IMG/VR virus record: IMGVR_UViG_3300034060_000702 | Coordinates: 18,461 to 82,460 of that record | DNA from: a virus | DNA: 64,000 bases | Direction: 5' to 3' (one strand) | In this document: positions 1 through 64,000 of the stretch, in pieces | Layout of the letters: each line of letters begins with the position of its first letter | Position numbering within the stretch: position 1 is the stretch's first letter | Position numbers and translations under genes: made by a program | The notes under the pieces: model-generated | The model's input: only the letters and a program-made list of their open reading frames with translations | Told to the model about the DNA's origin: nothing | The model's database searches: none

Positions 1-3000
1 AACTTCAATCGAACCTATTTTTGAGCTTGGTGAAATTGTATTCACTTTTGAAACTTTTACAATTCTACCATCAGTAAGTAAAAGTTTATCCCCTACAGAT
101 AATGTACTAAAATCTTTTTGATTAGCCAAATCTATCTTAGCTTGATTGAATATATTTTGTATGAATGGTAAATGAATATCATTAATCTCATTCAATGTAA
201 CACCTAACTTAGTAGTAGCATACTTAACTAATTCTTCATACACATCTACTAAACCTGATTCAGTTTTTATTCCAGTAAATCTATTTTTTAAAAAATCAGT
301 TATTCCAGATTGTACTTGATTTTCAACTTTAAGTTTATTCAAAGCTTTTTGTTCTGCTACATATTGTGCTTTAGTAATTTCATTCTTTACTATATGCATC
401 TTAACTGCTTTAGATAATCGCTTGATGTCAGTAGGAGTATATCCTAATTCTTTCAGTTTAGAATCTTGTGTAGCAAAAATTGGTTCATTGTTATCTACTA
501 CATCTGCAGCTGCATTTAGGATTTCTTCTTCAGTTGGTTCTTTAGGAAGAGTGGATTTAGCTGTAGTATCATAATCAGTTATAGCTACATTGCCTAAAAA
601 TCTATCACCTGAATACACTTGAATTACATTATCTAGATCTTTTTTACCTGGTCTTTTTAACACAGGAACCAATTTTAATGTAACAGGTTTACCAAAGTCT
701 TCTGCTTTAATCGCTGTATTATGATCAAAAATAATAACTTTTTCACCATCTACTTCTATTACAAAACCAGTAGAACTACTTGGAGTTTTACCAGTCAACT
801 TTGCTTTTATTGATTTACCACTAGTAAGTTTATCAACTATCTTTTCATGCATAGATTGATTTCTTCCTACAGGTTGTTCAGCAGGTTTAATATCTTCTAA
901 AGCAATACTTAAAACACCATCTGTAAAGTATCCAATATTTAAACTAGATGGTAGTTGTCTTTTTGCAACATCATCTATAAAGTTTTCTTCTAAGTAGTTT
1001 TCTAGTTTATCTTGTAAACTTTTACCTGGAGCACTTTCAAGAGTAGCTCTATCAATACTTCCTATAAATAAATCTAAATATCCTCTATGAGGAGACTTAC
1101 CTTCAGCTAAATCAAATAATAGTTGCTTTAATTGTTCTTTATTAACAATTCCTGTAGTAGAACTTACTCCAGCAGGCATTTTCAAACTATCATTAAAAAT
1201 GTTTTTAGCATTTCCTTCTGAAGTTACATGAGTTATAAATAATAAATTATCAGGTAAATTATTTATTATTCTTTCTATATCAGCTTTAGTATCTGTAGTA
1301 GTAGGGTTATCTCCTACACCACTATCTACTTTTTTTTCAGTTTCAGTTTTTTCTTGAACAACTGGAGTATTTTTTTTAATAATACTTTCAGCAATAGGAA
1401 TTAAAGCATCAACCATTTCCTTAGTTGTTGTAGGATTCTTATAAGAAGTTCTATTTTCAGAAAGTTGTTTTGCTTTTTTAATCAAAGGTTCAGCAACTTC
1501 AGAAGCAGACATTCCATCTGGTAATGCAATTACAATAGCTGTATATACAGATGGTCTATTAGAACCAGTTGAATCTGATTTTTGAATTGGTATTTTAACA
1601 TCTACATATCTAACACCATTGCTATTAAAAGTTTCATCATAAGTATAGTTGTGTAATTTTTTTTGATTTCTTATATCCACAGTGGACATATCATTTGTTT
1701 TATTATCAGAACTATATTTAATACCAAATCCACCTTGTCCATCATAAGCTCTCCATTCAAAAACAGAGTTATCTTGTTTTGTATTTTTAACTCTATCCAA
1801 AAACATTTCAAAAGCTCTTTTAGATATTTCTTCTTTAGTTGGAGCTTTTGCTTTTCTAAATAATTTTTTATTTGCTGTTGCTTCTTTTTCTAATTCTTCT
1901 TTTGCAAGTTTTTCTAAAAAAGCTTTTGGAGAATGTATTCCAGTTCTAAAACTATCTTGGAAATATAATTTTTTTAATGCTTCCTCATCAGTTCTTAAAA
2001 ACTCTTCTGCTTGAGATGTAGTTTCTTGTGATTGATTAACAGGTTCAACTGTTTCTACAGGTTTAGTTTGTGCACCAGAGAACAATGAGTCTTCTGCAGT
2101 TTTAAGATATGCATCAATGTTTTTAAATGTAGTACTTTCATACTTATTGAATTTAGGATTCTCACCTTTCCAATTTGTTTTAACAAACCAACCATCTTTT
2201 GCAAAACTAAATAATGGTGTCCATTCTCCTTTTGAAGCAGCACCTGTACCAAGTCCAGTAGATTTATATACTAAAAATCTTTTACCATCAGCAAATACAT
2301 CTACAATTAATCTTCCAGCAACTTGAGTTCGAAAACTACCTATTGTCCATTCTGAATTATTTGCATCTAAACTTTGACCAAACTCATAAAGATCTTGAAT
2401 TTCTTTTGAAATAGCCAGTTTATTACCATCATATCCAGAAATTTCTTGATTAACCCATTCATCAAATATATCAGGTCTATCAGATTGATCATCAACTACT
2501 ACAACATCAGTATTAGCACCTATTGATTTTGGTTGCTTTGGATTTTCTTTTTGATTTGTTTCACTACTAACTGTATCGCTTGTTCCCTCTCCTGTGGTGT
2601 CAATAGGGATTGTTTCTTCACTAGTTTCTTCATCGGATTCAATTATTATATTTTCATCTATTAATTCATCTATTACTTTTTCTTCAAGAGTTACTTCAGG
2701 ACTTGTTAAAACTTCATCTGTAAGAGCTTGTTCAACTTGTCCTGGAGTCATAGCATCAACTTCATCAGAAGTGTAACCTTTGCCCGCTAAATTAGCTTTA
2801 GTTTCATCATCTAATACTTCACTATTAGTTTGCATTGGTTCATTTACTAATGCATCATAAGCATTAATAATTTCAGTACCATAATCATCAACCCAACTTT
2901 TAAATTTAGGTGTAATATTTGTATCTGACAACTCATTAATTTTTGCATCAGCTATTACATCACCATCTTTAATAGCTTGTTTATATCCATCAATAAGTTG

Positions 3001-6000
3001 ATTTAATAAAGCTTTAGGATAACTGGCAATCTCTGCATTCGGATCAAAACTTTCTAAATCTTCTGCAGGTAAAGGTTCAACAGCAATTTCTTCAGGAGTA
3101 GTTTCTGGAGTTACTTCTGGAGTATCTTCTTCTTCAACCAAACTGTCATCTTGTTGTGGAGTATTTAATTGACTAGGATCAATCTTAGCTTGAACTACAG
3201 ATACAATACTATTGTAAACAGAATTTGATACATCTACTGTTCTACCTAATAAGTTTGATAAAGCATCAATCAAGTCTGTCCAAATTGTACTTTCTTTTTT
3301 AGGAGCTTTTACTCTAGCAAGCAATGTTTGAAAAGTTTGATTGCCAAAAGATTCTTTAATAAAATCTAATTCTGAATCAAATGCTTTCCAGTTATCTTTG
3401 ATTTGTTCAGAAGGCTTATCTTTATTTTTTTCATTTTCAGACTTAATATAAGCCATAGTTGCTTCTTTCAAAGATTTTACTTCGGCATTAAAAACTGGAT
3501 CATTCTTTAAAGCATCTGTAGTCAATCTTTCTAATTCATTTTTAAGAATCAATTCTTCAATTGAGAAAACACTATTTGTAAAGTTACTTGCAGCATATCT
3601 ACCATCAATGATACTTACACCACCTTTAAATTTATTTGGTCTAGAAGAGTTATCTACAAATGAAACTTTAGCATTCTCATCAACTAATCTCTTTAAAATT
3701 TTAGCTAAATCTTTTTCAGCTTTAGTAGAACTTTTGCTTGCAATAATAGTATCTAAAACATCAGAAACTTTTTGCTCATTAGCAACATCAAATCCATATT
3801 CTTTTGCTATCTCATTGTATGTTCTTTTATCACCTTCATTAATTCGAATACCTCTACCAACTTCTCTATAAATATCATTTTCTTTTTCAAGAATAGGTTG
3901 TTCAATTAAATTATCAACTAATTCATTTAGTTTTTTCAGAGCCATCTTGTATTTTGGATCTGATTGTTTTAAAACTTCTTCTGTTGTAATATCATAAAGT
4001 TCTTTAGGCATTATACCTTTTTGAATGAGTTCATCCATTTCAGATAAATCAAATGATACACCTGCATCTAAAAGTTCTTTGACAACTTTGTTTACTTCTT
4101 CTTGATCTCTAAATTTTGCAATAGAATTTTTTACATAGTCTTTATGCTGTTCAATAATTTGATCAGACATTTTAGACATTCTATCTACATGTGCATTAAA
4201 ATAATTTTCATCACTTAAAATGTCAATATTTTCTTCTAGTCTAGCATTTCTATTTTCTAATTTATAATAGTCATATAATTTAGAAAATGAGTTTTTACTA
4301 AATCTATTTATTTTTGAATTTCGAGAACCTTCATTTACTGTAGTATTATTTGGATCATATTCTTTAGAATGAACAATTTCTAAATATTTTCCATGTCGAA
4401 GTTCCATTGTATCAGCAGCTCGCTTAACTCTTTTGTTAAGTTTTTTTAATAATACTTTTTCAGCCTTACTTGTATTTGGTTTAGATTGTAATTCATCAAT
4501 CTTAGCAATTACTCTATCATGATCTCCTAAAGATTCTTGGTATTGAATAAGAGCTTTAAGTTTCTGATTCTTTTGAATTAAATCTTTTTTAGCTTCAGGT
4601 GTTAAATTTTCATATCCATTTAGAACTGCTAACTCTTGAGTAAGCATTCCTATTTCCTTATTCATTTCTTTATTAGAAGTTAAAGCATTGTAATCATTAA
4701 ATGAAACACCATATGCTTGAGCATCTGTTTGAATTACATTAAGCAAATCTTTTTTTCTATCTAAGTTTTGTTCAAACTCTGCAGTATCAAAAATTAAATC
4801 ATCTACTGCTTTGTTCCAACTATGATGATAATTCATCATTGCATTATAGTTAGGATCATCTTTTTTTAGCTTAGATATATTTACAGGACTTTGATAATCA
4901 TTTTTAAAAGTAGTATACTTAGTTTTAAACTTCTTTGCTTCTTGAACTTTTTTGTTAATTAATTTATTAATTACATCTTGAGAAGAATTTTCATTAATAC
5001 CAAAAGCAGCAGCTGCTTGTTTAGTATCCATAGATTTAAAACCTTCAGTATGCTTAATAAATTCATCAAGCATATCATGTTTCATCATAGTTTGCAAATG
5101 AGCTCTGTAAGACTCATCTTTTTTATCTTGAAAAGTATGTCTATCTCCTTCAGCAGCTGCTTGAACCATTTCATTTTCAAGTCTTGATTGAGTTGCTAAG
5201 TTGTTACCCATACTGTTGTACACAGCACCTACATTTTTATAACCTTCATTGATTAAATCAGAATCTTTTTGAAGCTCATCTAATCTACTTTCTCTTTCAG
5301 TATTAAATGCTTTTTTATTTGTAAATTGTTTATAAGAACCACTTTGTATAGAAGCAAGAGGTGCAGTCATAGTAGAAGTTACAGGACTCACTAAACCTCC
5401 CATTAAAAATCCTGAAAGAAATGTTTCAAACCCTTGTCCTGATTTTTGTTCTTTTAAACCATGAAGTAATGAATCAAAATATCCTCCAGAAGCTTTACTT
5501 CCAAATTGATATTTATTTTTTGCTTGAATAGTTTCCTGAATTGTTTCTTGTAAACCTTCACCTAAATTTGAAATACCATAAGTTCCAGTTTTAGCTATTG
5601 CAGTTTTACCTAATTTACCTAAACCAGTACCAATACCTTTTTCAAAAAGAAGTTTCCCTTGATCTTTAATACCTTGGTAAAAACCTTTTTGAAATATGTT
5701 ACCAGTTCTAATAACTCTAGTTGTACCATCTGCAGCAGTAGCAAGATTACCAAATCTTCCAGTTGATACAAATTTACCTACACCTTTAAGATCATCAAAC
5801 CTTTTATACATGTTATTAAACACAAGTTTATTGGTAGCAAATATTGCTCCTGTGTTTTCCATTAATGTATAAGCTTTTGCATTTTTAATTCTTTTAGTCA
5901 AATCATCAGATTCTTCTGCAGTCATGTTAGGATGTTTATTTATGTATTCATCATACATATCTTTTTCTAACATGTTTGCTTCTAATCTAGCTTCTGATAC

Positions 6001-6867
6001 CGCCATTTGACCTGCTTTAACATCTCTAAATATAGCTGCGCCACCTTGTCCAATTTTACCTAATACTGTAAGATCTTTTACAGAGTTAATCTCTTTTAAA
6101 GACTTAATATATTTAGTTGTATTTTCTATAGGATTTAAAACATTAAGAGCTTTTTTTCCAAAAGTTGCAGCTTTAGATATATCTTTAGCTTTATCAGCAG
6201 CATTAATTGCTCTTTTAATATCATTCATTTTGTCAAAAGCTTTACCTATTTGACCAAATGCTTTGACTCCTTTACCAACCATTGCTGCACCACCTACAGC
6301 TAAAGAACCACCACCAGAAGGAAGTGCTGTAAGTGCAGAAATACCCATTATAGCAAGTTCTTCTGCAACCATGTCCATAGTTATTCCTAAAGTATAACCA
6401 GCATTTAATGTAAGATTTTGTGCAAAGCCCGTAACACCTCCTCTTTGTGTACCATACATATCAGCAACTTTACCAAATTCATTTGCATTCTTTTTTGAAT
6501 TAGCAAATGCTCCAAATAAAGCACTGTCATTAAATCCAATTGCAGCTAATTTACCAGCACCTTTTATACTTCTAGCCCATTGTTCAGAATCAGTAGTTAT
6601 TTTATCATAAAAAGCTTCATTGTCTGTGTTTGCTTGATAACCATAATCATTCCATTTAGAACCATAAGATTGAAGCTTTTCAATCTTTTTATCATACATA
6701 GAAGTATTAATAACTTTAGATGCTGCGGCTTGTTTAAGTTTTACATTATCTCTTCTTTGTGTCGAAGCAGCAGTTACCTCATTTGCAATTTTTTGAATTG
6801 TAGACTCTACAGCTTTAGGGCGATTAACCAATAAGGGATTTTGACCTGGTTTAATTTTATCTGGCAT
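1..6867 (-). CDS. Giant virion ejection/cargo (polyvalent-type) protein, 3'-truncated by the window edge (>2289 aa)
   Basis: ATG at 6867 (MPDKIKPGQNPLL...). The frame was open in every segment I translated, down to base 1, and is missing from the ORF track, consistent with no stop in the window. It has Gly/Ala-rich hydrophobic N-terminal segments, coiled coils, and zincin-like and ART-like modules. It follows the muzzle and cargo genes as in crAss-like phages. Confidence 0.85.
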   Translation of the reverse strand, partial: MPDKIKPGQNPLLVNRPKAVESTIQKIANEVTAASTQRRDNVKLKQAAASKVINTSMYDKKIEKLQSYGSKWNDYGYQANTDNEAFYDKITTDSEQWARSIKGAGKLAAIGFNDSALFGAFANSKKNANEFGKVADMYGTQRGGVTGFAQNLTLNAGYTLGITMDMVAEELAIMGISALTALPSGGGSLAVGGAAMVGKGVKAFGQIGKAFDKMNDIKRAINAADKAKDISKAATFGKKALNVLNPIENTTKYIKSLKEINSVKDLTVLGKIGQGGAAIFRDVKAGQMAVSEARLEANMLEKDMYDEYINKHPNMTAEESDDLTKRIKNAKAYTLMENTGAIFATNKLVFNNMYKRFDDLKGVGKFVSTGRFGNLATAADGTTRVIRTGNIFQKGFYQGIKDQGKLLFEKGIGTGLGKLGKTAIAKTGTYGISNLGEGLQETIQETIQAKNKYQFGSKASGGYFDSLLHGLKEQKSGQGFETFLSGFLMGGLVSPVTSTMTAPLASIQSGSYKQFTNKKAFNTERESRLDELQKDSDLINEGYKNVGAVYNSMGNNLATQSRLENEMVQAAAEGDRHTFQDKKDESYRAHLQTMMKHDMLDEFIKHTEGFKSMDTKQAAAAFGINENSSQDVINKLINKKVQEAKKFKTKYTTFKNDYQSPVNISKLKKDDPNYNAMMNYHHSWNKAVDDLIFDTAEFEQNLDRKKDLLNVIQTDAQAYGVSFNDYNALTSNKEMNKEIGMLTQELAVLNGYENLTPEAKKDLIQKNQKLKALIQYQESLGDHDRVIAKIDELQSKPNTSKAEKVLLKKLNKRVKRAADTMELRHGKYLEIVHSKEYDPNNTTVNEGSRNSKINRFSKNSFSKLYDYYKLENRNARLEENIDILSDENYFNAHVDRMSKMSDQIIEQHKDYVKNSIAKFRDQEEVNKVVKELLDAGVSFDLSEMDELIQKGIMPKELYDITTEEVLKQSDPKYKMALKKLNELVDNLIEQPILEKENDIYREVGRGIRINEGDKRTYNEIAKEYGFDVANEQKVSDVLDTIIASKSSTKAEKDLAKILKRLVDENAKVSFVDNSSRPNKFKGGVSIIDGRYAASNFTNSVFSIEELILKNELERLTTDALKNDPVFNAEVKSLKEATMAYIKSENEKNKDKPSEQIKDNWKAFDSELDFIKESFGNQTFQTLLARVKAPKKESTIWTDLIDALSNLLGRTVDVSNSVYNSIVSVVQAKIDPSQLNTPQQDDSLVEEEDTPEVTPETTPEEIAVEPLPAEDLESFDPNAEIASYPKALLNQLIDGYKQAIKDGDVIADAKINELSDTNITPKFKSWVDDYGTEIINAYDALVNEPMQTNSEVLDDETKANLAGKGYTSDEVDAMTPGQVEQALTDEVLTSPEVTLEEKVIDELIDENIIIESDEETSEETIPIDTTGEGTSDTVSSETNQKENPKQPKSIGANTDVVVVDDQSDRPDIFDEWVNQEISGYDGNKLAISKEIQDLYEFGQSLDANNSEWTIGSFRTQVAGRLIVDVFADGKRFLVYKSTGLGTGAASKGEWTPLFSFAKDGWFVKTNWKGENPKFNKYESTTFKNIDAYLKTAEDSLFSGAQTKPVETVEPVNQSQETTSQAEEFLRTDEEALKKLYFQDSFRTGIHSPKAFLEKLAKEELEKEATANKKLFRKAKAPTKEEISKRAFEMFLDRVKNTKQDNSVFEWRAYDGQGGFGIKYSSDNKTNDMSTVDIRNQKKLHNYTYDETFNSNGVRYVDVKIPIQKSDSTGSNRPSVYTAIVIALPDGMSASEVAEPLIKKAKQLSENRTSYKNPTTTKEMVDALIPIAESIIKKNTPVVQEKTETEKKVDSGVGDNPTTTDTKADIERIINNLPDNLLFITHVTSEGNAKNIFNDSLKMPAGVSSTTGIVNKEQLKQLLFDLAEGKSPHRGYLDLFIGSIDRATLESAPGKSLQDKLENYLEENFIDDVAKRQLPSSLNIGYFTDGVLSIALEDIKPAEQPVGRNQSMHEKIVDKLTSGKSIKAKLTGKTPSSSTGFVIEVDGEKVIIFDHNTAIKAEDFGKPVTLKLVPVLKRPGKKDLDNVIQVYSGDRFLGNVAITDYDTTAKSTLPKEPTEEEILNAAADVVDNNEPIFATQDSKLKELGYTPTDIKRLSKAVKMHIVKNEITKAQYVAEQKALNKLKVENQVQSGITDFLKNRFTGIKTESGLVDVYEELVKYATTKLGVTLNEINDIHLPFIQNIFNQAKIDLANQKDFSTLSVGDKLLLTDGRIVKVSKVNTISPSSKIGSIEV

Positions 6868-6886
6868 AATAATTTTTTTTAAAATA

Positions 6887-9800
6887 TTATTTTATTTTTT
6901 TTTGTGTTTCAAACACATCATTTAAAAAACCTAATGCATCTTCATAACTTTCAAGACTTTCATAATAATCTTTATCTGAATTATATAAAAAAGTATTTAA
7001 GTCTTCAAGTTTTCCATCAACATGTATTACTCCATCAAATTTTAATTCTCCACTATTAGTTTTTTCAACATACACCGCTTTTTTATTAGTTAAATCATTG
7101 CCTCTAAATAATATAGTTCTACCTGTTTGCTGTAAAGATTTATCTTTAGTAGATTGATCTCTGTCATCATACATTTTAGACATTCTAGCATTTGGATTGG
7201 TAGCAAGTGTTATTTTCTGACTTGTTTTTGTATTATAAAAAGATAAACCTTCCCAATCATCTTTAACACCATCTTGCAATCCAGTTAATCCTGATAACTG
7301 ATAACTTAAATTATAAAAATCTTTTGACCTTTGAAGCTCACCGATATACTTTTGAATTTCAGTTTTATCAGTTATTTTATTACCATTAACAAATAAAGCT
7401 CTATCTCCAGTTGCAGATGCTTTAAAAGTTTCATTAATATAGTTCATAGCATCATTTCTAGCAGGAGATAGATCTGCATACATATGAACATTATTTGATT
7501 CATAAATATTATAAGTTGCTGGACCAACTCCTGATTTATTTTTAGTTTGTTTAAGACCTATACTTAAACCTTCATGATATTTTTCAGTATATGTTTGATA
7601 TTCTTCATTTAAATCATCAATATCTCTTCTACCAAGTGCTATATTTTTTTTAATAAATTCTCTTTTAGAAATTAAAAAACCATCTTTAACAACATCTTTT
7701 TGAAAAGGATATTGATAGTCATCAAGACCATCTTTCATTTTAGTTACTATATCATCATGCCCTTCTTTTTTAAGGTTAAAATGATTTGTCATATCTTCTT
7801 GAATATCCGCAATTCTATCTTGTGCCTTTTGAACTTTAGGAGATTCTAACATTTTAAGTAATTTTGGATTATCTCCAGGACTATCAGTTTTCTTTTGCAC
7901 ATTATACTTATATAAAGTTTGAGAAAAACTAGAATTATTTTCAATTAAATTCATCAAACCCCAATCCGAAATTTCATTTTCTTTATACTTAGTATTTGCA
8001 ACAAAATATTCTTTTACTGGTTTTTTACCTTGTTCTCTTGTAGAAGATTCTTCTCTAAGTTTATTTATATTATTATTTTCAACTCCTCTTTGTTTAATAA
8101 AATTTAAAGCTTGTCTTTTAATAAGTTTATATTCAGCAGAATTTTTATCAAGTGTTTCAATATAAGCCCTGTTTACAACTTTTGTTTTTGCACCTAATGT
8201 ATTATTTAAGTAACTTGATTGTTTATTATAAGCACTTGCTACAGACTCACTAGAAACTGTTTGTGCACCAGTCATATCAAATGATTGATCTTTATTTAAC
8301 TTTTCATACTTAGCTGCAATATTTTTCTTTTCAGTAGCTGATAACTTTTCAATAGGTTTTTTACTAAGTTCTTTATATGCTTTTTGAACAGAAGGATTAG
8401 CATGACTATCTGCAACAAACTGTATCATTTCTTTTGTTACAGGTTTTGTTGCAACTAATTTTTTCTTTTCTGCATTAACAACCTTGTTTGTATGTATGGC
8501 AATTGTTTTTGAATCGCCTGCATTAATTTTTTCAGTTGTAGCTTTAGGAAGCGGGATATAAGACTCTTGAATTATCTGCACAGCCTGTTTCTTAGCTACA
8601 GGATTAACATTAAGATCTGCAGCTTTTGTACTTCGCTTACCATTGTTTTTATTTATTTCAGCATTTACTTCTGGTTCACTATATAATTGTTGACCAGTAC
8701 CTGTTAAAATACCATTTATTGTTCCTAAAGTTTTACTAACTCCAGTAACAGCGGATGATTTTTTATTTTTATAATCTTCTTGAGTTCTACCACTAGCTTT
8801 TTTATCTTCATTATATAAATTGCTGAAAGATCCTCCTGTTACAGGTTTTGTACCAGACTTATCAAGCCACTGTGCTTGCTGTCTTTTAATATTTTCTTCA
8901 TTTAAAGGTCTTAGTTTATCAAGTTTGGTTTTAGCTTCTTTATATTTTTCACCAGTAACAGCAGATGAATTATTTGTTAATACCGTTTCAAGTGTTTTAA
9001 TTTCATCAGCCCAATGACCTTTAAGTTTAGGACCTTTATAGTTTTCAGAAAGATAAGCAGATACTGTTGTATTAGCTAATTTATTACCTTTACCTTCTTT
9101 ACCATCAGTGCTAGTACCAAATGGATTTGATTCATCAGTTTTTAAAGAAGCTTTATGACTCTCTAAAGCTACTCTATTAGATTGTTTAATACCTTCCATC
9201 ATAACATCATACTGATGCTTTACACTTAACTTAGCAAACTCATCAGCTTCTTTCTTTTGAGTCATAGTATTATCAGCAATACTTTTTGCAGCACCAGTAA
9301 TATCCTCATGCATAAATATTGCAGCATCTCTTGAATCTAATTGAGAAGCCATATTTCTTATGTAAGTATTGTCATTTGCTTTCTCTGCAGTCATCTTAGC
9401 CAACTTAATATACTGACTTGCTTGTTGAGCACCAGGAAGAAGTTGTTGTAAAGCATTATACTCTTTTGCAAGATTTGAATCTTTAGCAACTTTACCAGCT
9501 TTTATTTTTTCTTCAAGAGCTGATATTCTACCAGAAATGTATTCTTCATCTGCATTAGATTGTTCTAATATAGAATTAATTTTTTCTTGCTGAACTGTTC
9601 CTTGTCTTCTATAATATTCAGAAGTTGCAGCATTCTCATCAAGTCCAGTTTCAGACATAATTGAACCTACATTGTTTTTTCTAGTTACATAAGCTTGTGC
9701 CTCATATTGCTTTAACAATTTTGGATCATTAGCATATAAGTTTGTAAACAATTCTGCCAAAGGACCATAAGCTTGAGGACCATTTTTAGTAGTCACCATA

Positions 9801-10396
9801 TAGTTTCCTATAAGTTGATCACTTGAGATTTCAAGTTTATTATCTTTAGCATACTTCATTGCTTTGTCCATCATGTTAGTATATGGGATATACTCTACAT
9901 TCTCAAAGCCCAAAGATTCATCATTAGAAGCATCCTTAAACTCTTTTAGTTTGTATTCCATATACTGATCACCTTGATCCCAAGCTTGACCACCACACTT
10001 ATCAGGATCCACACAATTTCTTAAAGCTTCTCCTCTAGACTTTTCATTTTGAAAATTCTTAGTCCACACCATATCTTTTACAATATGGTTGTTATTATAA
10101 ATAGCTTGAAAAACATTTGCTGCAGCATCAACATTTTCATCAAGTGAAAAATCCATACCAGCCATTTTTACAATATCGGTATTGATGTTTTTTACAAACT
10201 GATCTCTAGCCGCAATATTCTCATTCCTACTCATAGAAGAATTTAATATTGAACCATAAAGCTCACTTATCTTTTGATGATTTGCATCAAACTTAGTTTG
10301 TTTGGTTTGCAAAATTTGTGCATCAAATGCTAAATTCGGTTCAGTAGGTTGAATTTGTGATATGTAATCTGTAACTCCTGGTTGATATGTTGCCAT
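6887..10396 (-). CDS. Virion ejection/cargo protein (1169 aa)
   Basis: Long helical ORF (MATYQPGVTDYISQIQP...) lying between the muzzle gene and the giant ORF, the crAss cargo-gene position. Confidence 0.7.
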   Translation of the reverse strand: MATYQPGVTDYISQIQPTEPNLAFDAQILQTKQTKFDANHQKISELYGSILNSSMSRNENIAARDQFVKNINTDIVKMAGMDFSLDENVDAAANVFQAIYNNNHIVKDMVWTKNFQNEKSRGEALRNCVDPDKCGGQAWDQGDQYMEYKLKEFKDASNDESLGFENVEYIPYTNMMDKAMKYAKDNKLEISSDQLIGNYMVTTKNGPQAYGPLAELFTNLYANDPKLLKQYEAQAYVTRKNNVGSIMSETGLDENAATSEYYRRQGTVQQEKINSILEQSNADEEYISGRISALEEKIKAGKVAKDSNLAKEYNALQQLLPGAQQASQYIKLAKMTAEKANDNTYIRNMASQLDSRDAAIFMHEDITGAAKSIADNTMTQKKEADEFAKLSVKHQYDVMMEGIKQSNRVALESHKASLKTDESNPFGTSTDGKEGKGNKLANTTVSAYLSENYKGPKLKGHWADEIKTLETVLTNNSSAVTGEKYKEAKTKLDKLRPLNEENIKRQQAQWLDKSGTKPVTGGSFSNLYNEDKKASGRTQEDYKNKKSSAVTGVSKTLGTINGILTGTGQQLYSEPEVNAEINKNNGKRSTKAADLNVNPVAKKQAVQIIQESYIPLPKATTEKINAGDSKTIAIHTNKVVNAEKKKLVATKPVTKEMIQFVADSHANPSVQKAYKELSKKPIEKLSATEKKNIAAKYEKLNKDQSFDMTGAQTVSSESVASAYNKQSSYLNNTLGAKTKVVNRAYIETLDKNSAEYKLIKRQALNFIKQRGVENNNINKLREESSTREQGKKPVKEYFVANTKYKENEISDWGLMNLIENNSSFSQTLYKYNVQKKTDSPGDNPKLLKMLESPKVQKAQDRIADIQEDMTNHFNLKKEGHDDIVTKMKDGLDDYQYPFQKDVVKDGFLISKREFIKKNIALGRRDIDDLNEEYQTYTEKYHEGLSIGLKQTKNKSGVGPATYNIYESNNVHMYADLSPARNDAMNYINETFKASATGDRALFVNGNKITDKTEIQKYIGELQRSKDFYNLSYQLSGLTGLQDGVKDDWEGLSFYNTKTSQKITLATNPNARMSKMYDDRDQSTKDKSLQQTGRTILFRGNDLTNKKAVYVEKTNSGELKFDGVIHVDGKLEDLNTFLYNSDKDYYESLESYEDALGFLNDVFETQKKIK

Positions 10397-10453
10397 AGTT
10401 TTTAATGTAAATATATTAATTATTTAATAACCAAAAATTAGTTATCCTTATGA

Positions 10454-13297
10454 TTAAGTTGTTGAATTTTGCTGAAGTCTAATCAACTCTTCAGGTGTTT
10501 GAACTTGATTTTCTGCATCGCTTGCATCACCAAGTTTGTAATCTCCTTTTGCAACACCCATAACCATAGCAGCAATTTTATCAGGACTAACTCCTGGCAT
10601 TTGTTTAACATACTCTGCATACATTCCAGGTATATCCATTTTGCTGTTTGTTTTCGGAGTAACAGGTTTTCCAGAACTATTGTAAATTACACCAGTAGCA
10701 ATATCTTTTTTGAAATTGTTTGTGGTTTGATTTAAGTTAAATATGTTCGAAGCATTAGTCCAAGCAGCATTTGATAACTCAACAATCTTATCTTTAGCAG
10801 CACTTATAGAATTGTCAAACTGTTGTTTTAAAGTTTGTCTTTTATCATGCATACTTGTTGCATTTGCAGCATCTTGAGCATTTGCAATATTTGCAAGTTG
10901 AGTATTTCTATCTTCAGCACTATTAAACAAACCTACATTCTTATCAGCATAATTGCTAATTTGATCTGCTACTTGTTCATATGCTTTACCTTGCATTTGA
11001 GAAACACCGGCAGCTAATTGACCGGGAGTTGCAAATGCTTGTAATCCAGCAATACCTTGACCAAGTTGAGAATTAACAGCAGCAATAGCTCTTTCCGGAG
11101 AATAGAACATTGTATCTGATTGTTGTGTTGCTCCAACTTTTGACCAAGGATCATATTTCTTAATATCATTTTTAGCATCAATTGCTCTATTTAAAGAAGC
11201 AATATCTTGTTTTCTAAAATCCCATTTACCAGGTACTGGAGGTTTAGCATTTAAAGGATTAGTTTTTACATCAACAGTTGAATCAATTTTTGCAGCTTCA
11301 GGTTCAATTTCATAATCAGGTTTCATTGAAAAACCAAAAGCATCAAAATGTTCAAAACCAGATTTTGCATCATCTTTATGAACAGGTCTATAGTCACCAG
11401 ATGTTTTTAATTTATCTTCAATACCTCTTGTTACACCAGCAAAATTCTTTTTGTAAAAATCTTCTGACATTAATTCAGCATCATCTTTAGCTTTTACACC
11501 TAAGAAGCTAGTAAACTCTTTTTTGTTTACTAATCTTTTTGCAGGATCAGCAAAAGTTTCTTCAATTAATTTAAAACCTTCTTCTTCAGAAAGACCTTGA
11601 CCTTTTGCTTTTTCAAGCAAGTATCTTTTTTCATAATCATCTGGTGAAAATCCACCAACAAATGAACCGGTCTTATCTAACTTACCTTGAGCATTAGCAA
11701 TTGAATAAGCACCAGTAGCTCCTTGATTAACAATTTTAAACTTATCAGTACCAAAGTCTTTTCCTGATTTATTTATAGCTTTACTAATTGCAATCTTAGT
11801 TCTAAAGTCTGGATTAAATGTTCCAAGAACTTTAATACCATTACCAACACATTTTCCATTCTTATCTTTTTTATTACATACAATAGTACCTGCTGCTAAA
11901 CCATCTTCTATAGCTTTATTTGCTATTTTTAATGTTTCAGCATTAGTTACATCTTTACTCCATTCAGCTAACTCATTTGCAGCAGAAGTTTTAGTATTAT
12001 TTGCTTTTACCTCACTACTCAAGTATCCTACTTTTCTGTAAGTACCATCTGGTTGTTCAACAAAGTCACCAACTTTAAATGAAGTATCTGTTGTTTTTTT
12101 AAATACAGCACCTTTAGGTACTTGATCTTTAGTATATGTTTTATATTTTTTAGTATCTGCTCCTCCATCTGCTTTAGGAAGACCAACAATAGTATACCTA
12201 CCAGCTTGACCACCTTCTGCAAAATTATATGTAAGACCTGCTTTAACTTCAGGATTCCATAAGTCTTGAGGAAGCATAGTATTTTTAATACCTATGTTTG
12301 CATTTAATCCAGTTGGATTATTAGTTTCATATGAAAGACTAGCTTGCCCGCTTGGATTAAGTAAAGCACCAGGAACTGAAGAATTTTCTAAAGTTACATC
12401 TCCTTGTAAATTACCAACTTTTTTAGTAAAACCAATTGATTGATTAGAAATTCTATTTTTAAAATCATCTATTAATGATTCAGTAGAGTAACCTGCATGT
12501 AATCCAGATTTATCAAAAACATTTACACCAGCACCAGCTATTTGATCTGTTCTAACAACATTACCTTGCTCATCCTGTTGATCTTGATTATAACCATAAA
12601 CAAAAGGATTTGCAGACAATCTATCTTTAAGTTTTGATAGTTTAGATTTACCACCTCCATCATCTTTCTTTTCTAAGAAACCTCCAAAGGCAGCTTGCAT
12701 CTGTTGTCCTACAGCTTCTTGCTGTGCCTCATCTACTTTAAAAATATCATCTGGAGTAGTTTTAGTCTTATCAAAGAATGGAGCAAACTGTTCGCTAAAT
12801 CCATCTTTCATTCCTTTTTTAGATTCTTGCCATAATGCTAATGCAGATAATGCAAACCTAGAGTTATCTAAATTCTTAACAGCAGAAGCTTTTTGAATTT
12901 TATCAGCATACATATCTTTGATGATTGCTTTAGATTTAGCAACAGCATCAATATGCTTTTTAGAAATTTCAGCAGGTGTCATTCCTTTTTTAGATTCCAC
13001 ACCAAAAAACTCCAACTCTTCTTTATCCTTTATCAATAATTTTTTGTTATCGGAATAAATAAAAGATGCACTTTTTCCATTATCATCACCAGTAGGCAAA
13101 TCTAATGGAGTTCCACCAGCACTGTGTTTTTTACCACCTATAGCTTTTAACTCAAAGATGTTATCATTTTCACTTAAATTAGTTAAAACTGTTTCACCTT
13201 TTTCAGCTTCTAAAACTGCTTTCTTTCTATCGACAGGTCCTACAGTTGTTTTTAACTTTTTCTTGGAACCATCAAATACATTTTTTTGAACAGCCAT
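10454..13297 (-). CDS. Virion cargo/ejection protein (947 aa)
   Basis: N-terminal EAEKGE...GGKKHSAGGTPL...FIYSD motif typical of crAss-like cargo proteins; xxGG motifs; helical C-terminus. Confidence 0.7.
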   Translation of the reverse strand: MAVQKNVFDGSKKKLKTTVGPVDRKKAVLEAEKGETVLTNLSENDNIFELKAIGGKKHSAGGTPLDLPTGDDNGKSASFIYSDNKKLLIKDKEELEFFGVESKKGMTPAEISKKHIDAVAKSKAIIKDMYADKIQKASAVKNLDNSRFALSALALWQESKKGMKDGFSEQFAPFFDKTKTTPDDIFKVDEAQQEAVGQQMQAAFGGFLEKKDDGGGKSKLSKLKDRLSANPFVYGYNQDQQDEQGNVVRTDQIAGAGVNVFDKSGLHAGYSTESLIDDFKNRISNQSIGFTKKVGNLQGDVTLENSSVPGALLNPSGQASLSYETNNPTGLNANIGIKNTMLPQDLWNPEVKAGLTYNFAEGGQAGRYTIVGLPKADGGADTKKYKTYTKDQVPKGAVFKKTTDTSFKVGDFVEQPDGTYRKVGYLSSEVKANNTKTSAANELAEWSKDVTNAETLKIANKAIEDGLAAGTIVCNKKDKNGKCVGNGIKVLGTFNPDFRTKIAISKAINKSGKDFGTDKFKIVNQGATGAYSIANAQGKLDKTGSFVGGFSPDDYEKRYLLEKAKGQGLSEEEGFKLIEETFADPAKRLVNKKEFTSFLGVKAKDDAELMSEDFYKKNFAGVTRGIEDKLKTSGDYRPVHKDDAKSGFEHFDAFGFSMKPDYEIEPEAAKIDSTVDVKTNPLNAKPPVPGKWDFRKQDIASLNRAIDAKNDIKKYDPWSKVGATQQSDTMFYSPERAIAAVNSQLGQGIAGLQAFATPGQLAAGVSQMQGKAYEQVADQISNYADKNVGLFNSAEDRNTQLANIANAQDAANATSMHDKRQTLKQQFDNSISAAKDKIVELSNAAWTNASNIFNLNQTTNNFKKDIATGVIYNSSGKPVTPKTNSKMDIPGMYAEYVKQMPGVSPDKIAAMVMGVAKGDYKLGDASDAENQVQTPEELIRLQQNSTT

Positions 13298-13300
13298 ATT

Positions 13301-15646
13301 TTAAGATTTTTGAATGTTAATACCATGAGCTTTAAATAAGGCAACATCATCATCACTTAAATCATATTGTCCACCTAATGCATATGTCTTACCACCAAGA
13401 GAATATACTTGCTGATTCATTGATTGACTAGTGTTAGTTAAGTTTTGAATTTCAGCACCTGTATCAGTACCACCCATAAAGTTACCAAATTGATCCCAAC
13501 CTTGATTCTCTAATTGATTTCTTGGTCCATTTACAGCAGATAACTTACCTTCATTTTCTTTATCAAGTCTTCTTTGTTCTGCTTCATTTGCAAATTTAGT
13601 AACCCAATCCATTCCTTGTTTACCAACATCAGCTGCAGCATTCCAATCAACTTTAAGTTTACCTTTTTTATTCATAACCTCAACTTCTGTTTCAGCATTA
13701 AAAGGATTATCTTCAGGTAAACTGTAACCTCTTTCCATGATTAATTCTTCTGAAGTTTTACCACCTGGACCAAATTTATTTAATCCTCCACCAAATGCCA
13801 TCATAATAGTTTGAGCAGCTTTATGTAAATCAGATGAAGTTACACCACCAAAAGATTTCATTCCATGTGATTCTTGCATATACTTTAGTTTCTCATCTAA
13901 ATCAGGTTCTACTACTTCTTCTTGACGTGGAGAATCAACTATAGATTTATTTTCAGGAAAATGTAACATTGAAAAAGTAAGATTACGTGGGTTATCTTTA
14001 GTTTCAACAACAGGTTCAACAACAGGTTTAGAAGCTACAGGTATAGTTTCACCTGGTTTAAGAGGTATAGTAGTAGTAGGCGCAGTAGTAGGATTATTAA
14101 ATGAAGACAAGCGATTAATAAAATTATGTGCTTCAGGACTTAAATCAGTAGCAGAATCATAAGTTTTTTGTTTAGGAAGTACTGGAAGTCGTCTGTAACC
14201 AAAAGTTTTATCATAAGCTTCTTGATTTCTTTTAAGTGATGCTTGATTTTCTGCAATTTCTTCTGGTGTAGGGGTATAATCTTCTTCTTCTGAAGTTACA
14301 GGTGTAGTTGTTTTTTTAGGCATAACTTTTGAATTAGCTTTCATACCTGGTATATTCTCATCAACATATACATCATCTGGTATTTCGCTTGTTAAAGTAG
14401 AAGTTGCCGCAGTTGTTGGTGCAACTACCGCAGGAACTACTGGTGGAACTACAGCAGTTACAGGAGGTATAGCACCAGGAGTTGTAGCAGTTGGTACAAC
14501 TCCAGTTGGAGTAGCACCTTGCGCTGGATCCCAATTAATCTTATATTTCTTACCTACTACTTTTCTATTAAAAAGACCACCTCTAATATCTTCAGCTTCT
14601 GTTGTCTTCCATGTTCTTCCATCAGCAGTACCAGTACCTTTTCCAGGATCAAATAAATCTGAATAGTTAAAACCAGCAGGAACATTTTTTCCATTGATTT
14701 GCATTTGTCCAGGTTCTCTTCCAGAGTTACCAAACAATCTTGCTAATGATGATGTTCCAAATGTATTAGTTGGAGGCGCATAATTATAAACTATGTTATA
14801 TCTTGGTTGACCATAAGGATTAATATTTGGATTACTAAATTGAGGATTTTGTCCTGTATTAATAGCTGTTGCTACTGGAGCTTTATATTTACCTACTTCA
14901 GTTTTATAATCAAGCTTGGTTGTATTCTTGTCATCTGCATTATAGTCATATAAAGCTTCAAGATATTCTCCTCTAGTTTTATACTTAGACATATCTAGAC
15001 CACCATCAGCTTTAGGAAGATCTCCACCAAACTTCATGGAATCTGGACTGTTTTGAAAAACTTGCTTACTAGCTTGATTCATTAATGCATTTTGTTTTAT
15101 AGCATTAATAAAATTTGCTTGTCTATCTTGTACATAAGAAGCAGAGTTAACATTAAGATCAGCTTTACCACCAAATGCTTTTTCAATTAAATTAAATGCA
15201 GGACCTCCAAAAGCCATTTGCAATTCTTCATCTGTTGGTTGAGAAGCACCTTGTTGCTCTTGCATCATAGCCATTTCTTCAGGAGATGGTTGACCACCTT
15301 CTTGAGGCATACCTTGCGGAGCACCTTCCATCATTTCCTCTTGTGGATTAGATGCTTGACCTTCTATCTGCTCTTCACCAGGACCTTGTTGTTGTTGACC
15401 ACCCTGCATAGCTTCTTGAATAGTAGCTTGTGCTTCTTCTGGAGCCATACCCATTTGAGTAAATACTTCCATGATCACTTCTGGTGGAACTTGACTACCT
15501 AATAATTGAGCAGCAACTTCTGCAGGTTGCGCACCTTGCTCCAACATTTGTTGAGCCATTTGCATTACTTGTTGCATTTGATCACCCCCTCCTTGTTGAG
15601 GAGCTTGTTGTGCTGGTGCACCTGGCATGTTTTGAGAATCTTCCAT
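13301..15646 (-). CDS. Low-complexity internal virion/cargo protein (781 aa)
   Basis: Gln/Met-rich N-terminus, Pro/Thr-rich middle, about 9 xxGG motifs; directly downstream of the muzzle gene. Confidence 0.6.
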   Translation of the reverse strand: MEDSQNMPGAPAQQAPQQGGGDQMQQVMQMAQQMLEQGAQPAEVAAQLLGSQVPPEVIMEVFTQMGMAPEEAQATIQEAMQGGQQQQGPGEEQIEGQASNPQEEMMEGAPQGMPQEGGQPSPEEMAMMQEQQGASQPTDEELQMAFGGPAFNLIEKAFGGKADLNVNSASYVQDRQANFINAIKQNALMNQASKQVFQNSPDSMKFGGDLPKADGGLDMSKYKTRGEYLEALYDYNADDKNTTKLDYKTEVGKYKAPVATAINTGQNPQFSNPNINPYGQPRYNIVYNYAPPTNTFGTSSLARLFGNSGREPGQMQINGKNVPAGFNYSDLFDPGKGTGTADGRTWKTTEAEDIRGGLFNRKVVGKKYKINWDPAQGATPTGVVPTATTPGAIPPVTAVVPPVVPAVVAPTTAATSTLTSEIPDDVYVDENIPGMKANSKVMPKKTTTPVTSEEEDYTPTPEEIAENQASLKRNQEAYDKTFGYRRLPVLPKQKTYDSATDLSPEAHNFINRLSSFNNPTTAPTTTIPLKPGETIPVASKPVVEPVVETKDNPRNLTFSMLHFPENKSIVDSPRQEEVVEPDLDEKLKYMQESHGMKSFGGVTSSDLHKAAQTIMMAFGGGLNKFGPGGKTSEELIMERGYSLPEDNPFNAETEVEVMNKKGKLKVDWNAAADVGKQGMDWVTKFANEAEQRRLDKENEGKLSAVNGPRNQLENQGWDQFGNFMGGTDTGAEIQNLTNTSQSMNQQVYSLGGKTYALGGQYDLSDDDVALFKAHGINIQKS

Positions 15647-15708
15647 AACTTAATACTTGTTAAAATTAATATAGTAAAAATAATTTAGAATGTATAACTA
15701 ATAAATGT

Positions 15709-18700
15709 TTATCTTAATGACTGTAGCATATCTGCATATGCAATATTGACAAGCATTTCCACATTATCATTTTCCATTCTTCTTAATATCACGCGATGCT
15801 TATTGTTTCTAAACTTCTTTCTTTCAAATTCTGATTTTTGATAATTAATTGAATCAGGGTTTATACTGCGAATGTAACCATTATCTTCTGTTTTCCATAT
15901 GGTTTCCTTTACATTACTATACTCACCTCTGTCTTTAACTATATCCCAAAATTGATTGAATCTATATTTTTGTTCTTCTTTAGAATACAATATATCGATT
16001 GAATTAAAGTTTACTTTTGGATAAGAAATCATATCACTTAAATCATTTTTAGGATTCAAGTTCAATTTTAACTTTCCAGAAATCTGTTCTGTATTATAAA
16101 TTACAGCCTCATCAAAGTTTCGATCTAATAATAAAAATTTATCATAGGTGTTCTTATCATAGATAGAAGCTTCAATGTAGTATTCGATGCTTCTTAAAGT
16201 AGTAACTTCTAAGTTTGTATCTAATTCAAATTCTACTTCAAAAGGATAAGAGTCACCATAATAATTACAATAGTTTGTAACACTTTTATTATGTCGCCAG
16301 AACCCATTTACTTTAGTTGTAATGAATGTATTCTTACCAGACATAGCTAAGTCTGGATGCCAGTCATGGAATGAAACAAAATGATTAATCATTGGATCAT
16401 AAGAAATAGTCCAAGAAGCATTGTTAAAATACATTGGATTCCCAACATGTGTTTCAAACATCCCACCAATTAAGAAAATACCATCTCCTTTATATTCGAC
16501 AGTCATCAAAGGATTAGGTCCTTTGAATTCATCTTTTAAAGAGTAATCTTTTTTACAGAAATAAACAATACCATACTCATTATCATAAATAGTTTGGCAG
16601 CCAATTCCAGCAACTGGATTGTCATCAATATCGAAGTTTGGAAAATCTTCTTTTAACTTATATGGTAAATAAAGATTCAACCAAAATTCATTATGATTTA
16701 AAGACAATTCTTTTATTCCACCTGCATATTGAAATAGTTTACCTTGATTCAAACACATCCAATATAAACCTGTAGGTGTATTTATTACAGATAATCTACT
16801 TTGACAAGAACCATACTCATAAGATCTTTCTGAATTAGAAAGTCTTTGTAAATCTCTTGCAAATAAACTACCATCTCCAATTTGAAGTTGAGTACCGCTA
16901 CCAGTTTGTAATGTATCTACACCAGGAAGTAAACCAGGAGCAGTATTCTTAAACAGTATTAATGCTGCAGTTTTATCAATTGGTTTTATAGCTGTAACTT
17001 CACTGTCAAAGTCTTTATAATTATAAGGTAAGAATACTGACCAATTATCTTTTTTTGTTTCAGTTTGTTGAGGTAATGAATACAACACTCTTCTAATTCT
17101 TTTTGTATAACAAGAAGCATATAACAAAGGATCATATTTTAATTCTTGTATAGTTGACCATGGAATTTTTGCAAATGGTAAAAAAGATACAGCAACACTT
17201 CGATCAAGTTTATAATAATTATCATTCTTAATAATATTATTATGGAACATTGCATCTAAGTTACTTGTTATAGGATAGTGTCTTTTTTCAATTACTTCTC
17301 CATAATCACGACAGTCAATATTTAATTCAGACTCAACAAAGAATTCTCGAACTCCAGAATTAAACAAATACATGTATGCTTTTTTCAATGTAAACAAACC
17401 TTCACCCTTTCCATTCTTATCAAATACATGTAATGAAGAAGGTACACCTAAAGCTTGAAAAAAAGCATCTGCGGCATTTGGATTATCTTTAAACATTCTA
17501 TCAGCTGCATTTTTAAAAGCATCTGATATAGATGATGTAAAGTCACTAAAATCATAATTTTCAGTATTCATCCAATAAGATGTATACTCAAACATTTGAT
17601 GCAATCTATAATTAAGTTCAGCTCCATCAGGTTCACCATGTAACCATTGTTGAAAATAGTATAATGTATTTTTTTCAGAATACTTTCCAATATATGTATC
17701 ACCACCAAAAACTATATCAGATTTAGATTGATTTACATTATAGATAAATGATTGTGTTGGAATAATTTTAATATTTGTTAATTGACCATATTGATTTCGC
17801 AATCTATTTTTTATTGCAACATAATGAGAAGAAGCTCTATAAAAATTATCCGCAAATTGTGCAGAATCCTCAAGAGCATTAATTTTTGGAGGTCTAGATA
17901 TATCTTGTATAGTTGGATCTGATACATTTGATGTTGTTGTAAGTACAACAGTTTCTTGTCTATGAGTATGATTAATTACATAGTTTTGTGAAGGTGTATA
18001 TAAATCATATAATCCAGGATTTAAGTATTTAGCATTATGTAACTTCTTTCTAATATTTGCAGGATTTGGAATACCAAAGTTTTCATATTGACAAACAGAA
18101 ACATGTTGATAAGCAAATTGAGAATATTTAGAAATAGATTTTATCAACTCTAAAAAAGAGTTTGCTCCTTCTCCTAAATAATTTGTAAACACAGGAATTG
18201 CTGTAATAGCTCTTAATAAACCAGGACTTCTATCTACATTATCATAACTTATTTCCGTATGCCCAGATACTAATTGAGAACCAGGAATTAAACTTGCAAC
18301 AAATCCAGCATCTTGAGCAAAAGCTTTGGCAACATAGTTTGTAGAAGCAACTCCATAGTTTTGACCAGTAAATACATCAGCTACAGTTGTAGTACCTTCT
18401 AATGCTATAGAACCTATATCCGATGCTAAACCTACAACACCTGCTGCAGATAAACCAGGAACAATACCTCCAAGACCATTTGCAAGACCTGCATAAGCTT
18501 CAAGCCATGGTAACGAACTACCATCTCCTTTAGAAGAAACATATTTTGTATTTCTTGTACCAGATACTTTACCAATAGCATATCCAATACCTATTACAAC
18601 ACTAACAGTAAATGCAAAGTTTGTTACAAATTTATGTCTTGGATGTTCATCAACAGGTTTGTAATGTCCTTTAGACATACCATACATTTCCCCATAAATT

Positions 18701-20703
18701 TTTAATTCATCATCTACAAGAAATGGTTTAACAAACATTGTATCTGGTGAATGGAATGTAAAGTTTTTTCTATTCACAGCATCATTAGGAACTAAGTGAA
18801 TTACTTTTCCAGTAACTTCAGTTATACCAGGAGCTTTAGAAATAAATGGATCTGGTCGCAAATCATTGAATGGATAGTTTGCATACATTCCTTTTTGCTT
18901 ACCTGCGTTAACAACAGATGGTAAATCATACTCAAACATGTTATTGATTAATCCTTTGTATAAAACAGTTTTATTACCATTTCTACTTCCTCTAAGGATT
19001 TCATAACCAACAATCGATTTAATCTTTACACCATTATTGTCAACAGGTGGTTTGATATTCTCAAACTGAACACCCATAATTCTAATCTTATCTCCACCAT
19101 CACTATAGTGATTAGAGTTAGTATTCTTAGTACCACCAGAAGAAATAACATTTTCAGGAAACTTATGATGTCTAATTGGTTTACCACATAAATCATGATC
19201 TGGAATTTGAGAAGCAGACCAAGTGTGTGCACTTGCATTCCATACAGTAGGATTCTTATCCGGATAAAATTCAGAAGATTCATGGTAAGCCATTCTTCCC
19301 CTTTGAATAACTACACCACCATCAGGTAGTTCAGGATTAGGAACAGGTAAACTTGAGTTATCTACCCAAGCAGTATTATAAACTTCAAATACTTTAGGAG
19401 CATAACCTTGTTCGATAATATTAGCAGAGCCTGGCGCAGTTGCATTTTCTATTAATGTAGCAGCAACACCACCAGCATCTGAAGGTACTTTGTAATCAAC
19501 AGGACCTCTTCCTGGAATATGATATGCTTTTGTTTTATCTCCAGTATTATGAATCCATCTAATGAAAAAAGGATATACTTCATCACGCATATAACCAACA
19601 TTAACCCCAGCATTCTTGTAGTACTCTTTTGTGTATTCAACACAAGTCCACCAAGATTGAATTTGATTTGCTAATGGTTGGTAATTAAACTCAAACTTTT
19701 CAGTTGGAGCAACTCTTAATGCATACATACCATTTTCATATATCCCTTCCGATTTGTCTGGAACTGGGGTAAGAATAGGCAGGCTTTCTAAAGATACTAT
19801 AGGGAGAGTAAGATCAACAAAATCTATTATGACAGCACTTTGACTAGTACTATAAGAACCAATCTTTCTTGCAACTGTCTTCTCCGATATAGTAGATACC
19901 AATACCAAATCAAAATCATCAAAGTCTGTATCAAGATTGTCAAACTGAATCTCAATAGCATTGTTTACATTCTCATGACTCCATAGAGCAACCACATTAG
20001 ACATAGTAGAGTAATCAGATACCTGTTGTCCATTTACAGTATAGCAAATATGTACATGGTAAGAACCATTTAACATACTACCACCAGAAACTCCCTTAGC
20101 TATTTTTATATTAGGATAGGTAAGATAACTCTCCAATCGGATTTTATCGCAGTCAAGGATCTTATTTCCATCTACATCAGTCTTATCTACACAAGTAATA
20201 CATCCACCGGGCAAGGAACCGTTACTATCACTACATGTTTGCACCCAAGGAATCTTTTCAGTATCAACTACCCTATCCGGATTTATACCATCTGCAAAGT
20301 ATACTTTGTAAGAACAATCAAATGTTGCTCTAGAAACTCCTTTAATTAAATGTGAGGTTTTAAAATTCAAACAAGCATCTCTAACAAGTTTCACATAAGT
20401 GCAAGCACCCTCATCGAACATGCCAATTTCAGACTCATAATTATTTGTGCTGAATACTATCCATTCTGTTCCAACAATGTGTATTGCACCTATAACAGTA
20501 AATGGAGCAATAGTACAAAGTATATTTCCAAACTCATTACCTAGTTTACCTAAATCACCTTTTCTAGAATTATTAGATGCATTCCTTGCATAAGTCCAAC
20601 TACCTTGAGGAGCTCCTCCTCCTGCTGGTTCATTAATTTGCATCCCAGTTGAGAATGAAGCACCTGTTTGTGTTGAACTTTGTCCTGAAGATTTCTTAGC
20701 CAT
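15709..20703 (-). CDS. Tail muzzle / stabilization protein (P22 gp10-like, crAss Tstab)
   Basis: 1664 aa, beta-rich; GYMRDEVYPFFIRW, YGSCQSRLS and WTISYDP...SFHDWHP motifs; synteny after the ring proteins. Confidence 0.8.
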   Translation of the reverse strand: MAKKSSGQSSTQTGASFSTGMQINEPAGGGAPQGSWTYARNASNNSRKGDLGKLGNEFGNILCTIAPFTVIGAIHIVGTEWIVFSTNNYESEIGMFDEGACTYVKLVRDACLNFKTSHLIKGVSRATFDCSYKVYFADGINPDRVVDTEKIPWVQTCSDSNGSLPGGCITCVDKTDVDGNKILDCDKIRLESYLTYPNIKIAKGVSGGSMLNGSYHVHICYTVNGQQVSDYSTMSNVVALWSHENVNNAIEIQFDNLDTDFDDFDLVLVSTISEKTVARKIGSYSTSQSAVIIDFVDLTLPIVSLESLPILTPVPDKSEGIYENGMYALRVAPTEKFEFNYQPLANQIQSWWTCVEYTKEYYKNAGVNVGYMRDEVYPFFIRWIHNTGDKTKAYHIPGRGPVDYKVPSDAGGVAATLIENATAPGSANIIEQGYAPKVFEVYNTAWVDNSSLPVPNPELPDGGVVIQRGRMAYHESSEFYPDKNPTVWNASAHTWSASQIPDHDLCGKPIRHHKFPENVISSGGTKNTNSNHYSDGGDKIRIMGVQFENIKPPVDNNGVKIKSIVGYEILRGSRNGNKTVLYKGLINNMFEYDLPSVVNAGKQKGMYANYPFNDLRPDPFISKAPGITEVTGKVIHLVPNDAVNRKNFTFHSPDTMFVKPFLVDDELKIYGEMYGMSKGHYKPVDEHPRHKFVTNFAFTVSVVIGIGYAIGKVSGTRNTKYVSSKGDGSSLPWLEAYAGLANGLGGIVPGLSAAGVVGLASDIGSIALEGTTTVADVFTGQNYGVASTNYVAKAFAQDAGFVASLIPGSQLVSGHTEISYDNVDRSPGLLRAITAIPVFTNYLGEGANSFLELIKSISKYSQFAYQHVSVCQYENFGIPNPANIRKKLHNAKYLNPGLYDLYTPSQNYVINHTHRQETVVLTTTSNVSDPTIQDISRPPKINALEDSAQFADNFYRASSHYVAIKNRLRNQYGQLTNIKIIPTQSFIYNVNQSKSDIVFGGDTYIGKYSEKNTLYYFQQWLHGEPDGAELNYRLHQMFEYTSYWMNTENYDFSDFTSSISDAFKNAADRMFKDNPNAADAFFQALGVPSSLHVFDKNGKGEGLFTLKKAYMYLFNSGVREFFVESELNIDCRDYGEVIEKRHYPITSNLDAMFHNNIIKNDNYYKLDRSVAVSFLPFAKIPWSTIQELKYDPLLYASCYTKRIRRVLYSLPQQTETKKDNWSVFLPYNYKDFDSEVTAIKPIDKTAALILFKNTAPGLLPGVDTLQTGSGTQLQIGDGSLFARDLQRLSNSERSYEYGSCQSRLSVINTPTGLYWMCLNQGKLFQYAGGIKELSLNHNEFWLNLYLPYKLKEDFPNFDIDDNPVAGIGCQTIYDNEYGIVYFCKKDYSLKDEFKGPNPLMTVEYKGDGIFLIGGMFETHVGNPMYFNNASWTISYDPMINHFVSFHDWHPDLAMSGKNTFITTKVNGFWRHNKSVTNYCNYYGDSYPFEVEFELDTNLEVTTLRSIEYYIEASIYDKNTYDKFLLLDRNFDEAVIYNTEQISGKLKLNLNPKNDLSDMISYPKVNFNSIDILYSKEEQKYRFNQFWDIVKDRGEYSNVKETIWKTEDNGYIRSINPDSINYQKSEFERKKFRNNKHRVILRRMENDNVEMLVNIAYADMLQSLR

Positions 20704-20705
20704 TA

Positions 20706-21641
20706 TTAATGAGATTTAAACATGTTGTAATAATTATGGTATTGAGCTTTTCTATTAGTTTCCCATATAGCTCTCAACTCTCTAAAGTCTGGTGTATTAA
20801 CCAAACTCATTGCATTATTTCTAGCAGCTCTATATCTTTGTTCAATCAATTGAATTTGCCCTTGATTAACAGCTTCTCCATTCATAATTAAGTTTTCCAA
20901 TAGTCTTTGCTTAACAGCATACTCATAGAACTCATTTAACAAATCATGATCAGGAACAAGTAAGTTACCTTCTTCATCCTCCAACATACCTTGATAGTTT
21001 ATATACAACTTCCCAGTCTGGAATGAAGTATAGATAAAACCATTTTTAATGTATGCAGAATTTGCAGTCTGTACTTTCTTATTAGGACAATTCATGCTAA
21101 CTACATTCCCATCATCTTTAATTCGAATAGGATAAAAATTCTTATAAGTTCTAGTTTCATACTTTAACTTTTGAACTAAAACAGTTTCTTCACCCTTGCA
21201 GTTTACTTGAGTTACACATGCAGTAGCACATGTACACTTTGGTTTTTGTACCAAACACTTTCCACAAATAGTAGGAGGAGTAGAAACAACTGGAGTTACA
21301 CAAATATTAATTTCATTTGGTCCTGGATTATACATCTGGCTAACAGGTACAGACTCTATGTGAGTTCCTTGAGGTATAACTTCATTTACAGTATATTCAG
21401 ATATAATGTAAGCAAAGTTTAAAGCATTGAAATCATTAGGTAATTTTGTTTTACCTTTTTCAATATCCAATACATCATCTTTTGTTTTAAAGATTTTGAA
21501 TCCAAGTTCATAATTACATCGCTTTGCAATTTTAATAAACTCTTGTGGATTAATCAGATCTTCTAAAGCGAAGTTTCTAAACTCATATATGACTTCAGAA
21601 AGTAACTGATCATATGTTCTATAATTTACTTTACTTGCCAT
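20706..21641 (-). CDS. Tail ring/tubular protein (P22 gp4-like, Ttub)
   Basis: KLPNDF...YIKNGFIYTSFQTGKLYINYQG...DEEGNLLVPD; immediately before the muzzle; carries a Cys-rich insert. Confidence 0.75.
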   Translation of the reverse strand: MASKVNYRTYDQLLSEVIYEFRNFALEDLINPQEFIKIAKRCNYELGFKIFKTKDDVLDIEKGKTKLPNDFNALNFAYIISEYTVNEVIPQGTHIESVPVSQMYNPGPNEINICVTPVVSTPPTICGKCLVQKPKCTCATACVTQVNCKGEETVLVQKLKYETRTYKNFYPIRIKDDGNVVSMNCPNKKVQTANSAYIKNGFIYTSFQTGKLYINYQGMLEDEEGNLLVPDHDLLNEFYEYAVKQRLLENLIMNGEAVNQGQIQLIEQRYRAARNNAMSLVNTPDFRELRAIWETNRKAQYHNYYNMFKSH

Positions 21642-21642
21642 C

Positions 21643-22320
21643 TTATCTTAAAATATGTTGTGAATCATCATTTACATCACTTGGTATTTTACCAAGAGTC
21701 ATCATTTCTTGTTGAACCATTTGTTCTATTTCAGCAAACAAATGAACAGGAACATTGAATGTTGTGTTTTGTTTAATCTCACAACTAGTGTCTTCTCCAT
21801 CTTCTTTACAGTAACCTTCAGTTGAATCTTCAAACATTCCTTCTATAGATACAGACTCCCATCTTATATCTGGAAAGTATAAGTATCCATTTTTATACCA
21901 ATAGTATTTGTTTTTATTATATTTGAAATGTGTAGAGTTAGTCATTGCTTGATAAAGAGTTGCTTTAGTTTGAGTAAAAGCTTGTCTACCATCAATAGAT
22001 GTAATGTTTCGAAAGATAGGACCAATAGATCCACTGAATACTTTAGGAAGCTTCTTGTAAGTTCTCATGATTTTACAACCCGTTTTTATACCAGCACAAT
22101 CAGCTTCGATTCTATCAACCTCAACCAACTCAACATAAGGCAAGACTTCAAACAAACTGTCATAGTTCATGAGTTTGTTTTCATTATCTTGTCTTCTCAT
22201 TATAGCATAAGCATACTTATTTATAATGGAATAGATAGTTCTATCAGTTAGAAAAGCATCTTCAGAAACTGCTTTTAAAATATTTCTTATTCTTGAAATC
22301 GATTCTCCAATTGTCATCAT
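21643..22320 (-). CDS. Tail ring (adaptor) protein
   Basis: 225 aa; YYWYKNGYLYFP...SIEGMFED pattern of crAss ring proteins; synteny. Confidence 0.65.
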   Translation of the reverse strand: MMTIGESISRIRNILKAVSEDAFLTDRTIYSIINKYAYAIMRRQDNENKLMNYDSLFEVLPYVELVEVDRIEADCAGIKTGCKIMRTYKKLPKVFSGSIGPIFRNITSIDGRQAFTQTKATLYQAMTNSTHFKYNKNKYYWYKNGYLYFPDIRWESVSIEGMFEDSTEGYCKEDGEDTSCEIKQNTTFNVPVHLFAEIEQMVQQEMMTLGKIPSDVNDDSQHILR

Positions 22321-22808
22321 ACTTCTTCAATTTGTTGTTTATAATTTAACTGCACACATCTAGCCCAGTGTTTTTTAAAGTAAGAACTTGCTGTCTTCCT
22401 AAAGCTTCCTGTTGCCGAAAATGAAAACAGTCTTGAATACTTTACAAAGTTCTTAATGTTGTTATAGTAAACTATGCGCATCAAGTTGTTATCAGTATCC
22501 CAATTTTTAAAGTAAACAGTTCTACCTTCTTTTATTGAAGAGTTAAAATCTACACTTTTCTTATTTGATTTACCTGCATTATTAATAACTATCTGTCCAA
22601 TGTTTTCTGGTAATACTACACCATAGATATTCTTTGTAGTTTCTTCGCAAATATTATCATTAAACTTTTTTATAATCTTTATGAAATCGCTTTGTAAAAT
22701 AACACCATGTTCAGAGTACTTTCGATTGAATAAGCTAATATCTTTTCTTGTTACTACTTTTCCTTTGAATTCTCTTACTCTTGGCTTAGTTAAATTTGGC
22801 TCTTGCAT
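22317..22808 (-). CDS. HU/IHF-like basic protein of the crAss tail block
   Basis: Basic 163 aa; helix then GVVLPENIGQIVI strand pattern; conserved position before the ring genes. Confidence 0.6.
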   Translation of the reverse strand: MQEPNLTKPRVREFKGKVVTRKDISLFNRKYSEHGVILQSDFIKIIKKFNDNICEETTKNIYGVVLPENIGQIVINNAGKSNKKSVDFNSSIKEGRTVYFKNWDTDNNLMRIVYYNNIKNFVKYSRLFSFSATGSFRKTASSYFKKHWARCVQLNYKQQIEEV

Positions 22809-22855
22809 AAATATATAATATAGTAATTTATTATCAAAAATACAAATTATATATT

Positions 22856-22888
22856 AAAAACAAACCCCGGATCTCTCCAGGGTTCATT
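22856..22888 (-). terminator. Intrinsic terminator after the fibre block
   Basis: Minus strand GAACCCTGGA-GAGA-TCCGGGGTTT followed by a T run. Confidence 0.75.
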
Positions 22889-22925
22889 CTAGTCAGCCAC
22901 ATTAAACCAACCTCTCTGTGACATA
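22856..22925 (-). ncRNA. Candidate 3'UTR-derived antisense small RNA
   Basis: GTCACA/TGTGGC stem displaying GAGAGGTTGGTTTAA, then TGACTAG, then the terminator; complementary to the leaders at 38549-38574 and 41833-41853. Confidence 0.45.
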
Positions 22926-22927
22926 CT

Positions 22928-24094
22928 TTAGAATTTTATTAAGTATCTCATTGACACACCTTTTTGTCTATTATCAGTAGATACAGTAGCTGTACCTGCT
23001 GCAGTTACAACAGTAATTTGTGGTTGTCCAACAACTACAGGACTAATATTATTATTACCTACAAGAAGACCGGTATTAGTAGTATCGCAACCATAGGGTA
23101 TTGCATCAATTAAATTTGGAACTGCAAAAGCTAAAACATTTACTGCTGTATCATATATGTTACCTATTACTGCAAATAGTTTTGGATAAGAAGCTTTTAA
23201 TTTATAAGAACCATCACATAACAACCAACCTTCTGGAAGTACACCATTAGGGAAACCAGCCCAAGAAATAACTGTACCAACAGGTACTAATCCTACACCT
23301 GCGCCAACTTCTTCACCAGGAGTCGGAATGTTTGCAGGTAATGCATCTAAACCAGCAAGAACATAAGACACTACCACTTCATCAGTTGCAGTTACTTGAG
23401 AACCATTACCAGCTAAAGGAGAAACTGTAAATATAAAATAAGTTGGAAACTCAACATAATATGTAACCAATGCTGCTACAAACTTACTAGGATCATTGCT
23501 ATTTGAAATTTGCAATATAGTTCTAAGTTTAATAGCGGCTAACCATCCACCAGCTGTTCCTGAAGGAGCAGTAACATTTGTTCCATAACCAAGCAAACAA
23601 GTCTTACTTATGATTATTGTACTAGTTAATAAAAATGTAGCATCAAGACTTACTGTACCTTGTACAGTACCAGCACCTCTTTTGTATATTAAACTGTTTG
23701 CTCCAGGATTTCCTTGTAAACCATTAGTACCTGGAATACCAGAAGGTCCTGCCATACCTTGTGGTCCTGCAGGTAATCCAATATTCATATTGTAATTTGG
23801 GGATGTTCCTGTTATTGTAACAGTACCTGAAGAACCAGGAGCAAGTGTTGTTACACCACCAATAGCAAGATTAGGTGCAGGTCCAGTAGCTCCCATAGGA
23901 CCTGTTAATCCTGGATTACCTTTTGGTCCAGCAATACCTGTAGGACCAACTGCTCCTGTAGGTCCAGGTAATCCGCTTGCACTTCCTGATGGTCCAGCGG
24001 GTCCAGCTGGTCCTTGAAATCCACGTGGTCCTCTTGCAACAGCTGGAGCTGCGCAAGAACCACCACATGAACTTTGATTACATTTTACACACAT
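22928..24094 (-). CDS. Collagen-like tail fibre protein with tail-collar domain
   Basis: Cys-rich N-terminus, G-X-Y repeats, C-terminal PVGTVISWAG...PEGWLLCDG...YPKLFAVIG collar motif. Confidence 0.85.
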   Translation of the reverse strand: MCVKCNQSSCGGSCAAPAVARGPRGFQGPAGPAGPSGSASGLPGPTGAVGPTGIAGPKGNPGLTGPMGATGPAPNLAIGGVTTLAPGSSGTVTITGTSPNYNMNIGLPAGPQGMAGPSGIPGTNGLQGNPGANSLIYKRGAGTVQGTVSLDATFLLTSTIIISKTCLLGYGTNVTAPSGTAGGWLAAIKLRTILQISNSNDPSKFVAALVTYYVEFPTYFIFTVSPLAGNGSQVTATDEVVVSYVLAGLDALPANIPTPGEEVGAGVGLVPVGTVISWAGFPNGVLPEGWLLCDGSYKLKASYPKLFAVIGNIYDTAVNVLAFAVPNLIDAIPYGCDTTNTGLLVGNNNISPVVVGQPQITVVTAAGTATVSTDNRQKGVSMRYLIKF

Positions 24095-24104
24095 AATAAA
24101 TTAT

Positions 24105-27100
24105 TTAAGGACAAGTTAAATTTATACTCAAAGCATTCAATGCTTGAACAACTTTATTTTTATAAAAAATTGCAGTTTGTGCGGCAGGTACTTCTGTATC
24201 TAAATTAAAAATACCTTGAGAATTTTCTAAAGATAAATTTGAATTTGCTGTATAAACACCAGTACTTCCAAATGTTGCTAAAGCTAAATCTCTAAAGTCA
24301 TCAAAAGGAAAACCTAAAACTGTAGTTTTTATTTGAAATAAAGTTCCTTTAATTTGATAATCTTGAGCAGAAGCAGTAATTAAATTATTTTTAGTTTGAA
24401 CAATATCTGCAGAATAATCTGGTGCTATTGCATTATTATTAAAAGGAGGTGCTTGAACTGCAGGTGAACCTGTAGCACCAGGTGCATTATATGGAGTTGA
24501 CTCATCTTGGAAAACTAAATTTATAACTAAACCTGGTTCTAAATCTGGGTTTCTTCCATAGTTTCTAAGAGTTCCTAAACACTTAATAAATCTTTCATAA
24601 TAAGGTTCACCTGTTAAACCACCCATGTCAAAGAATTTTACTTTTTCATCATATAACACAGGATCATTATCATAAATTTGAAGCAAACAAAGTTTTAAAG
24701 TACTGGTTCTCATTTCATTTAACGCTGTTTCAGAACTACTCATAGAACCAGAGTTATCAAACCAAATATTTATTTCAGTAGACCTATTTATTTGCGGAGC
24801 CTCTACAGTATTGCAATCAGCACATGGTTCTTTAAGAACACACACTGGAGAACCATCACAAAAACTTACTTGAGAACCATCTGGACAAGTTAATTGATTT
24901 ACACCATCCTGAATTGGAATTGCTTTTCCTTTCATACTTTCAGTACTAAAAATTATGAAAGGTGCTAACTTAGCTGCATCATCAGTAGTATGATCAGGAG
25001 CAGATGGTATTGTAGTTCCAGGTGCATAAATAAATTCTTCTAAAAATTTAGTTTCTGCATCTATTGTAGGATCATTTGCTATGTTCATATCATATATTTC
25101 AAAACCTAATGAAACAGCAGCTCCAGTATTAAGACCTATCATTTTTATTATATGATCTCCAGCCGGTAATACAAAAGGTATTATACTCCAAACATTAAAA
25201 TTAAATGTATAATTTGCTTCAAATAATGCATGAAATGGACCAGTTCCATCAAGTTGTATATAAGCTCTTGAATTATTATCTCCTGAAAAACCAATATGAT
25301 AAACTTTTTGAATACCAATAGTTAAACATTTTGTAAATTCCATATTAAAATCAGAATTTTCAAGGTCGCCTATTTGATTTGGATTACCTACAGTAGGCAG
25401 AATTAATGCAGTTGGACCACTCCATTTTGTAGGTTCTAAATCAGGTCTTATATTATAAGGAGCATTTGTAGCTGCAGGAATACTTTGAGTAGCTGTATAT
25501 TTAATATAAGAGTCTGTTATAATATCATAAACTAAAACTTTTGTTCCATTGGAATAATTTTTTTTCTTATTCCAAACTTTATAAGCCCATCTAGCAATAC
25601 CTACTGTATTTAATCTATTATACCATACATTACCGGGAGTTGCAAAATTAACAGTAGATGTTGTTTGCCATGCTGTAATATATGTATTCCAAGTATTAAG
25701 TAAAAGATTTAGATTTGTTCCAACAGTTGTAGCAGGTGTACCTGTTACAACTCTAAATTGATAATTATTATCAAGAGGCTGCTGATAAAAAAATGTATTT
25801 ATAGCAAAACTTTGAGTTGGATATAAACGCATTCCAGTACCTCCATATGTACCAGGTAAATTACAACCTGGAGATACCACAGTCATTTGTCCATCAAATT
25901 CAGGAGCTACACTGCGAAAACATTTTTGTAAAGGAATGTTCGGAGTATATCCTGGAGAACAACAACAACTAGGTTCTTCAATTATTAAATCTGAACATTC
26001 CACTACAGTAATTTTTTCACAAGTTGGAAAGCCATTAATACTTGTAAATGTGTAACCTGCTGGACAATCAAATGAAGCTGACACAGTTTCATTTGGTTCA
26101 TAAACTGGATACTGTAATGGAGGAGTTGCAATAAACCTTTTAGTTGACCAAATTATATAATTATTTAAACCTGGCACACCTTCTTTGGTTAATAAGGAAC
26201 CCGTATCAGCTTTACCAAATTTTTGTTTAAAACTTTCAATAGATATATCATAAATTTCTGCACCAAACATATCATCGGTTGCACCACCTGCATATCCCCA
26301 AAACCAAAGTTGATGATTTCCTGCAGGTAATGCAATAGAAAAAGTATGCCAATAATCACACTGACCAGTGTTGTTTTGATTTATTTCAAACATAGTGGTA
26401 GCCTGTTGTTGTATTTGATCATAATAATCTAACCTGCATCCATGTTTTCCAGCCATTCCAATAATAAATGTTTTAGCTGTAGTGCAAAGCAAAGTAGTTT
26501 TAAATAATGTATCCATTGTTCTACCTTGAGGCCAAAGACCTACAGAATTAAGCCTGTTATAAAAAGCAAATGTAGGATTCCCACCCCAAACTTTATTTTT
26601 TATTCCTTTGTATCCAGCATAATACATTAAACTATTATTAGGAGAATTTCCATAATCTGTAATATTGCTTTCAAGATTAGCAGTATTTACACTTAACCCT
26701 TGACCTGGAATAAGCATTGAAGTATAAAAAGATTCTGTATCCCAAAAGATTAATCCTTTTTGTCCTAAATCAATATTTATAGGAGCTTGTGCTAAATCTT
26801 CATTTTGACATTCACCTTCACAAATAGTATTTTGATAACTTCTTTTAGTACATCTTTGTAAAGTTAAATCATAAAAATAACCAGCAGCTTCATCACAATA
26901 GCAAACACATTTAATTGGTTTCCATGTTGGAAAGTTTGGACTATTTGAAGGTACACCGTTATAAGTTCCATCATGATAATACAAATCTCTATTGTAAGGA
27001 TCTAATAAGATCCATTTATTTGCTGGTTTTCCAGAAAGGTCTATTGCATTATCTCTATAATAGATGTGATGCCAACAAGGATCAATCCAATTATGTCCAT

Positions 27101-27122
27101 CATAAACTTTGTAATCACTCAT
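24105..27122 (-). CDS. Putative adhesin/tail protein: two tandem Cys-flanked beta modules plus a C-terminal vWA-like domain
   Basis: Duplicated YNRLN(S/T)VG...LPAG(N/D)H...G(A/F)EIYD motifs; INIWFDNSGSMS matches the MIDAS DxSxS motif. Confidence 0.65.
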   Translation of the reverse strand: MSDYKVYDGHNWIDPCWHHIYYRDNAIDLSGKPANKWILLDPYNRDLYYHDGTYNGVPSNSPNFPTWKPIKCVCYCDEAAGYFYDLTLQRCTKRSYQNTICEGECQNEDLAQAPINIDLGQKGLIFWDTESFYTSMLIPGQGLSVNTANLESNITDYGNSPNNSLMYYAGYKGIKNKVWGGNPTFAFYNRLNSVGLWPQGRTMDTLFKTTLLCTTAKTFIIGMAGKHGCRLDYYDQIQQQATTMFEINQNNTGQCDYWHTFSIALPAGNHQLWFWGYAGGATDDMFGAEIYDISIESFKQKFGKADTGSLLTKEGVPGLNNYIIWSTKRFIATPPLQYPVYEPNETVSASFDCPAGYTFTSINGFPTCEKITVVECSDLIIEEPSCCCSPGYTPNIPLQKCFRSVAPEFDGQMTVVSPGCNLPGTYGGTGMRLYPTQSFAINTFFYQQPLDNNYQFRVVTGTPATTVGTNLNLLLNTWNTYITAWQTTSTVNFATPGNVWYNRLNTVGIARWAYKVWNKKKNYSNGTKVLVYDIITDSYIKYTATQSIPAATNAPYNIRPDLEPTKWSGPTALILPTVGNPNQIGDLENSDFNMEFTKCLTIGIQKVYHIGFSGDNNSRAYIQLDGTGPFHALFEANYTFNFNVWSIIPFVLPAGDHIIKMIGLNTGAAVSLGFEIYDMNIANDPTIDAETKFLEEFIYAPGTTIPSAPDHTTDDAAKLAPFIIFSTESMKGKAIPIQDGVNQLTCPDGSQVSFCDGSPVCVLKEPCADCNTVEAPQINRSTEINIWFDNSGSMSSSETALNEMRTSTLKLCLLQIYDNDPVLYDEKVKFFDMGGLTGEPYYERFIKCLGTLRNYGRNPDLEPGLVINLVFQDESTPYNAPGATGSPAVQAPPFNNNAIAPDYSADIVQTKNNLITASAQDYQIKGTLFQIKTTVLGFPFDDFRDLALATFGSTGVYTANSNLSLENSQGIFNLDTEVPAAQTAIFYKNKVVQALNALSINLTCP

Positions 27123-27127
27123 AAAAA

Positions 27128-27793
27128 TTAATCTTTAATCCAAATATCACCAGCTCTTAATCTATTTGCATTATATGAACCCGGAGGATTTAGAATAGTT
27201 GTGTCTACAAAGTTAACAGTAAATCCTGGAACACCAGCATAAGTAGCTTGATAAACTGGCTCGGTTGGTTCACCATTTGCACCACCAGCAACAAATTGAC
27301 TTGTTACTCCACCTACAAATACTGCAACCCCTCTACCATCTAAACCATTACAACCATTGCTAATATTAGCAGATGATATTTTACCATCAGTAAGTCCATT
27401 ACGATGGGTAACAATTATACCACCACATTTAAAACTAAGATCATTTGGAGTTGGTAATGTAACATCAACATAATCACCAGGATTACCCGCATCACCTGCA
27501 GGACCTTTTTCACCAGGTTCTCCTTTTGGTCCATTTAAACCATCAACACCATTGATACCATTTGCTCCATCAGCACCGGCTGGACCTTGTACTCCAGGAG
27601 GTCCTAATGGTCCAGTTATAGCAAGTCCTTGTGGTCCAGGTGAACCAGTTAATCCAGAGTTACCAGGAGGTCCTTGAGGGCCTGTTTCACCCATATCTCC
27701 TTTATCTCCTTGAATACCTTTCTCTCCTTGATAACCTCTTGGACCTCTTATTCCTTTAGGAAGCTCTTCGCATGAATCTTTGCAATCACTCAT
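27128..27793 (-). CDS. Collagen-like fibre protein
   Basis: About 30 G-X-Y triplets; ends in RAGDIWI. Confidence 0.85.
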   Translation of the reverse strand: MSDCKDSCEELPKGIRGPRGYQGEKGIQGDKGDMGETGPQGPPGNSGLTGSPGPQGLAITGPLGPPGVQGPAGADGANGINGVDGLNGPKGEPGEKGPAGDAGNPGDYVDVTLPTPNDLSFKCGGIIVTHRNGLTDGKISSANISNGCNGLDGRGVAVFVGGVTSQFVAGGANGEPTEPVYQATYAGVPGFTVNFVDTTILNPPGSYNANRLRAGDIWIKD

Positions 27794-27813
27794 AGCATTA
27801 GTTTTTTATAAAG

Positions 27814-28407
27814 TTAATAACCAATTTTAATATTTGGTCTACGGGTATGTATATCTGCAACTGTATTTGGTAACAATGGATCATCCATATCTCCAGAATA
27901 AATTCCTTTATTTGGTTGAGTTGATCCATCTGAACCACCCGCTGTTGAACTCCAATCATTAGCATTGTTTTCCCAAATCAATATTAAATTTGAAGTTCCA
28001 TTGTAAACAAAGTTTATATCAAAATTAATTATCCACCATAGATTATTTGCATATGTACTATATGCAAAATTACTTTTAACATTAGTTAAATCAGTTATAG
28101 TCAAGTCTTGTAAACCAATTAAAGGAGTGCTGCCAAAAGAAGATTGTGCAACATGTCCAATTTTTAATGTTTGATTTGGTAAACTTGTAATTGAACCATA
28201 ACTTCTATTATAAAATGCAACAAAATTAATAGTTTTAGCAGCACCCATTTCTGCAGCAGTCCATATAAAAGCAGTTCTTGAGTATCTGTAATTATAATTA
28301 TTTGGAGCATAATATATTAGCGAAGTACCTGTACCAATTTGTAAAATTTGTCCTGTAACTGGAGGATCTGTACTTCTATGTCTTAATATTCCTAATTGTG
28401 TAATCAT
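27814..28407 (-). CDS. Putative receptor-binding/fibre tip protein with a Bacteroidota surface-protein-like beta domain
   Basis: YSRTAFIWTAAEM...INFVAF...W.IINFDINFVYNGTSNLILIW...RPNIKIG. Confidence 0.5.
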   Translation of the reverse strand: MITQLGILRHRSTDPPVTGQILQIGTGTSLIYYAPNNYNYRYSRTAFIWTAAEMGAAKTINFVAFYNRSYGSITSLPNQTLKIGHVAQSSFGSTPLIGLQDLTITDLTNVKSNFAYSTYANNLWWIINFDINFVYNGTSNLILIWENNANDWSSTAGGSDGSTQPNKGIYSGDMDDPLLPNTVADIHTRRPNIKIGY

Positions 28408-28409
28408 AA

Positions 28410-30059
28410 CTATACTTTTAAATCACCACCTACCATAAAGGCATTTGTACCAAGTCTTACTACAGTGCAAAATGAATATTGAGCTCTTAATCTTCTTTCA
28501 TTATTAGTAGATAAAATACTAAATTGTGTTCCAAGTACTGAAGGATTTCCAGTAATTGTTACTTCTCCTATACCTTGTCTTACAACAATCAATGACTGAC
28601 CTTCTTTAAGTATTTGAGCATCAGCATAAGCTGCAGCTAAATTGAGTGTAACATCTGAAGATGAATTTACATAAATTATTCTATTTCTATAACTCGAATT
28701 TATAAATGTAGATGTATTAACAGTAATACTTTCTGTAATACCAATTGGTTGCCAACTATAACTATATGCATCTGCAAAATAGTTATAATAATTTGCTGCC
28801 CAAAAATATACAGCATCTTTATCGGTATCATAAACTTGATAACCTACATCAGTATAAGCTAAAGTTAATGCATTTCTTTGTAGAGTAGTTAATCTTGGCA
28901 TTTCCCAAGGATTACTTAATTGTGCTCCTGGTAAAGGCCATACCCCAGAAGCTTTAGGACCATATAAAATATATGTAGCTGTATCTAAGTAAAAATCTCC
29001 ATTAGCTCCAAAAACATCATTTGGAGTTTCTCCAACAGGTAAAGCAGCACTTAGTATAGTTTTACCATTAGTACCATTTGTACCAGCAGTACCTGGTGCT
29101 CCATTTGCACCATCCATACCATTAAATCCTGGGAATCCTTGAGATCCAGTTGCTCCAGTTATACCTTGGATTCCTTGAGGACCAGTAGCACCAGTTGGAC
29201 CAGCAGGTCCAGTCAATCCAATAGGACCTTGAATACCAGTTGCACCAGTTGCTCCTGTAGCACCAGTGTTTCCTGTTAATCCTGTTGGACCAGTAGCACC
29301 TTGAGATCCCGCAGGACCAGTAGCACCTTGAGCACCTGGTAAACCTTGTGCACCAGTAGCTCCTGTTGCTCCACCTGTACTTAATAAAGCCCATTGTGTA
29401 CCATTGTTTGTTGGAACAACTCCAGTTACAGGACCATTGTAAACCCAATAAGAAGCTCCGTTATATAAAGCAGTATCATTAGTTACATATGTTGTACCAG
29501 CATTATAGACACCTTTCCATGTTAAACCTCCAGGAGAAACTCCAGGATTACCTTGAATACCTGTAGCACCAGTTGACCCTATTGGTCCTTGTAAACCTGT
29601 AGCACCTGTTAATCCAATTGGTCCAGTAAGTCCAGTATTTCCAGTAGGACCTGTTGGTCCAGTAGGTCCGGCAGGACCAACAGGTCCAGTTGCTCCAGCA
29701 GGCCCAGTAAGTCCAGTTGGTCCAGCAGAACCTGCGGTTCCAGTTGCACCTTTTATTGAAGTTCCGGATCCCCAAGCAGTTCCAACTTTTGGTCCATAAA
29801 TAATATTTGCAGCAGTATCAATATAAAAGTCACCAGCAACACCAATAAAACCAGCTGGAGCTATAGTTCCGTTTAATATTGTATTACCATCTGCTCCTGC
29901 AGAACCTACTGTAAATATTTCTTCATATCCAGTAGTTAAATACACATAGTATTTACTTTCGAAATAATAAATTACTTCCGGGGATCCTACAGCAGGAACT
30001 CCATCGGTATAAGATAATAGTTGTAAACTTTTAGTTTCAGTTAAAGTTGGTGTAGACAT
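28410..30059 (-). CDS. Collagen-like tail fibre protein
   Basis: Two collagen tracts; two copies of G.TIL...GDFY(I/L)DTA..I(I/L)YGPK; central [15 protein letters not shown] module; C-terminal fibre domain. Confidence 0.85.
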
Positions 30060-30069
30060 AATTATATTT

Positions 30070-31662
30070 TTAAGTAGTTACTGGAAATGATACTTCTGCA
30101 TCGCTTGCATTATAATAGGATATTTTATACGCGCCAAGTGAATTTTTATATATTTTACATGTATAACTAGCATAAACAAGAGTAGCAGCTGATAAATCAA
30201 TTGGTACAGCTAAAGTACCTGTGTATATGCAATCAAAGTTATTAAATCTAAATATTTTAACAGTACTAGGTGAAGTATTTACCCAAGCCATGGATAAACC
30301 TCTATTACTATCTGCAGCATAATTAAAAATACAATTAGAAATAGATAGTGAAAATACATTATTTGTAAATGCATTCAATATAGTGTTTGCACTAAAAGTT
30401 TGCATTTCATTATTTGTAAAATTTTGATTTGTAGTAATAGTATTTCCTGTAAAAGTATCAATTACATTATTAGCAAATAAGTTAGCTGTAATAGTGCTAG
30501 AACCTACACTATACATTGTATTATTTGTAAATGTTGCATCTATAGTACAATCTACAAATGTATATTTAATAGTATTAAATTGAAATGTTTTTTTAAAAAC
30601 ATTTCTATTCATTGTAGCAACAGTATTTCCAGTAACTTGTAAGCTATGTGTATTACCATAAGCACTATTAATTTTATTATTAATACAAGAAGATAAATAA
30701 GTATTATTACCAAATGTAAAACCAAAAGTATTATCATAGGTAGTACTTCTAAATACTACATTTGGTAAATCAAATGCAAAATATAATTTACTTTTTGCAA
30801 TAAAATTATTATAAACTTCAACTGTACCCAATTGATTAAATGTTTTGAATTCAAGAGAACCAAAACCTAAATCAAATACAGAACTATATACACCAGTCGA
30901 ATCTTTATATCTTTTAAACAATACTGTTCTATGATCATAGAATGTAGTATTTCCATACTCATCTTGTCTAAATGTAATTCTACCAGTAGTTGCTGTAGCT
31001 GTAATAGGTGTTGTATAATTTAACTCATACTTAATTATATCTTTTGTATATTCATTTTGAAAAGCAAATGGATTTAATTTAGTTGGTGTTATTGCTTGAA
31101 CATGTATTGGTTCAATAAGTGAAGTTACAACAACAGGTACAACTACAGCTTGTATATTAAGAATTGTAGTACCAGTATAATCAGGTTGTTCATATATTGT
31201 AGAAAAGTCTGTAATCTTATACCATTGTCCTGGAACAAATGTACCAGCACCCTGCATTGCAACCATTTCAGCATGTGTCTTATTAAGAAGACCGCCAGCT
31301 CCACCGGAACCACCGCCTCCTTGAGAAAGAGCATTACTAAAATAATCTATAACACTAATGAGTGATTCAGTCATTCCATCACCAACAGATAAAATCTCTA
31401 CACCTCCTGCACTTTTAGCTTCTTCAATGTGTGTATGTTCACAAAAATAATCTATGACTTTTTTTAAGCCTACAGATAAGTTATCGCCAGTTTCTAATAA
31501 TGGTTCATTTAAATGACAACCAGCCTCTAGTCCTGTATATATAACACAATCAGTTGATGTAACATCAACACATGGATTTGGATTAGGACAGTTAACTGTA
31601 GGAGCAGAGCATTCTACACATGATACAGTTGATTCGGTTTGACCGCAGCTTGGACAACTCAT
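30070..31662 (-). CDS. Tail spike/fibre protein with a beta-helix repeat region
   Basis: Cys-rich N-terminus; [10 protein letters not shown] and [12 protein letters not shown] motifs; Asn-rich (F.NN.I/F) repeats. Confidence 0.7.
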
Positions 31663-31667
31663 AATTT

Positions 31668-32333
31668 TTAAATATTTGGGTTTTCAATAAATTCAATAAT
31701 TAAATCACAACCTGTACAATCAACAGTAAAGCCATTGTTAAAAATAAAACCAAACATTGTAGTTAATGTAGCTTTAGGTATTGCTGGACTTAATGATTTT
31801 AAATAATCTAACATAATTTTAATTCCGCTTTTTCCATTGAAGGCAGATGCTTCTATTGCTCCACCTGATAAATTAATAGCAGGATCTATTCCTGTTTCAT
31901 TTAAAAGATATGTAACTTCATTACCAAAAGTTTTTGGACAACAAGTTGGAGTTTTATCTAATGTAGGAGTTTTAAATAATGGACTGTATATTAATGTTTC
32001 TACTTGTACTGAAATTGATTTATTAACACAACAAGGATAAAGAGTGTTTGGATTAGCACCAACATCAACTCCCATTTGTTTATCATTAATAACTTTCTTA
32101 AAAGAAGATATACCTCCTAAAAAATAAAAACCTGATTCTGTAACACAATCTGGACAACAAAAGTTTTGTTTACCTGAAACAACAATTCCAGAATATAAAA
32201 CTTGTTCAAAAGCAGTAGACAAAGATACTCCATCAGTTGCTCTAGCAAGAGCTCTTTGTAACAGATATACAAGAGGATTAATACATCCTGGTGTAATCTG
32301 ACATGGATCCGGACAACATTTTAAAGTACTCAT
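31668..32333 (-). CDS. Cys-rich virion/tail-associated protein
   Basis: 221 aa with several CC/CxxC motifs, inside the tail block. Confidence 0.55.
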   Translation of the reverse strand: MSTLKCCPDPCQITPGCINPLVYLLQRALARATDGVSLSTAFEQVLYSGIVVSGKQNFCCPDCVTESGFYFLGGISSFKKVINDKQMGVDVGANPNTLYPCCVNKSISVQVETLIYSPLFKTPTLDKTPTCCPKTFGNEVTYLLNETGIDPAINLSGGAIEASAFNGKSGIKIMLDYLKSLSPAIPKATLTTMFGFIFNNGFTVDCTGCDLIIEFIENPNI

Positions 32334-32336
32334 ATC

Positions 32337-32861
32337 TTATCCTTGTAATAATTGATCTATATTCGCTTTCATTTCAGCCATATCTTGTTGCATTTTAACA
32401 AGACTTAATGCTTGAGTTTGTATTTGCACTTGTTGTGCACAAACTTTAACACCAATTGCTGCAATGTATTCTTTTAATTGCATTGTAGTATTTCCATTAA
32501 GTTGGAAACAAGCTGCAATAGCCATTTCACAATCAGGACAACCCGCAGTGCTTCCTACAGTAGTTGAAGTAGTACCTGGAGCAGGGTGTGCTAATCCACA
32601 CACTGTATCCAAAGTTAATTGAAATAATTCAATAAAACTTTTTGGACTACAACCTTCAGTATCAATACATGCAAAATCATATGATCCAACACTTGTGATT
32701 GTAATTAAATTACATACTTTATCAGCAATACCAGCAACAACAGTTGATATAGTATCACCAGTACATAAATTTAAAAATGGAATATCTGGACCATTCCAAA
32801 TAACACACTCACTAGAAGATGTTACACATCCATTTGGTTTACCATTTACATTCTTTCCCAT
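32337..32861 (-). CDS. Cys-rich fibre-associated protein with C-terminal coiled coil
   Basis: SSECVIWNGPDIP..LCTGD is similar to the N-terminal STDCVIYTG motif of the 530-aa spike. Confidence 0.55.
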   Translation of the reverse strand: MGKNVNGKPNGCVTSSSECVIWNGPDIPFLNLCTGDTISTVVAGIADKVCNLITITSVGSYDFACIDTEGCSPKSFIELFQLTLDTVCGLAHPAPGTTSTTVGSTAGCPDCEMAIAACFQLNGNTTMQLKEYIAAIGVKVCAQQVQIQTQALSLVKMQQDMAEMKANIDQLLQG

Positions 32862-32889
32862 AATATATAATATAATAAATTTTTGTCAA

Positions 32890-33519
32890 TTAAGGACAAC
32901 AAATTTCTGAATTATTTACTAAATCCATTTTAAGCAATTGATGATTAATAATGGTTTCCATTAAATCATCCATGCAACAAAATTTAATTCCCATTTTCTT
33001 TTCCATTGCTGATTTAAAAGTTAAGTCAGCAAATCTACACATAGTAGTTTCAACTTTAGTTTCATCTAATCCATTGTAATAAGAATCTAAAAATAACTTT
33101 TTAGAATCGATTTCATTTGTTGCAGGAACTGGAATATCTGGCATACATTCCTTACAAGTTTTTACACAAGTATATTCAAAGAAAAAATTTTCAAATGGAA
33201 TGTCATAAGTTTCCTCATTACAAATTTCCGCAGCTTCAACAAACTTAAAACAACCTGTAAGTTTACTTAGATTAATATCTGTAACAGATGAAACAACTAC
33301 CATTGCTAGATCATCAGGATGAATGTTATTACTCATCTTTCCTGTGAATACTAATCGCAATGGTAAATTGTTTATTTTACATGGAGTTGAATCGCAACAT
33401 TGCACTAGTGTATAGTATTCAATATTTGGTCCAGGACTTACACTATAAGAAGTAGCATAGTCTTCTAAATCAAAGTGTAAAAATCTTGGTCTAAACCCTA
33501 GTATAATGTCAAAGTTCAT
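32890..33519 (-). CDS. Cys-rich putative tail hub protein
   Basis: 209 aa; GIKFCC motif; synteny. Confidence 0.45.
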   Translation of the reverse strand: MNFDIILGFRPRFLHFDLEDYATSYSVSPGPNIEYYTLVQCCDSTPCKINNLPLRLVFTGKMSNNIHPDDLAMVVVSSVTDINLSKLTGCFKFVEAAEICNEETYDIPFENFFFEYTCVKTCKECMPDIPVPATNEIDSKKLFLDSYYNGLDETKVETTMCRFADLTFKSAMEKKMGIKFCCMDDLMETIINHQLLKMDLVNNSEICCP

Positions 33520-33521
33520 CT

Positions 33522-33650
33522 TTATTTTGGATTTTGTGAGTTATAAATATAAACACATTTAGAACACACTTGTGTTCCATTTAATGATACAACTGGATAA
33601 GAACCAGTACAGCTGCATGTTCCGCAGTTAGGACAAATTGTAGTAGCCAT
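33522..33650 (-). CDS. 42-aa Cys-rich (zinc-ribbon-like) protein, not in the ORF track
   Basis: MATTICPNCGTCSCTGSYPVVSLNGTQVCSKCVYIYNSQNPK exactly fills the gap between flanking genes. Confidence 0.7.
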   Translation of the reverse strand: MATTICPNCGTCSCTGSYPVVSLNGTQVCSKCVYIYNSQNPK

Positions 33651-33651
33651 C

Positions 33652-34218
33652 TTAATATAATTTACATGTAAAGTTATCTAATAATTTTTTAGCATAGTTA
33701 TACAAAAGCATACCTTCTTCAACATTTAAACAATACTCTACTTTTGCTTTAGCAGCATCAATGTATCCAGTGATTGTCATCAATGCATTGAATTTATCTT
33801 TTGTTTCTGGAATTGGTTCGCAAGCACTCAATTTAAGATCACACCAAGCAGACTGTAATTGTTTTTTAAGAGCAGTAACTCTTAAATGGTAATACTCAAC
33901 AAACAATCTATCATTTGGTGAGTTAGAATACTTAATTGTATAAACACCATCATTCAAAGTATCAAATTCAACATCACATGAGTCCATTTGTAATTGTAAG
34001 TCACATGCTGTTAAATTTAAGATAAATCCTTTTTGAATTGTAAGGGGAGCTGGTGATAAATCATTATAGGTAATCCAGTTACCAAATCCTGGAGCCATTA
34101 CTTGTACTGTAGGACAAGAGTAAGGCATTATATCACTATAGACACTTGTATCTTCTATTCGAAGAATACAGTCAGTCATAATATCTGGGATATTTAATCT
34201 TAAATTATTTATTGCCAT
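33652..34218 (-). CDS. Putative tail hub protein
   Basis: IEDTSVY...LNDGVYTIKYS..P beta domain plus a helical C-terminus; crAss synteny. Confidence 0.55.
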   Translation of the reverse strand: MAINNLRLNIPDIMTDCILRIEDTSVYSDIMPYSCPTVQVMAPGFGNWITYNDLSPAPLTIQKGFILNLTACDLQLQMDSCDVEFDTLNDGVYTIKYSNSPNDRLFVEYYHLRVTALKKQLQSAWCDLKLSACEPIPETKDKFNALMTITGYIDAAKAKVEYCLNVEEGMLLYNYAKKLLDNFTCKLY

Positions 34219-34232
34219 TTTTTCTTTAATTT

Positions 34233-34268
34233 AAAAAAGGGGAATAGAGAAAAACTCCATTCCCCTTT
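34233..34268 (-). terminator. Intrinsic terminator
   Basis: AAAGGGGAAT...ATTCCCCTTT stem with a T tail on the minus strand. Confidence 0.75.
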
Positions 34269-34291
34269 GAAGAGTAAATATACTACTTTTT

Positions 34292-35926
34292 TTAGATAGC
34301 TTTCGCTACAAATGCAGTGTGACCATAAGTTTCTAAAGAAACAGCTTGTCTAGCATTTGTCAACCAAGTATTCATGAATGTTTCAAATGCAGTTGCTGTA
34401 GCAGCAGGAACATAAATGTTCAATGCATATTGATCATTATCATAAACACCAGAAGGGTTGTTTGTTCTTGGAGTAGTATGCAAGATTACGTATCTTGTGA
34501 AAGATGCTTGTCTAATTGGTTTAAGAACACCACCATTAAGTGCAGTGATTGCCAAATACTGATCTCCTTGATTGATTTCTCTTAATCGGCTATCAGAATG
34601 GAATTGGTTTTGTAAGTATGATTCATCAAAGATAATATCACGCAATACACTTTCTCCAAAACCTTGACCTTGAAAACCTTTTGTTTCATCAGTAATACAT
34701 AATTTGCTGAACTCACATGGATTTCCAGTTAAGTCAGTCAATGATACATTAAGATTAACAATTTCTTTTTCAAAACCATCTTCAAGTTGGAATGAACAAT
34801 TACCAAATGAAGTTTCAACATAAGCACCAACTAAGCGGATACCAGCAACTTTACCAGCAACATAACCTGGAGATAAAGTAGCAGCAGTAGCACCTGCAAC
34901 ACCATAGTTTGACCATACATAAGCAGAACCAGCTTCAGCACCTACAGTTGTAAGAGGAGTGATGTAACCAGCAGCAACAGCTTCAGCAGCAGTAGCAAAC
35001 AATGGTTGTTGATATTGATTGTAAACGATAGGTCTAACAAAGTCTTTTACAATTGGATCATTGATGATTTGGTTAGCCCAATCAATCATTACCAAAGTTG
35101 AATCAACATTAACAACACCAGCAGTTGTACAACATCCTGTGTTAGCAGCATATGTTTTGTATGCTTTGTGGTTCAATAATTTCAAAATTGGAGCACCAGA
35201 CAATTCAACCGCTAAGTTGTATGTTTCGCCACACATGAAATCAAAAGAACAAACCGCAGGTTCAGTAATTGTAAGTGTTGGAGCAGTACCAACTGTAAAT
35301 CCAGCACCAACATTTGCAGGAACCGTTAAAACATTACCTGTAACATAATTTGCACCATTGTTGTTAATTTTTGCAGAAGTAACAACACCACCAGCAACAA
35401 CTAAGTCAACTGTTATTCCAGTACCAGCACCACCAGTAGTAGGTAAGTTAAGGAAAGTACCATTAGAAAGACCAACACCAGCAGTTGTAATTACAGCAGT
35501 AATTTCATTCAAATTTGTGTTACCAACATGAACAATTGCTTGTTCTGGAGCAGCAGCAGTCATTTTTACAAACTTGCTGATGTATCTTGGGTTAATCACT
35601 TTTGATTTGTTAGACTCATTGTAACCACCATGAAATGGTCCAATTTTATCTTTTGGTAAAATAGCTGAAGAAGCTAATACTAATGGAGCAGCAGCTACAA
35701 CTTCAGCACCACCTACAACAACTGATAAATAAGTATCCTTGTTAAAGAATCCAAATGTACCAACACCTAATGCATAAGGTGCAGCTGTTGAACTTAGGTA
35801 GCGAGAGTGAACTCCGGCTTCAGTTAAAAATCCTTCATTAACTGATTTTCTTACACCCGCAGATGTAGTTTGTGTTGCTTTTGTTCCTAAAAAGGACTTT
35901 CTAAAAGCACTGTTGAAATGACTCAT
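34292..35926 (-). CDS. Abundant structural protein, probable auxiliary capsid protein
   Basis: 544 aa, Ala/Gly/Thr-rich, with its own terminator; position after the MCP/ring genes; internal beta insert. Confidence 0.55.
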   Translation of the reverse strand: MSHFNSAFRKSFLGTKATQTTSAGVRKSVNEGFLTEAGVHSRYLSSTAAPYALGVGTFGFFNKDTYLSVVVGGAEVVAAAPLVLASSAILPKDKIGPFHGGYNESNKSKVINPRYISKFVKMTAAAPEQAIVHVGNTNLNEITAVITTAGVGLSNGTFLNLPTTGGAGTGITVDLVVAGGVVTSAKINNNGANYVTGNVLTVPANVGAGFTVGTAPTLTITEPAVCSFDFMCGETYNLAVELSGAPILKLLNHKAYKTYAANTGCCTTAGVVNVDSTLVMIDWANQIINDPIVKDFVRPIVYNQYQQPLFATAAEAVAAGYITPLTTVGAEAGSAYVWSNYGVAGATAATLSPGYVAGKVAGIRLVGAYVETSFGNCSFQLEDGFEKEIVNLNVSLTDLTGNPCEFSKLCITDETKGFQGQGFGESVLRDIIFDESYLQNQFHSDSRLREINQGDQYLAITALNGGVLKPIRQASFTRYVILHTTPRTNNPSGVYDNDQYALNIYVPAATATAFETFMNTWLTNARQAVSLETYGHTAFVAKAI

Positions 35927-36011
35927 TTTTCTTTTTTTTTAATTAAACACTAAAACACTAAGTATATATTATAAGGATAATTTTTTTAAATTCCTAATTT
36001 ATATAAACTTT

Positions 36012-36149
36012 TTAACATTTTTTCTTTGCAGAACCGCCCATAGCTTTTTTTGGAGCTGCTTTTGCTCCTTTAGCTGGAGCAGCTTTCTTCGCCCATGGTG
36101 GAACCCATGCTCCTTTTGCAGGTGCGGCTTTTTTCTTTGCTGTTGCCAT
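36012..36149 (-). CDS. 45-aa Lys/Ala/Pro-rich basic protein, not in the ORF track
   Basis: MATAKKKAAPAKGAWVPPWAKKAAPAKGAKAAPKKAMGGSAKKKC. Confidence 0.75.
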   Translation of the reverse strand: MATAKKKAAPAKGAWVPPWAKKAAPAKGAKAAPKKAMGGSAKKKC

Positions 36150-36175
36150 TATATTTGATTTTTAAAGGTTACTAT

Positions 36176-36880
36176 TTAAGTATTTGATTCTACACTATTA
36201 GAAGCAATTTGTTGAATGTTAATACTTTCAATATCACCTGCTAATATTTTAACAGCTTCATCAATAAATATTTCAACAATATCATCTTTAAATTCACACT
36301 CAACTTCAACTAATGAAATCAATCCGGTATATGGATTAGATACACCTTTTATTTCAATTCTTCTTGGTTGTTTATAATAAGTTAGTTTAGGTTCTACAAC
36401 ATCAAATTTAGAATCTGTATAGATCTTAATCTTATTTGCAGAAACAGTACAAAAAGTTTCAGCCCATTCAAAACTTGGTTTTTTATTGAAGTCAGATAAT
36501 AGTGTATCTACATCTGCTTCTTTTGCCAATACAACAACAAGCTTTCTAGGATCTTTGCAACAACCACTTGTAGCTTTTGCTGATATTCTTTTCCACTCGA
36601 AATAATCTTTAGGAAGAGCTTGTGAGATATAGTATTCCTCTTCTTTGCTCATTTTTACTAGAACTGTATCCAATAAGATTTGCAAGTCATCGATTCTTCT
36701 TTTGGAAGCCTCATCTCCTGTTTTAGAAATATTGAGGCCTTCTAAAGTTCTTCTACACCAAGCAACTGTTGCTTTGTTGAAAGCCTCAACAATTTGCCAG
36801 TCAGTAATGTTATCATAATCCTTACTGTCTAACTTGTTAATTCTTTGCTTAACTTTTATTTTGATAGTGCTATTATTCAT
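36176..36880 (-). CDS. Ring/head-tail connector protein
   Basis: INKLDS...AFNKA...KRRIDDL...LPKDY...LTYYKQP; conserved crAss ring gene position. Confidence 0.7.
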   Translation of the reverse strand: MNNSTIKIKVKQRINKLDSKDYDNITDWQIVEAFNKATVAWCRRTLEGLNISKTGDEASKRRIDDLQILLDTVLVKMSKEEEYYISQALPKDYFEWKRISAKATSGCCKDPRKLVVVLAKEADVDTLLSDFNKKPSFEWAETFCTVSANKIKIYTDSKFDVVEPKLTYYKQPRRIEIKGVSNPYTGLISLVEVECEFKDDIVEIFIDEAVKILAGDIESINIQQIASNSVESNT

Positions 36881-37008
36881 TATTTTTTATTTTTAGAAGC
36901 AGGTTTTTTCATATTGCGACCAATCATCATTCCTGCCTGAAAAGATTTTTTAACCTTTTCTGCACAGTCTGATTTTTTTGAACTTGTAGTAGTTTTTGTC
37001 TTTGCCAT
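36880..37008 (-). CDS. 42-aa basic protein, not in the ORF track
   Basis: MAKTKTTTSSKKSDCAEKVKKSFQAGMMIGRNMKKPASKNKK; TAATG overlaps at both ends. Confidence 0.7.
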   Translation of the reverse strand: MAKTKTTTSSKKSDCAEKVKKSFQAGMMIGRNMKKPASKNKK

Positions 37009-37295
37009 TACTTTTTCTTTTTATGTGTATTTGCAAAATTTCTTGCTGCTTCTTTACTACCAAATCCCCATGCTTTTAATGCAAGTTTCAATCTTGTAGG
37101 CTCACCATTTGATTTCTTTTCTGGACCAGCCATACCACCAAATCTAGCAGCAAAACTAACCCTTCTTGGATTAGTTCCTGATTTTACTGGAGCTTTAAGG
37201 TTAGAACCTTCTGCTTTCGCAGAGGCTCTACCTTTAGCATTTAATCCTCCATTGGGATTTTTTCCTTCTTTTCTTGTCCAAGCTGGAGTAGCCAT
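37008..37295 (-). CDS. Small basic phage protein (DUF6321-like)
   Basis: KNPNGGLNAKGRAS...NLKAPV...RRVSFAARFGGM...LALKAW. Confidence 0.7.
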   Translation of the reverse strand: MATPAWTRKEGKNPNGGLNAKGRASAKAEGSNLKAPVKSGTNPRRVSFAARFGGMAGPEKKSNGEPTRLKLALKAWGFGSKEAARNFANTHKKKK

Positions 37296-37296
37296 C

Positions 37297-37515
37297 TTAA
37301 CAACCTTTTTTCATTTTACCACCCATTGACATTTTAGGTTTTGCTTTACCACCCATTTTCATTTTAGGTGTTACTTTACCTCCAGCTTTATAAGCTTTTA
37401 CTTTACCACCATTACGCAATATTGTAGCAGGATTATTATCAAAATCATCTGCAGCAATTGTTTTAGTAGGTGTTGGTGCTGGTGCTTTTTTAACTGGTTT
37501 TTTAACTGTTGCCAT
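37297..37515 (-). CDS. 72-aa basic protein with four xxGGK repeats
   Basis: LRNGGK, YKAGGK, MKMGGK, MSMGGK. Confidence 0.7.
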   Translation of the reverse strand: MATVKKPVKKAPAPTPTKTIAADDFDNNPATILRNGGKVKAYKAGGKVTPKMKMGGKAKPKMSMGGKMKKGC

Positions 37516-37542
37516 GATATTTATTTTTAAAAGTTACATTGT

Positions 37543-38541
37543 TTATTTACTCCACAACCCATCAACATTTGCCATCAATCGATCTAATACTTCTTCATTA
37601 GAAGGATTCAACAAGTATTCAATCATATCGGAAACATTTCTTCCTAACATAATATTTGTACTTGCTTCATACATCATGCTATCTCCTTTAGGAATAATGT
37701 ATTTAAAGAAGCATGCATCCTTAACAACCGCTTTGATTTTCAAATAATCATTTGCTAATTCACTTGTTTCAATGAATAAGCGAGCAGTTCTTTTCTTATC
37801 TTGATCAACACCAAGACCATTGATATACTTATCTAAACCATCATAAATAATATCAGGTAATGTTCTGTTACTAAATTGAACCGAACTACCTTCAAGACAT
37901 TTGATCATGTAGAATAATTTTCTTGGGTTTTCAGTAGAAATGTTTTCTAAGATAGCCAATGCTTTATTTCTAAGTTTAACAGTTGACATTTGAGTAGAGA
38001 TTGTATCAATCTGTCTATCTAAATACCATTTCTTTTTGTTTCTTTTACACTCTTCTAAACTAGAAGCTACTAAAGAGAATCCACCAGCTTCTACAGCTTT
38101 GATAATAATCAAGTGATCAAGATTATTAATTGGATCTAAAACAATTTCATCATTGCTTAATCGAATATTTATCTTACTCCAGATTTCAGAATTATCTGGT
38201 TTAAACATTTCAACTTTAGTCCAAAAATCTTTATCTTCAACTTTTAAAGACATGTTAAAAGCTCTATCTCTTTCAAGTAAAACAATAGTTTCTCTGATTT
38301 CTTTAATAACAGCTTTCTGTTTTTCAGGATCACTAATTTTTTTGATGTCTGGAGCAAACTCATTTAATCCAGTAACATACCTTGTTTTACCATTTTGTTC
38401 GATTGCTGCAAGTGGTTCTACTTGCTGTGTTCCAGGAAATACAACATAACTGTATTTTTCTAATCCCATATTTTCAACTGTGTTATCACAGAATGGTTTA
38501 ATAGAAATTTTACCTGAATACTTAATTGGTTCTTTACTCAT
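37543..38541 (-). CDS. Conserved crAss-like head-module protein downstream of the MCP
   Basis: 332 aa; RYVTGLNEFAP, DFWTKV and LGRNVSDMIEYLLNPSNEE motifs; synteny. Confidence 0.65.
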   Translation of the reverse strand: MSKEPIKYSGKISIKPFCDNTVENMGLEKYSYVVFPGTQQVEPLAAIEQNGKTRYVTGLNEFAPDIKKISDPEKQKAVIKEIRETIVLLERDRAFNMSLKVEDKDFWTKVEMFKPDNSEIWSKINIRLSNDEIVLDPINNLDHLIIIKAVEAGGFSLVASSLEECKRNKKKWYLDRQIDTISTQMSTVKLRNKALAILENISTENPRKLFYMIKCLEGSSVQFSNRTLPDIIYDGLDKYINGLGVDQDKKRTARLFIETSELANDYLKIKAVVKDACFFKYIIPKGDSMMYEASTNIMLGRNVSDMIEYLLNPSNEEVLDRLMANVDGLWSK

Positions 38542-38591
38542 TTTATTTGTTGGTTTAAATTAATAACTGACTAGGTTATAAAGATAATAAT

Positions 38592-38617
38592 AAAAATAAC
38601 CTCCGAAGAGGTTATTT
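38592..38617 (-). terminator. Intrinsic terminator with cUUCGg loop
   Basis: Minus strand AATAACCTC-TTCG-GAGGTTATT followed by Ts. Confidence 0.8.
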
Positions 38618-38622
38618 ATTTT

Positions 38623-38844
38623 TTAAGAAAGTGCAGTTAACAATGCATTGAAGCGAGCTTCAAGTGCTATTATTCTGTCTGTAGTTGTTCCAGTTCCAGT
38701 TAATGCTGGAATAGCTTTTGCTAAAGTTGAGAATTGATCAACAATTTCATTTACATGAGCAACTCTTGCAAGCTGTGCTTCATTGTAATCAGCTCCTTTT
38801 AATACTTTATCAGGACTTTCTGTTTTGATTTTTGTAAGTGCCAT
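38623..38844 (-). CDS. Small virion protein (possible head fibre/decoration)
   Basis: 73 aa directly after the MCP; AQLARVAHVNEIV motif. Confidence 0.55.
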   Translation of the reverse strand: MALTKIKTESPDKVLKGADYNEAQLARVAHVNEIVDQFSTLAKAIPALTGTGTTTDRIIALEARFNALLTALS

Positions 38845-38856
38845 TTTATAAGATTT

Positions 38857-38890
38857 AAAAAAAGGAACCGGGGGTTGCCGGCTCCTTTTT
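38857..38890 (-). terminator. Terminator after the major capsid gene
   Basis: Minus strand GGAGCCGGC-AAC-CCCCGGTTCC (near-perfect stem) followed by T8. Confidence 0.8.
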
Positions 38891-38903
38891 GATTAATAAA
38901 AGA

Positions 38904-40520
38904 TTATAAAGAATAACCAGTGATTGGGTTTCTCATAACGATTTTCAACACTTTAGTTGGATCTTCTACTTTGATCGCAGGCATTGCTTGTGTCATGTAG
39001 ATTTGGTATCCATTGAAGTTACCTGAAGATTGGAACCCTTGAGTTCTTCCCATGTAATCCATAGAACCATTAACATATCTCCAAACAAGGTCTTTGTTCC
39101 AAGCACATTTCAACAATTTGATGTTATCATTACCATTTTCAGTAATATCAAATACGATGAATGAGTAAGAAGACAATCTATGACCATCAATGATTGGGTT
39201 CTCAATATCATTGTTTTGTAAGTTATCGAATGCTGGATTCAATACAAACTTGATATTAGCTAAGAAAGGAATCATGTACTCTGTGAAAGAGAATCCGAAT
39301 CCTAAATCCATTCCTTGACCTTTGATAGCATCAAGTTCTTTAGCGTTCATAACCAATCCAGAAGAGAAAGCTTCGCGCTTAATCGCTTCATTGATCATTC
39401 TCATACCACCCATACCTGTTTGAACAATCAATGATCTTTTAGAATCTGGTCCTTGGAAATCAACTTTACCATTGTAGAAGTTGAATAATTCAGAACGGAA
39501 GATGTCTAATTTGAAATCAGATTTGTTGTATACATGTTTGAAAGACAAATCTAATTGTTTCCAAAGTCCAACTGATAATCTTAAATCATCTGGCCCATCT
39601 TGTTTGATTCGACCACCTTTACCCCACATTAAGTAAGTTTCGATGTCATAAGCAATTTTGGACAAGTGAGCTGCTTCCAACTTAGTGATAAAAGTTCTAA
39701 CTAAGTTACCATTAGCTTGCGCTTTTTTGATATAGTCAGCACCTTTAGCTTTCACCATTCCTTCTAAAGAAGTAATTGATGGATCTAAACTTGTGTCAAA
39801 AGATTTCCATAACTCTGTTACAGGTACTTTTCCATCTGCATTCATACCACCTTTTTCCATCAACTTCACTTTAGAAGAGATTGAATAATGAACGTGTGCA
39901 TCTGCATTACCAACATAGTTGTAGAACTCTCTTGTTGTAGCAGTAGTTGTAAGATCAGAATATCTTTCACCATATTCACCTCTTGCAGAACCTACTCTGA
40001 AATAGAATGATTGTGATGTCAAGAATGCATTATCAAATACTGCATCTGAATCATTGTTTACTAACTGTACTGTATAGATAACTCCATCAGTTAAATCAAG
40101 AATTTCCTCATCAGTGATGAATAATTCTTTACCATTGAACTTATCATAAGTGATGATGTCACCATGACCAAAAGTTCTTTTGTTCAATTTGATTTTAAAT
40201 GGAGTTCCATCTAAACCTTTCATTGAGTTGTTAGAATCTAAATCCTCAACAATGAATGGAAGCTCTTCAGAAACTGGTGTGCTCCATTTGTATTCACCTC
40301 TTGGGTGTTGAACGTCAATAACATTCTTACCACCAAAAGAAGACATTTGATAAAGAGGCATCTCAACTTTTTTAACTTGAGCCCATAATTCTACTGGACC
40401 TAAATCATCTGGTTGTGCATCTTTCATCAAATTCATCATGTGATAAGAATCTACATGCGAACTTGCTGTGTAATGGTTATCCCGAAGGAACATTCCATTA
40501 TTTAAAACTGGTGTACTCAT
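38904..40520 (-). CDS. Major capsid protein (crAss-type HK97 fold)
   Basis: 538 aa following portal and scaffold; strong codon bias; LMWGKGG, GLWKQL and NPAFDN motifs. Confidence 0.85.
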   Translation of the reverse strand: MSTPVLNNGMFLRDNHYTASSHVDSYHMMNLMKDAQPDDLGPVELWAQVKKVEMPLYQMSSFGGKNVIDVQHPRGEYKWSTPVSEELPFIVEDLDSNNSMKGLDGTPFKIKLNKRTFGHGDIITYDKFNGKELFITDEEILDLTDGVIYTVQLVNNDSDAVFDNAFLTSQSFYFRVGSARGEYGERYSDLTTTATTREFYNYVGNADAHVHYSISSKVKLMEKGGMNADGKVPVTELWKSFDTSLDPSITSLEGMVKAKGADYIKKAQANGNLVRTFITKLEAAHLSKIAYDIETYLMWGKGGRIKQDGPDDLRLSVGLWKQLDLSFKHVYNKSDFKLDIFRSELFNFYNGKVDFQGPDSKRSLIVQTGMGGMRMINEAIKREAFSSGLVMNAKELDAIKGQGMDLGFGFSFTEYMIPFLANIKFVLNPAFDNLQNNDIENPIIDGHRLSSYSFIVFDITENGNDNIKLLKCAWNKDLVWRYVNGSMDYMGRTQGFQSSGNFNGYQIYMTQAMPAIKVEDPTKVLKIVMRNPITGYSL

Positions 40521-40551
40521 TTTTATTTATTTATTTATTGTTACTTGTTAA

Positions 40552-41826
40552 TTACCTACCAAAGATACTTTTTTGTGATCTTGTGATAGGTGGTTTTCTT
40601 GCACCTGCTGCTCCTCTATTATCAGTTTGTGAACCTGCACCGGATGAAGCTGTTCTTGAAGCTTCTTCTGTTTTCAACATTCTAACTGTTTTTGCATTTG
40701 CTTCTTTGTTACCAATTTGCTTTACAGAACTTCTGTAACCATCTGGATCACTCAATAACCATAATGCTTCTGCAACTAAACCTGGATTAGTTTTTTCTCC
40801 AAATTGGTGTTGTTCTAAATAGTATCCTAAAGCATTTGTCGGTCTTCCTTTTGAATCCTGATACTTTGATCTATCAATCAATCCATAATATAATGCATTT
40901 TGTACTTTCGGATTTAATGGAATACCATTTAATTCAGTTGTATTTAATGCATTGAAAACAGTTGTTTGATAAACTTTAGTTTGCTCTTGTTTTCTATGTT
41001 CTGCCTTTTTTTGATCATCCAACCTATGTTGAATTATCTCTGCTTGTTTAGCATCTAATTTCGGTTTGTATCTTAATGCATATTTCTCAAGATCACCTCT
41101 GTCTTTCAACATGTTTATTTCATCTTCAATTTCTTCCGCAGAATCAACATCTAATGAGTTTAACCATTGGCGAACAATAACCTCTTGATCATTTGGATTG
41201 TCAACATCCAAATCAAAAGTTTCTTGAGCTTTAGCTAACTGTCCAAAAACAGTTTTAAGGTCACTACCTCCATTTAAAGCATAACTTACTACAGCTTGAA
41301 CTTCTTCCGGCAATGTTTGAAACAATTCAACTGGTGCATTTTGTGCAGTTGTTGAAACTTGGTTTTCAATATTTGCAGTAATTAATTCTTTAAAATCATT
41401 TACTGTATAATCTGATAAAGGTTTGTCATCATCAAATGCCTGTAGGATGCCCTCTTCAATCAAACTTGTTGCTGCTTCAATCAAAGCATCTTTAGATAAA
41501 GAAGGGCGACCTCCTTTATTTTGAGATTTCTTTGCATCTGCATCATCATCTTCATTGTCAAGTTCATCATCTACTAATTTACTGATGTCATCATTTGTAA
41601 TAACAACATCTTTCAATGCATCTGGATTGTTCTTGTCAATAGTATCATCATCTAAAAATGATGTATCAACTTTACCTCCATCAAACATACTAGGTTTAAC
41701 TGGTTCATCTGTACCAATTATTGATTCTGTAACTCCTAGTAATTCATCTAAATTGTCAAAGTCTACTTCTTCTACATTTGCAGAAGCCGATGTTGCAGCC
41801 GCTGCTGCAGTTCCATTGTTTGTCAT
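40552..41826 (-). CDS. Acidic scaffold-like protein
   Basis: Very acidic, helical, with a basic C-terminal tail; lies between portal and MCP. Confidence 0.7.
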   Translation of the reverse strand: MTNNGTAAAAATSASANVEEVDFDNLDELLGVTESIIGTDEPVKPSMFDGGKVDTSFLDDDTIDKNNPDALKDVVITNDDISKLVDDELDNEDDDADAKKSQNKGGRPSLSKDALIEAATSLIEEGILQAFDDDKPLSDYTVNDFKELITANIENQVSTTAQNAPVELFQTLPEEVQAVVSYALNGGSDLKTVFGQLAKAQETFDLDVDNPNDQEVIVRQWLNSLDVDSAEEIEDEINMLKDRGDLEKYALRYKPKLDAKQAEIIQHRLDDQKKAEHRKQEQTKVYQTTVFNALNTTELNGIPLNPKVQNALYYGLIDRSKYQDSKGRPTNALGYYLEQHQFGEKTNPGLVAEALWLLSDPDGYRSSVKQIGNKEANAKTVRMLKTEEASRTASSGAGSQTDNRGAAGARKPPITRSQKSIFGR

Positions 41827-41957
41827 AACTGTGTTGGTTTTAATTACTGACTATATATAATATAAGCAAAAATATTCAATTTTAAATAATATATGTTTAA
41901 CTATTTTAAATGAACTAAATATTAAGCGGTAGTATATGGTTAAAACCTAACAAATTG

Positions 41958-44696
41958 TTATTTGCTAGGTTTTTTATCATACTGATTTTTGTTTTCTCTT
42001 GCAACTTGTAGATCTATTTGTTTATCCATTGCAGCTTGGTTAAGTTTCTGTTTTTCAATCTCTAACTTTTGTTGTGCAAGATTTGTTCTAGTTGCTTCTT
42101 TTTCTTGATTGAATCCCATAGTTTCTTGATACTGATCATTTTTACGCATTGCATCTAATGTATCAGTAAAATCAGATTGTTGATTTTGATTGATGTCTTG
42201 TTGAGCACCATATCCTGCAGCTTTAATTTCTGCTTCAAGTAATCTGTTTCTTCTATCTTTTTCTTTCTCTCTAGACTCATGATCAAACACCATTTGTTTC
42301 TCTTTTTGTCTTGCTTGAATTTCTGCTTGTTGAGCTTCTTGTGCTTGTTGTTGTTGTGCTTGTTGTTGAGCTTGAGCTTTAGCCTCAATAGATTTAAGAG
42401 CATTGTTAAGAGAACCAATTGAATCTGCCTGCATAACACCTCCCAATTCATAAATAGATGCACCAGTAGTGTTGTTTTGTACAAACATTTGTTTTAACTG
42501 TTCAAGAATAGTTCTATGATTTACATTTGTAGTACCATAGCAATTCAAATCTGCTAATAACAAATCTGTACCATTGATTTCGAAATTAGTTCTTTCATCT
42601 GGAGAAATCATTCCTTGTAACTTCACTGAAGGTTTTGTAGAATGATAAAACTGTGCAAGATCAGTTCTCATCTGGTGAACTCTAGGCATTAAGTGATCTG
42701 AATGCTGAATGAAGTAAACTTCAGTCTGTGCAAAAGAACCAGTCATTGCTTGTTCTACTCCGGTAGCAGTATTTATTTGACCAAGTTGTTGGCCCATTCT
42801 TTGAGGATTTAATCCTACAACTTCCATTGCTTGTTGCTTAAAATAATTTGCAAGTTGAATTCTTGATTGCAACCTTGCAGTTTGTTCTAAGTTTAAAGTT
42901 TGGTAGTGTTGAAAATTAGATGTTGTTTCTGTATTTTGAATAGAAGGATCTAAGGGCAACATTGAAAAATCTTTCATCGCTACATAAGCTTTAGCAAGAT
43001 TCCCTTTACCCCAGTCTTCTCCCATTGAATGTCTTGGTAATGCATTTTGGTCTAACACCACAACAGTACCAATTTCATCTATAAGAATATCTGCTATCTG
43101 ATTGTTACATAAATTGTATCCAATCTGTGCAGGCTTCATCTGGTCAACCAATGATGTAGATTTAGTATTTCTATCCGAGAATACTCTTCCTTCAATTGGT
43201 AACTTACAACCATACATTGAAGAATCTCCTTTAAATTGAAATCTTAATGGTCCAGGTGTAGGTCTTCCAACTCCTATGTACATAGAATCAAAATCACCAT
43301 CATCATTTAAGTAATTAAATACAGATCTATTGTTTCCAATTTTTACACCAGCATTAGTTTGGTTAATCCAAATCCAATCAATATGATCTCCAAATACAAG
43401 ATTATCTGCACTTCTTACATCAGTAAATGACATGTTGTAAATTGGATTTGTTCTAACTACATAATTCTCATCAATGATTTCAGTCACAACTTGACCATCT
43501 TCATCAATTTTAGTTAAGTTACCAATTCTTCTTTGTGTTTTCCAATATACATGAGTAACTCTTAACATTTCAGAGTTATTGATATATCCTGTGTGCTCAC
43601 TTTCTCCAAGTACCCAAGATACAATATCGCTTGATTCAATGTTTGAATCGATATGAGCTAAGTGTCTTTTCATATCAACACCCATAACTCTATTCTCATC
43701 ATAGGTTTCATCGGAATTGTATAATGAACCATCATTTGGAATACCATCAACAAGATATTTTGCTGAACTGGAAGGATTCAATCTTTCTAGTTTTTCCAAT
43801 TGTTCATCAGTCATCAAGTAACCATGTATATCAATTACATCTGCAATAGACATCATATCAATAAAACCAGAATAGTTTCCTTGAGAAACATATTTAGTTG
43901 AAGGTGATTTATGGTAAAAAGTCAAAGCAGGATTCAATACTTCAACATCATAGTCATCTTCAAGCATCCTAAAGTGCCAGAATTCCGAATCTGTAATTAA
44001 GGAATCTCTAAAAGCAACTTCTTCCAGTTCATCCATGTGAAATCTATTAACATCAATAGCATGTTGCTTAACAGCCCATTGCTCACTTAATGTTTGATAT
44101 GATTTAGAATAGAACTTTTCAATTTGTGGTAATTTCTTTAATGCTTCTGGATCGATTTGCTGTTTAGCTTCTTCTGATTCAGGATCCATTCCCATCTCAA
44201 TCATTTTAGATATAAGTTTCTGGGAAGCATCTTGAATTAAAGCACTACCAATTTCATCAGCTTTCTTATTCATTATCTCATTGTATGAATACTCATCCAA
44301 TGCGCGATAATCTATTTTAGTATTTCTTTTAGCAAACTCACTAACAAGTGTATTTACAATGTTTGGAATTATTGGATAGAATTTTAATTCCATTGCAGAA
44401 TCTGTATCTTCTACAAGTACATCCAATATGTCAACCATATCATTGTCTACTTCTGGAATATAATCAGTCTTATCAATTACACCTTTTGCAAGTTTGTAAT
44501 TCTTCATCAATCTTCTTGACTTCTCTCTGATTTGTTTTATCCCTTGCCATTCAATCCAATCAATGTTATGTCTATACCATTCTTCATCCTTTTCCTCTAT
44601 AGGTAAGAACTGAATTGGTTGTGTGAATACATTATATCTATTTTTATTTTTAGATTTTTTTCCACCTTTAAGGTCCATTGCATTTAATACTTCCAT
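41958..44696 (-). CDS. Portal protein
   Basis: 912 aa; YPIIPNIVNTLVSEF and SLVDQMKPAQIGYN motifs; C-terminal coiled coil; follows terminase. Confidence 0.9.
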   Translation of the reverse strand: MEVLNAMDLKGGKKSKNKNRYNVFTQPIQFLPIEEKDEEWYRHNIDWIEWQGIKQIREKSRRLMKNYKLAKGVIDKTDYIPEVDNDMVDILDVLVEDTDSAMELKFYPIIPNIVNTLVSEFAKRNTKIDYRALDEYSYNEIMNKKADEIGSALIQDASQKLISKMIEMGMDPESEEAKQQIDPEALKKLPQIEKFYSKSYQTLSEQWAVKQHAIDVNRFHMDELEEVAFRDSLITDSEFWHFRMLEDDYDVEVLNPALTFYHKSPSTKYVSQGNYSGFIDMMSIADVIDIHGYLMTDEQLEKLERLNPSSSAKYLVDGIPNDGSLYNSDETYDENRVMGVDMKRHLAHIDSNIESSDIVSWVLGESEHTGYINNSEMLRVTHVYWKTQRRIGNLTKIDEDGQVVTEIIDENYVVRTNPIYNMSFTDVRSADNLVFGDHIDWIWINQTNAGVKIGNNRSVFNYLNDDGDFDSMYIGVGRPTPGPLRFQFKGDSSMYGCKLPIEGRVFSDRNTKSTSLVDQMKPAQIGYNLCNNQIADILIDEIGTVVVLDQNALPRHSMGEDWGKGNLAKAYVAMKDFSMLPLDPSIQNTETTSNFQHYQTLNLEQTARLQSRIQLANYFKQQAMEVVGLNPQRMGQQLGQINTATGVEQAMTGSFAQTEVYFIQHSDHLMPRVHQMRTDLAQFYHSTKPSVKLQGMISPDERTNFEINGTDLLLADLNCYGTTNVNHRTILEQLKQMFVQNNTTGASIYELGGVMQADSIGSLNNALKSIEAKAQAQQQAQQQQAQEAQQAEIQARQKEKQMVFDHESREKEKDRRNRLLEAEIKAAGYGAQQDINQNQQSDFTDTLDAMRKNDQYQETMGFNQEKEATRTNLAQQKLEIEKQKLNQAAMDKQIDLQVARENKNQYDKKPSK

Positions 44697-44697
44697 A

Positions 44698-46920
44698 CTA
44701 TCTTAAATTTTTGAATGCACTTCTTTGTTTTTTAAAACCACTATTGGAATTATTCATACCAATATTTTTAAAAGGGCTTCTGTTTAATTTATACAAATTT
44801 TCTGAATTATCCAAATATTCTGTGTCTTCATGTTCAATTCTTACAGTTGTTCCTCTATTTGATTCCTGAATTTTAACAAATGTAATTAATGCGCCTAAAG
44901 AAATCAATCTATCGACATTTAATCCTGGTTGGTATGCTTCCATTTCAACCATTGCCATTATATCCGGAATTCTAGATACTCCAAATTGAATTATATTTAC
45001 ATTTCCATCTTCGCTATACTCAACATCTAATTCCTCTTTTAAGAATTCAATCAGATAACTCAACATAACTGTTTTAAATATGGTTGAAACATTTCGCCAT
45101 CCATATTGTTGAAATTGGGTTTTTGATGCTTGTATTTCTTTAGAAAAGACCATTTGAGATGAAGGCACTAAATACTTCTGTTTTCTTTTAAATTGCATGT
45201 GTTGAATAAACAAGGGTACATTGTTCTCAACAACTGTCCAAGCTTGATACCATTCAATCATTAATTCTAATCTCTCATGTGTTTTATTAATGTCATCAAA
45301 TCGACCACACCATGAAGCAACTATCTTATCACCTTCAATAAAGTTTTCTACTTCACCATTCTGTTGTATTCTTTGTACCTGTACAGGATTTTTGTAAATG
45401 TAAATTGAACATAGAGATTCGGAAGTTGTAGTTTTTCCTTCTCCAACTGGATCGACAGATGCAAAGTATGTTGTACAAAATTTAATTTCATCATCCGGTT
45501 CTTCCCATACTTGAATTACTCCAGTTTTATCTTCAGCATTTTTTGTAATAGGAAATTCTGTAATTGGAGGTTTAGTTGTAAGAGAAGCAACAATTTCACC
45601 ATTAATACCATAAGATAAATTATAACTCTTAAATGGATAGTCACCTTCTTCAATATTTCTTTTGTGACCTTTGATTACTTGAGTTGGAAATATACTTTCT
45701 CCTCTAAATGCAAAAGCCTCTTCTAAGTTAGTTGGATGCTGGGAAATTCGAATCTGATATTGTTCAGGATCCAAATCTTTTTTCCACTGAATTCTTTTTT
45801 CAATAATAGCCGCTAATGCTTCCTCAACTTTACTATTACCAAAGTCATCTATGAATGGAGGCATTGACCATTGTTCTGGAACAAACAATCCAGTAACTAA
45901 GACTGTACCTTTATCATTTACAAACTTATTCCTTACACCATAGAATCCATTTCCCTTTGGTTTGTACATGAATTTCTTCAATGGTTCACATTGTTTCAAG
46001 TCACCTACTGATCCTGCAGCAATAAAAAATCCTGTTGTAATATCTCCAGATTCCATGGCTGGGCGCATGAACTCATAAGTCTTATCCATCGATTTAGCAA
46101 TTCCAGCTTCCTCATAAAAAAACAAAGTACATAAACCCCCTACACCGGCTGTATCCGATTGCTCAAATGATAATGATTGAAGTACACCTTTTCTACCTTT
46201 TTCAGTCTTTCTTCCATTCTCTACATACTCAATCTTTTGCTGCCATTCACCAACACCACCTGGGTTCATTGGTCTATACCATGCAGTATGTTGATTTAAG
46301 AAAATTCGGTATGCTTGTAAGATTTTCCATGTACCAGTTACACCAGTGATGTAAGCTGATAATGAAGCTCCGATTTTTAAGATTGGCGATTGTTCAAACC
46401 ATAGTATGTTTAATAACTTAGCAGCATGATAAAGGGAAGAACCGAACTGTCTTTTCTTTAGGACACATCCATGCTCATAGTTGAGTTCTGCAATACATTC
46501 ATATAATGCCATGTGTAACTGCGCATCCCATATATCAGTAAAGTCATCAGTCTTTTTAACTTTGTCTGGAATCTGTAAGAAGTTAATCCAGAAATAATAA
46601 TCTCGCGGTAAATACCATTTCTTACCATTGTTGTGTATGAAACAACCTTTTCTACATTTGAGTTTTTGATCATCCCAGTAATTAATGAAATCTCTTGAAC
46701 CCTCTAATGTATCTGTATAATATCCATGCTTCCTAAAGGTTTCTCCAGGTTCTTGAAATATTTTTACTGATTCATCAAATTCATATTCACCAGGTTCCTT
46801 AAAGTAATTATTTTCTAAATCATCTTTAAAGTCTTCTCTGGCATCATAAGATACAAAACCCCATACCCCATTATTATAACAGGGTATGTCTTTGTATATC
46901 ATTCCTAATTTATCATTCAT
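44698..46920 (-). CDS. terL: Terminase large subunit
   Basis: Walker A-like LKKRQFGSS, Walker B FFYEEAG, nuclease motif ASVDPV and C-terminal NVDRLIS. Confidence 0.92.
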   Translation of the reverse strand: MNDKLGMIYKDIPCYNNGVWGFVSYDAREDFKDDLENNYFKEPGEYEFDESVKIFQEPGETFRKHGYYTDTLEGSRDFINYWDDQKLKCRKGCFIHNNGKKWYLPRDYYFWINFLQIPDKVKKTDDFTDIWDAQLHMALYECIAELNYEHGCVLKKRQFGSSLYHAAKLLNILWFEQSPILKIGASLSAYITGVTGTWKILQAYRIFLNQHTAWYRPMNPGGVGEWQQKIEYVENGRKTEKGRKGVLQSLSFEQSDTAGVGGLCTLFFYEEAGIAKSMDKTYEFMRPAMESGDITTGFFIAAGSVGDLKQCEPLKKFMYKPKGNGFYGVRNKFVNDKGTVLVTGLFVPEQWSMPPFIDDFGNSKVEEALAAIIEKRIQWKKDLDPEQYQIRISQHPTNLEEAFAFRGESIFPTQVIKGHKRNIEEGDYPFKSYNLSYGINGEIVASLTTKPPITEFPITKNAEDKTGVIQVWEEPDDEIKFCTTYFASVDPVGEGKTTTSESLCSIYIYKNPVQVQRIQQNGEVENFIEGDKIVASWCGRFDDINKTHERLELMIEWYQAWTVVENNVPLFIQHMQFKRKQKYLVPSSQMVFSKEIQASKTQFQQYGWRNVSTIFKTVMLSYLIEFLKEELDVEYSEDGNVNIIQFGVSRIPDIMAMVEMEAYQPGLNVDRLISLGALITFVKIQESNRGTTVRIEHEDTEYLDNSENLYKLNRSPFKNIGMNNSNSGFKKQRSAFKNLR

Positions 46921-46922
46921 AA

Positions 46923-47435
46923 TTAATCATCATAAGATAATCTACTTCCACCTCTTGCTCTTGAAGACTGCTCTTCTTCTAAATCTTTTGCTACACCTTT
47001 AAATGATTTTCGAATTGAATCAAAGTTTTTTGCAGCTTGTATAATTGCAGAAATATTTCCATCTCTACCATCAGTGATACTTTGAGTATGCATATAAAAT
47101 GCAAGTTTTTCTAACATGTTTGAAATACCATTGTATGCGCGAGTAGTAGGGGTTTCATATAAAGATATGGTTTTCTTTAAACCTGCAATGATTAAAGGAT
47201 CTTCAGTACTAAAATCTGCTTCAATATCTTTTAGAATTTCTAATTCTAAATCATCTTGTGGTCTATTATAATAAGGATTATCTTCACTTCGACAAGCAAT
47301 ATAAAAAAAGTATTCAAAAATCTTAATGTAATTTTTAGGATACTCTTCCATTATTTTTTTATAGATGCTAATTGCATAGCAATGCTCTGAAGGAACTAAT
47401 GCTTTTCCTTTAAGTTCAAATAGTTTAATGGCCAT
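46923..47435 (-). CDS. Conserved protein upstream of terL (candidate small terminase subunit)
   Basis: 170 aa helical protein ending RARGG; position. Confidence 0.45.
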   Translation of the reverse strand: MAIKLFELKGKALVPSEHCYAISIYKKIMEEYPKNYIKIFEYFFYIACRSEDNPYYNRPQDDLELEILKDIEADFSTEDPLIIAGLKKTISLYETPTTRAYNGISNMLEKLAFYMHTQSITDGRDGNISAIIQAAKNFDSIRKSFKGVAKDLEEEQSSRARGGSRLSYDD

Positions 47436-48264
47436 TATTCAATAGTTTAGCTTTATTATTATTCACATACTTAAACAAATCTAGTACTTCTTTTTTTAAG
47501 TAAGGTATTTTGTGAGGTGTTACTTTTTTAACCACCGGATGACCTTCGGCATCTAACATTACAACTGGATAACCATGCTCATCTAAAGATTCAATTTCGA
47601 ATTCAATATGATCAATTTGCATGATACCTGGATTCAAATTATAGTTATGTTTAAGCATCATGTACATGTAGATACTCAACTGCAAAGCATAATCATTAAA
47701 GTTGCAATCATCTAAATGAGATAAAGGTGAAAGCATCTTTTTAGTTTTTCCATTTGCTGTTTTAAAACCTTCTTTCTTAATCTCTTTATTAGTTTTGTAA
47801 TCATACAAATCAATGCAATCATTTACTACTTCAACTCTATCCGCTTGTCCACATATACCCACTGACATAAGATAAATCAAATGCTCTGGATATATACCTT
47901 CAGATAAAGCTTGTGATGGTGCTAACTTTACATAACCATCCATTAAAGGATCGATAATAGTAAGAGGAATTCCATTTCTTGTAATAGTATTACAGTTTAA
48001 AATATCTTGTTCTCTTCGATCATGATACCAAGAACCTAATGTTACAGCTCTAGTGTTTTCAGCTTTCCAAATCTTTCTAATTTCTTCAGGAGTCTTTCCA
48101 ACATACTTTGGGTTTTTTCCTTTAGAACAAGCTACCGACATCTTCATTTCATCAAATGGTTCTTTGAAGTAGTGTATTAATCTGGTAACACTGATCCAAT
48201 CAATTGGATTTTCAGTATCAACACTCACATACTTATGAGTATCTGCATAAAATTTAATTGCCAT
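47425..48264 (-). CDS. PD-(D/E)xK nuclease
   Basis: HKY, SVTRLI, GSWYH, E...ICGQADR...DYKTNK...YALQLSIY. Confidence 0.85.
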   Translation of the reverse strand: MAIKFYADTHKYVSVDTENPIDWISVTRLIHYFKEPFDEMKMSVACSKGKNPKYVGKTPEEIRKIWKAENTRAVTLGSWYHDRREQDILNCNTITRNGIPLTIIDPLMDGYVKLAPSQALSEGIYPEHLIYLMSVGICGQADRVEVVNDCIDLYDYKTNKEIKKEGFKTANGKTKKMLSPLSHLDDCNFNDYALQLSIYMYMMLKHNYNLNPGIMQIDHIEFEIESLDEHGYPVVMLDAEGHPVVKKVTPHKIPYLKKEVLDLFKYVNNNKAKLLNNGH

Positions 48265-48580
48265 CCTCTCTTAGTTTTTTTTGTAACATATACTCTTCTT
48301 CAAATGTAAGCACTGCTTTCCATTTAGGTTCTGCCAGCGGACATTCAGAAGATAAAGATCTAATTTTTAGTTTTAAAGAGCACCCACAATCCCCACAACA
48401 AGGACCTGTTCCAGGCATTGCACATTTACCATCAAATAATATACAACCTTCACAAAAGGCCATTCTTTCTGCAGCAATTTCTTCAATGTGATCAACTTTA
48501 AAAATATTATTCTTTATTCCCTCCAATATTTGCTCCTTGGCTTTCCAAATTTTTATTACGCTTTTCATATAATGGTTCAT
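48254..48580 (-). CDS. Small Cys-rich metal-binding protein
   Basis: RMAFCEGC...C...CCGDCGCSL..K......CP...KW. Confidence 0.7.
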   Translation of the reverse strand: MNHYMKSVIKIWKAKEQILEGIKNNIFKVDHIEEIAAERMAFCEGCILFDGKCAMPGTGPCCGDCGCSLKLKIRSLSSECPLAEPKWKAVLTFEEEYMLQKKLREDGN

Positions 48581-48902
48581 AATGGTTATTACAAGTCTTT
48601 AATCCTTCCTTTTGAGTTATAAGCATTTCTTTAGTAAGATTATACTTTATAACTTTTTTAAAGTCTTCTTGGTCATTGCTATTCAACAATTTTTCTAATC
48701 GAGTAATGCTGTTTTTTAATTTAACTCTACTCAATCTTATTGTTCCAATTTTATGTAAATATAAAGTTGGATGTTGCAAAGACTCAATTTTTCTTCTGAC
48801 AAGAGTATAATAAAAGTCAACTACATCTTGAACCAAAAATTCTGGAACATTTAATTCAGATGCAGTTTTCTTTATTAAGTCTTTAGCTTTTGTTGGCTTC
48901 AT
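48507..48902 (-). CDS. HU/IHF-like DNA-binding protein
   Basis: DLIKKTASELNVPEFLVQDVV...LYLHKIGTI. Confidence 0.6.
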   Translation of the reverse strand: MKPTKAKDLIKKTASELNVPEFLVQDVVDFYYTLVRRKIESLQHPTLYLHKIGTIRLSRVKLKNSITRLEKLLNSNDQEDFKKVIKYNLTKEMLITQKEGLKTCNNHYEPLYEKRNKNLESQGANIGGNKE

Positions 48903-49254
48903 GATGATAAATTTTCATGTTTAATAAGATAGTGCCATTGTTCAAAATCTTTAATTCTGGTGTCAAAGAAACAATCTTATTTCCTAAACCACTTCTTACA
49001 ACCAATCCTTCTTTAACAGATTTGGTTATAAAATTTCTTGTGGTTTGAACATTACCAAAAACTTCTTCGGTAACTACTTGTTCACAAAAATCAGACATAT
49101 TAATTTCTCCATACAAACCAAGCAAAGCTAAACAGTCTTGTTGTGCTGGACTCAATCGAATTTTATTAATAAAACAATACATATTGATTTGAAATTTAAT
49201 AATCTCAATTAGAGTCATTGGCACTTGGGTATTTACTACAAATGCTTTTGCCAT
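48883..49254 (-). CDS. Winged-helix-like protein
   Basis: LSPAQQDCLALL...VQTTRNFITKSVKEGLVVR. Confidence 0.5.
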   Translation of the reverse strand: MAKAFVVNTQVPMTLIEIIKFQINMYCFINKIRLSPAQQDCLALLGLYGEINMSDFCEQVVTEEVFGNVQTTRNFITKSVKEGLVVRSGLGNKIVSLTPELKILNNGTILLNMKIYHHEANKS

Positions 49255-49256
49255 GA

Positions 49257-49523
49257 TTAATCTTTTTTATCAATATCATGATCAACACCTGTATCCTCAT
49301 CTTCATCTTCTTTTTGCATTGAGATTTCAATATGGATTCTTTCAAGTTTTGCTTTAAGAGTTTCAAGCTTTGCTTTTTCAATTCTAGCTTTTAACTCTTC
49401 AAAAGTGCATTGAGCTGTAAGTATTTCTTCATGGTCTTTGTAAAATGAAATTTGCTTATCTCTCATTTCTTTTAGTTGCTCTTGACTATAAACAACTTCT
49501 TCTGGGTTGGTTTGTTCTGACAT
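49257..49523 (-). CDS. Coiled-coil hypothetical protein
   Basis: 88-aa ORF preceded by a TATCTTTG box. Confidence 0.65.
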   Translation of the reverse strand: MSEQTNPEEVVYSQEQLKEMRDKQISFYKDHEEILTAQCTFEELKARIEKAKLETLKAKLERIHIEISMQKEDEDEDTGVDHDIDKKD

Positions 49524-49546
49524 ACTTTTTATTATTTAGTTTACTC

Positions 49547-49554
49547 AAAGATAA
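49547..49554 (-). promoter_or_regulatory. Bacteroidota sigma -7 box (TAnnTTTG)
   Basis: TATCTTTG on the minus strand, between a terminator and the next ATG; similar TATATTTG at 54494-54501 and 57924-57931. Confidence 0.55.
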
Positions 49555-49581
49555 TAATTTTTGTTTAACTAAATTATATTT

Positions 49582-49612
49582 AAAAAGAAAAGCACCCCGA
49601 TTGGAGTGCTTT
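49582..49612 (-). terminator. Terminator after the lysis cassette
   Basis: Minus strand AAGCACTCC...GGGGTGCTT followed by Ts. Confidence 0.7.
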
Positions 49613-49643
49613 GGCTATACCATTCTATGATATAGGGTGCGCT

Positions 49644-49961
49644 TTATTTTAATCTCTTATTATCGCCTTTACCATTTCTGGCTCTATTTTTTGAGGCTGC
49701 TTCTTTTACTAACTTACCTGATTTTGTGTGAGATGCATCTTTACCATCACCATTTCCATAAGTGCCAGAATTTCTGTTTGCTTTATTCAAGGAAGCTCTG
49801 TATGCTTTTCTTTCATCAGAAGCATGGTAATCTTTATTGTATGCATTTTTTTTAGCTCTTGCTTCAGGATTTGATGCAAAATACTTTGCTGATTCACTCT
49901 TTCCAGTGGATTTACCAGCTAAACTATTTCTTTTACTTTTATTCATTTGGATCCCACTCAT
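49644..49961 (-). CDS. Basic protein with a degenerate HNH-like motif
   Basis: GDGKDASHTK...KNRARN. Confidence 0.5.
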   Translation of the reverse strand: MSGIQMNKSKRNSLAGKSTGKSESAKYFASNPEARAKKNAYNKDYHASDERKAYRASLNKANRNSGTYGNGDGKDASHTKSGKLVKEAASKNRARNGKGDNKRLK

Positions 49962-50538
49962 TAAGTAATGTGTAAGTAACTCTTTTTTGTGTTTTAAACA
50001 AATTAATTACTTGATAGAATTTTTCAACTGCATTTACAACTTGACATCCGGCACTCCAATTCCCAATAGTTTCTTTAACAGCTTTGCTGTGTTTATTATA
50101 ATCCATTGTATGGAAATTGATACCACACCATTCGAATACTTGCAGTGGTCCAATCTCTTCAGATTTTTTATCTCTATCACCATCACGATAGCCAAGAAAT
50201 TTACCAACTTGAACTAATGCATCCATCTTACCCATGTGTAAACCATATTTCCACACATCATAATAAACTTCATCTGCTTTGATTACAGCAGCTCCTACTT
50301 TGTTATACTTTAGGAAGCCTCCCTCAAGTATTGGAGTACCTGGGTTAGTGGTTCCTGTTGCCATAGTATCAAATGTAGTTTCAGTGAAAAAATAAAATTT
50401 ATCATCTGGAACATTTGCGGCATCCTCATTGGATCTAACACCCACAATATGTCTTCCTTTAGGATAACCTTTAAAAGAAGGCAAGCTCGCCATTCTTTTA
50501 AGTATTTGTTCATCTGTGTAAATTCTTACATTATTCAT
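49939..50538 (-). CDS. Putative endolysin (YkuD/L,D-peptidase-like His...Cys motif)
   Basis: GINFH...WSAGCQV; adjacent to membrane-protein genes. Confidence 0.7.
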   Translation of the reverse strand: MNNVRIYTDEQILKRMASLPSFKGYPKGRHIVGVRSNEDAANVPDDKFYFFTETTFDTMATGTTNPGTPILEGGFLKYNKVGAAVIKADEVYYDVWKYGLHMGKMDALVQVGKFLGYRDGDRDKKSEEIGPLQVFEWCGINFHTMDYNKHSKAVKETIGNWSAGCQVVNAVEKFYQVINLFKTQKRVTYTLLNEWDPNE

Positions 50539-50539
50539 A

Positions 50540-50869
50540 CTAACTTGATTTATTAGATCTTAATTGTACATTAACCAGTTGTCCTACAGTGTCCGAAAGC
50601 TCACCTATTTTACTAGCCATATTTTTAATTTCTTGTTGAGTAGTTTCAGTTACTAACTGATATTTTAATCTACCTTCTTGCTCAACTAACTCAATCTTAC
50701 CTTTTAGTTTTCCAATATCTTCGGACATCTTTGAATAATTATGAGCTTGTTCAGTAATAGATGTTTTTACATCACTGTGCAATGTTCTTAAAAAGTATCC
50801 AATTATTCCAAATATGATCAACAATAATGGTACAGCAACACCTAAAACTACATTTATAAAGTCCATCAC
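50540..50869 (-). CDS. Single-TM coiled-coil lysis protein (holin/spanin-like)
   Basis: N-terminal TM helix followed by a coiled coil. Confidence 0.55.
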   Translation of the reverse strand: MMDFINVVLGVAVPLLLIIFGIIGYFLRTLHSDVKTSITEQAHNYSKMSEDIGKLKGKIELVEQEGRLKYQLVTETTQQEIKNMASKIGELSDTVGQLVNVQLRSNKSS

Positions 50870-50875
50870 TTGTTT

Positions 50876-51097
50876 TTATTTTTCTAAGTTATCACTATTT
50901 TCTACTGTTAGTTGAGATAGTATGCCTATAACTGAACCAGCTGTTATCATGTAACTACCTAGAACTGCTAACCCTACTGGAGGAGCTGTTACTACTAAAC
51001 CTAACCCTCCTACAAATATACCAATTCTTTGTACACTTTTCCAAAATTTTGGAGTAGGAGATACCCATCTTTTTTTAACTTCGCTAACTGTTTTCAT
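50876..51097 (-). CDS. Holin
   Basis: RW..PTPKFWK followed by two TM segments. Confidence 0.65.
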   Translation of the reverse strand: MKTVSEVKKRWVSPTPKFWKSVQRIGIFVGGLGLVVTAPPVGLAVLGSYMITAGSVIGILSQLTVENSDNLEK

Positions 51098-51112
51098 ATT
51101 ATTTATTTTTTA

Positions 51113-51310
51113 TTATTTTAAACTTACTGTGAATAAATGCCACATACCTTTATTATACAAATCAATCATTTCACCTTGAGTTGCTGCAGATGGTTCTATA
51201 ATACTATTAGGTGTATCATTACCATAACTAATTTCTACAGGAGCACCTTCAGTTCCAATAACATCTAGGTTCCAATATAAAATGTGTGTACTTAAATCTA
51301 TTGGTTCCAT
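51113..51310 (-). CDS. Hypothetical protein (fibre-associated)
   Basis: 65-aa ORF in an operonic position. Confidence 0.55.
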   Translation of the reverse strand: MEPIDLSTHILYWNLDVIGTEGAPVEISYGNDTPNSIIEPSAATQGEMIDLYNKGMWHLFTVSLK

Positions 51311-51311
51311 G

Positions 51312-52229
51312 TTAAAAACTTTTATTGTAATACCATCTAAAGTAATTCTCTATTTTTTGTTGTTCTGCACACTCTATCCAATAAGGAAGAACAAGAACCA
51401 TTCCCAATTCAAAATCTTGCGATGTTGAAGTTTGATTTGTAGGATTGTTACCTATTCCTAAAGTAGGAATGCTAAAAGGACTTGCAATTGGTGAAAAATT
51501 ATCAGCACCAAAAAGAATTTTATGAAACCTACCATTAATAAACATGTGTTGTTCACTACCATCACCAGTAGGTTGAGTATGCCTAAATTTGCAAGTCAAT
51601 AACATGTAGTCTTTAAATTCAGCAGGTGTATTTGCTACAGAAGATGCAGTACTAGGTCCAATATCACTAGTATATGTTGTTCCTGTACTTGTAGCAGAAT
51701 ATAATCTACTTCTTATTTGACATGCAGATGCACCAGAAGCAGGAGTGGAAACTAAAATTGAACCTGTTGTAATACTATTTGAATCTATTATTGGTAATGA
51801 AGTTGTACCATTTAGTTTAACCATGCACATTATTGTATAACCTGGTGCTGCAGCTATTGCAGATACTGTTTTCATTACTGATGCAGTACCATCATAGTTC
51901 AAAATAGTCTTACCACCTAATACATTTGCATAAGGAATTGGTCTTGATACAGTAGAACCATTAGAGGTTAAATAGTTTCCTGTGTTTGCAATATCATTTA
52001 AGTTAGTAGTATTACCACCAGTGATATTATAAAAATCAGCAAGTCCATATATTGCAGGTTTTTTAACCCCAGTTAAATTTAAAGGATTAAGCATTTTATC
52101 TCTATCTGGTAGTCGATTATGCATACCACCTTTAGAACCACTTTGAACAGAAGCCAAAGCATTACCGGAGAGTGTGCCTGATTGCATACCTCTAATTGCT
52201 AAACCACTTTTTAATCCTTGTAAGGGCAT
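51312..52229 (-). CDS. LamG/concanavalin-like receptor-binding protein (likely start MPLQG at 52229)
   Basis: RPI...ILNYDG...YTIMCMVK...MFING...LGIGN...QKIENYFRWYY. Confidence 0.65.
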   Translation of the reverse strand: MPLQGLKSGLAIRGMQSGTLSGNALASVQSGSKGGMHNRLPDRDKMLNPLNLTGVKKPAIYGLADFYNITGGNTTNLNDIANTGNYLTSNGSTVSRPIPYANVLGGKTILNYDGTASVMKTVSAIAAAPGYTIMCMVKLNGTTSLPIIDSNSITTGSILVSTPASGASACQIRSRLYSATSTGTTYTSDIGPSTASSVANTPAEFKDYMLLTCKFRHTQPTGDGSEQHMFINGRFHKILFGADNFSPIASPFSIPTLGIGNNPTNQTSTSQDFELGMVLVLPYWIECAEQQKIENYFRWYYNKSF

Positions 52230-52240
52230 AGTATTAAATA

Positions 52241-52648
52241 TTAAGCATAAGTTTCTCCAAATACATGTATTGTACAAGATGATGTTCCATTAAGAGATAG
52301 TTGAGCAGTTATAGTATAAGTTGCTGGAATATCATAATAAGCATTACCATTTGCATCTCTTTTCTTTTGGAATACCGGAGCACCATTTGTATTTCCAAAA
52401 ATATCAGTCATTACATTGACACCAGTTGTACATGATACTAAAAAGTTACCTGCTGGGTTATTTGATCCATCTTTTATTCTTAAAGTAACAACAGGTACTT
52501 GAGCTGCTGAATTGGTAAAAGATATACCATATATTCTTCTTGTGTTAGTTGCATCTGCAGCAAGAATAACTGTTTCAGTTAAAGCTCCTGAAGCGAATGC
52601 TGTGTTTTGTGCAAAAGCTGCACTTGTAAAAGTTAATGAAGTTGCCAT
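52241..52648 (-). CDS. Beta-sandwich virion protein
   Basis: 135 aa with alternating beta patterns, in the fibre cluster. Confidence 0.5.
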   Translation of the reverse strand: MATSLTFTSAAFAQNTAFASGALTETVILAADATNTRRIYGISFTNSAAQVPVVTLRIKDGSNNPAGNFLVSCTTGVNVMTDIFGNTNGAPVFQKKRDANGNAYYDIPATYTITAQLSLNGTSSCTIHVFGETYA

Positions 52649-52661
52649 AATTTTATATTAT

Positions 52662-54206
52662 TTAACAATTGTTTGAGTAAAAAATTAAACTTGCGTTTAC
52701 TATTGATTCTGGTACTGATCCAGAACCACCTGTATATTGTGGTATATTTAATGTATCTCCAGACAATGTTGCTGCACCACTTGTTCCACTTGTTGTAAGT
52801 GTAAGCAATGATGATATTTTAGCATTCTTCCAAAGATTGTCAGCAGTATCTCTATATAGAACACCTTTATCTACATAAGATGGTAACGATACATCATGTA
52901 ATTCATCAAGTTCAAAGCCATTTTGTGGCTTAACAAATATTTCACCATTATTAGCATTAACTCTAGTTACAATACCTATAAACACAAGATGTGCAGGAGC
53001 AACTGGTTTAGTTGTTAAACCATAGTGCCAAAAAATTAGATTACCATTAGTACCTAACCATACTGCATCTCCAGCAGTAGCTGCAGATGTATCTAGTCCG
53101 GCTAATAAGCCTTCTGTAATTACTTGTCCTTGATAATTAACTGCTCCTGTTGCAGTAACTAATCCTAATGTCTTAGATGAAGTAGCTTCTGAACTGTTAT
53201 CAGCTTTAGAAACAACCATGTTTGTACCATCAGCACTACTAACATAAACAGCTTGTCCAATAGTTAAAGCAACAGCATATTTTACAGAATGAGCAACATT
53301 TGCTGTAGGAAGACTTGATGGTTTATTTAATATTTGTGCTAAACCAGACGTAGCTAACCAGTCCGCATTAACTTGCGCTGCTGGGATTGCAGGCTTATTT
53401 AAGATTTCAGCATCACCTGAAGTAGCATTCCAATCAGCATTAACATTTACTTCGGCTCCTGCTGCAATTCCAGCTAACTTTGTTTGTTCAGTTGTAGTAT
53501 AATCTTCAGTGGATAATCCTTTACCAATTTCTACAGTAACCTTAGTTTGCAAAACACTTCTAATCCAAGCATCAAAAGCGGGAGATCCAGTATAAATATT
53601 ATAAACTTCCCAAGATGCTGTTCCTGGAGGATACCCTGGATTTCCTGGATTAGTAGTTCTTATAAAGAGTTGACCAGGTAATCCATAAGGACTTCCTTCT
53701 GGTGTATTTACTACTGCATCAATAGGATAACCAATACCATTGTTATAATCTCCTTGGTAATTAATACCTTGGGAAATTAATCTATTACTTAATGCTGTTC
53801 TAATCCAAAAATCAAAAACAGGTGATCCTATTAAAGGATCAAAAATAACCCACTCTGGAGATGGTGGCATAATACCTGGTGCATTTGCACTGCTAATTCT
53901 TTGGTATAATACCTCAAAATGATCAACCACATGATATAAACCATAAACTGCTGTAGGACTATATACACCTCTAAATATAGTATCATTTACAAGGGCTATA
54001 TCAAGTTTTGCTTGCTCGACTGAAGAAAATAAACCTGCATTTGTAGCATCTGTTAATGGTATTGTAGCATCAGTTCCTGAATCAGAAATCACTACACCAT
54101 TAGTTACACCTGGTACATAAGTTAAATTTGCACCACCTCCACCACCGGAACCCGGTGCTTCATAGTAATCTAGATTACCAGTTATGGGATTAATTTTATA
54201 TGGCAT
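52662..54206 (-). CDS. Tail/head fibre protein
   Basis: KGLSTEDYTTTEQTKLAGIAAGAEVNVNADW...ILNKP repeats; GQAVYVS...GDAVWL cement-like domain; duplicated GSP.FD.WIR module. Confidence 0.75.
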   Translation of the reverse strand: MPYKINPITGNLDYYEAPGSGGGGGANLTYVPGVTNGVVISDSGTDATIPLTDATNAGLFSSVEQAKLDIALVNDTIFRGVYSPTAVYGLYHVVDHFEVLYQRISSANAPGIMPPSPEWVIFDPLIGSPVFDFWIRTALSNRLISQGINYQGDYNNGIGYPIDAVVNTPEGSPYGLPGQLFIRTTNPGNPGYPPGTASWEVYNIYTGSPAFDAWIRSVLQTKVTVEIGKGLSTEDYTTTEQTKLAGIAAGAEVNVNADWNATSGDAEILNKPAIPAAQVNADWLATSGLAQILNKPSSLPTANVAHSVKYAVALTIGQAVYVSSADGTNMVVSKADNSSEATSSKTLGLVTATGAVNYQGQVITEGLLAGLDTSAATAGDAVWLGTNGNLIFWHYGLTTKPVAPAHLVFIGIVTRVNANNGEIFVKPQNGFELDELHDVSLPSYVDKGVLYRDTADNLWKNAKISSLLTLTTSGTSGAATLSGDTLNIPQYTGGSGSVPESIVNASLIFYSNNC

Positions 54207-54208
54207 AA

Positions 54209-54454
54209 TTAACTAAGTTGAATGGATAATATTCTAGAACCATCTACCGCTGGATTCTCATAAGTAAATGTTTCTACTACAGTTTCTAAACCATTGTTTG
54301 TAGAACCTGTGTGTGTAATAGAAATTATATTTTGTGTTGCACCAGAGTAAGCAAATACTCTTTTATAATTAGCAGTATTTTGCAACTTATTTAATTTTGA
54401 TGATGTTGTAGTCATCAATTTTAATGCTCTTATTTGAAATCCAGTATCGTTCAT
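54209..54454 (-). CDS. Hypothetical virion protein (likely start MNDTG at 54454)
   Basis: The upstream extension in the ORF track overlaps a terminator and promoter boxes. Confidence 0.55.
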   Translation of the reverse strand: MNDTGFQIRALKLMTTTSSKLNKLQNTANYKRVFAYSGATQNIISITHTGSTNNGLETVVETFTYENPAVDGSRILSIQLS

Positions 54455-54514
54455 AGTATGGGTATTTATTAAATAATATACAAAAAATTTTGCTAGTATG
54501 CAACAAATATAAAT

Positions 54515-54545
54515 AAAAAAACCCATGTGACTAAACATGGGTTTT
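54515..54545 (-). terminator. Terminator after groES
   Basis: AAACCCATGT...ACATGGGTTTTTT. Confidence 0.75.
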
Positions 54546-54564
54546 GAGAGGTTGTTGGTTTTTT

Positions 54565-54846
54565 TTAATGTACAGCGATCACATGAGATTCTTGTGCAAC
54601 ATAATACACTTTTTCATCAAGGATAACTACATCTAGGTAGCTGATTTGTTTTGGTGTTATTAGCACTAGGTCATTTGCTTTTACCTTAGTTACTTCTTCA
54701 CCTACAGCAAAAACTTTAAGCTTGTTCCATGTCTTCATGAATTCCGCTTCTTTTTGCGCTTGTGCTTCTGGTAACAACTCTAACCCGCCTGGGTTTTTTT
54801 CCATTATTGGTCTTTCAATTAGGATTAATTTTGCTAAAATTCTCAT
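54565..54846 (-). CDS. groES: GroES-like co-chaperonin
   Basis: ILIER...PGGLELL (mobile loop)...KVFAVGEEVTKVKANDLVL...ESHVIAV. Confidence 0.8.
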   Translation of the reverse strand: MRILAKLILIERPIMEKNPGGLELLPEAQAQKEAEFMKTWNKLKVFAVGEEVTKVKANDLVLITPKQISYLDVVILDEKVYYVAQESHVIAVH

Positions 54847-54850
54847 ACTA

Positions 54851-55102
54851 TTAGTATTTAAGGGTTAATATTTTTACTGTGTTCATTTGTGCATTCAATA
54901 CTTCACCGATTGCATTTTCATACATCATGCTATGCATTGGGTTAGCTGCTAAATTTTTAGCGCGATATTCTTCTTCAAGAAGATCTGCTGCTTTTGCAAA
55001 CAATGCTTTAGCTTGCGCTACTTTGTCATCTGCTGATGGATTGAAATTCAACCCTACTAATTGCTCACCAAAGGACAATTGTCTTTCTGTTGTGATTTCC
55101 AT
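54851..55102 (-). CDS. Acb2/Tad1-like helical-hairpin protein (candidate nucleotide-signal sponge)
   Basis: FGEQLVGLNFNPS.DDKV...K..FA...AIGEVLNAQMNTVK.LT. Confidence 0.55.
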   Translation of the reverse strand: MEITTERQLSFGEQLVGLNFNPSADDKVAQAKALFAKAADLLEEEYRAKNLAANPMHSMMYENAIGEVLNAQMNTVKILTLKY

Positions 55103-55105
55103 TAC

Positions 55106-55186
55106 TTACCTTTTTTTAATTGTTACTAAACTTAAAAGCCATCCCTTGAGGGCTTCAATTTTTGCTTTGTTTCCTGTCTTACTCAT
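55106..55186 (-). CDS. 26-aa peptide
   Basis: MSKTGNKAKIEALKGWLLSLVTIKKR fills the intergenic gap. Confidence 0.5.
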   Translation of the reverse strand: MSKTGNKAKIEALKGWLLSLVTIKKR

Positions 55187-55191
55187 GACTT

Positions 55192-55812
55192 TTAATTTAA
55201 AACTTTTAATCTTTCTAATACATCTGCTCCAGTGTGACCATCGAACTCAAATAATGCTTTTGGTTCTTCTGGTATTTGGAATAAATCCCAATCTTTCATT
55301 TCATAATGATTAGTGATTTGTCCTGTAGGAAGATTAGCAACAACTATGAACCAACCACCACCGAAACATAACTCACCATCATTATGTCTTTTAGATTTAT
55401 GCACATCGTATTTGAATGAATAGAAAGGTCTACCTTCTTTCCACCAATGCGGATGTTGCACTCTATCTTTACCCCACTCATTGAACAATGCAGCATTGAA
55501 TACCTTCCTAAAGTCATACAATTCATTGTATGTATGGTATCCATCAGACAATTCACCAATTGCATCAGAGTTTGCGTAAGTCTTCTCAAAGATTTCTGGC
55601 TTACAAGGATAAAATTCACCCTCAACTCCTTTGATAATGTAATCATTTTTGGTTGCACGCATAGATCCTTCAAGAGTATGAATGAATAAAGCATCTCCTT
55701 GGAACTCATATCTTCTTTCAGAGTCCTGAACAAATTCAGAAATCTCTAATTTATTATCTCCAGTCCATTGTACAGCTTCAATGATTACTGGTTTCTTTAC
55801 AAACTTTGGCAT
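55192..55812 (-). CDS. Two-domain fusion: KKPV..EAVQ/FYPCKP domain plus WDGH-like domain
   Basis: N-terminal [11 protein letters not shown]...TLEG...[23 protein letters not shown]; C-terminal [11 protein letters not shown]...KSKRHNDG...GQITNHY...FDGH. Confidence 0.75.
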
Positions 55813-56291
55813 TATTTATTTTGTTTTCTGTAAGACTTCAATATTGCTAGGTAGTTGATTGCATCATCGATAGTATCATCAACTGCTTCATCTTTCACCA
55901 TTGCTTCTTTATCAAGTAATGTAGCAATTCTGGACATCTTATCCATTAATCGAACTAGGATTCCTCTTTCTACTGATACACCAGCAATGGTAGAATTTCT
56001 AAAGTTTGCATAAGGATCATTGTTACTTCCACCGTAGTCATGATTCTTTCTTGTTGCTGTTTCAAAGCATGCAGTAAAAGTATCAGCCATGTCTTGTAAC
56101 AATGGATTCTCAATACTTCTCTCTGTAGTTTGAGGTTCAGATAAAGGTGTACATGCTTTTGCATAATACTTGCTTTCTGCTTCTTCTTTGATTTCTTCTG
56201 TTGTTGTTCTCATCTTATTTATTTTTGGTTGGTTACGAGTTTCAGAGTGTTCAATATCCCACTCATTGTGAATTTCTACCCACATGGTCAC
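55812..56291 (-). CDS. DUF1599/Nmad1-like all-alpha NTP-pyrophosphatase-fold protein
   Basis: RKNHDYG...NF...RLMDKMSRI...[14 protein letters not shown]. Confidence 0.75.
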
Positions 56292-56716
56292 TTAAATTTA
56301 TAGAATCTTCCAAGAATATTTCCATTCAAGAATTCATCAGATTCTAATACTCCAAATACAAATTGATATTTGCATTCCATGTAAGTAAGTTCTGTTTTTG
56401 AAAAACAAATGTGTATAATATTTCGAGTAATTGGAATACCGGCAGCATGCGCTTCCTTCAATACAATATTGCTACCATAGTACTTCTCATAGGCAAGTTT
56501 TTTCACGCGAGTATATTTCTTTACTCTCTTATCAGTAAGTGCCGCAATCTCTTTCTTACCCATATTCTTTTTGGTATTGGAATAGAAATCTTTCTTACCA
56601 ATATATCTTACTGCTTTCCCATCGATTACCGCAGACAATTCATAAATGAATCCATGCGCATTTTCTGGAATGTCTGTTGTCTTAAATTCTTCACCTTGAA
56701 TAAACCACATAGCCAC
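56288..56716 (-). CDS. GIY-YIG nuclease-domain protein
   Basis: GFIY...YIGKK...YYGS...E...N. Confidence 0.75.
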   Translation of the reverse strand: MAMWFIQGEEFKTTDIPENAHGFIYELSAVIDGKAVRYIGKKDFYSNTKKNMGKKEIAALTDKRVKKYTRVKKLAYEKYYGSNIVLKEAHAAGIPITRNIIHICFSKTELTYMECKYQFVFGVLESDEFLNGNILGRFYKFK

Positions 56717-56885
56717 AAATTATTATTATTATTAGTACAATTATTATCATAAATAAAATCAAGTACAAGCACCCTTTTCCATCTGTAGGAAAATCATAAG
56801 GATCTGCTCCACCAAATACTAAAGGTAATGGGTTGATGTACACAACCGAATCATCTTTAAAATCTTTTTCTTGCTCGGCTTTCAT
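56691..56885 (-). CDS. Small membrane protein
   Basis: C-terminal hydrophobic helix. Confidence 0.5.
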   Translation of the reverse strand: MKAEQEKDFKDDSVVYINPLPLVFGGADPYDFPTDGKGCLYLILFMIIIVLIIIIICGYVVYSR

Positions 56886-57099
56886 AGTTCAATTTTTGTT
56901 TACTGAATGCATTTTCCTTTTGGGAATTAATCTTATCGACCATGTACAAACCAGGATCCTTGTATCTTTTAATAATTACTTCACCAATTACCACATCAAC
57001 AAATTTCGGAAAGAATTGATTTAACTCTACCCCAATGCAAAATGTACCTACAAAAAGCTTTACCTTACATTGATTCTTTAACACTTCAATAGTTCTCAT
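56857..57099 (-). CDS. Hypothetical protein (likely start MRTIE)
   Basis: ATGA overlap with the upstream gene. Confidence 0.5.
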   Translation of the reverse strand: MRTIEVLKNQCKVKLFVGTFCIGVELNQFFPKFVDVVIGEVIIKRYKDPGLYMVDKINSQKENAFSKQKLNYESRARKRF

Positions 57100-57290
57100 G
57101 ATCCACAAAATAAACAACCATCATCATCTTCATCTCCAAATGCCTTATCTGGATCTATAGGATTCAACTCTTTTTTTAACTCATAAATCTCCTGCATAAT
57201 TTCTCCATCCTGAAATAAATCACCAGTCAATTTTAGTTTCAACTCCGCAACCTTCGCGTAAATAAACTCTTCTCTATTTGTTTCTCTCAT
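57096..57290 (-). CDS. 64-aa helical protein with C-terminal acidic-CxxCGS tail
   Basis: ...KLTGDLFQD...DEDDDGCLFCGS. Confidence 0.7.
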   Translation of the reverse strand: MRETNREEFIYAKVAELKLKLTGDLFQDGEIMQEIYELKKELNPIDPDKAFGDEDDDGCLFCGS

Positions 57291-57435
57291 ACCAATGTAT
57301 TTTTCTAGCTTTATTAATTTTCTTATACATTCTTCTATCTTGCTTCAACATCCATTTCTTTTTGTATTCAAGATCTGACATAGAACCACATGCGCCTAAA
57401 AATAATAATAATATCCAGATGACACTAGCTTTCAT
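57274..57435 (-). CDS. 53-aa putative lipoprotein, not in the ORF track
   Basis: MKASVIWILLLFLGA-CGSMSD lipobox; TAATG coupling to the repL-like gene. Confidence 0.6.
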   Translation of the reverse strand: MKASVIWILLLFLGACGSMSDLEYKKKWMLKQDRRMYKKINKARKIHWYERNK

Positions 57436-57926
57436 TATTTGGAATTAAATTCATTAAAATATATCAAGCAATCCTTTGCGATTGTTTTTCTCTTTCTAGC
57501 AAGATGAGGATTTAACATTATATGTTTAAATTCTACCCCATCCTTTACACCAGCTATATAATATACCACCCCACCTTTGTACAACCTCTTCATAAAATCA
57601 GCATACTTATTTCGAGTATATTTTAATTCATCCATCAAAGAACTATCAGTGTGCGGAATCTTGCGATCATGATACAAAATGTTATAACTACCATTTGTCA
57701 TATTCGCCATCTTCAATATCCTACCATAATCAACAGGAGTGAAGTTGTCAACAATGTAAGCCAATGCCTTTGAATCAATCACCACATACTCATCACTGTG
57801 AACAATAACCAAATCTTCATTAACAATATTTACTGTAGTTCCTTCAGGAAAAAACTCACCAGTAGAAGCATCTACTAGGTTTCCATCACTTTTCTTCTTT
57901 GTAACTATTGGTTTAATCATGGACAA
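57435..57926 (-). CDS. RepL-like (plasmid replication/maintenance) HTH protein
   Basis: LVDASTGE N-terminus, central helix-turn-helix, IMLNPHLA C-terminal motif; start may be the ATG at 57921. Confidence 0.6.
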   Translation of the reverse strand: MSMIKPIVTKKKSDGNLVDASTGEFFPEGTTVNIVNEDLVIVHSDEYVVIDSKALAYIVDNFTPVDYGRILKMANMTNGSYNILYHDRKIPHTDSSLMDELKYTRNKYADFMKRLYKGGVVYYIAGVKDGVEFKHIMLNPHLARKRKTIAKDCLIYFNEFNSK

Positions 57927-57949
57927 ATATAATCAATTTTTATATGCTG

Positions 57950-58043
57950 TGCACCTTTTTGGGTGATTTGTTTGCACCTTTTTTGGTGTGACCATCAACA
58001 CATTCATTGGGCTGTAGCAATTTAACTGCACCTTTTTAGGTGC
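57950..58043. repeat. Three palindromic TGCACC-TTTTTN-GGTG sites (operator/iteron-like)
   Basis: Copies at 57950, 57973 and 58027, directly upstream of the repL-like gene. Confidence 0.8.
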
Positions 58044-58319
58044 GAAGGTAGTCTGTAATTCAGTCTATATCAACACTTTACAAAAACACTCTATATTAGT
58101 ATATTTCAGAAAAAATTATGGGTAATATTTTTTTGGAGTATATAGGGGGAAATGATGGTCCTTCTATATAACAATCCCCGGCTTCAACAAGGATTGGGGT
58201 TACCCCCTGGTTGGCTAGTGGCTTGCAATTTATTCATAGAATACATTGCTCTTTAATTCCTGTGGGAGAAGTGTTACTGTAGGAAGAAAGAGATCATGTG
58301 CTTGGTGTGTGCTCCAGGA

Positions 58320-58366
58320 GGGCAGGGGAGGGAGGGGGGAGGGGGTGGCAGAGCAGGGCAGGGAGG
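58320..58366 (+). other. G-quadruplex-forming motif
   Basis: GGGCAGGGGAGGGAGGGGGGAGGGGGTGGCAGAGCAGGGCAGGGAGG: seven runs of at least 3 G. Confidence 0.75.
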
Positions 58367-58424
58367 ACCAGAAGCTGTATGTATATATAGTATATACTCT
58401 AGTACTAATAGGATGATATGATGT

Positions 58425-58470
58425 GTGTCTTCGACACCTATACAATCACATACCCTTTTATATGAAATAT
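58425..58470 (+). promoter_or_regulatory. Triloop-hairpin element 1 (candidate virion-RNAP promoter)
   Basis: GTGTC-TTC-GACAC-CT...ACATACCCTTTTA, ending 47 bp before the first early ATG. Confidence 0.6.
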
Positions 58471-58483
58471 AAATCAATTAGAT

Positions 58484-58726
58484 ATGAAAAATTATTCTGT
58501 ATTTATTGGCTTTTCAGGTATGGAAAGCCAAGAAGAATTCCAGGGAAATCTTGATGCTTGCAAAGGCTATGCTTATGCTATGAAAGATTTCCAAAATATT
58601 TCTACTATTCACATAGTGGAATTAAGCCCAGAACATTATTGGGCTGATGATTTAGAGGTAATGTTAGACCAAGAACTAACACCTCAAATGATTGAAGGAT
58701 ATGATGACATCTTAGTTATCATCTAA
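58484..58726 (+). CDS. Early hypothetical protein
   Basis: 80-aa acidic ORF with an A/T-rich leader. Confidence 0.7.
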   Translation: MKNYSVFIGFSGMESQEEFQGNLDACKGYAYAMKDFQNISTIHIVELSPEHYWADDLEVMLDQELTPQMIEGYDDILVII

Positions 58727-58737
58727 TCCAACAAACA

Positions 58738-58842
58738 ACACCTGAACATGTGTATAAACTGTTTCCTTTAATTGGTTTATGGTAAAAACCTTTGACTCCC
58801 TCCTGAACAAATATGTCACATAACAAGAGGTTAAACTGTTCA
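58738..58842 (+). ncRNA. Two copies of a candidate H-type pseudoknot motif
   Basis: stem-CTGAACA-x-stem-(A/T)TAAAC-TGTT(T/C) at 58738-58764 and 58799-58842. Confidence 0.5.
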
Positions 58843-58872
58843 TTATTTATTAATCATTTAAAATTTATTATT

Positions 58873-59052
58873 ATGAAAAGGATTACTATCATTTATTCAA
58901 TCATCATTATCTGTATGATAATGATGACAATGAGTTTGGTGTGCATGATGTTACCATCAAACACTGGAGAACAATTAATGTTTTGCATGTTCTCTTTTGT
59001 AGGCTGGAGTCTTCCAGCATGTGCTTTGTTATTGTTAACAAAGCACAACTAA
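58873..59052 (+). CDS. Small two-TM membrane protein (likely start 58873)
   Basis: Two hydrophobic helices. Confidence 0.6.
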   Translation: MKRITIIYSIIIICMIMMTMSLVCMMLPSNTGEQLMFCMFSFVGWSLPACALLLLTKHN

Positions 59053-59093
59053 ACACTTAGCAGGGTGGTGTATCTCACCCTGCATTTTAAATT
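59050..59093 (+). promoter_or_regulatory. Leader hairpin motif, copy 1
   Basis: TAAACACTTA-GCAGGGTG-GTGTATCT-CACCCTGC-ATTTTAAATT; second copy at 60128-60172. Confidence 0.6.
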
Positions 59094-59100
59094 AATTATT

Positions 59101-59271
59101 ATGATTATTAAAATTTTATTCTACTTGTTCTTATCAATGGTATTGATGGGAGCAGGAACAACTGTAGTGTACAATGGTATGATTGGTTTTGTAGGACTAA
59201 TGTTATTCCTATTGGGATTGTTCTTCCTGATTCTTCTTGTACATTATGACCTAGAGAAACATAATCTCTAG
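59101..59271 (+). CDS. Small two-TM membrane protein (likely start 59101)
   Basis: Two hydrophobic helices. Confidence 0.6.
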   Translation: MIIKILFYLFLSMVLMGAGTTVVYNGMIGFVGLMLFLLGLFFLILLVHYDLEKHNL

Positions 59272-59274
59272 GTC

Positions 59275-59421
59275 ATGTACAGTCTTATGTACATTGTAAA
59301 TGGCTCTACAGTTGTGGAGTCATTCACCTTTCCTTCTAAAGCATTGTGCCTTTGGAAGAAGAAAATATTAATTAACCAAGGTACTCACAACATGGGTATC
59401 TTTAAAATCAAAGCCTTATGA
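59275..59421 (+). CDS. 48-aa early protein, not in the ORF track
   Basis: MYSLMYIVNGSTVVESFTFPSKALCLWKKK...; ATGA overlap with the next gene. Confidence 0.65.
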   Translation: MYSLMYIVNGSTVVESFTFPSKALCLWKKKILINQGTHNMGIFKIKAL

Positions 59422-59687
59422 AAAAGTCTAACATGACAAGAGGAGCATCTGTTGGGTTGTTCTGTTTGTCTACAATGCTTGTGATAACAGCATTGTTAAT
59501 CTTAATCTTATGTTCTTGTGGTTCAATGCCACAGGAACAGAAAGCATTGAACAGTGTTCAATGGGAAAATAGCATTTGGAATCCAGCAAATGAAGAGTTT
59601 GTTGATGAGGTAGCATTCAATGAGGATGTTGCTTCATCATCTGTTACTCAACAGATGTTTGACCAAAGATATTCAGCAGGGTACTAA
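59418..59687 (+). CDS. Putative lipoprotein
   Basis: Hydrophobic stretch then LCS-CGSM lipobox. Confidence 0.6.
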   Translation: MKKSNMTRGASVGLFCLSTMLVITALLILILCSCGSMPQEQKALNSVQWENSIWNPANEEFVDEVAFNEDVASSSVTQQMFDQRYSAGY

Positions 59688-59690
59688 CAT

Positions 59691-59714
59691 AGGTAGGGCT
59701 TCGGCTCTACCTTT
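59691..59714 (+). terminator. cUUCGg hairpin terminator
   Basis: AGGTAGGGC-TTCG-GCTCTACCT-TT. Confidence 0.7.
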
Positions 59715-59715
59715 A

Positions 59716-59756
59716 TTGTCTTCGACAACTGAAAAATACATCCTTATTTAATTAAA
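59716..59756 (+). promoter_or_regulatory. Triloop-hairpin element 2
   Basis: TTGTC-TTC-GACAA-CT...ACATCCTTATTTAAT, directly after a terminator. Confidence 0.6.
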
Positions 59757-59767
59757 AATTATATATT

Positions 59768-60118
59768 ATGGAAAAGATAGAAGGAACATTAGTAACAGGG
59801 CTCTTAGGAAAAATTATATCAGGCTCAAGTTACAGAAGAATATATGCAGCGCATATGATTGTTCAGAATGAGTTTGACCATTTTACAACCGAAGCAATAA
59901 TATATGCTCGGTTAGAATGGAGTAAATTCCTAAGAGATACTTATTCTGAAAAAGATAGGCTTAAATATCTATGGGAAAAATGTTTTGAGTATGACTCGCC
60001 AAATATTTTAATACCTATCATTGATGTAGAAATTGATGATGAGTATGGTATTAAAATAATTGTTACTCAACATCCAAAGGTAGTGTTGGAAAAAGAAGAT
60101 GATGGTCTTCCTTTTTAA
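59768..60118 (+). CDS. Early hypothetical protein with acidic DDGLPF tail
   Basis: 116 aa; SSB-like C-terminal tip. Confidence 0.65.
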   Translation: MEKIEGTLVTGLLGKIISGSSYRRIYAAHMIVQNEFDHFTTEAIIYARLEWSKFLRDTYSEKDRLKYLWEKCFEYDSPNILIPIIDVEIDDEYGIKIIVTQHPKVVLEKEDDGLPF

Positions 60119-60127
60119 CAAACAAAA

Positions 60128-60172
60128 TAAACACTTAGGGGAGTAGTGTATCTCACTCCCCATTTTTAAATT
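60128..60172 (+). promoter_or_regulatory. Leader hairpin motif, copy 2
   Basis: TAAACACTTA-GGGGAGT-AGTGTATCTC-ACTCCCC-ATTTTTAAATT. Confidence 0.6.
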
Positions 60173-60180
60173 TATATATT

Positions 60181-60429
60181 ATGAGTTTTATTAAAGGAGA
60201 TCGCAGATTTCTAGATGACACTAGCACACTGTGTACAAATTTTCTATCTGAAAAGATCAGAATAGAACTTAATGAAAAACTAGGGTTTATCCCTAAGAAT
60301 GCCTATATAGGTAATGCTGCTGGTGACTATATGTTTATTAGTGTTGTAGATATGAATGGTGATGTGTACACTTACACAGACTCTTACAATCTAAATGCAG
60401 AACTGCAAGATAAAGGCATTGATTATTAA
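60181..60429 (+). CDS. Early hypothetical protein
   Basis: 82-aa ORF. Confidence 0.65.
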   Translation: MSFIKGDRRFLDDTSTLCTNFLSEKIRIELNEKLGFIPKNAYIGNAAGDYMFISVVDMNGDVYTYTDSYNLNAELQDKGIDY

Positions 60430-60464
60430 CATTTAAAAATCAGTATGATACACTGGTTATAATA

Positions 60465-60496
60465 AAGAATAGGACTTCGGTCCTATTCTTATTTTC
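60465..60496 (+). terminator. cUUCGg terminator
   Basis: AAGAATAGGAC-TTCG-GTCCTATTCTT-ATTTT. Confidence 0.8.
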
Positions 60497-60571
60497 TTCA
60501 CTGTGTAGGTTAGAGTAGGTTGTGTGTGTTGGTTTACTATCACCACACTCACCCACTCCCATCCCACATCA

Positions 60572-60612
60572 ATGCCTTCGGCATCTATTCAATTACTTCC
60601 TCTTTTAGATAA
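60572..60612 (+). promoter_or_regulatory. Triloop-hairpin element 3
   Basis: ATGCC-TTC-GGCAT-CT...ACTTCCTCTTTTAGAT. Confidence 0.6.
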
Positions 60613-60681
60613 AATATATATCAATGTTAAAACAAGATGTGAAGAGCATGTTAACATTGATTATATGGAAGTTAATTGAGT

Positions 60682-60722
60682 ATGTCTTCGACATCTTTGG
60701 TTAACTTCCTTTTTTAAATAAA
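60682..60722 (+). promoter_or_regulatory. Triloop-hairpin element 4
   Basis: ATGTC-TTC-GACAT-CT...ACTTCCTTTTTTAAAT. Confidence 0.6.
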
Positions 60723-60809
60723 ATTAATTATAGCCGATTGCACAGGCTTGGTATGTGTAAATAAATTTAAAAGACTTCGAGTGTGGAATAGTAACACTCA
60801 CAATTAATC

Positions 60810-61166
60810 ATGGGTAGAGTAGCAAAAACAACAGTTAATGTAACAGTTAACACAGGAAAATTAAATCCTTTTACAAATGGTGTTATTAAAGGATTTGTAA
60901 CATTAGAAGAGGTTACAAAAGGTGTTAATACAAACGGAAAAGAGTTTGTGATCATACCAGGTTTTGGTGTGACTTACATGCGCATTTCCGAAATCAAAGC
61001 AGGCATCAAATATGGTGTTGTGCAATTTGATTCAAACACCGAAGGAAATGAAGGTGCACTGGCACTTAATAAGATTTCAGGTATGGAAGAGTTAAAATAT
61101 TACATGAACCAATTTCCAGGTTCTAGTATGATTGACATAAAAGAATTGTTTGGGATTAAATTATAA
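60810..61166 (+). CDS. Early beta-rich protein in its own transcription unit
   Basis: 118 aa; preceded by two hairpin elements and followed by a terminator. Confidence 0.75.
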   Translation: MGRVAKTTVNVTVNTGKLNPFTNGVIKGFVTLEEVTKGVNTNGKEFVIIPGFGVTYMRISEIKAGIKYGVVQFDSNTEGNEGALALNKISGMEELKYYMNQFPGSSMIDIKELFGIKL

Positions 61167-61181
61167 TCCCAAATAATTCAT

Positions 61182-61216
61182 ATGGTGTGCCCTTCGGGGT
61201 GCACCATTTTCTTTTT
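61182..61216 (+). terminator. cUUCGg terminator
   Basis: ATGGTGTGCCC-TTCG-GGGTGCACCAT-TTT. Confidence 0.8.
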
Positions 61217-61219
61217 ATG

Positions 61220-61411
61220 CAAACAAACAGAGATCCTGAATTAACAGGTTTCCTCGGAAAGAGGAAGAGAGGTTGGTGAAGTACAAGCCATAAAACAGAG
61301 GAACCTCGCTGTTGACATACCACAAGTTACTTAATCCGAAAGGAAGATAATTGGGGTATGCATTGCATATAAAAAAGCACTACTCTTCGGAGTAGTGCTT
61401 TGTTTTTTTTT
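61220..61411 (+). ncRNA. Candidate structured small RNA between two terminators
   Basis: TTCCTC/GAGGAA, GAGGTT/AACCTC, CATACC/GGTATG and TCC-GAAA-GGA stems; no listed ORF. Confidence 0.45.
61374..61411 (+). terminator. cUUCGg terminator
   Basis: AAAGCACTACTC-TTCG-GAGTAGTGCTTT-GT9. Confidence 0.85.
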
Positions 61412-61413
61412 AA

Positions 61414-61630
61414 TACTATCCCATGGCAAGGATGTCGGTTAGTTGTTGTTTAAATTACTATCCCATATCCGACCACATCCTGAAGTTCTCATGTATTGAA
61501 TACAATCCCATGGTAGGCATAATGTATTGCTCCGCAATCTATTCAAATACTACTGTAGGAAGAACCAGAATGTTTTGATTACTATCCCACAGCAACCATA
61601 TCCGAGAGGCCAGGTATGCTTACTATCATC
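61414..61630 (+). repeat. Degenerate interspaced TACTATCCCA array
   Basis: Copies at 61414, 61456, 61501 (TACAATCCCA), 61548 (degenerate), 61580 and 61621 (TACTATCATC). Confidence 0.65.
61526..61550 (+). promoter_or_regulatory. Triloop-hairpin element 5 (TCC loop variant)
   Basis: ATTGC-TCC-GCAAT-CT-ATTCAAATACT. Confidence 0.5.
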
Positions 61631-61711
61631 TGTAAACCTTCCACATAAAAAAACCAAATGTTGCTTTTGTGATGCAACTAAATATTAAACCTCCTATAAA
61701 ACTTATTAATC

Positions 61712-61906
61712 ATGTCAGAACAAGAATTAAAAAATAATAAGATTGCAGAAGTAAGACTTACTGCTAAAGAATTTAATAACATGCAAGCATTGGCTGTGCA
61801 AGAAAGTGAACCTTTACTACATACCTATAACAATGGTGGTGTAACAGTAAAAGTAGCAATAGGCTTCCTAATTACATTTGGCTATTTGGATTTAATCGCC
61901 TTTTAG
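61712..61906 (+). CDS. Early hypothetical protein
   Basis: 64-aa ORF. Confidence 0.65.
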   Translation: MSEQELKNNKIAEVRLTAKEFNNMQALAVQESEPLLHTYNNGGVTVKVAIGFLITFGYLDLIAF

Positions 61907-62015
61907 TAAATACACTCACAGTTTTATATAATAGGGTTTTTCATAAGCCCTATTTATAATTCCTATTATTGCTCACATAAGCGCATTACCATAAATGGTT
62001 TATGCTCAAATGCTT

Positions 62016-62056
62016 GTGTCTTCGACACCTTTTTTTCTTACTCCCTTTTTTAAATA
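62016..62056 (+). promoter_or_regulatory. Triloop-hairpin element 6
   Basis: GTGTC-TTC-GACAC-CT...ACTCCCTTTTTTAAAT. Confidence 0.6.
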
Positions 62057-62254
62057 GTGTTTGTCGATACATTAAGCCACTTTTATACCCAAAAACAGGG
62101 GTTTTTACTAAATTCATCGACAAAAAACAGCCATTCATCGAAATTGAGGTGAGAAAATAATATAATAAGGACTTTTGTGGGTATATGATAGACTCTCCAA
62201 CACCTTATTCTTCAATCCTTCATTTCGCTTATAAACCCAAAAAACTTTAATACT

Positions 62255-62554
62255 ATGATTAAAACACACACAATAACACTCACAATGCTCTGTATTGCTC
62301 TATTCAGCATCAGTAGCATCCTTACATTATGTTACCCTGTGATTGGCATGACTTTCAATTTGTTTGTCCTTATATCTCTTTATATAGTTCTTCTATTCCA
62401 TAGTAGAAGGATTGAAGCTGTAGGACCAATCAAATCCTATGAAAGCCACATAATCCAAGCATTAGTACTGCATATCAAAACCACCGACACAGAGAACCTT
62501 TACAAGGATTCTCCATTAGAAGAATTAGTTAACAACCACCTAAAACAAAACTAA
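62255..62554 (+). CDS. Two-TM membrane protein
   Basis: 99 aa with N-terminal hydrophobic helices. Confidence 0.65.
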   Translation: MIKTHTITLTMLCIALFSISSILTLCYPVIGMTFNLFVLISLYIVLLFHSRRIEAVGPIKSYESHIIQALVLHIKTTDTENLYKDSPLEELVNNHLKQN

Positions 62555-62555
62555 A

Positions 62556-62780
62556 ATGGAATACTGGAAACAAAAAGATGGAACCTTAATATCAGTAGAT
62601 GATATGTCCATTAATCACCTTCGCAACACCTTGAAGATGATAATCAAAAACCTTAATAAGATTGAGGCTAAACAAGTTAAACCTACACCAAAGTTTCAAC
62701 TACATGGTGATATTGCACAAGACCATTTCGATACCATGATGGATGAAGAATATGGTAATCAATTCGAAGACCAATGGTAA
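62556..62780 (+). CDS. Conserved small phage protein
   Basis: W.QKDG..ISVDDMS.NHLRN motif. Confidence 0.7.
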   Translation: MEYWKQKDGTLISVDDMSINHLRNTLKMIIKNLNKIEAKQVKPTPKFQLHGDIAQDHFDTMMDEEYGNQFEDQW

Positions 62781-63028
62781 GCGACATAATCCAAATAGCA
62801 TTTCTTATTATCTTTTGTGTAACACTAATAAGATTAAATAAGAAAACTGCTAGGCTAATTGCAGGATTAGAGGCAGAGAATAAAAAGATTCGCGAGAATT
62901 ATAACAATACCCTCAAAGATCTAATAGCATCATACCACATGCTAATTGCTGCACATGATGGTCACTTGACCATCGAAGAGATAAATGAATTCATTAATAA
63001 ACCCACACAAAATGGAAGTAACAATTAA
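62774..63028 (+). CDS. TM plus coiled-coil hypothetical protein
   Basis: 84-aa ORF. Confidence 0.6.
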   Translation: MVSDIIQIAFLIIFCVTLIRLNKKTARLIAGLEAENKKIRENYNNTLKDLIASYHMLIAAHDGHLTIEEINEFINKPTQNGSNN

Positions 63029-63311
63029 CAAAACAGAATGCACATTAGTATTCTCAAGATACCAAAGCAATCATCGCACATCCCTGCAACTAATTGAAGT
63101 TGAAACAGGTGAACCTTATATGACTGCTTCAGTAAACATGCCGGATGTACATCTATCCGATGACATGATATGCATCAAAAATTACAGTGAGAATGAGGGT
63201 ATCCTTAATGTTCTCATTGATGCAAACATATTATTGCCATTGGATTTAATCCAATCAGGCATAATGAAGTGCATGTTTATCATACCAAGATCAGTATATG
63301 AGCAAGCATAG
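63012..63311 (+). CDS. DUF4313-like protein (likely start 63012)
   Basis: Y......LQL....GEPYMTASVN...IKNYSENEGIL..L. Confidence 0.65.
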   Translation: MEVTINKTECTLVFSRYQSNHRTSLQLIEVETGEPYMTASVNMPDVHLSDDMICIKNYSENEGILNVLIDANILLPLDLIQSGIMKCMFIIPRSVYEQA

Positions 63312-63492
63312 AATAAAAGGTAATGATTTTACTGTAAGAGCAATAAGATTTGCACAGACATACAACTGCACAACGGTTGGTCAATGCCTGAAAGTATTAT
63401 CATTGCTAACTGATGCACAACTACAACGCACTCACTTCATTAGAAGAAGATTGCTTAAAGAGTTCAATGAATTTTTAACATCTAAACAATAA
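63298..63492 (+). CDS. Hypothetical protein
   Basis: 64-aa basic ORF. Confidence 0.55.
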   Translation: MSKHRIKGNDFTVRAIRFAQTYNCTTVGQCLKVLSLLTDAQLQRTHFIRRRLLKEFNEFLTSKQ

Positions 63493-63501
63493 AAAAAAGC
63501 T

Positions 63502-63876
63502 ATGAGAGAATTAGACAAAGATAATTTACCATTCTATGAAATAAGTAGTAGAATAAATGAGTACACAGGAACCGGTGGTGAATACATAGTTCACAAGTTA
63601 GACTTTGCTTTAGTAATTCATAGCAAAACACAATTCATTCTAATAAAATATGGGAATGATATGTACGAATGGTTTCTTCGGTATGTAACACCAACACCAA
63701 CTAACGATGGTGAAAAAATTAAATTTGTAGATGTAGATGGAGTACCAACTGCAACAATATACAAAGAACAATCAATCGAAAACACATTCTTTAGGGCTGC
63801 AATAAAAGCAGACATCGCTGTTGATTACAGGGAAGTAAAGGAAGATTGGTTTTGGTATAACAATAAAAAAGAATAA
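63502..63876 (+). CDS. Hypothetical protein
   Basis: 124-aa ORF. Confidence 0.65.
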   Translation: MRELDKDNLPFYEISSRINEYTGTGGEYIVHKLDFALVIHSKTQFILIKYGNDMYEWFLRYVTPTPTNDGEKIKFVDVDGVPTATIYKEQSIENTFFRAAIKADIAVDYREVKEDWFWYNNKKE

Positions 63877-63878
63877 GT

Positions 63879-64000
63879 ATGCTAACATTTACATTTGCCA
63901 CATACACACTGCTATTAAGTTACAATCCATGTGATGTATTCACACACTTCGGTGTCACTGAAATGCATGGATTAAACTTAGCAGATTGTCAGGCACACGC
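63879..64000 (+). CDS. Hypothetical protein, truncated by the window end
   Basis: MLTFTFATYTLLLSYNPCDVFTHFGVTEMHGLNLADCQAH..., open to the edge. Confidence 0.6.
   Translation, partial: MLTFTFATYTLLLSYNPCDVFTHFGVTEMHGLNLADCQAH

Follow-up and report, generated by a model that had tools for sequence, protein, structure and literature searches.

An uncultured freshwater phage belonging to the very diverse crAss-like family carries, at the 3' end of the mRNA of a tail-fibre-like gene, a hairpin whose loop is complementary to the leaders of genes in its head module. From these sequence relationships we consider it somewhat probable that the 3'UTR provides a base-pairing RNA that acts on the translation-initiation regions of the head-module genes. 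The phage has no close relative among deposited phages (blastn), and its nearest cultured isolate by protein is Leptolyngbya phage Lbo-JY46, with an MCP that is 26% identical. The related genomes compared here are IMG/VR relatives. Eight RNA runs were found, all of them lake or freshwater metatranscriptomes in the form of assembled contigs only, with a small share of the words. In four metatranscriptome runs the assembled pieces are 88-99% alike over the head genes, in contigs that carry no information on ends or strand and gave nothing usable for the 22.9-kb element.

The minus strand carries all genes within positions 1-57926 of the 64,000-nt stretch of DNA that was analysed (the window). 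The original prediction had placed three copies of a two-box motif in it, and a search for TAGTCAG-N(6-10)-AAACCAAC (box 1, spacer, box 2) recovered them at about 22889-22911 (+), 38549-38573 (-) and 41833-41853 (-), compared with 0.01 matches expected from 100 dinucleotide shuffles; the whole 82.5-kb record holds no further copy. Given that every gene in the region runs on the minus strand, both copies at head genes read in sense and the one at 22.9 kb in antisense, in line with the opposite orientation originally assigned to it. The sense copies lie 6-7 nt upstream of the ATG of a 424-aa scaffold-position gene and of a 332-aa gene. A looser core, GTCAG-N-ACCAAC, gave four matches against 0.29 expected and added one site, at 49506-49521 (-) at the start of an 88-aa ORF, so that the initial count of three was right for the full motif and incomplete for the looser one.

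The inverted copy is situated in the 3'UTR of the tail-fibre-like gene (22928-24094, minus strand), which encodes a collagen-repeat and tail-collar protein with matches to Pfam Collar and Collagen and to PHROG tail-fibre families. Five nucleotides past its stop codon (22928-22930) begins an RNA hairpin (22896-22922, minus strand), identified by folding, a covariance model and covariation, in which the 5' arm GUCACA (22922-22917) and the 3' arm UGUGGC (22901-22896) enclose a 15-nt loop (22916-22902). The stem has 6 bp, including one U-G pair, and the loop reads GAGAG-GUUGGUUU-AA. Its seed, GUUGGUUU (22904-22911, minus strand), is the complement of leader box 2, AAACCAAC, and within it GUUGGU is invariant in 35/35 aligned relatives. 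The tail that follows, CUGACUAG (22889-22896, minus strand), is predicted to be single-stranded and is the complement of leader box 1, CUAGUCAG. It leads into an intrinsic terminator (22856-22888, minus strand) that folds as a CCCUGGA-GAGA-UCCGGGG core with A-tract/U-tract pairing and a subsequent U-run. A simple terminator scan made no call at 22856-22888 because the stem runs into the U-run, so the terminator assigned in the original prediction is retained on the strength of the fold. The minus-strand element as a whole has a predicted folding energy of -30.8 kcal/mol (z = -5.5). As in 3'UTR-derived sRNAs, it follows a stop codon, and the parent gene's intrinsic terminator forms its end. A covariance model scored the hairpin at 36.5 bits, the only true match in the window; the leader copies reached just 13-16 bits, the stem being present only at the inverted copy. 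On the plus strand, a short GTG-start ORF of 20 codons runs antisense to the element and overlaps the variable gene end.

In about 60 related IMG/VR genomes the hairpin is found once per genome and in the corresponding location: a stop codon precedes it by no more than about 12 nt, the terminator follows directly, and the strand is always gene-sense. In every genome examined the orientation is inverted relative to the leader copies. A hairpin with a T-run follows the element in every relative, while the gene directly upstream differs among them (112-525 aa). No conserved linear element was seen ahead of the hairpin in the relatives, because the stop codon abuts the stem. Among 51 unique hairpins, 38 distinct inner stems with compensatory changes carry the same fixed loop. 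When 35 relatives were aligned, 87.9% of cells paired, as against 17-56% in slid controls, and all six stem pairs had changed on both sides. The sense strand folds better than the antisense strand in 44/51 hairpins (Wilcoxon 5e-8), and the 39 G-U pairs among the 51 fit only the gene-sense strand. Judged by this covariation, the hairpin is a real, strongly covarying structure of the gene-sense RNA strand with an invariant loop, which agrees with the GTCACA/TGTGGC hairpin originally proposed, with one box in its loop and the other before the terminator. The covariance model (R1) under-detects relatives with stems unlike the GUCAC type, several of its negatives being positive on inspection; in Lbo-JY46 it scored a candidate hairpin at 20.8 bits.

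The first candidate target site (41833-41853, minus strand) is the leader of the 424-aa gene (40552-41826), whose protein is helical and disordered, and scaffold-like. Here box 1 occupies 41847-41853 and box 2 41833-41840, the latter ending 6 nt before the ATG. The second (38549-38574, minus strand), in the leader of the 332-aa gene (37543-38541), sits immediately past a terminator (38594-38617), with box 1 at 38567-38574 and box 2 at 38549-38558; this box 2 is complementary to the hairpin loop over 10 nt and lies 7 nt before the ATG. Conservation supports both sites. The scaffold and post-MCP labels of these two genes are only positional. The 332-aa protein belongs to no Pfam or PHROG family and its Atlas matches are unnamed viral clusters only. 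Its AF2 model (pLDDT 86.6) had no match at E <= 0.001 in the PDB (Foldseek), and in the wide VIA search only the C-terminal 62 residues matched, to a RecA C-terminal domain (Z 9.6). The third candidate site (49506-49523, minus strand) is the start of the 88-aa ORF (49257-49523), the first gene following a terminator. In its GTCAG-AAC-AAACCAAC core, the AUG shares bases with the box 1 core GUCAG, and AAACCAACC falls at +10 to +18. Orthologues of this ORF keep AUGUCAGAA...ACCAAC (5 genomes) despite the rarity of the codons involved (ACC, 3.9% of Thr; AAC, 21% of Asn), and the same ORF start was found in the distant genomes G009 and G065. None of the target-gene leaders contains a Shine-Dalgarno sequence. 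Folding predicts for many leaders a hairpin with box 1 paired to the AUG and box 2 in the loop; its stability is low (-2 to -5 kcal/mol), and leaders without box 1 have such a hairpin almost as often.

The loop seed matches its putative targets in the manner of 3'UTR sRNAs: GUUGGUUU complements AAACCAAC near two ATGs and at +10 of a third, and this is conserved. Relatives whose MCPs are about 64-92% identical preserve the complementary box in the leaders of the same genes, and those with the hairpin keep ACCAAC at these start regions. The mean complementarity to the loop is 8.5 nt for the scaffold leader and 8.7 nt for the post-MCP leader, whereas the MCP leader averages 5.0 nt in these genomes. 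When 56 start regions were ranked by predicted pairing, the two leaders named in the original prediction came first and second by cofold gain, the scaffold-position leader at -12.8 kcal/mol (4th by duplex energy) and that of the 332-aa gene at -12.1 kcal/mol (1st by duplex energy). A sense motif before a terminator, AAAACCAACAACCUCUC at 54540-54565, took third place among the predicted partners by cofold gain and second place by duplex energy. It was rejected as a 'sponge', the orthologous 3'UTR of G007 lacking the motif and the gene having no findable relatives.

Across genomes, a CUGAC following the hairpin is associated with a GUCAG in the leaders (16/3/0/28, Fisher 6e-10), and box 1 comes and goes at hairpin and leaders together in at least four distinct MCP-tree clades. 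Because the loop and ACCAAC hardly vary, they offer little true seed-target covariation, so that the covariation sought between seed and leaders is found as joint gain and loss of box 1 and hardly at all in box 2. Variant loops are matched in the leaders of G007 and G013 and unmatched in those of G009, G056 and G059. A CUAAC/GUUAG pair in G011 was left uncounted as a compensatory change because of its probable overlap with the promoter TTTG box. The conserved hairpin, the complementary leader box and the joint gain and loss of box 1 lend partial support to the sRNA reading given in the original prediction; a discrete RNA is what we infer from them.

We propose that the tail-fibre mRNA ends in an anti-leader module of about 70 nt, made up of the hairpin, a short single-stranded tail and the intrinsic terminator, which would act either within the intact transcript or as a stable 3' piece delimited by both hairpins. 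Acting in trans, its loop seed would pair with (A)AACCAAC in leaders and, in the source-phage lineage, its tail CUGAC(UAG) would pair with (CUA)GUCAG. Its putative targets are translation-initiation regions in the head module, where the 88-aa ORF, the scaffold-position gene and the 332-aa gene each open a transcription unit. With 8-10 bp paired at a distance of 4-14 nt from the AUG and the other box paired close to the 5' end of the mRNA, the 30S subunit would most likely be kept from loading, and head-gene synthesis would fall as tail-gene transcripts build up. The sign could also be the opposite, with activation through opening of the weak box 1-AUG pairing or shielding of the 5' end. Whether the scheme extends to a family-wide post-transcriptional regulon in crAss-like freshwater phages, in which a tail-fibre 3' end pairs with three head operons and sets head-to-tail ratios without Shine-Dalgarno sequences, we regard as evenly balanced on the comparative data.

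The hairpin might instead bind a protein or act in cis on termination, read-through, processing or stability of the tail-fibre mRNA, with ACCAAC as an independent translation signal and the complementarity incidental. We think this unlikely, although a fixed loop on a freely varying stem is a typical signature of a protein-read hairpin and the element always abuts the terminator and the stop codon. The hairpin also persists in the G040/G041/G048 clade, in which decay has left the leader boxes with 5-7 nt and the partial contigs have no sense AAACCAAC near a start, and possibly in Lbo-JY46, where the leader box is not enriched although the candidate hairpin is present. In G038, the leader box is present and the hairpin was not found. 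A protein-read or cis-acting hairpin would, however, require two independently conserved 8-nt motifs to be exact complements, which we estimate at roughly 1e-3 by composition over the leader positions taken into account, and a second complementary box to come and go at both loci in the four or more clades noted above. Moreover, ACCAAC is missing from the leader of the MCP gene, which encodes the most abundant protein, so the box is not a general strong-translation signal.

The alternative attached to the original prediction, here extended to all four copies, is one double-stranded DNA site read in either orientation by a phage DNA-binding regulator. The same box order is kept on the other strand at the inverted copy, the concerted gain and loss of box 1 across the sites would be expected from a change in protein specificity, and the leader copies lie in an operator-like position downstream of promoter-like -7 boxes. 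We nevertheless hold it to be improbable, since the spacer between the boxes can take 2-13 nt in leaders and 4-11 nt at the 3'UTR copy, with differences even inside single genomes, a flexibility easier to reconcile with RNA pairing than with a rigid DNA site. Between the -7-like box and box 1 the distance is likewise loose (0-23 nt), and it is the distance to the AUG that is constrained, the motif always lying within about 20 nt of it. Only the inverted copy lies inside a stem, one whose G-U pairs work only in gene-sense RNA, and its place between stop codon and terminator suggests no obvious transcriptional role; all genomes examined retain its inverted orientation. Very improbable, in our view, is intramolecular pairing of the 5' leader with its own 3' end in read-through late transcripts running from the head-module promoters to the 22.86-kb terminator, both ends being protected: the genes are co-oriented, the element is at a 3' end and box 1, positioned after TAnnTTTG-like boxes, is probably near the mRNA 5' end, but several strong terminators intervene over 15-27 kb and one 3' end could not serve three different leaders. 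Recombination sites of a Gin/Hin-type invertible segment were ruled out by the variable spacers of the repeats and by the constant relative orientation of the MCP gene and a 225-aa gene in 17/17 genomes with both located.

If the base-pairing reading is true, the phages would have a family-wide internal RNA regulon with defined seed and targets, which would illustrate a control of start-site selection on leaders that offer no Shine-Dalgarno sequence for masking. To our knowledge, almost nothing is known about late-gene regulation in crAss-like and related environmental phages, and our literature search found no paper matching the element or describing a regulatory RNA in crAss-like phages. Being short, single-copy and easily modelled, the element also marks conveniently where the tail-fibre module ends in metagenomic contigs from the source-phage group.

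Among known elements, the lambda nut boxB and the MS2 operator are fixed loops on variable stems that are read by proteins. The hairpin resembles them in its conserved loop on a covarying stem and in adjoining a terminator, as nut sites lie upstream of terminators; it differs in its loop of 8-19 nt, which is not a GNRA-like pentaloop, in having no boxA-like partner or known binding protein, and in that the loop has conserved exact complements at gene starts. The c4 antisense RNA of phages P1 and P7 uses two short complementary boxes to cover the ribosome-loading region of a target that is encoded in the same genome without overlapping it; c4 is processed out of the 5' portion of the transcript that it targets and regulates an antirepressor involved in immunity. 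The proposed RNA would share with c4 its phage origin, its two short boxes and its action on the ribosome-loading region of a non-overlapping target. Unlike c4, it lies at a tail-gene 3' end, 15-27 kb from its putative head-gene targets, and has no sequence or structural match to it: Rfam 15 returned nothing at gathering over the window, the c4 family was absent also at E <= 5, and the best hit at that threshold was an unrelated family (18.5 bits against a threshold of 114).

Closer parallels are the bacterial 3'UTR-derived base-pairing sRNAs of the CpxQ, SroC, DapZ and MicL type. Like them, the element occupies the 3'UTR of a coding gene, uses the terminator of that gene and carries a short conserved seed complementary to several distant initiation regions. 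Unlike them, it is encoded by a virulent-type phage and would be aimed at the phage's own structural-module genes, its seed lies in the loop of a hairpin and is accompanied by a second box, its candidate target leaders have no Shine-Dalgarno sequence to mask, and it is a prediction from sequence. Bacterial 3'UTR-derived base-pairing sRNAs are also treated in PMC7398697 and PMC8625941. In virulent Pseudomonas phages, UTR-derived ncRNA candidates of unknown function are conserved within genera (PMC10914365); those were detected through their transcript ends, and no targets have been proposed for them, whereas here both the targets and the comparative support come from sequence.

A motif scan and a fold prediction showed the original prediction, a two-box motif shared by two head-gene leaders and recurring inverted in a terminator-proximal hairpin, to be correct in every detail of the motif copies, hairpin and terminator. 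TAGTCAG-N(6-10)-AAACCAAC had exactly three matches in the window, against 0.01 expected, and the whole record has no more. Two are sense copies, located 6 nt upstream of the ATG of a 424-aa gene and 7 nt upstream of that of a 332-aa gene; the third is inverted (22890-22911) and lies after the stop codon of the gene for a collagen/tail-collar protein, before the next gene. In the minus-strand RNA at the inverted copy, this stop codon is followed after 5 nt by a GUCACA stem arm, a 15-nt loop with GUUGGUUU, the UGUGGC arm, CUGACUAG and then a strong hairpin with a U-run, the whole element folding at -30.8 kcal/mol (z = -5.5). The looser core GTCAG-N(2-13)-ACCAAC gave 4 matches versus 0.29 expected and added a fourth site, overlapping the ATG of an 88-aa ORF (49523) that is the first gene after a terminator.

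The parent IMG/VR virus record spans 82.5 kb and is ~69% complete; G+C content is 32.5%, and all ORFs within 1-57926 are on the minus strand. The gene order is a crAss-like layout: terminase (44698-46920), portal (41958-44696), the 424-aa gene (40552-41826), the major capsid protein (MCP; 38904-40520), a 73-aa ORF and the 332-aa gene (37543-38541) follow one another on the minus strand; further on come the tail genes and, after these, very large proteins. The sole named weak MCP match of the crAss kind was to a gut crAss-type phage, and the nearest isolate by MCP (26% identical), Leptolyngbya phage Lbo-JY46, has a cyanobacterial host. Leaders in the window lack a Shine-Dalgarno sequence and several intergenic regions contain TAnnTTTG-like boxes, both of which would suit a Bacteroidota host. 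Relatives are present in lake-water metatranscriptomes.

For the 424-aa protein, structure prediction gave ~110 disordered N-terminal residues and long helices after them (pLDDT 63); this would suit a scaffolding protein but does not prove one. The 332-aa protein, kept across the clade at 41-64% identity, was modelled confidently (pLDDT 86.6); no whole-chain match was found among solved structures, and similarity was confined to the last ~62 residues, which matched the RecA C-terminal domain (Z 9.6). Strong terminators at 38845-38903 and 38594-38617 (minus strand) flank the 73-aa ORF, whose ATG lies only ~15 nt past the U-run of the MCP terminator; its expression must therefore depend on read-through or on a promoter that overlaps the terminator.

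Relatives were gathered from IMG/VR starting with the neighbouring 225-aa virion gene. The element was found in ~60 genomes, whose 225-aa proteins are 45-66% identical and whose MCPs, where located, are 64-92% identical. It occurs once per genome, always on the gene-sense strand. The gene before it is variable (112-525 aa), and at most ~12 nt separate the stop codon of that gene from the element; a terminator comes immediately after the element, and the 225-aa gene lies ~0.7 or 1.9 kb downstream. The loop is conserved as (U)UUGUUGGUUU(U), or as GGUUGGUUU in the window's clade, and the stem changes freely (GUCACA/UGUGAC, GUCACG/CGUGGC, GCUGUGA/UCGCAGC, GUUACAG/CUGUGAC, GGAGG/CCUCC, UCAGAAU/AUUCUGA, GUGGUGG/CUACUAC); the 51 unique hairpins comprise 38 different inner stems. 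In an alignment of 35 sequences, 87.9% of cells pair, as against only 17-56% in slid controls; double changes occur at 6 of 6 pairs, and covariation exceeds that of every shuffle. Because of 39 G-U pairs, the better fold of the two strands is the gene-sense one in 44 of the 51 hairpins (p = 5e-8), and the structure is therefore that of the mRNA strand rather than of a DNA duplex or an antisense transcript. Judged by sequence comparison, the hairpin is thus a conserved RNA structure. A covariance model recovered a single copy in the window (36.5 bits), the next hits being complements of leader boxes at 13-16 bits. In one subclade (G032, G033, G035, G042 and G049; loci L257-L260 and L283), an outer CAAC...GUUG helix extends the hairpin; the 5' strand of this helix, ACAACAA, is similar to the leader box and could therefore mask part of the region in cis.

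In genomes with the hairpin, (A)AACCAAC, frequently as AACCAACCAAC or doubled, is located mostly 3-7 nt upstream of the ATG in two genes, the scaffold-position gene and a ~338-aa gene after the MCP. The longest exact match to the loop of the same genome averages 8.5 nt in the scaffold-position leader and 8.7 nt in the post-MCP leader, compared with 5.0 nt in the MCP leader, and complementarity reaches 11-12 nt in many genomes. Of the 46 minus-strand leaders in the window, the full motif is present in just two, those of the 424-aa and 332-aa genes. Among 56 start regions, these two ranked 1 and 2 for accessibility-aware pairing gain and 1 and 4 for duplex energy. The window and 4 relatives share the 88-aa ORF start AUGUCAGAA-NNN-ACCAAC, although the proteins are only 36-42% identical; since ACC and AAC are rare codons (3.9% of Thr and 21% of Asn codons, respectively), its retention reveals selection on nucleotides. 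Starts of this type are also present in the distant relatives G009 and G065. All three predicted target genes are the first after a terminator and promoter-like region.

The GUCAG-type box of the leaders (box 1) behaves jointly with its complement. CUGAC directly 3' of the hairpin and GUCAG in the leaders were both present in 16 genomes and both absent from 28, with CUGAC alone in 3 and GUCAG alone in 0 (Fisher 6e-10); in 2 of the 3 CUGAC-only genomes, CUGAC is the 3' arm of the stem itself. On the MCP tree, the joint presence falls into at least 4 separate clades interleaved with joint absence, and the match is frequently longer (GUCAGUCA with UGACUGAC). This pattern of apparent joint gain and loss ties the hairpin locus to the leaders.

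The predicted element would most likely act by occluding the ribosome landing zone. The putative acting RNA is the 3' end of the tail-fibre mRNA, or a ~70-nt 3' fragment shielded by two hairpins. Its loop would pair with the ACCAAC box and, in this lineage, CUGACUAG would also pair with box 1 near the mRNA 5' end, both pairings covering the landing zone of three head-module first cistrons. We speculate that, with the stop codon so near the stem, a ribosome terminating there would unfold the 5' arm and release the 3' arm together with the tail. Repression is somewhat favoured over activation. For activation, many leaders are predicted to allow a weak pairing of box 1 with the AUG region that places the ACCAAC box in a loop; the trans-acting RNA could open this fold, which is marginal and not specific, or else protect the 5' end.

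Seed and box are nearly constant, so true covariation is scarce. Two relatives are compensated, G007 (loop GUUGGUUG, leaders CCAACCAAC) and G013 (loop GUUGGUUA, leader UUAACCAAC), whereas G009, G056 and G059 (loop GUUGGUAU or GUUGGUAG) are uncompensated and retain a shorter match only. The G040/41/48 clade combines a perfect hairpin with leader boxes eroded to 5-7 nt, and its partial contigs showed no sense copy close to a start. G038 has the leader box, with no hairpin found, and in G036 neither was found. The cultured cyanophage Lbo-JY46 (PP438436.1) contains a candidate hairpin (20.8 bits; ~91,590-91,650, minus strand; ~990-1050 of locus L298) with an AUAUAAA/UUUAUAU stem, loop UUUGUUGGUUG and a terminator after it, located in an intergenic gap of 410 nt ~17 kb downstream of the MCP on the same strand and at the same relative position; the leader box is not enriched in this phage. 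Given these counter-examples, the hairpin could have another role, in addition to pairing or in its place, for example through a protein partner.

A single DNA site read in either orientation would fit the leader boxes and the inverted copy, and the joint behaviour of box 1 alone, but four observations from the compared genomes favour RNA pairing: an RNA-strand hairpin wraps the inverted copy only; the spacer between boxes varies (2-13 nt in leaders, 4-11 nt in the 3'UTR), even inside one genome (7, 13 and 8 in G002); box 1 lies anywhere from 0 to 23 nt from the promoter-like box, while the motif always stays within ~20 nt of an AUG on either side; and the orientation is complementary in every genome.

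Elsewhere in the window, the 3'UTR of a 93-aa gene (54540-54565, minus strand) reads AAAACCAACAACCUCUC, complementary to the loop seed and, with a 3-nt bulge, to its GAGAG part, and is accompanied by a terminator-like hairpin (~54512-54538, minus strand) with UUUAGUCAC in its loop. It looks like a sense-motif decoy, but the orthologous 3'UTR of G007 lacks it, and we rejected this candidate. The element TTATATTAT recurs 3' of TAnnTTTG-like boxes (22809-22860, 32862-32910 and 41854-41890, minus strand). For the 163-aa and 174-aa genes, just 6-7 nt separate the end of this element from the ATG (relatives: GTATATTAT-ATG), which suggests that the leaders of some late genes are very short or absent.

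Our literature search found no such RNA for crAss-like phages, and the element matches and belongs to no Rfam family. UTR-derived ncRNA candidates, without targets, have been reported from virulent Pseudomonas phages (PMC10914365). The base-pairing 3'UTR element proposed here resembles bacterial 3'UTR-derived sRNAs in layout and the two-box c4 RNA of P1/P7 in logic.

Follow-up and report, generated by a model that had tools for sequence, protein, structure and literature searches.

Covarying triloop hairpins followed by a C/T-rich box: candidate early promoter cassettes in an uncultured crAss-like phage

Results

The window, a stretch of 64,000 nucleotides within the 82,460-bp contig of an uncultured lake crAss-like phage, contains an early region in which a two-part DNA signal occurs six times. 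Each copy consists of a small hairpin and, in most cases, a C/T-rich box (box2) shortly after it (H1 to H6; Table 1). The elements take up the space from a terminator to the next start codon; at H2, 55 nt separate the terminator from the next ATG, and the element occupies nearly all of them. Ahead of the units headed by H1, H2, and H6, these elements are the only conserved ones. H5 lies in a lineage-specific insert inside a conserved noncoding region. Leftward operons are headed by host-type (Bacteroidota) TAnnTTTG boxes, and the box at the left edge of the region is where the host-type promoters begin. No intergenic TAnnTTTG box was found on the + strand from 57900 to 62255, no sigma-70-like site was flagged at the elements, and no Bacteroidota -7 box accompanies them.

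Table 1. Hairpin elements and neighboring features of the early region (positions in the window)
Feature	Position	Strand	Description	Downstream gene
H1	58425..58460	+	GTGTC-TTC-GACAC-CT; hairpin 58425-58437; 8-nt spacer; box2 ACATACCCTTTTA at 58448-58460	80-aa ORF, ATG at 58484
H2	59716..59750	+	TTGTC-TTC-GACAA-CT; hairpin 59716-59728; 7-nt spacer; box2 ACATCCTTATTTA	116-aa ORF, ATG at 59768
H3	60572..60607	+	ATGCC-TTC-GGCAT-CT; hairpin 60572-60584; 8-nt spacer; box2 ACTTCCTCTTTTA	
H4	60682..60716	+	ATGTC-TTC-GACAT-CT; hairpin 60682-60694; 7-nt spacer; box2 ACTTCCTTTTTTA	118-aa ORF, start at 60810
H5	61526..61555	+	ATTGC-TCC-GCAAT-CT; hairpin 61526-61538; spacer closely resembles that of H3	
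H6	62016..62052	+	GTGTC-TTC-GACAC-CT; hairpin 62016-62028; 9-nt spacer; box2 ACTCCCTTTTTTA	densely packed operon beginning at 62255
Intrinsic terminator	59691..59712	+	cUUCGg loop; closes first unit	
Further terminators	60465-60490, 61182-61207, 61374-61401			
TACTATC motif	60535..60541	+	member of the family-wide TTACTATCA class	
More TACTATC copies	61414, 61456, 61580, 61621			
Host-type Bacteroidota -7 box	57924..57931	-	TATATTTG; 11 nt before the gene	leftward 161-aa gene

The original prediction had described six hairpins facing the early-gene direction, five of them with a second box 7 to 9 nt further on, and all of this was confirmed. The strict pattern, N4C-T(T/C)C-G-N4'-CT with N4' the perfect complement, occurs six times on the + strand and never on the - strand of the whole 82,460-bp contig, and all six copies fall within 58425-62030, confined to the early region. 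By chance, 0.017 strict hits per genome would be expected on both strands together, with a maximum of 1 in 300 dinucleotide-preserving shuffles. Box2 (AC..CC.TTTT.A) follows every element except H5, where ACTACTG occupies its place.

Covariation was scored on seven sequences, the six elements and the H1 copy from a close strain. All stem cells were paired (100%), three of the five pairs had changed on both sides, and the observed score was reached by none of 500 shuffles; in slid registers, pairing was found in only 17 to 46% of cells. The proposal that stem sequence varies while pairing is kept is thus borne out. The geometry is exactly 5 bp plus 3 nt in 6/6 elements, both strands fold as predicted, and the nearest-neighbor DNA energies of the hairpins are modest (-2.2 to -3.6 kcal/mol). 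The ends of the loop are invariant and its middle base toggles between T and C, a toggle also seen in a strain variant, ATGCC-TCC-GGCAT. As predicted for all six, the template-strand loop reads C-GAA-G (5/6) or C-GGA-G (1/6); the strain variant likewise reads GGA. Because the stems are exclusively Watson-Crick, G-U pairs were of no use for telling the strand or an RNA fold.

The same covariation would fit an RNA structure equally well. Transcription from starts further upstream, or read-through past a terminator, could yield the hairpins as stem-loops in 5' leaders, where they might stabilize the transcript, be cleaved to free each cassette mRNA, or act as a nut-like or protein-binding site, with box2 as an RNA motif. 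The cUUCGg terminator hairpins of the region clearly act in RNA, and a TACTATC motif sits 30 nt before H3 (at 60535) and, in the close strain L228, 6 nt before H1, so that these two hairpins could be transcribed. However, H2 starts only 3 nt past a strong terminator and would therefore rarely be transcribed from upstream, and no conserved sequence upstream of the hairpins is fit to be their promoter. Furthermore, the elements carry a C-UUC-G triloop, whereas the RNA hairpins of this genome use cUUCGg tetraloops; to our knowledge, the C-UUC-G triloop is not an especially stable RNA loop. In two distant relatives (G006 and G007; see below), a box2-like motif stands at the promoter position without a hairpin, which would place the hairpin upstream of the likely start. 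Given these points, action in RNA appears quite unlikely. A translational operator was excluded by the hairpin-to-ATG distance, which varies from 40 to 240 nt.

The lambda-type nut site (boxA plus a boxB RNA hairpin) offers a related comparison. It, too, pairs a small 5-bp hairpin with a linear box, repeated in a terminator-rich early region. Here, however, the hairpin comes ahead of the box, it has a triloop where boxB has a GNRA-like pentaloop, and no N-like protein was recognized. In addition, the six copies lie immediately in front of genes, and one of them, H2, directly follows a terminator, 3 nt after 59691-59712. It is the only one for which the claim that several elements sit right after terminators holds strictly; H3, H5, and H6 lie 55 to 125 nt past terminator-like hairpins.

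Comparison of close strains revealed that the elements are reused as modules. L228 keeps H1, with differences confined to the spacer and box2; conservation extends approximately 12 nt past box2, and the gene beyond has been swapped for a different one. On a contig from a lake run (X8), matches to the H2 element lie on both sides of a homologue of ORF5. The 33-nt upstream match includes no more than the hairpin and CT, and the downstream match (at least 48 nt) comes after another terminator and heads another ORF. X8 also carries a variant of H3 with the same stem and the loop TCC, as well as an H3-type hairpin combined with the box2 that belongs to H4. Gene swaps between close strains have their break points at the repeats, after H1 in L228 and at H2 and H3/H4 in X8.

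These joints, which lie exactly at the elements, raise the idea that the elements shuffle early cassettes chiefly as recombination substrates or selfish repeats, with no direct role in starting transcription. They resemble the PeSL cassettes of T4-type phages, whose stem-loop is regarded as a terminator; here the true terminators are separate, and the 13-nt triloop hairpin is too weak to terminate. As in T4-type phages, short repeated stem-loop units flank small early ORFs of unknown function and mark gene-swap break points between close strains (PMC2839356, PMC4122927). PeSLs, however, carry sigma-70-type early promoters, and no host-type promoter was found at the elements of this phage. Because PeSLs are themselves promoter-terminator units, shuffling would be a consequence of such a role and not an alternative to it. 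Selection for a structure-dependent function is indicated instead by the compensatory stem changes and the conserved loop, together with a strictly kept orientation and a fixed distance to box2; a purely recombinational role is very improbable.

Next, we consider the phage and its polymerase. TerL is approximately 25% identical to that of crAss-like, Flavobacterium, and IAS phages (E to 1e-28), and the portal, TerL, and MCP match PHROGs. By these three markers, the phage is a crAss-like virus, as had been proposed, and a distant one; the contig is approximately 69% complete, with approximately 38 kb missing. CrAss-like phages rank among the most abundant known viruses and without exception inject a giant RNA polymerase, for which we know of no defined promoters. 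The original prediction had not seen the polymerase gene in the window, and indeed a gp66-type virion RNA polymerase (vRNAP) is encoded just to the left of it. Residues approximately 1537 to 2161 of a 4,674-aa ORF match phi14:2 g066 (E 4e-14) and cr108_1 (E 7e-24) by tblastn, a DYDVD motif of the DxDxD catalytic type lies at residue 2148, and the C terminus is a Dda-like helicase (E 7e-73), an SF1B helicase fusion. In a search run without a positive control, no T7-like RNA polymerase (PF00940) was found in the contig or in five complete relatives. The rightward module of phi14:2 is early and rifampicin resistant throughout, and gp66 of that phage transcribes single-stranded DNA. The only paper on a crAss-type vRNAP, that of phi14:2, reported no common motif upstream of early transcripts, in agreement with the earlier statement that no promoter description was known for this group.

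The confinement of the strict pattern to the early region held for the 82-kb contig, with no copy elsewhere, but the pattern was not present in relatives. Related phage DNA flanking the terminase gene (1.1 Mb) gave no hit, and a covariance model built from the seven copies found nothing further in 563 kb comprising the phage genome and relatives. Relatives with 47 to 86% identity in the neighboring 161-aa protein lack the hairpin, as do the first 50 kb of phi14:2; among the relatives compared, it was found only in near-identical strains. In the distant relatives G006 and G007, the first early cassettes are headed by a box2-like motif, AACCCCTTTTT, without a hairpin. There, (A)AACCCCTT(TTTTT) occurs 6 to 7 times, only on the sense strand and after terminators, at the start of the early region; in the cases with a small ORF behind it, the motif precedes the ATG by approximately 30 to 45 nt. 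It thus seems that the box is the core, whereas the hairpin has the look of a lineage-specific addition and cannot be the essential determinant in the family. This distribution suggests that a linear start box came first and that the hairpin was added later.

A different motif, TTACTATCA, is family-wide and better conserved, and thus, on conservation, a stronger candidate than the hairpin for the vRNAP promoter. In 175 kb of early regions from approximately 35 relatives, tTACTATCA(Y)C occurs 116 times in the early sense versus 4 times in antisense, and the TTACTATCA motif is the top strand-biased 8-mer in 14 to 15 of 17 loci. Nearly all copies lie on one strand in five complete genomes; in the three genomes with the module strand worked out, that strand is the rightward (early) one, with a dense cluster at the start of the module. 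The motif often follows the T-run of a terminator, 0 to 30 nt before an ATG. It is compact and lacks a -35-like block upstream, as would be expected if a phage polymerase reads it, and it is still conserved despite vRNAP cores that are only 30 to 48% identical to one another. Five intergenic copies of this class lie in the window.

If TTACTATCA were the true vRNAP promoter, the hairpin/box2 elements would be another layer of control, either a second promoter class for host RNA polymerase plus a phage factor or inverted repeats bound by an early regulator that switches cassettes on and off. However, the units behind H2, H4, and H6 have no TACTATC ahead of them and so need another start signal, and no host-type -7 box lies beside the elements. 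The operator of a dimeric protein would not predict perfectly symmetric compensatory changes (0/500 shuffles), and a 5+3+5 palindrome is short for helix-turn-helix dimers. In addition, both motif classes may share one polymerase. On balance, we regard this division of labor as unlikely.

Discussion

Our best explanation, with a probability of roughly 0.45, is that the six elements are phage-specific early promoter cassettes that have box2 as the core and the hairpin as an add-on and that are read by the virion polymerase. Its parts differ in strength. From their position, the elements probably function as promoters; if they do, the hairpin quite probably acts at the DNA level. The assignment to the virion polymerase is more tentative. 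Strand specificity, early confinement, promoter-like placement, and the presence of the gp66-type gene favor the original view of these elements as early promoters of the injected polymerase, convergent with N4. The absence of the hairpin from relatives, the box2-like motif without a hairpin, and the competing TTACTATCA motif weigh against it.

Under this promoter model, each cassette would stand at the head of a unit transcribed rightward, usually behind the terminator that ends the preceding unit, and would span approximately 36 nt from hairpin to box2 and about 50 to 60 nt as far as the start codon. The C/T-rich box2 (ACYYCCTTTTTTA) would be the core start signal, with transcription probably starting at or just past it, which would give H1 to H3 A/U-rich leaders of 30 to 36 nt. 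The 5-bp triloop hairpin, 9 to 11 nt upstream of box2, would be the lineage-specific addition and would most likely work as DNA: the extruded mini-hairpin (template C-GAA-G or C-GGA-G) could open the duplex, or mark it, for a polymerase with a preference for single-stranded templates. The most likely reader would be the injected gp66-type vRNAP, here fused to an SF1B helicase.

The closest known parallel is the set of N4 early promoters, P1 to P3, which are read by the injected virion polymerase gp50 (PMC4496689). Both systems have an inverted repeat with a 5-bp stem and a 3-nt loop (PMC4496689), a template loop 5'-GNA-3' closed by C:G that forms a sheared G:A mini-hairpin, and variable stem bases that are free as long as pairing is kept, which for the present elements follows from sequence comparison. 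Both also occupy early regions, in phages that inject an RNA polymerase of their own from a family preferring single-stranded templates. In contrast, the present phage has a two-barrel gp66-type polymerase unrelated to the T7-like gp50 family, the copies number six rather than three, a separate core-like box lies 9 to 11 nt downstream and occurs without the hairpin in relatives, and conservation of the hairpin does not extend across the phage family. N4 promoters start 11 nt from the loop center and are conserved from -17 to +1 (PMC4496689). In the present elements, the base at the equivalent +1 is not conserved (A, A, T, G, T, T); with N4 numbering, only CT at -4/-3 is invariant, and the conserved box lies further downstream. 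Further marks of N4-type promoters are hairpin extrusion driven by supercoiling, activation by SSB, and a place at the genome end that is injected first. By analogy with N4, two-barrel crAss-like vRNAPs in general might use an extruded template-strand GNA mini-hairpin in their early promoters, a convergence that we consider doubtful.

If that were true, a convergent GNA-hairpin promoter would explain why sequence-only searches missed the phi14:2 early promoter. The hairpin, box2, and TTACTATCA are short and mutable and thus are candidates for direct template testing. The elements mark the boundaries of shuffled early-gene cassettes and may aid the annotation of crAss-like early regions. In the lineage of this phage, an older linear start box would have acquired the hairpin as a modular enhancer, and if the hairpin acts as a DNA structure, it would represent only the second promoter type of its kind, arisen independently of N4.

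Hairpin elements of the early region

Six intergenic elements (H1 to H6), each a 5-bp triloop hairpin followed by CT, had been proposed from the sequence, and on rechecking, their positions matched exactly. Using a strict pattern (four free bases and C, a T(T/C)C loop, G and the perfect complement, and then CT), we found six sites, all on the plus strand between 58425 and 62030, and none on either strand elsewhere in the 82,460-bp contig, which bears out their confinement to the early region; the window corresponds to bases 18461 to 82460 of this contig. Dinucleotide-preserving shuffles gave an expectation of 0.017 such sites per genome, and no site turned up in 1.1 Mb of DNA flanking the terminase genes from 80 relatives. 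In five of the six elements, a C/T-rich box (box2) follows after a spacer of 7 to 9 nt (ACATACCCTTTTA, ACATCCTTATTTA, ACTTCCTCTTTTA, ACTTCCTTTTTTA, and ACTCCCTTTTTTA); H5 has ACTACTG where box2 would stand.

We aligned the six elements with one close-strain copy. Stem pairing was kept in 100% of the alignment cells, and three of the five pairs were changed on both sides. None of 500 shuffles matched the observed covariation score, and slid registers failed. The symmetry of the compensatory changes favors real pairing over a dimeric protein with two independent half-sites. Chance, a dimeric operator, and a terminator were rejected or down-weighted on the basis of the counts, this symmetric covariation, and the missing T-runs. 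The alignment contains no conserved sequence 5' of the hairpin, and the hairpin marks the 5' start of the element. H1 to H6 are real, selected, strand-specific cis-elements.

Two other features were seen nearby. The exact 13-mer ACTGTAGGAAGAA occurs about 150 nt 5' of H1 and again at the box2 place after H5. About 60 nt 5' of H1 is a G-rich tract containing numerous G runs; in L228, a metagenome contig from a close strain, its G-richness is retained and its sequence is not.

Placement of the elements

Leftward operons are headed by Bacteroidota-type -7 boxes (TAnnTTTG), and none of these boxes was found in the intergenic DNA of the rightward early region (57900 to 62255). Rightward intrinsic terminators are strongly enriched, with 16 found versus 2.6 expected, and the region reads as a series of units. 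Only 3 nt separate H2 from a preceding terminator, and the 55 nt from there to the next ATG are almost entirely taken up by the element; for H1 to H3, the ATG lies 30 to 36 nt from the start of box2. This placement of H1 to H3 relative to terminator and ATG is as expected of promoters. An RNA element is hard to square with H2, since transcription through the terminator would be needed.

Coordinates of the features (window numbering unless a contig is named)
Feature	Position	Strand	Detail
H1	58425	+	H1, ORF1-4, terminator 59691
H2	59716	+	H2, ORF5-6, terminator 60465
H3, H4	60572, 60682	+	TACTATC 60535, H3, H4, ORF7, terminator 61182
Non-coding stretch after ORF7 unit	end at 61401	+	Terminated
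H5	61526	+	TACTATC copies with H5 among them, ORF8
H6	62016	+	H6, packed operon from 62255
TACTATC motif	60535, 61414, 61456, 61580, 61621	+	Five intergenic copies
TAnnTTTG -7 boxes	57931, 49553, 41874, 22842	-	Head leftward operons
13-mer	58276-58288, 61552-61564	+	ACTGTAGGAAGAA
G-rich tract	58317-58366	+	
GCACC palindromes	57951-58042	+	Three copies, divergent intergenic region
Terminator-like hairpins	59051-59089, 60129-60167	+	
Non-coding region	61218-61711	+	Terminator-ended segment at 61374-61401
vRNAP polyprotein	contig 4194-18218	-	4674-aa ORF
(A)AACCCCTT(TTTTT), G006	L254 6474-9880		
(A)AACCCCTT(TTTTT), G007	L255 2175-4976	reverse	
G004 triloop class	L082 4541, 4738, 5201	+	

The non-coding region around H5 contains the terminator-ended segment and then repeated TAC(T/A)ATCCCAT units, which have homology to a non-coding region conserved among the relatives; the stretch is reminiscent of the early non-coding RNAs that are abundant in phi14:2, an experimentally studied crAss-type phage. 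The GCACC-T5-6-(A/G)GGTG palindromes adjoin the TATATTTG -7 box of the leftward gene for a 161-aa protein, show about 98% conservation in L228, and are found again in relatives.

Close strains showed the elements in other contexts. In L228, where the neighboring protein is 93% identical to that of this phage, H1 is retained base for base, and the spacer and box2 differ by a single substitution each; about 12 nt past box2, divergence is complete and the gene is a different one. In a 565-nt contig from the lake run X8, matches to the H2 element flank a diverged ORF5 homologue on both sides. Of these, the downstream one extends over at least 48 nt, after a different terminator and ahead of another ORF, and the upstream one, only 33 nt long, includes no more than the hairpin and CT. 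Also in X8, an H3-type hairpin with a TCC loop (ATGCC-TCC-GGCAT-CT) is linked to the H4 box2, so that, relative to H3, the middle loop base alternates between T and C while the stem stays unchanged. These joints and the gene swap indicate that the element acts as a portable unit ahead of different genes. Judged from sequence, H1 to H6 are most likely early promoter cassettes (probability, about 0.65).

The two terminator-like hairpins, each 17 to 18 nt before the next ATG, share a 5' flank (AAACACTTAG) and a loop (GTGTATCT), and their stems covary. Lake contigs link 60166 to 59050, which points to recombination of these two hairpins as well.

The phage and its virion RNA polymerase

TerL, portal, and MCP identify the phage as crAss-like, in agreement with the original prediction, and TerL is about 25% identical to those of crAss-like, IAS, and Flavobacterium phages. 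The RNA polymerase gene had not been seen; it is indeed absent from the window but is present on the same contig just to the left, which is why it was missed. Residues 1537 to 2161 (approximately) of this virion RNA polymerase (vRNAP) ORF match phi14:2 g066 (E = 4e-14), annotated as "Catalytic RNA polymerase subunit," and cr108_1 (E = 7e-24). The ORF contains a DYDVD motif and runs on into AlkB-like, DprA/SLOG-like, and Dda-like helicase domains. RNAP cores are 30 to 48% identical among relatives whose TerL proteins are 56 to 85% identical. We rejected the idea that the hairpin class tracks an outlier polymerase because the core of this phage, at 33 to 34%, is not unique within that range. A search run without a positive control detected no T7-like polymerase in the contig or five complete relatives.

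The contig is about 69% complete, with about 38 kb missing, and complete relatives are about 120 kb. DNA of the phage and its close strains is present in many lake-water metagenomes; each of the 24 runs is a DNA metagenome from lake or fresh water. Blastn of the early region gave no match to named phages, a PHROGs search of ten early ORFs returned nothing informative, no Rfam family reached threshold in 57800 to 64000, and no tRNAs were found.

Hairpin, box2, and TACTATC among relatives

The hairpin class is lineage-specific. It is absent from relatives in which the 161-aa neighbor protein is 47 to 86% identical. In IMG/VR, the pattern TGTCTTCGACANCT N7-9 AC gave, among the matches listed, single chance matches, none with further elements; a composite scan for hairpin loop and box2 gave six matches, none with a hairpin and none a true copy; and early ORF7 as an anchor found no relatives. 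When the seven copies were used to build a covariance model, it recovered only those seven in 563 kb, and the first 50 kb of phi14:2 has no 5-bp C-TNC-G or C-GNA-G triloop hairpins. The early region of the complete relative G004 has a different triloop class, (T/C)TACC-TT(C/T)-GGTA(A/G)-TT, with a conserved 20-nt 5' flank (n = 3).

In the more distant relatives G006 and G007 (TerL, 60% and 56% identical), the first early cassettes are headed by (A)AACCCCTT(TTTTT). It is present in six to seven copies, exclusively on the sense strand and in most cases 3' of terminators; these are spread over the initial ~3.5 kb of the early region and lie about 30 to 45 nt before the ATG where a small ORF follows. 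No hairpin was found upstream of them. Since this motif matches box2 in sequence, position, and ATG distance and stands without a hairpin, the simplest reading of the comparison is that box2 would be the older core signal and the hairpin an addition in this lineage. G006 has a further AACCAATTAA box between the motif and the ATG, and H1 has ATCAATTAG at the same place.

A second motif, the family-wide, strand-specific tTACTATCA(Y)C, is itself a candidate promoter. Within 175 kb of early regions, 116 copies were early-sense and 4 were antisense, and the motif was the top strand-biased word in 14 to 15 of 17 loci. It was located in relatives L086 to L099, L232 to L246, and G004 to G008. Nearly all copies in five complete genomes are on one strand, which is the rightward (early) strand in the three genomes with the module strand worked out, with a dense cluster at the start. 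Copies are followed by G-poor, C/A-rich sequence and often stand 0 to 30 nt before an ATG and directly 3' of a terminator T-run. A general need for an upstream hairpin was rejected, as by eye only about a fifth of the sites listed closely follow a terminator. Box2 as a degenerate TTACTATC was also set aside; the likeness is only (T)TAC(T), too weak to claim. By its conservation, TTACTATCA is a better candidate for the vRNAP promoter than the hairpin elements.

Likeness to N4 promoters

The hairpin-less relatives suggest that transcription would start at or after box2; in that case, the hairpin would precede the start and would have to act as DNA. Read on the template strand, each of the eight known loops is a G-R-A triloop with a closing C:G pair, in line with the C-GAA-G and C-GGA-G loops noted originally, and this loop and closing geometry is that described for N4 promoter hairpins, whose unusual stability is explained by a sheared G:A pair, which also allows extrusion under physiological supercoiling (PMC4496689). 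The evidence for action as DNA is indirect, and the computed hairpin energies are modest. Every stem is Watson-Crick throughout, leaving no wobble pairs by which to tell the strand. A TACTATC lies a short way upstream of H3, as it does of H1 in L228.

In phi14:2, the whole rightward module is early and rifampicin resistant. The helicase fused to vRNAP here would fit a need for a single-stranded template. An N4-style role, with a template-strand hairpin recognized by, or helping, the injected polymerase, is plausible if tentative; it shares the stage with TTACTATCA and must account for the box working without a hairpin in relatives. As suspected originally, we found no published account of such promoters for crAss-like phages. 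What this case adds is the picture of a core, box2, plus an add-on, the hairpin.
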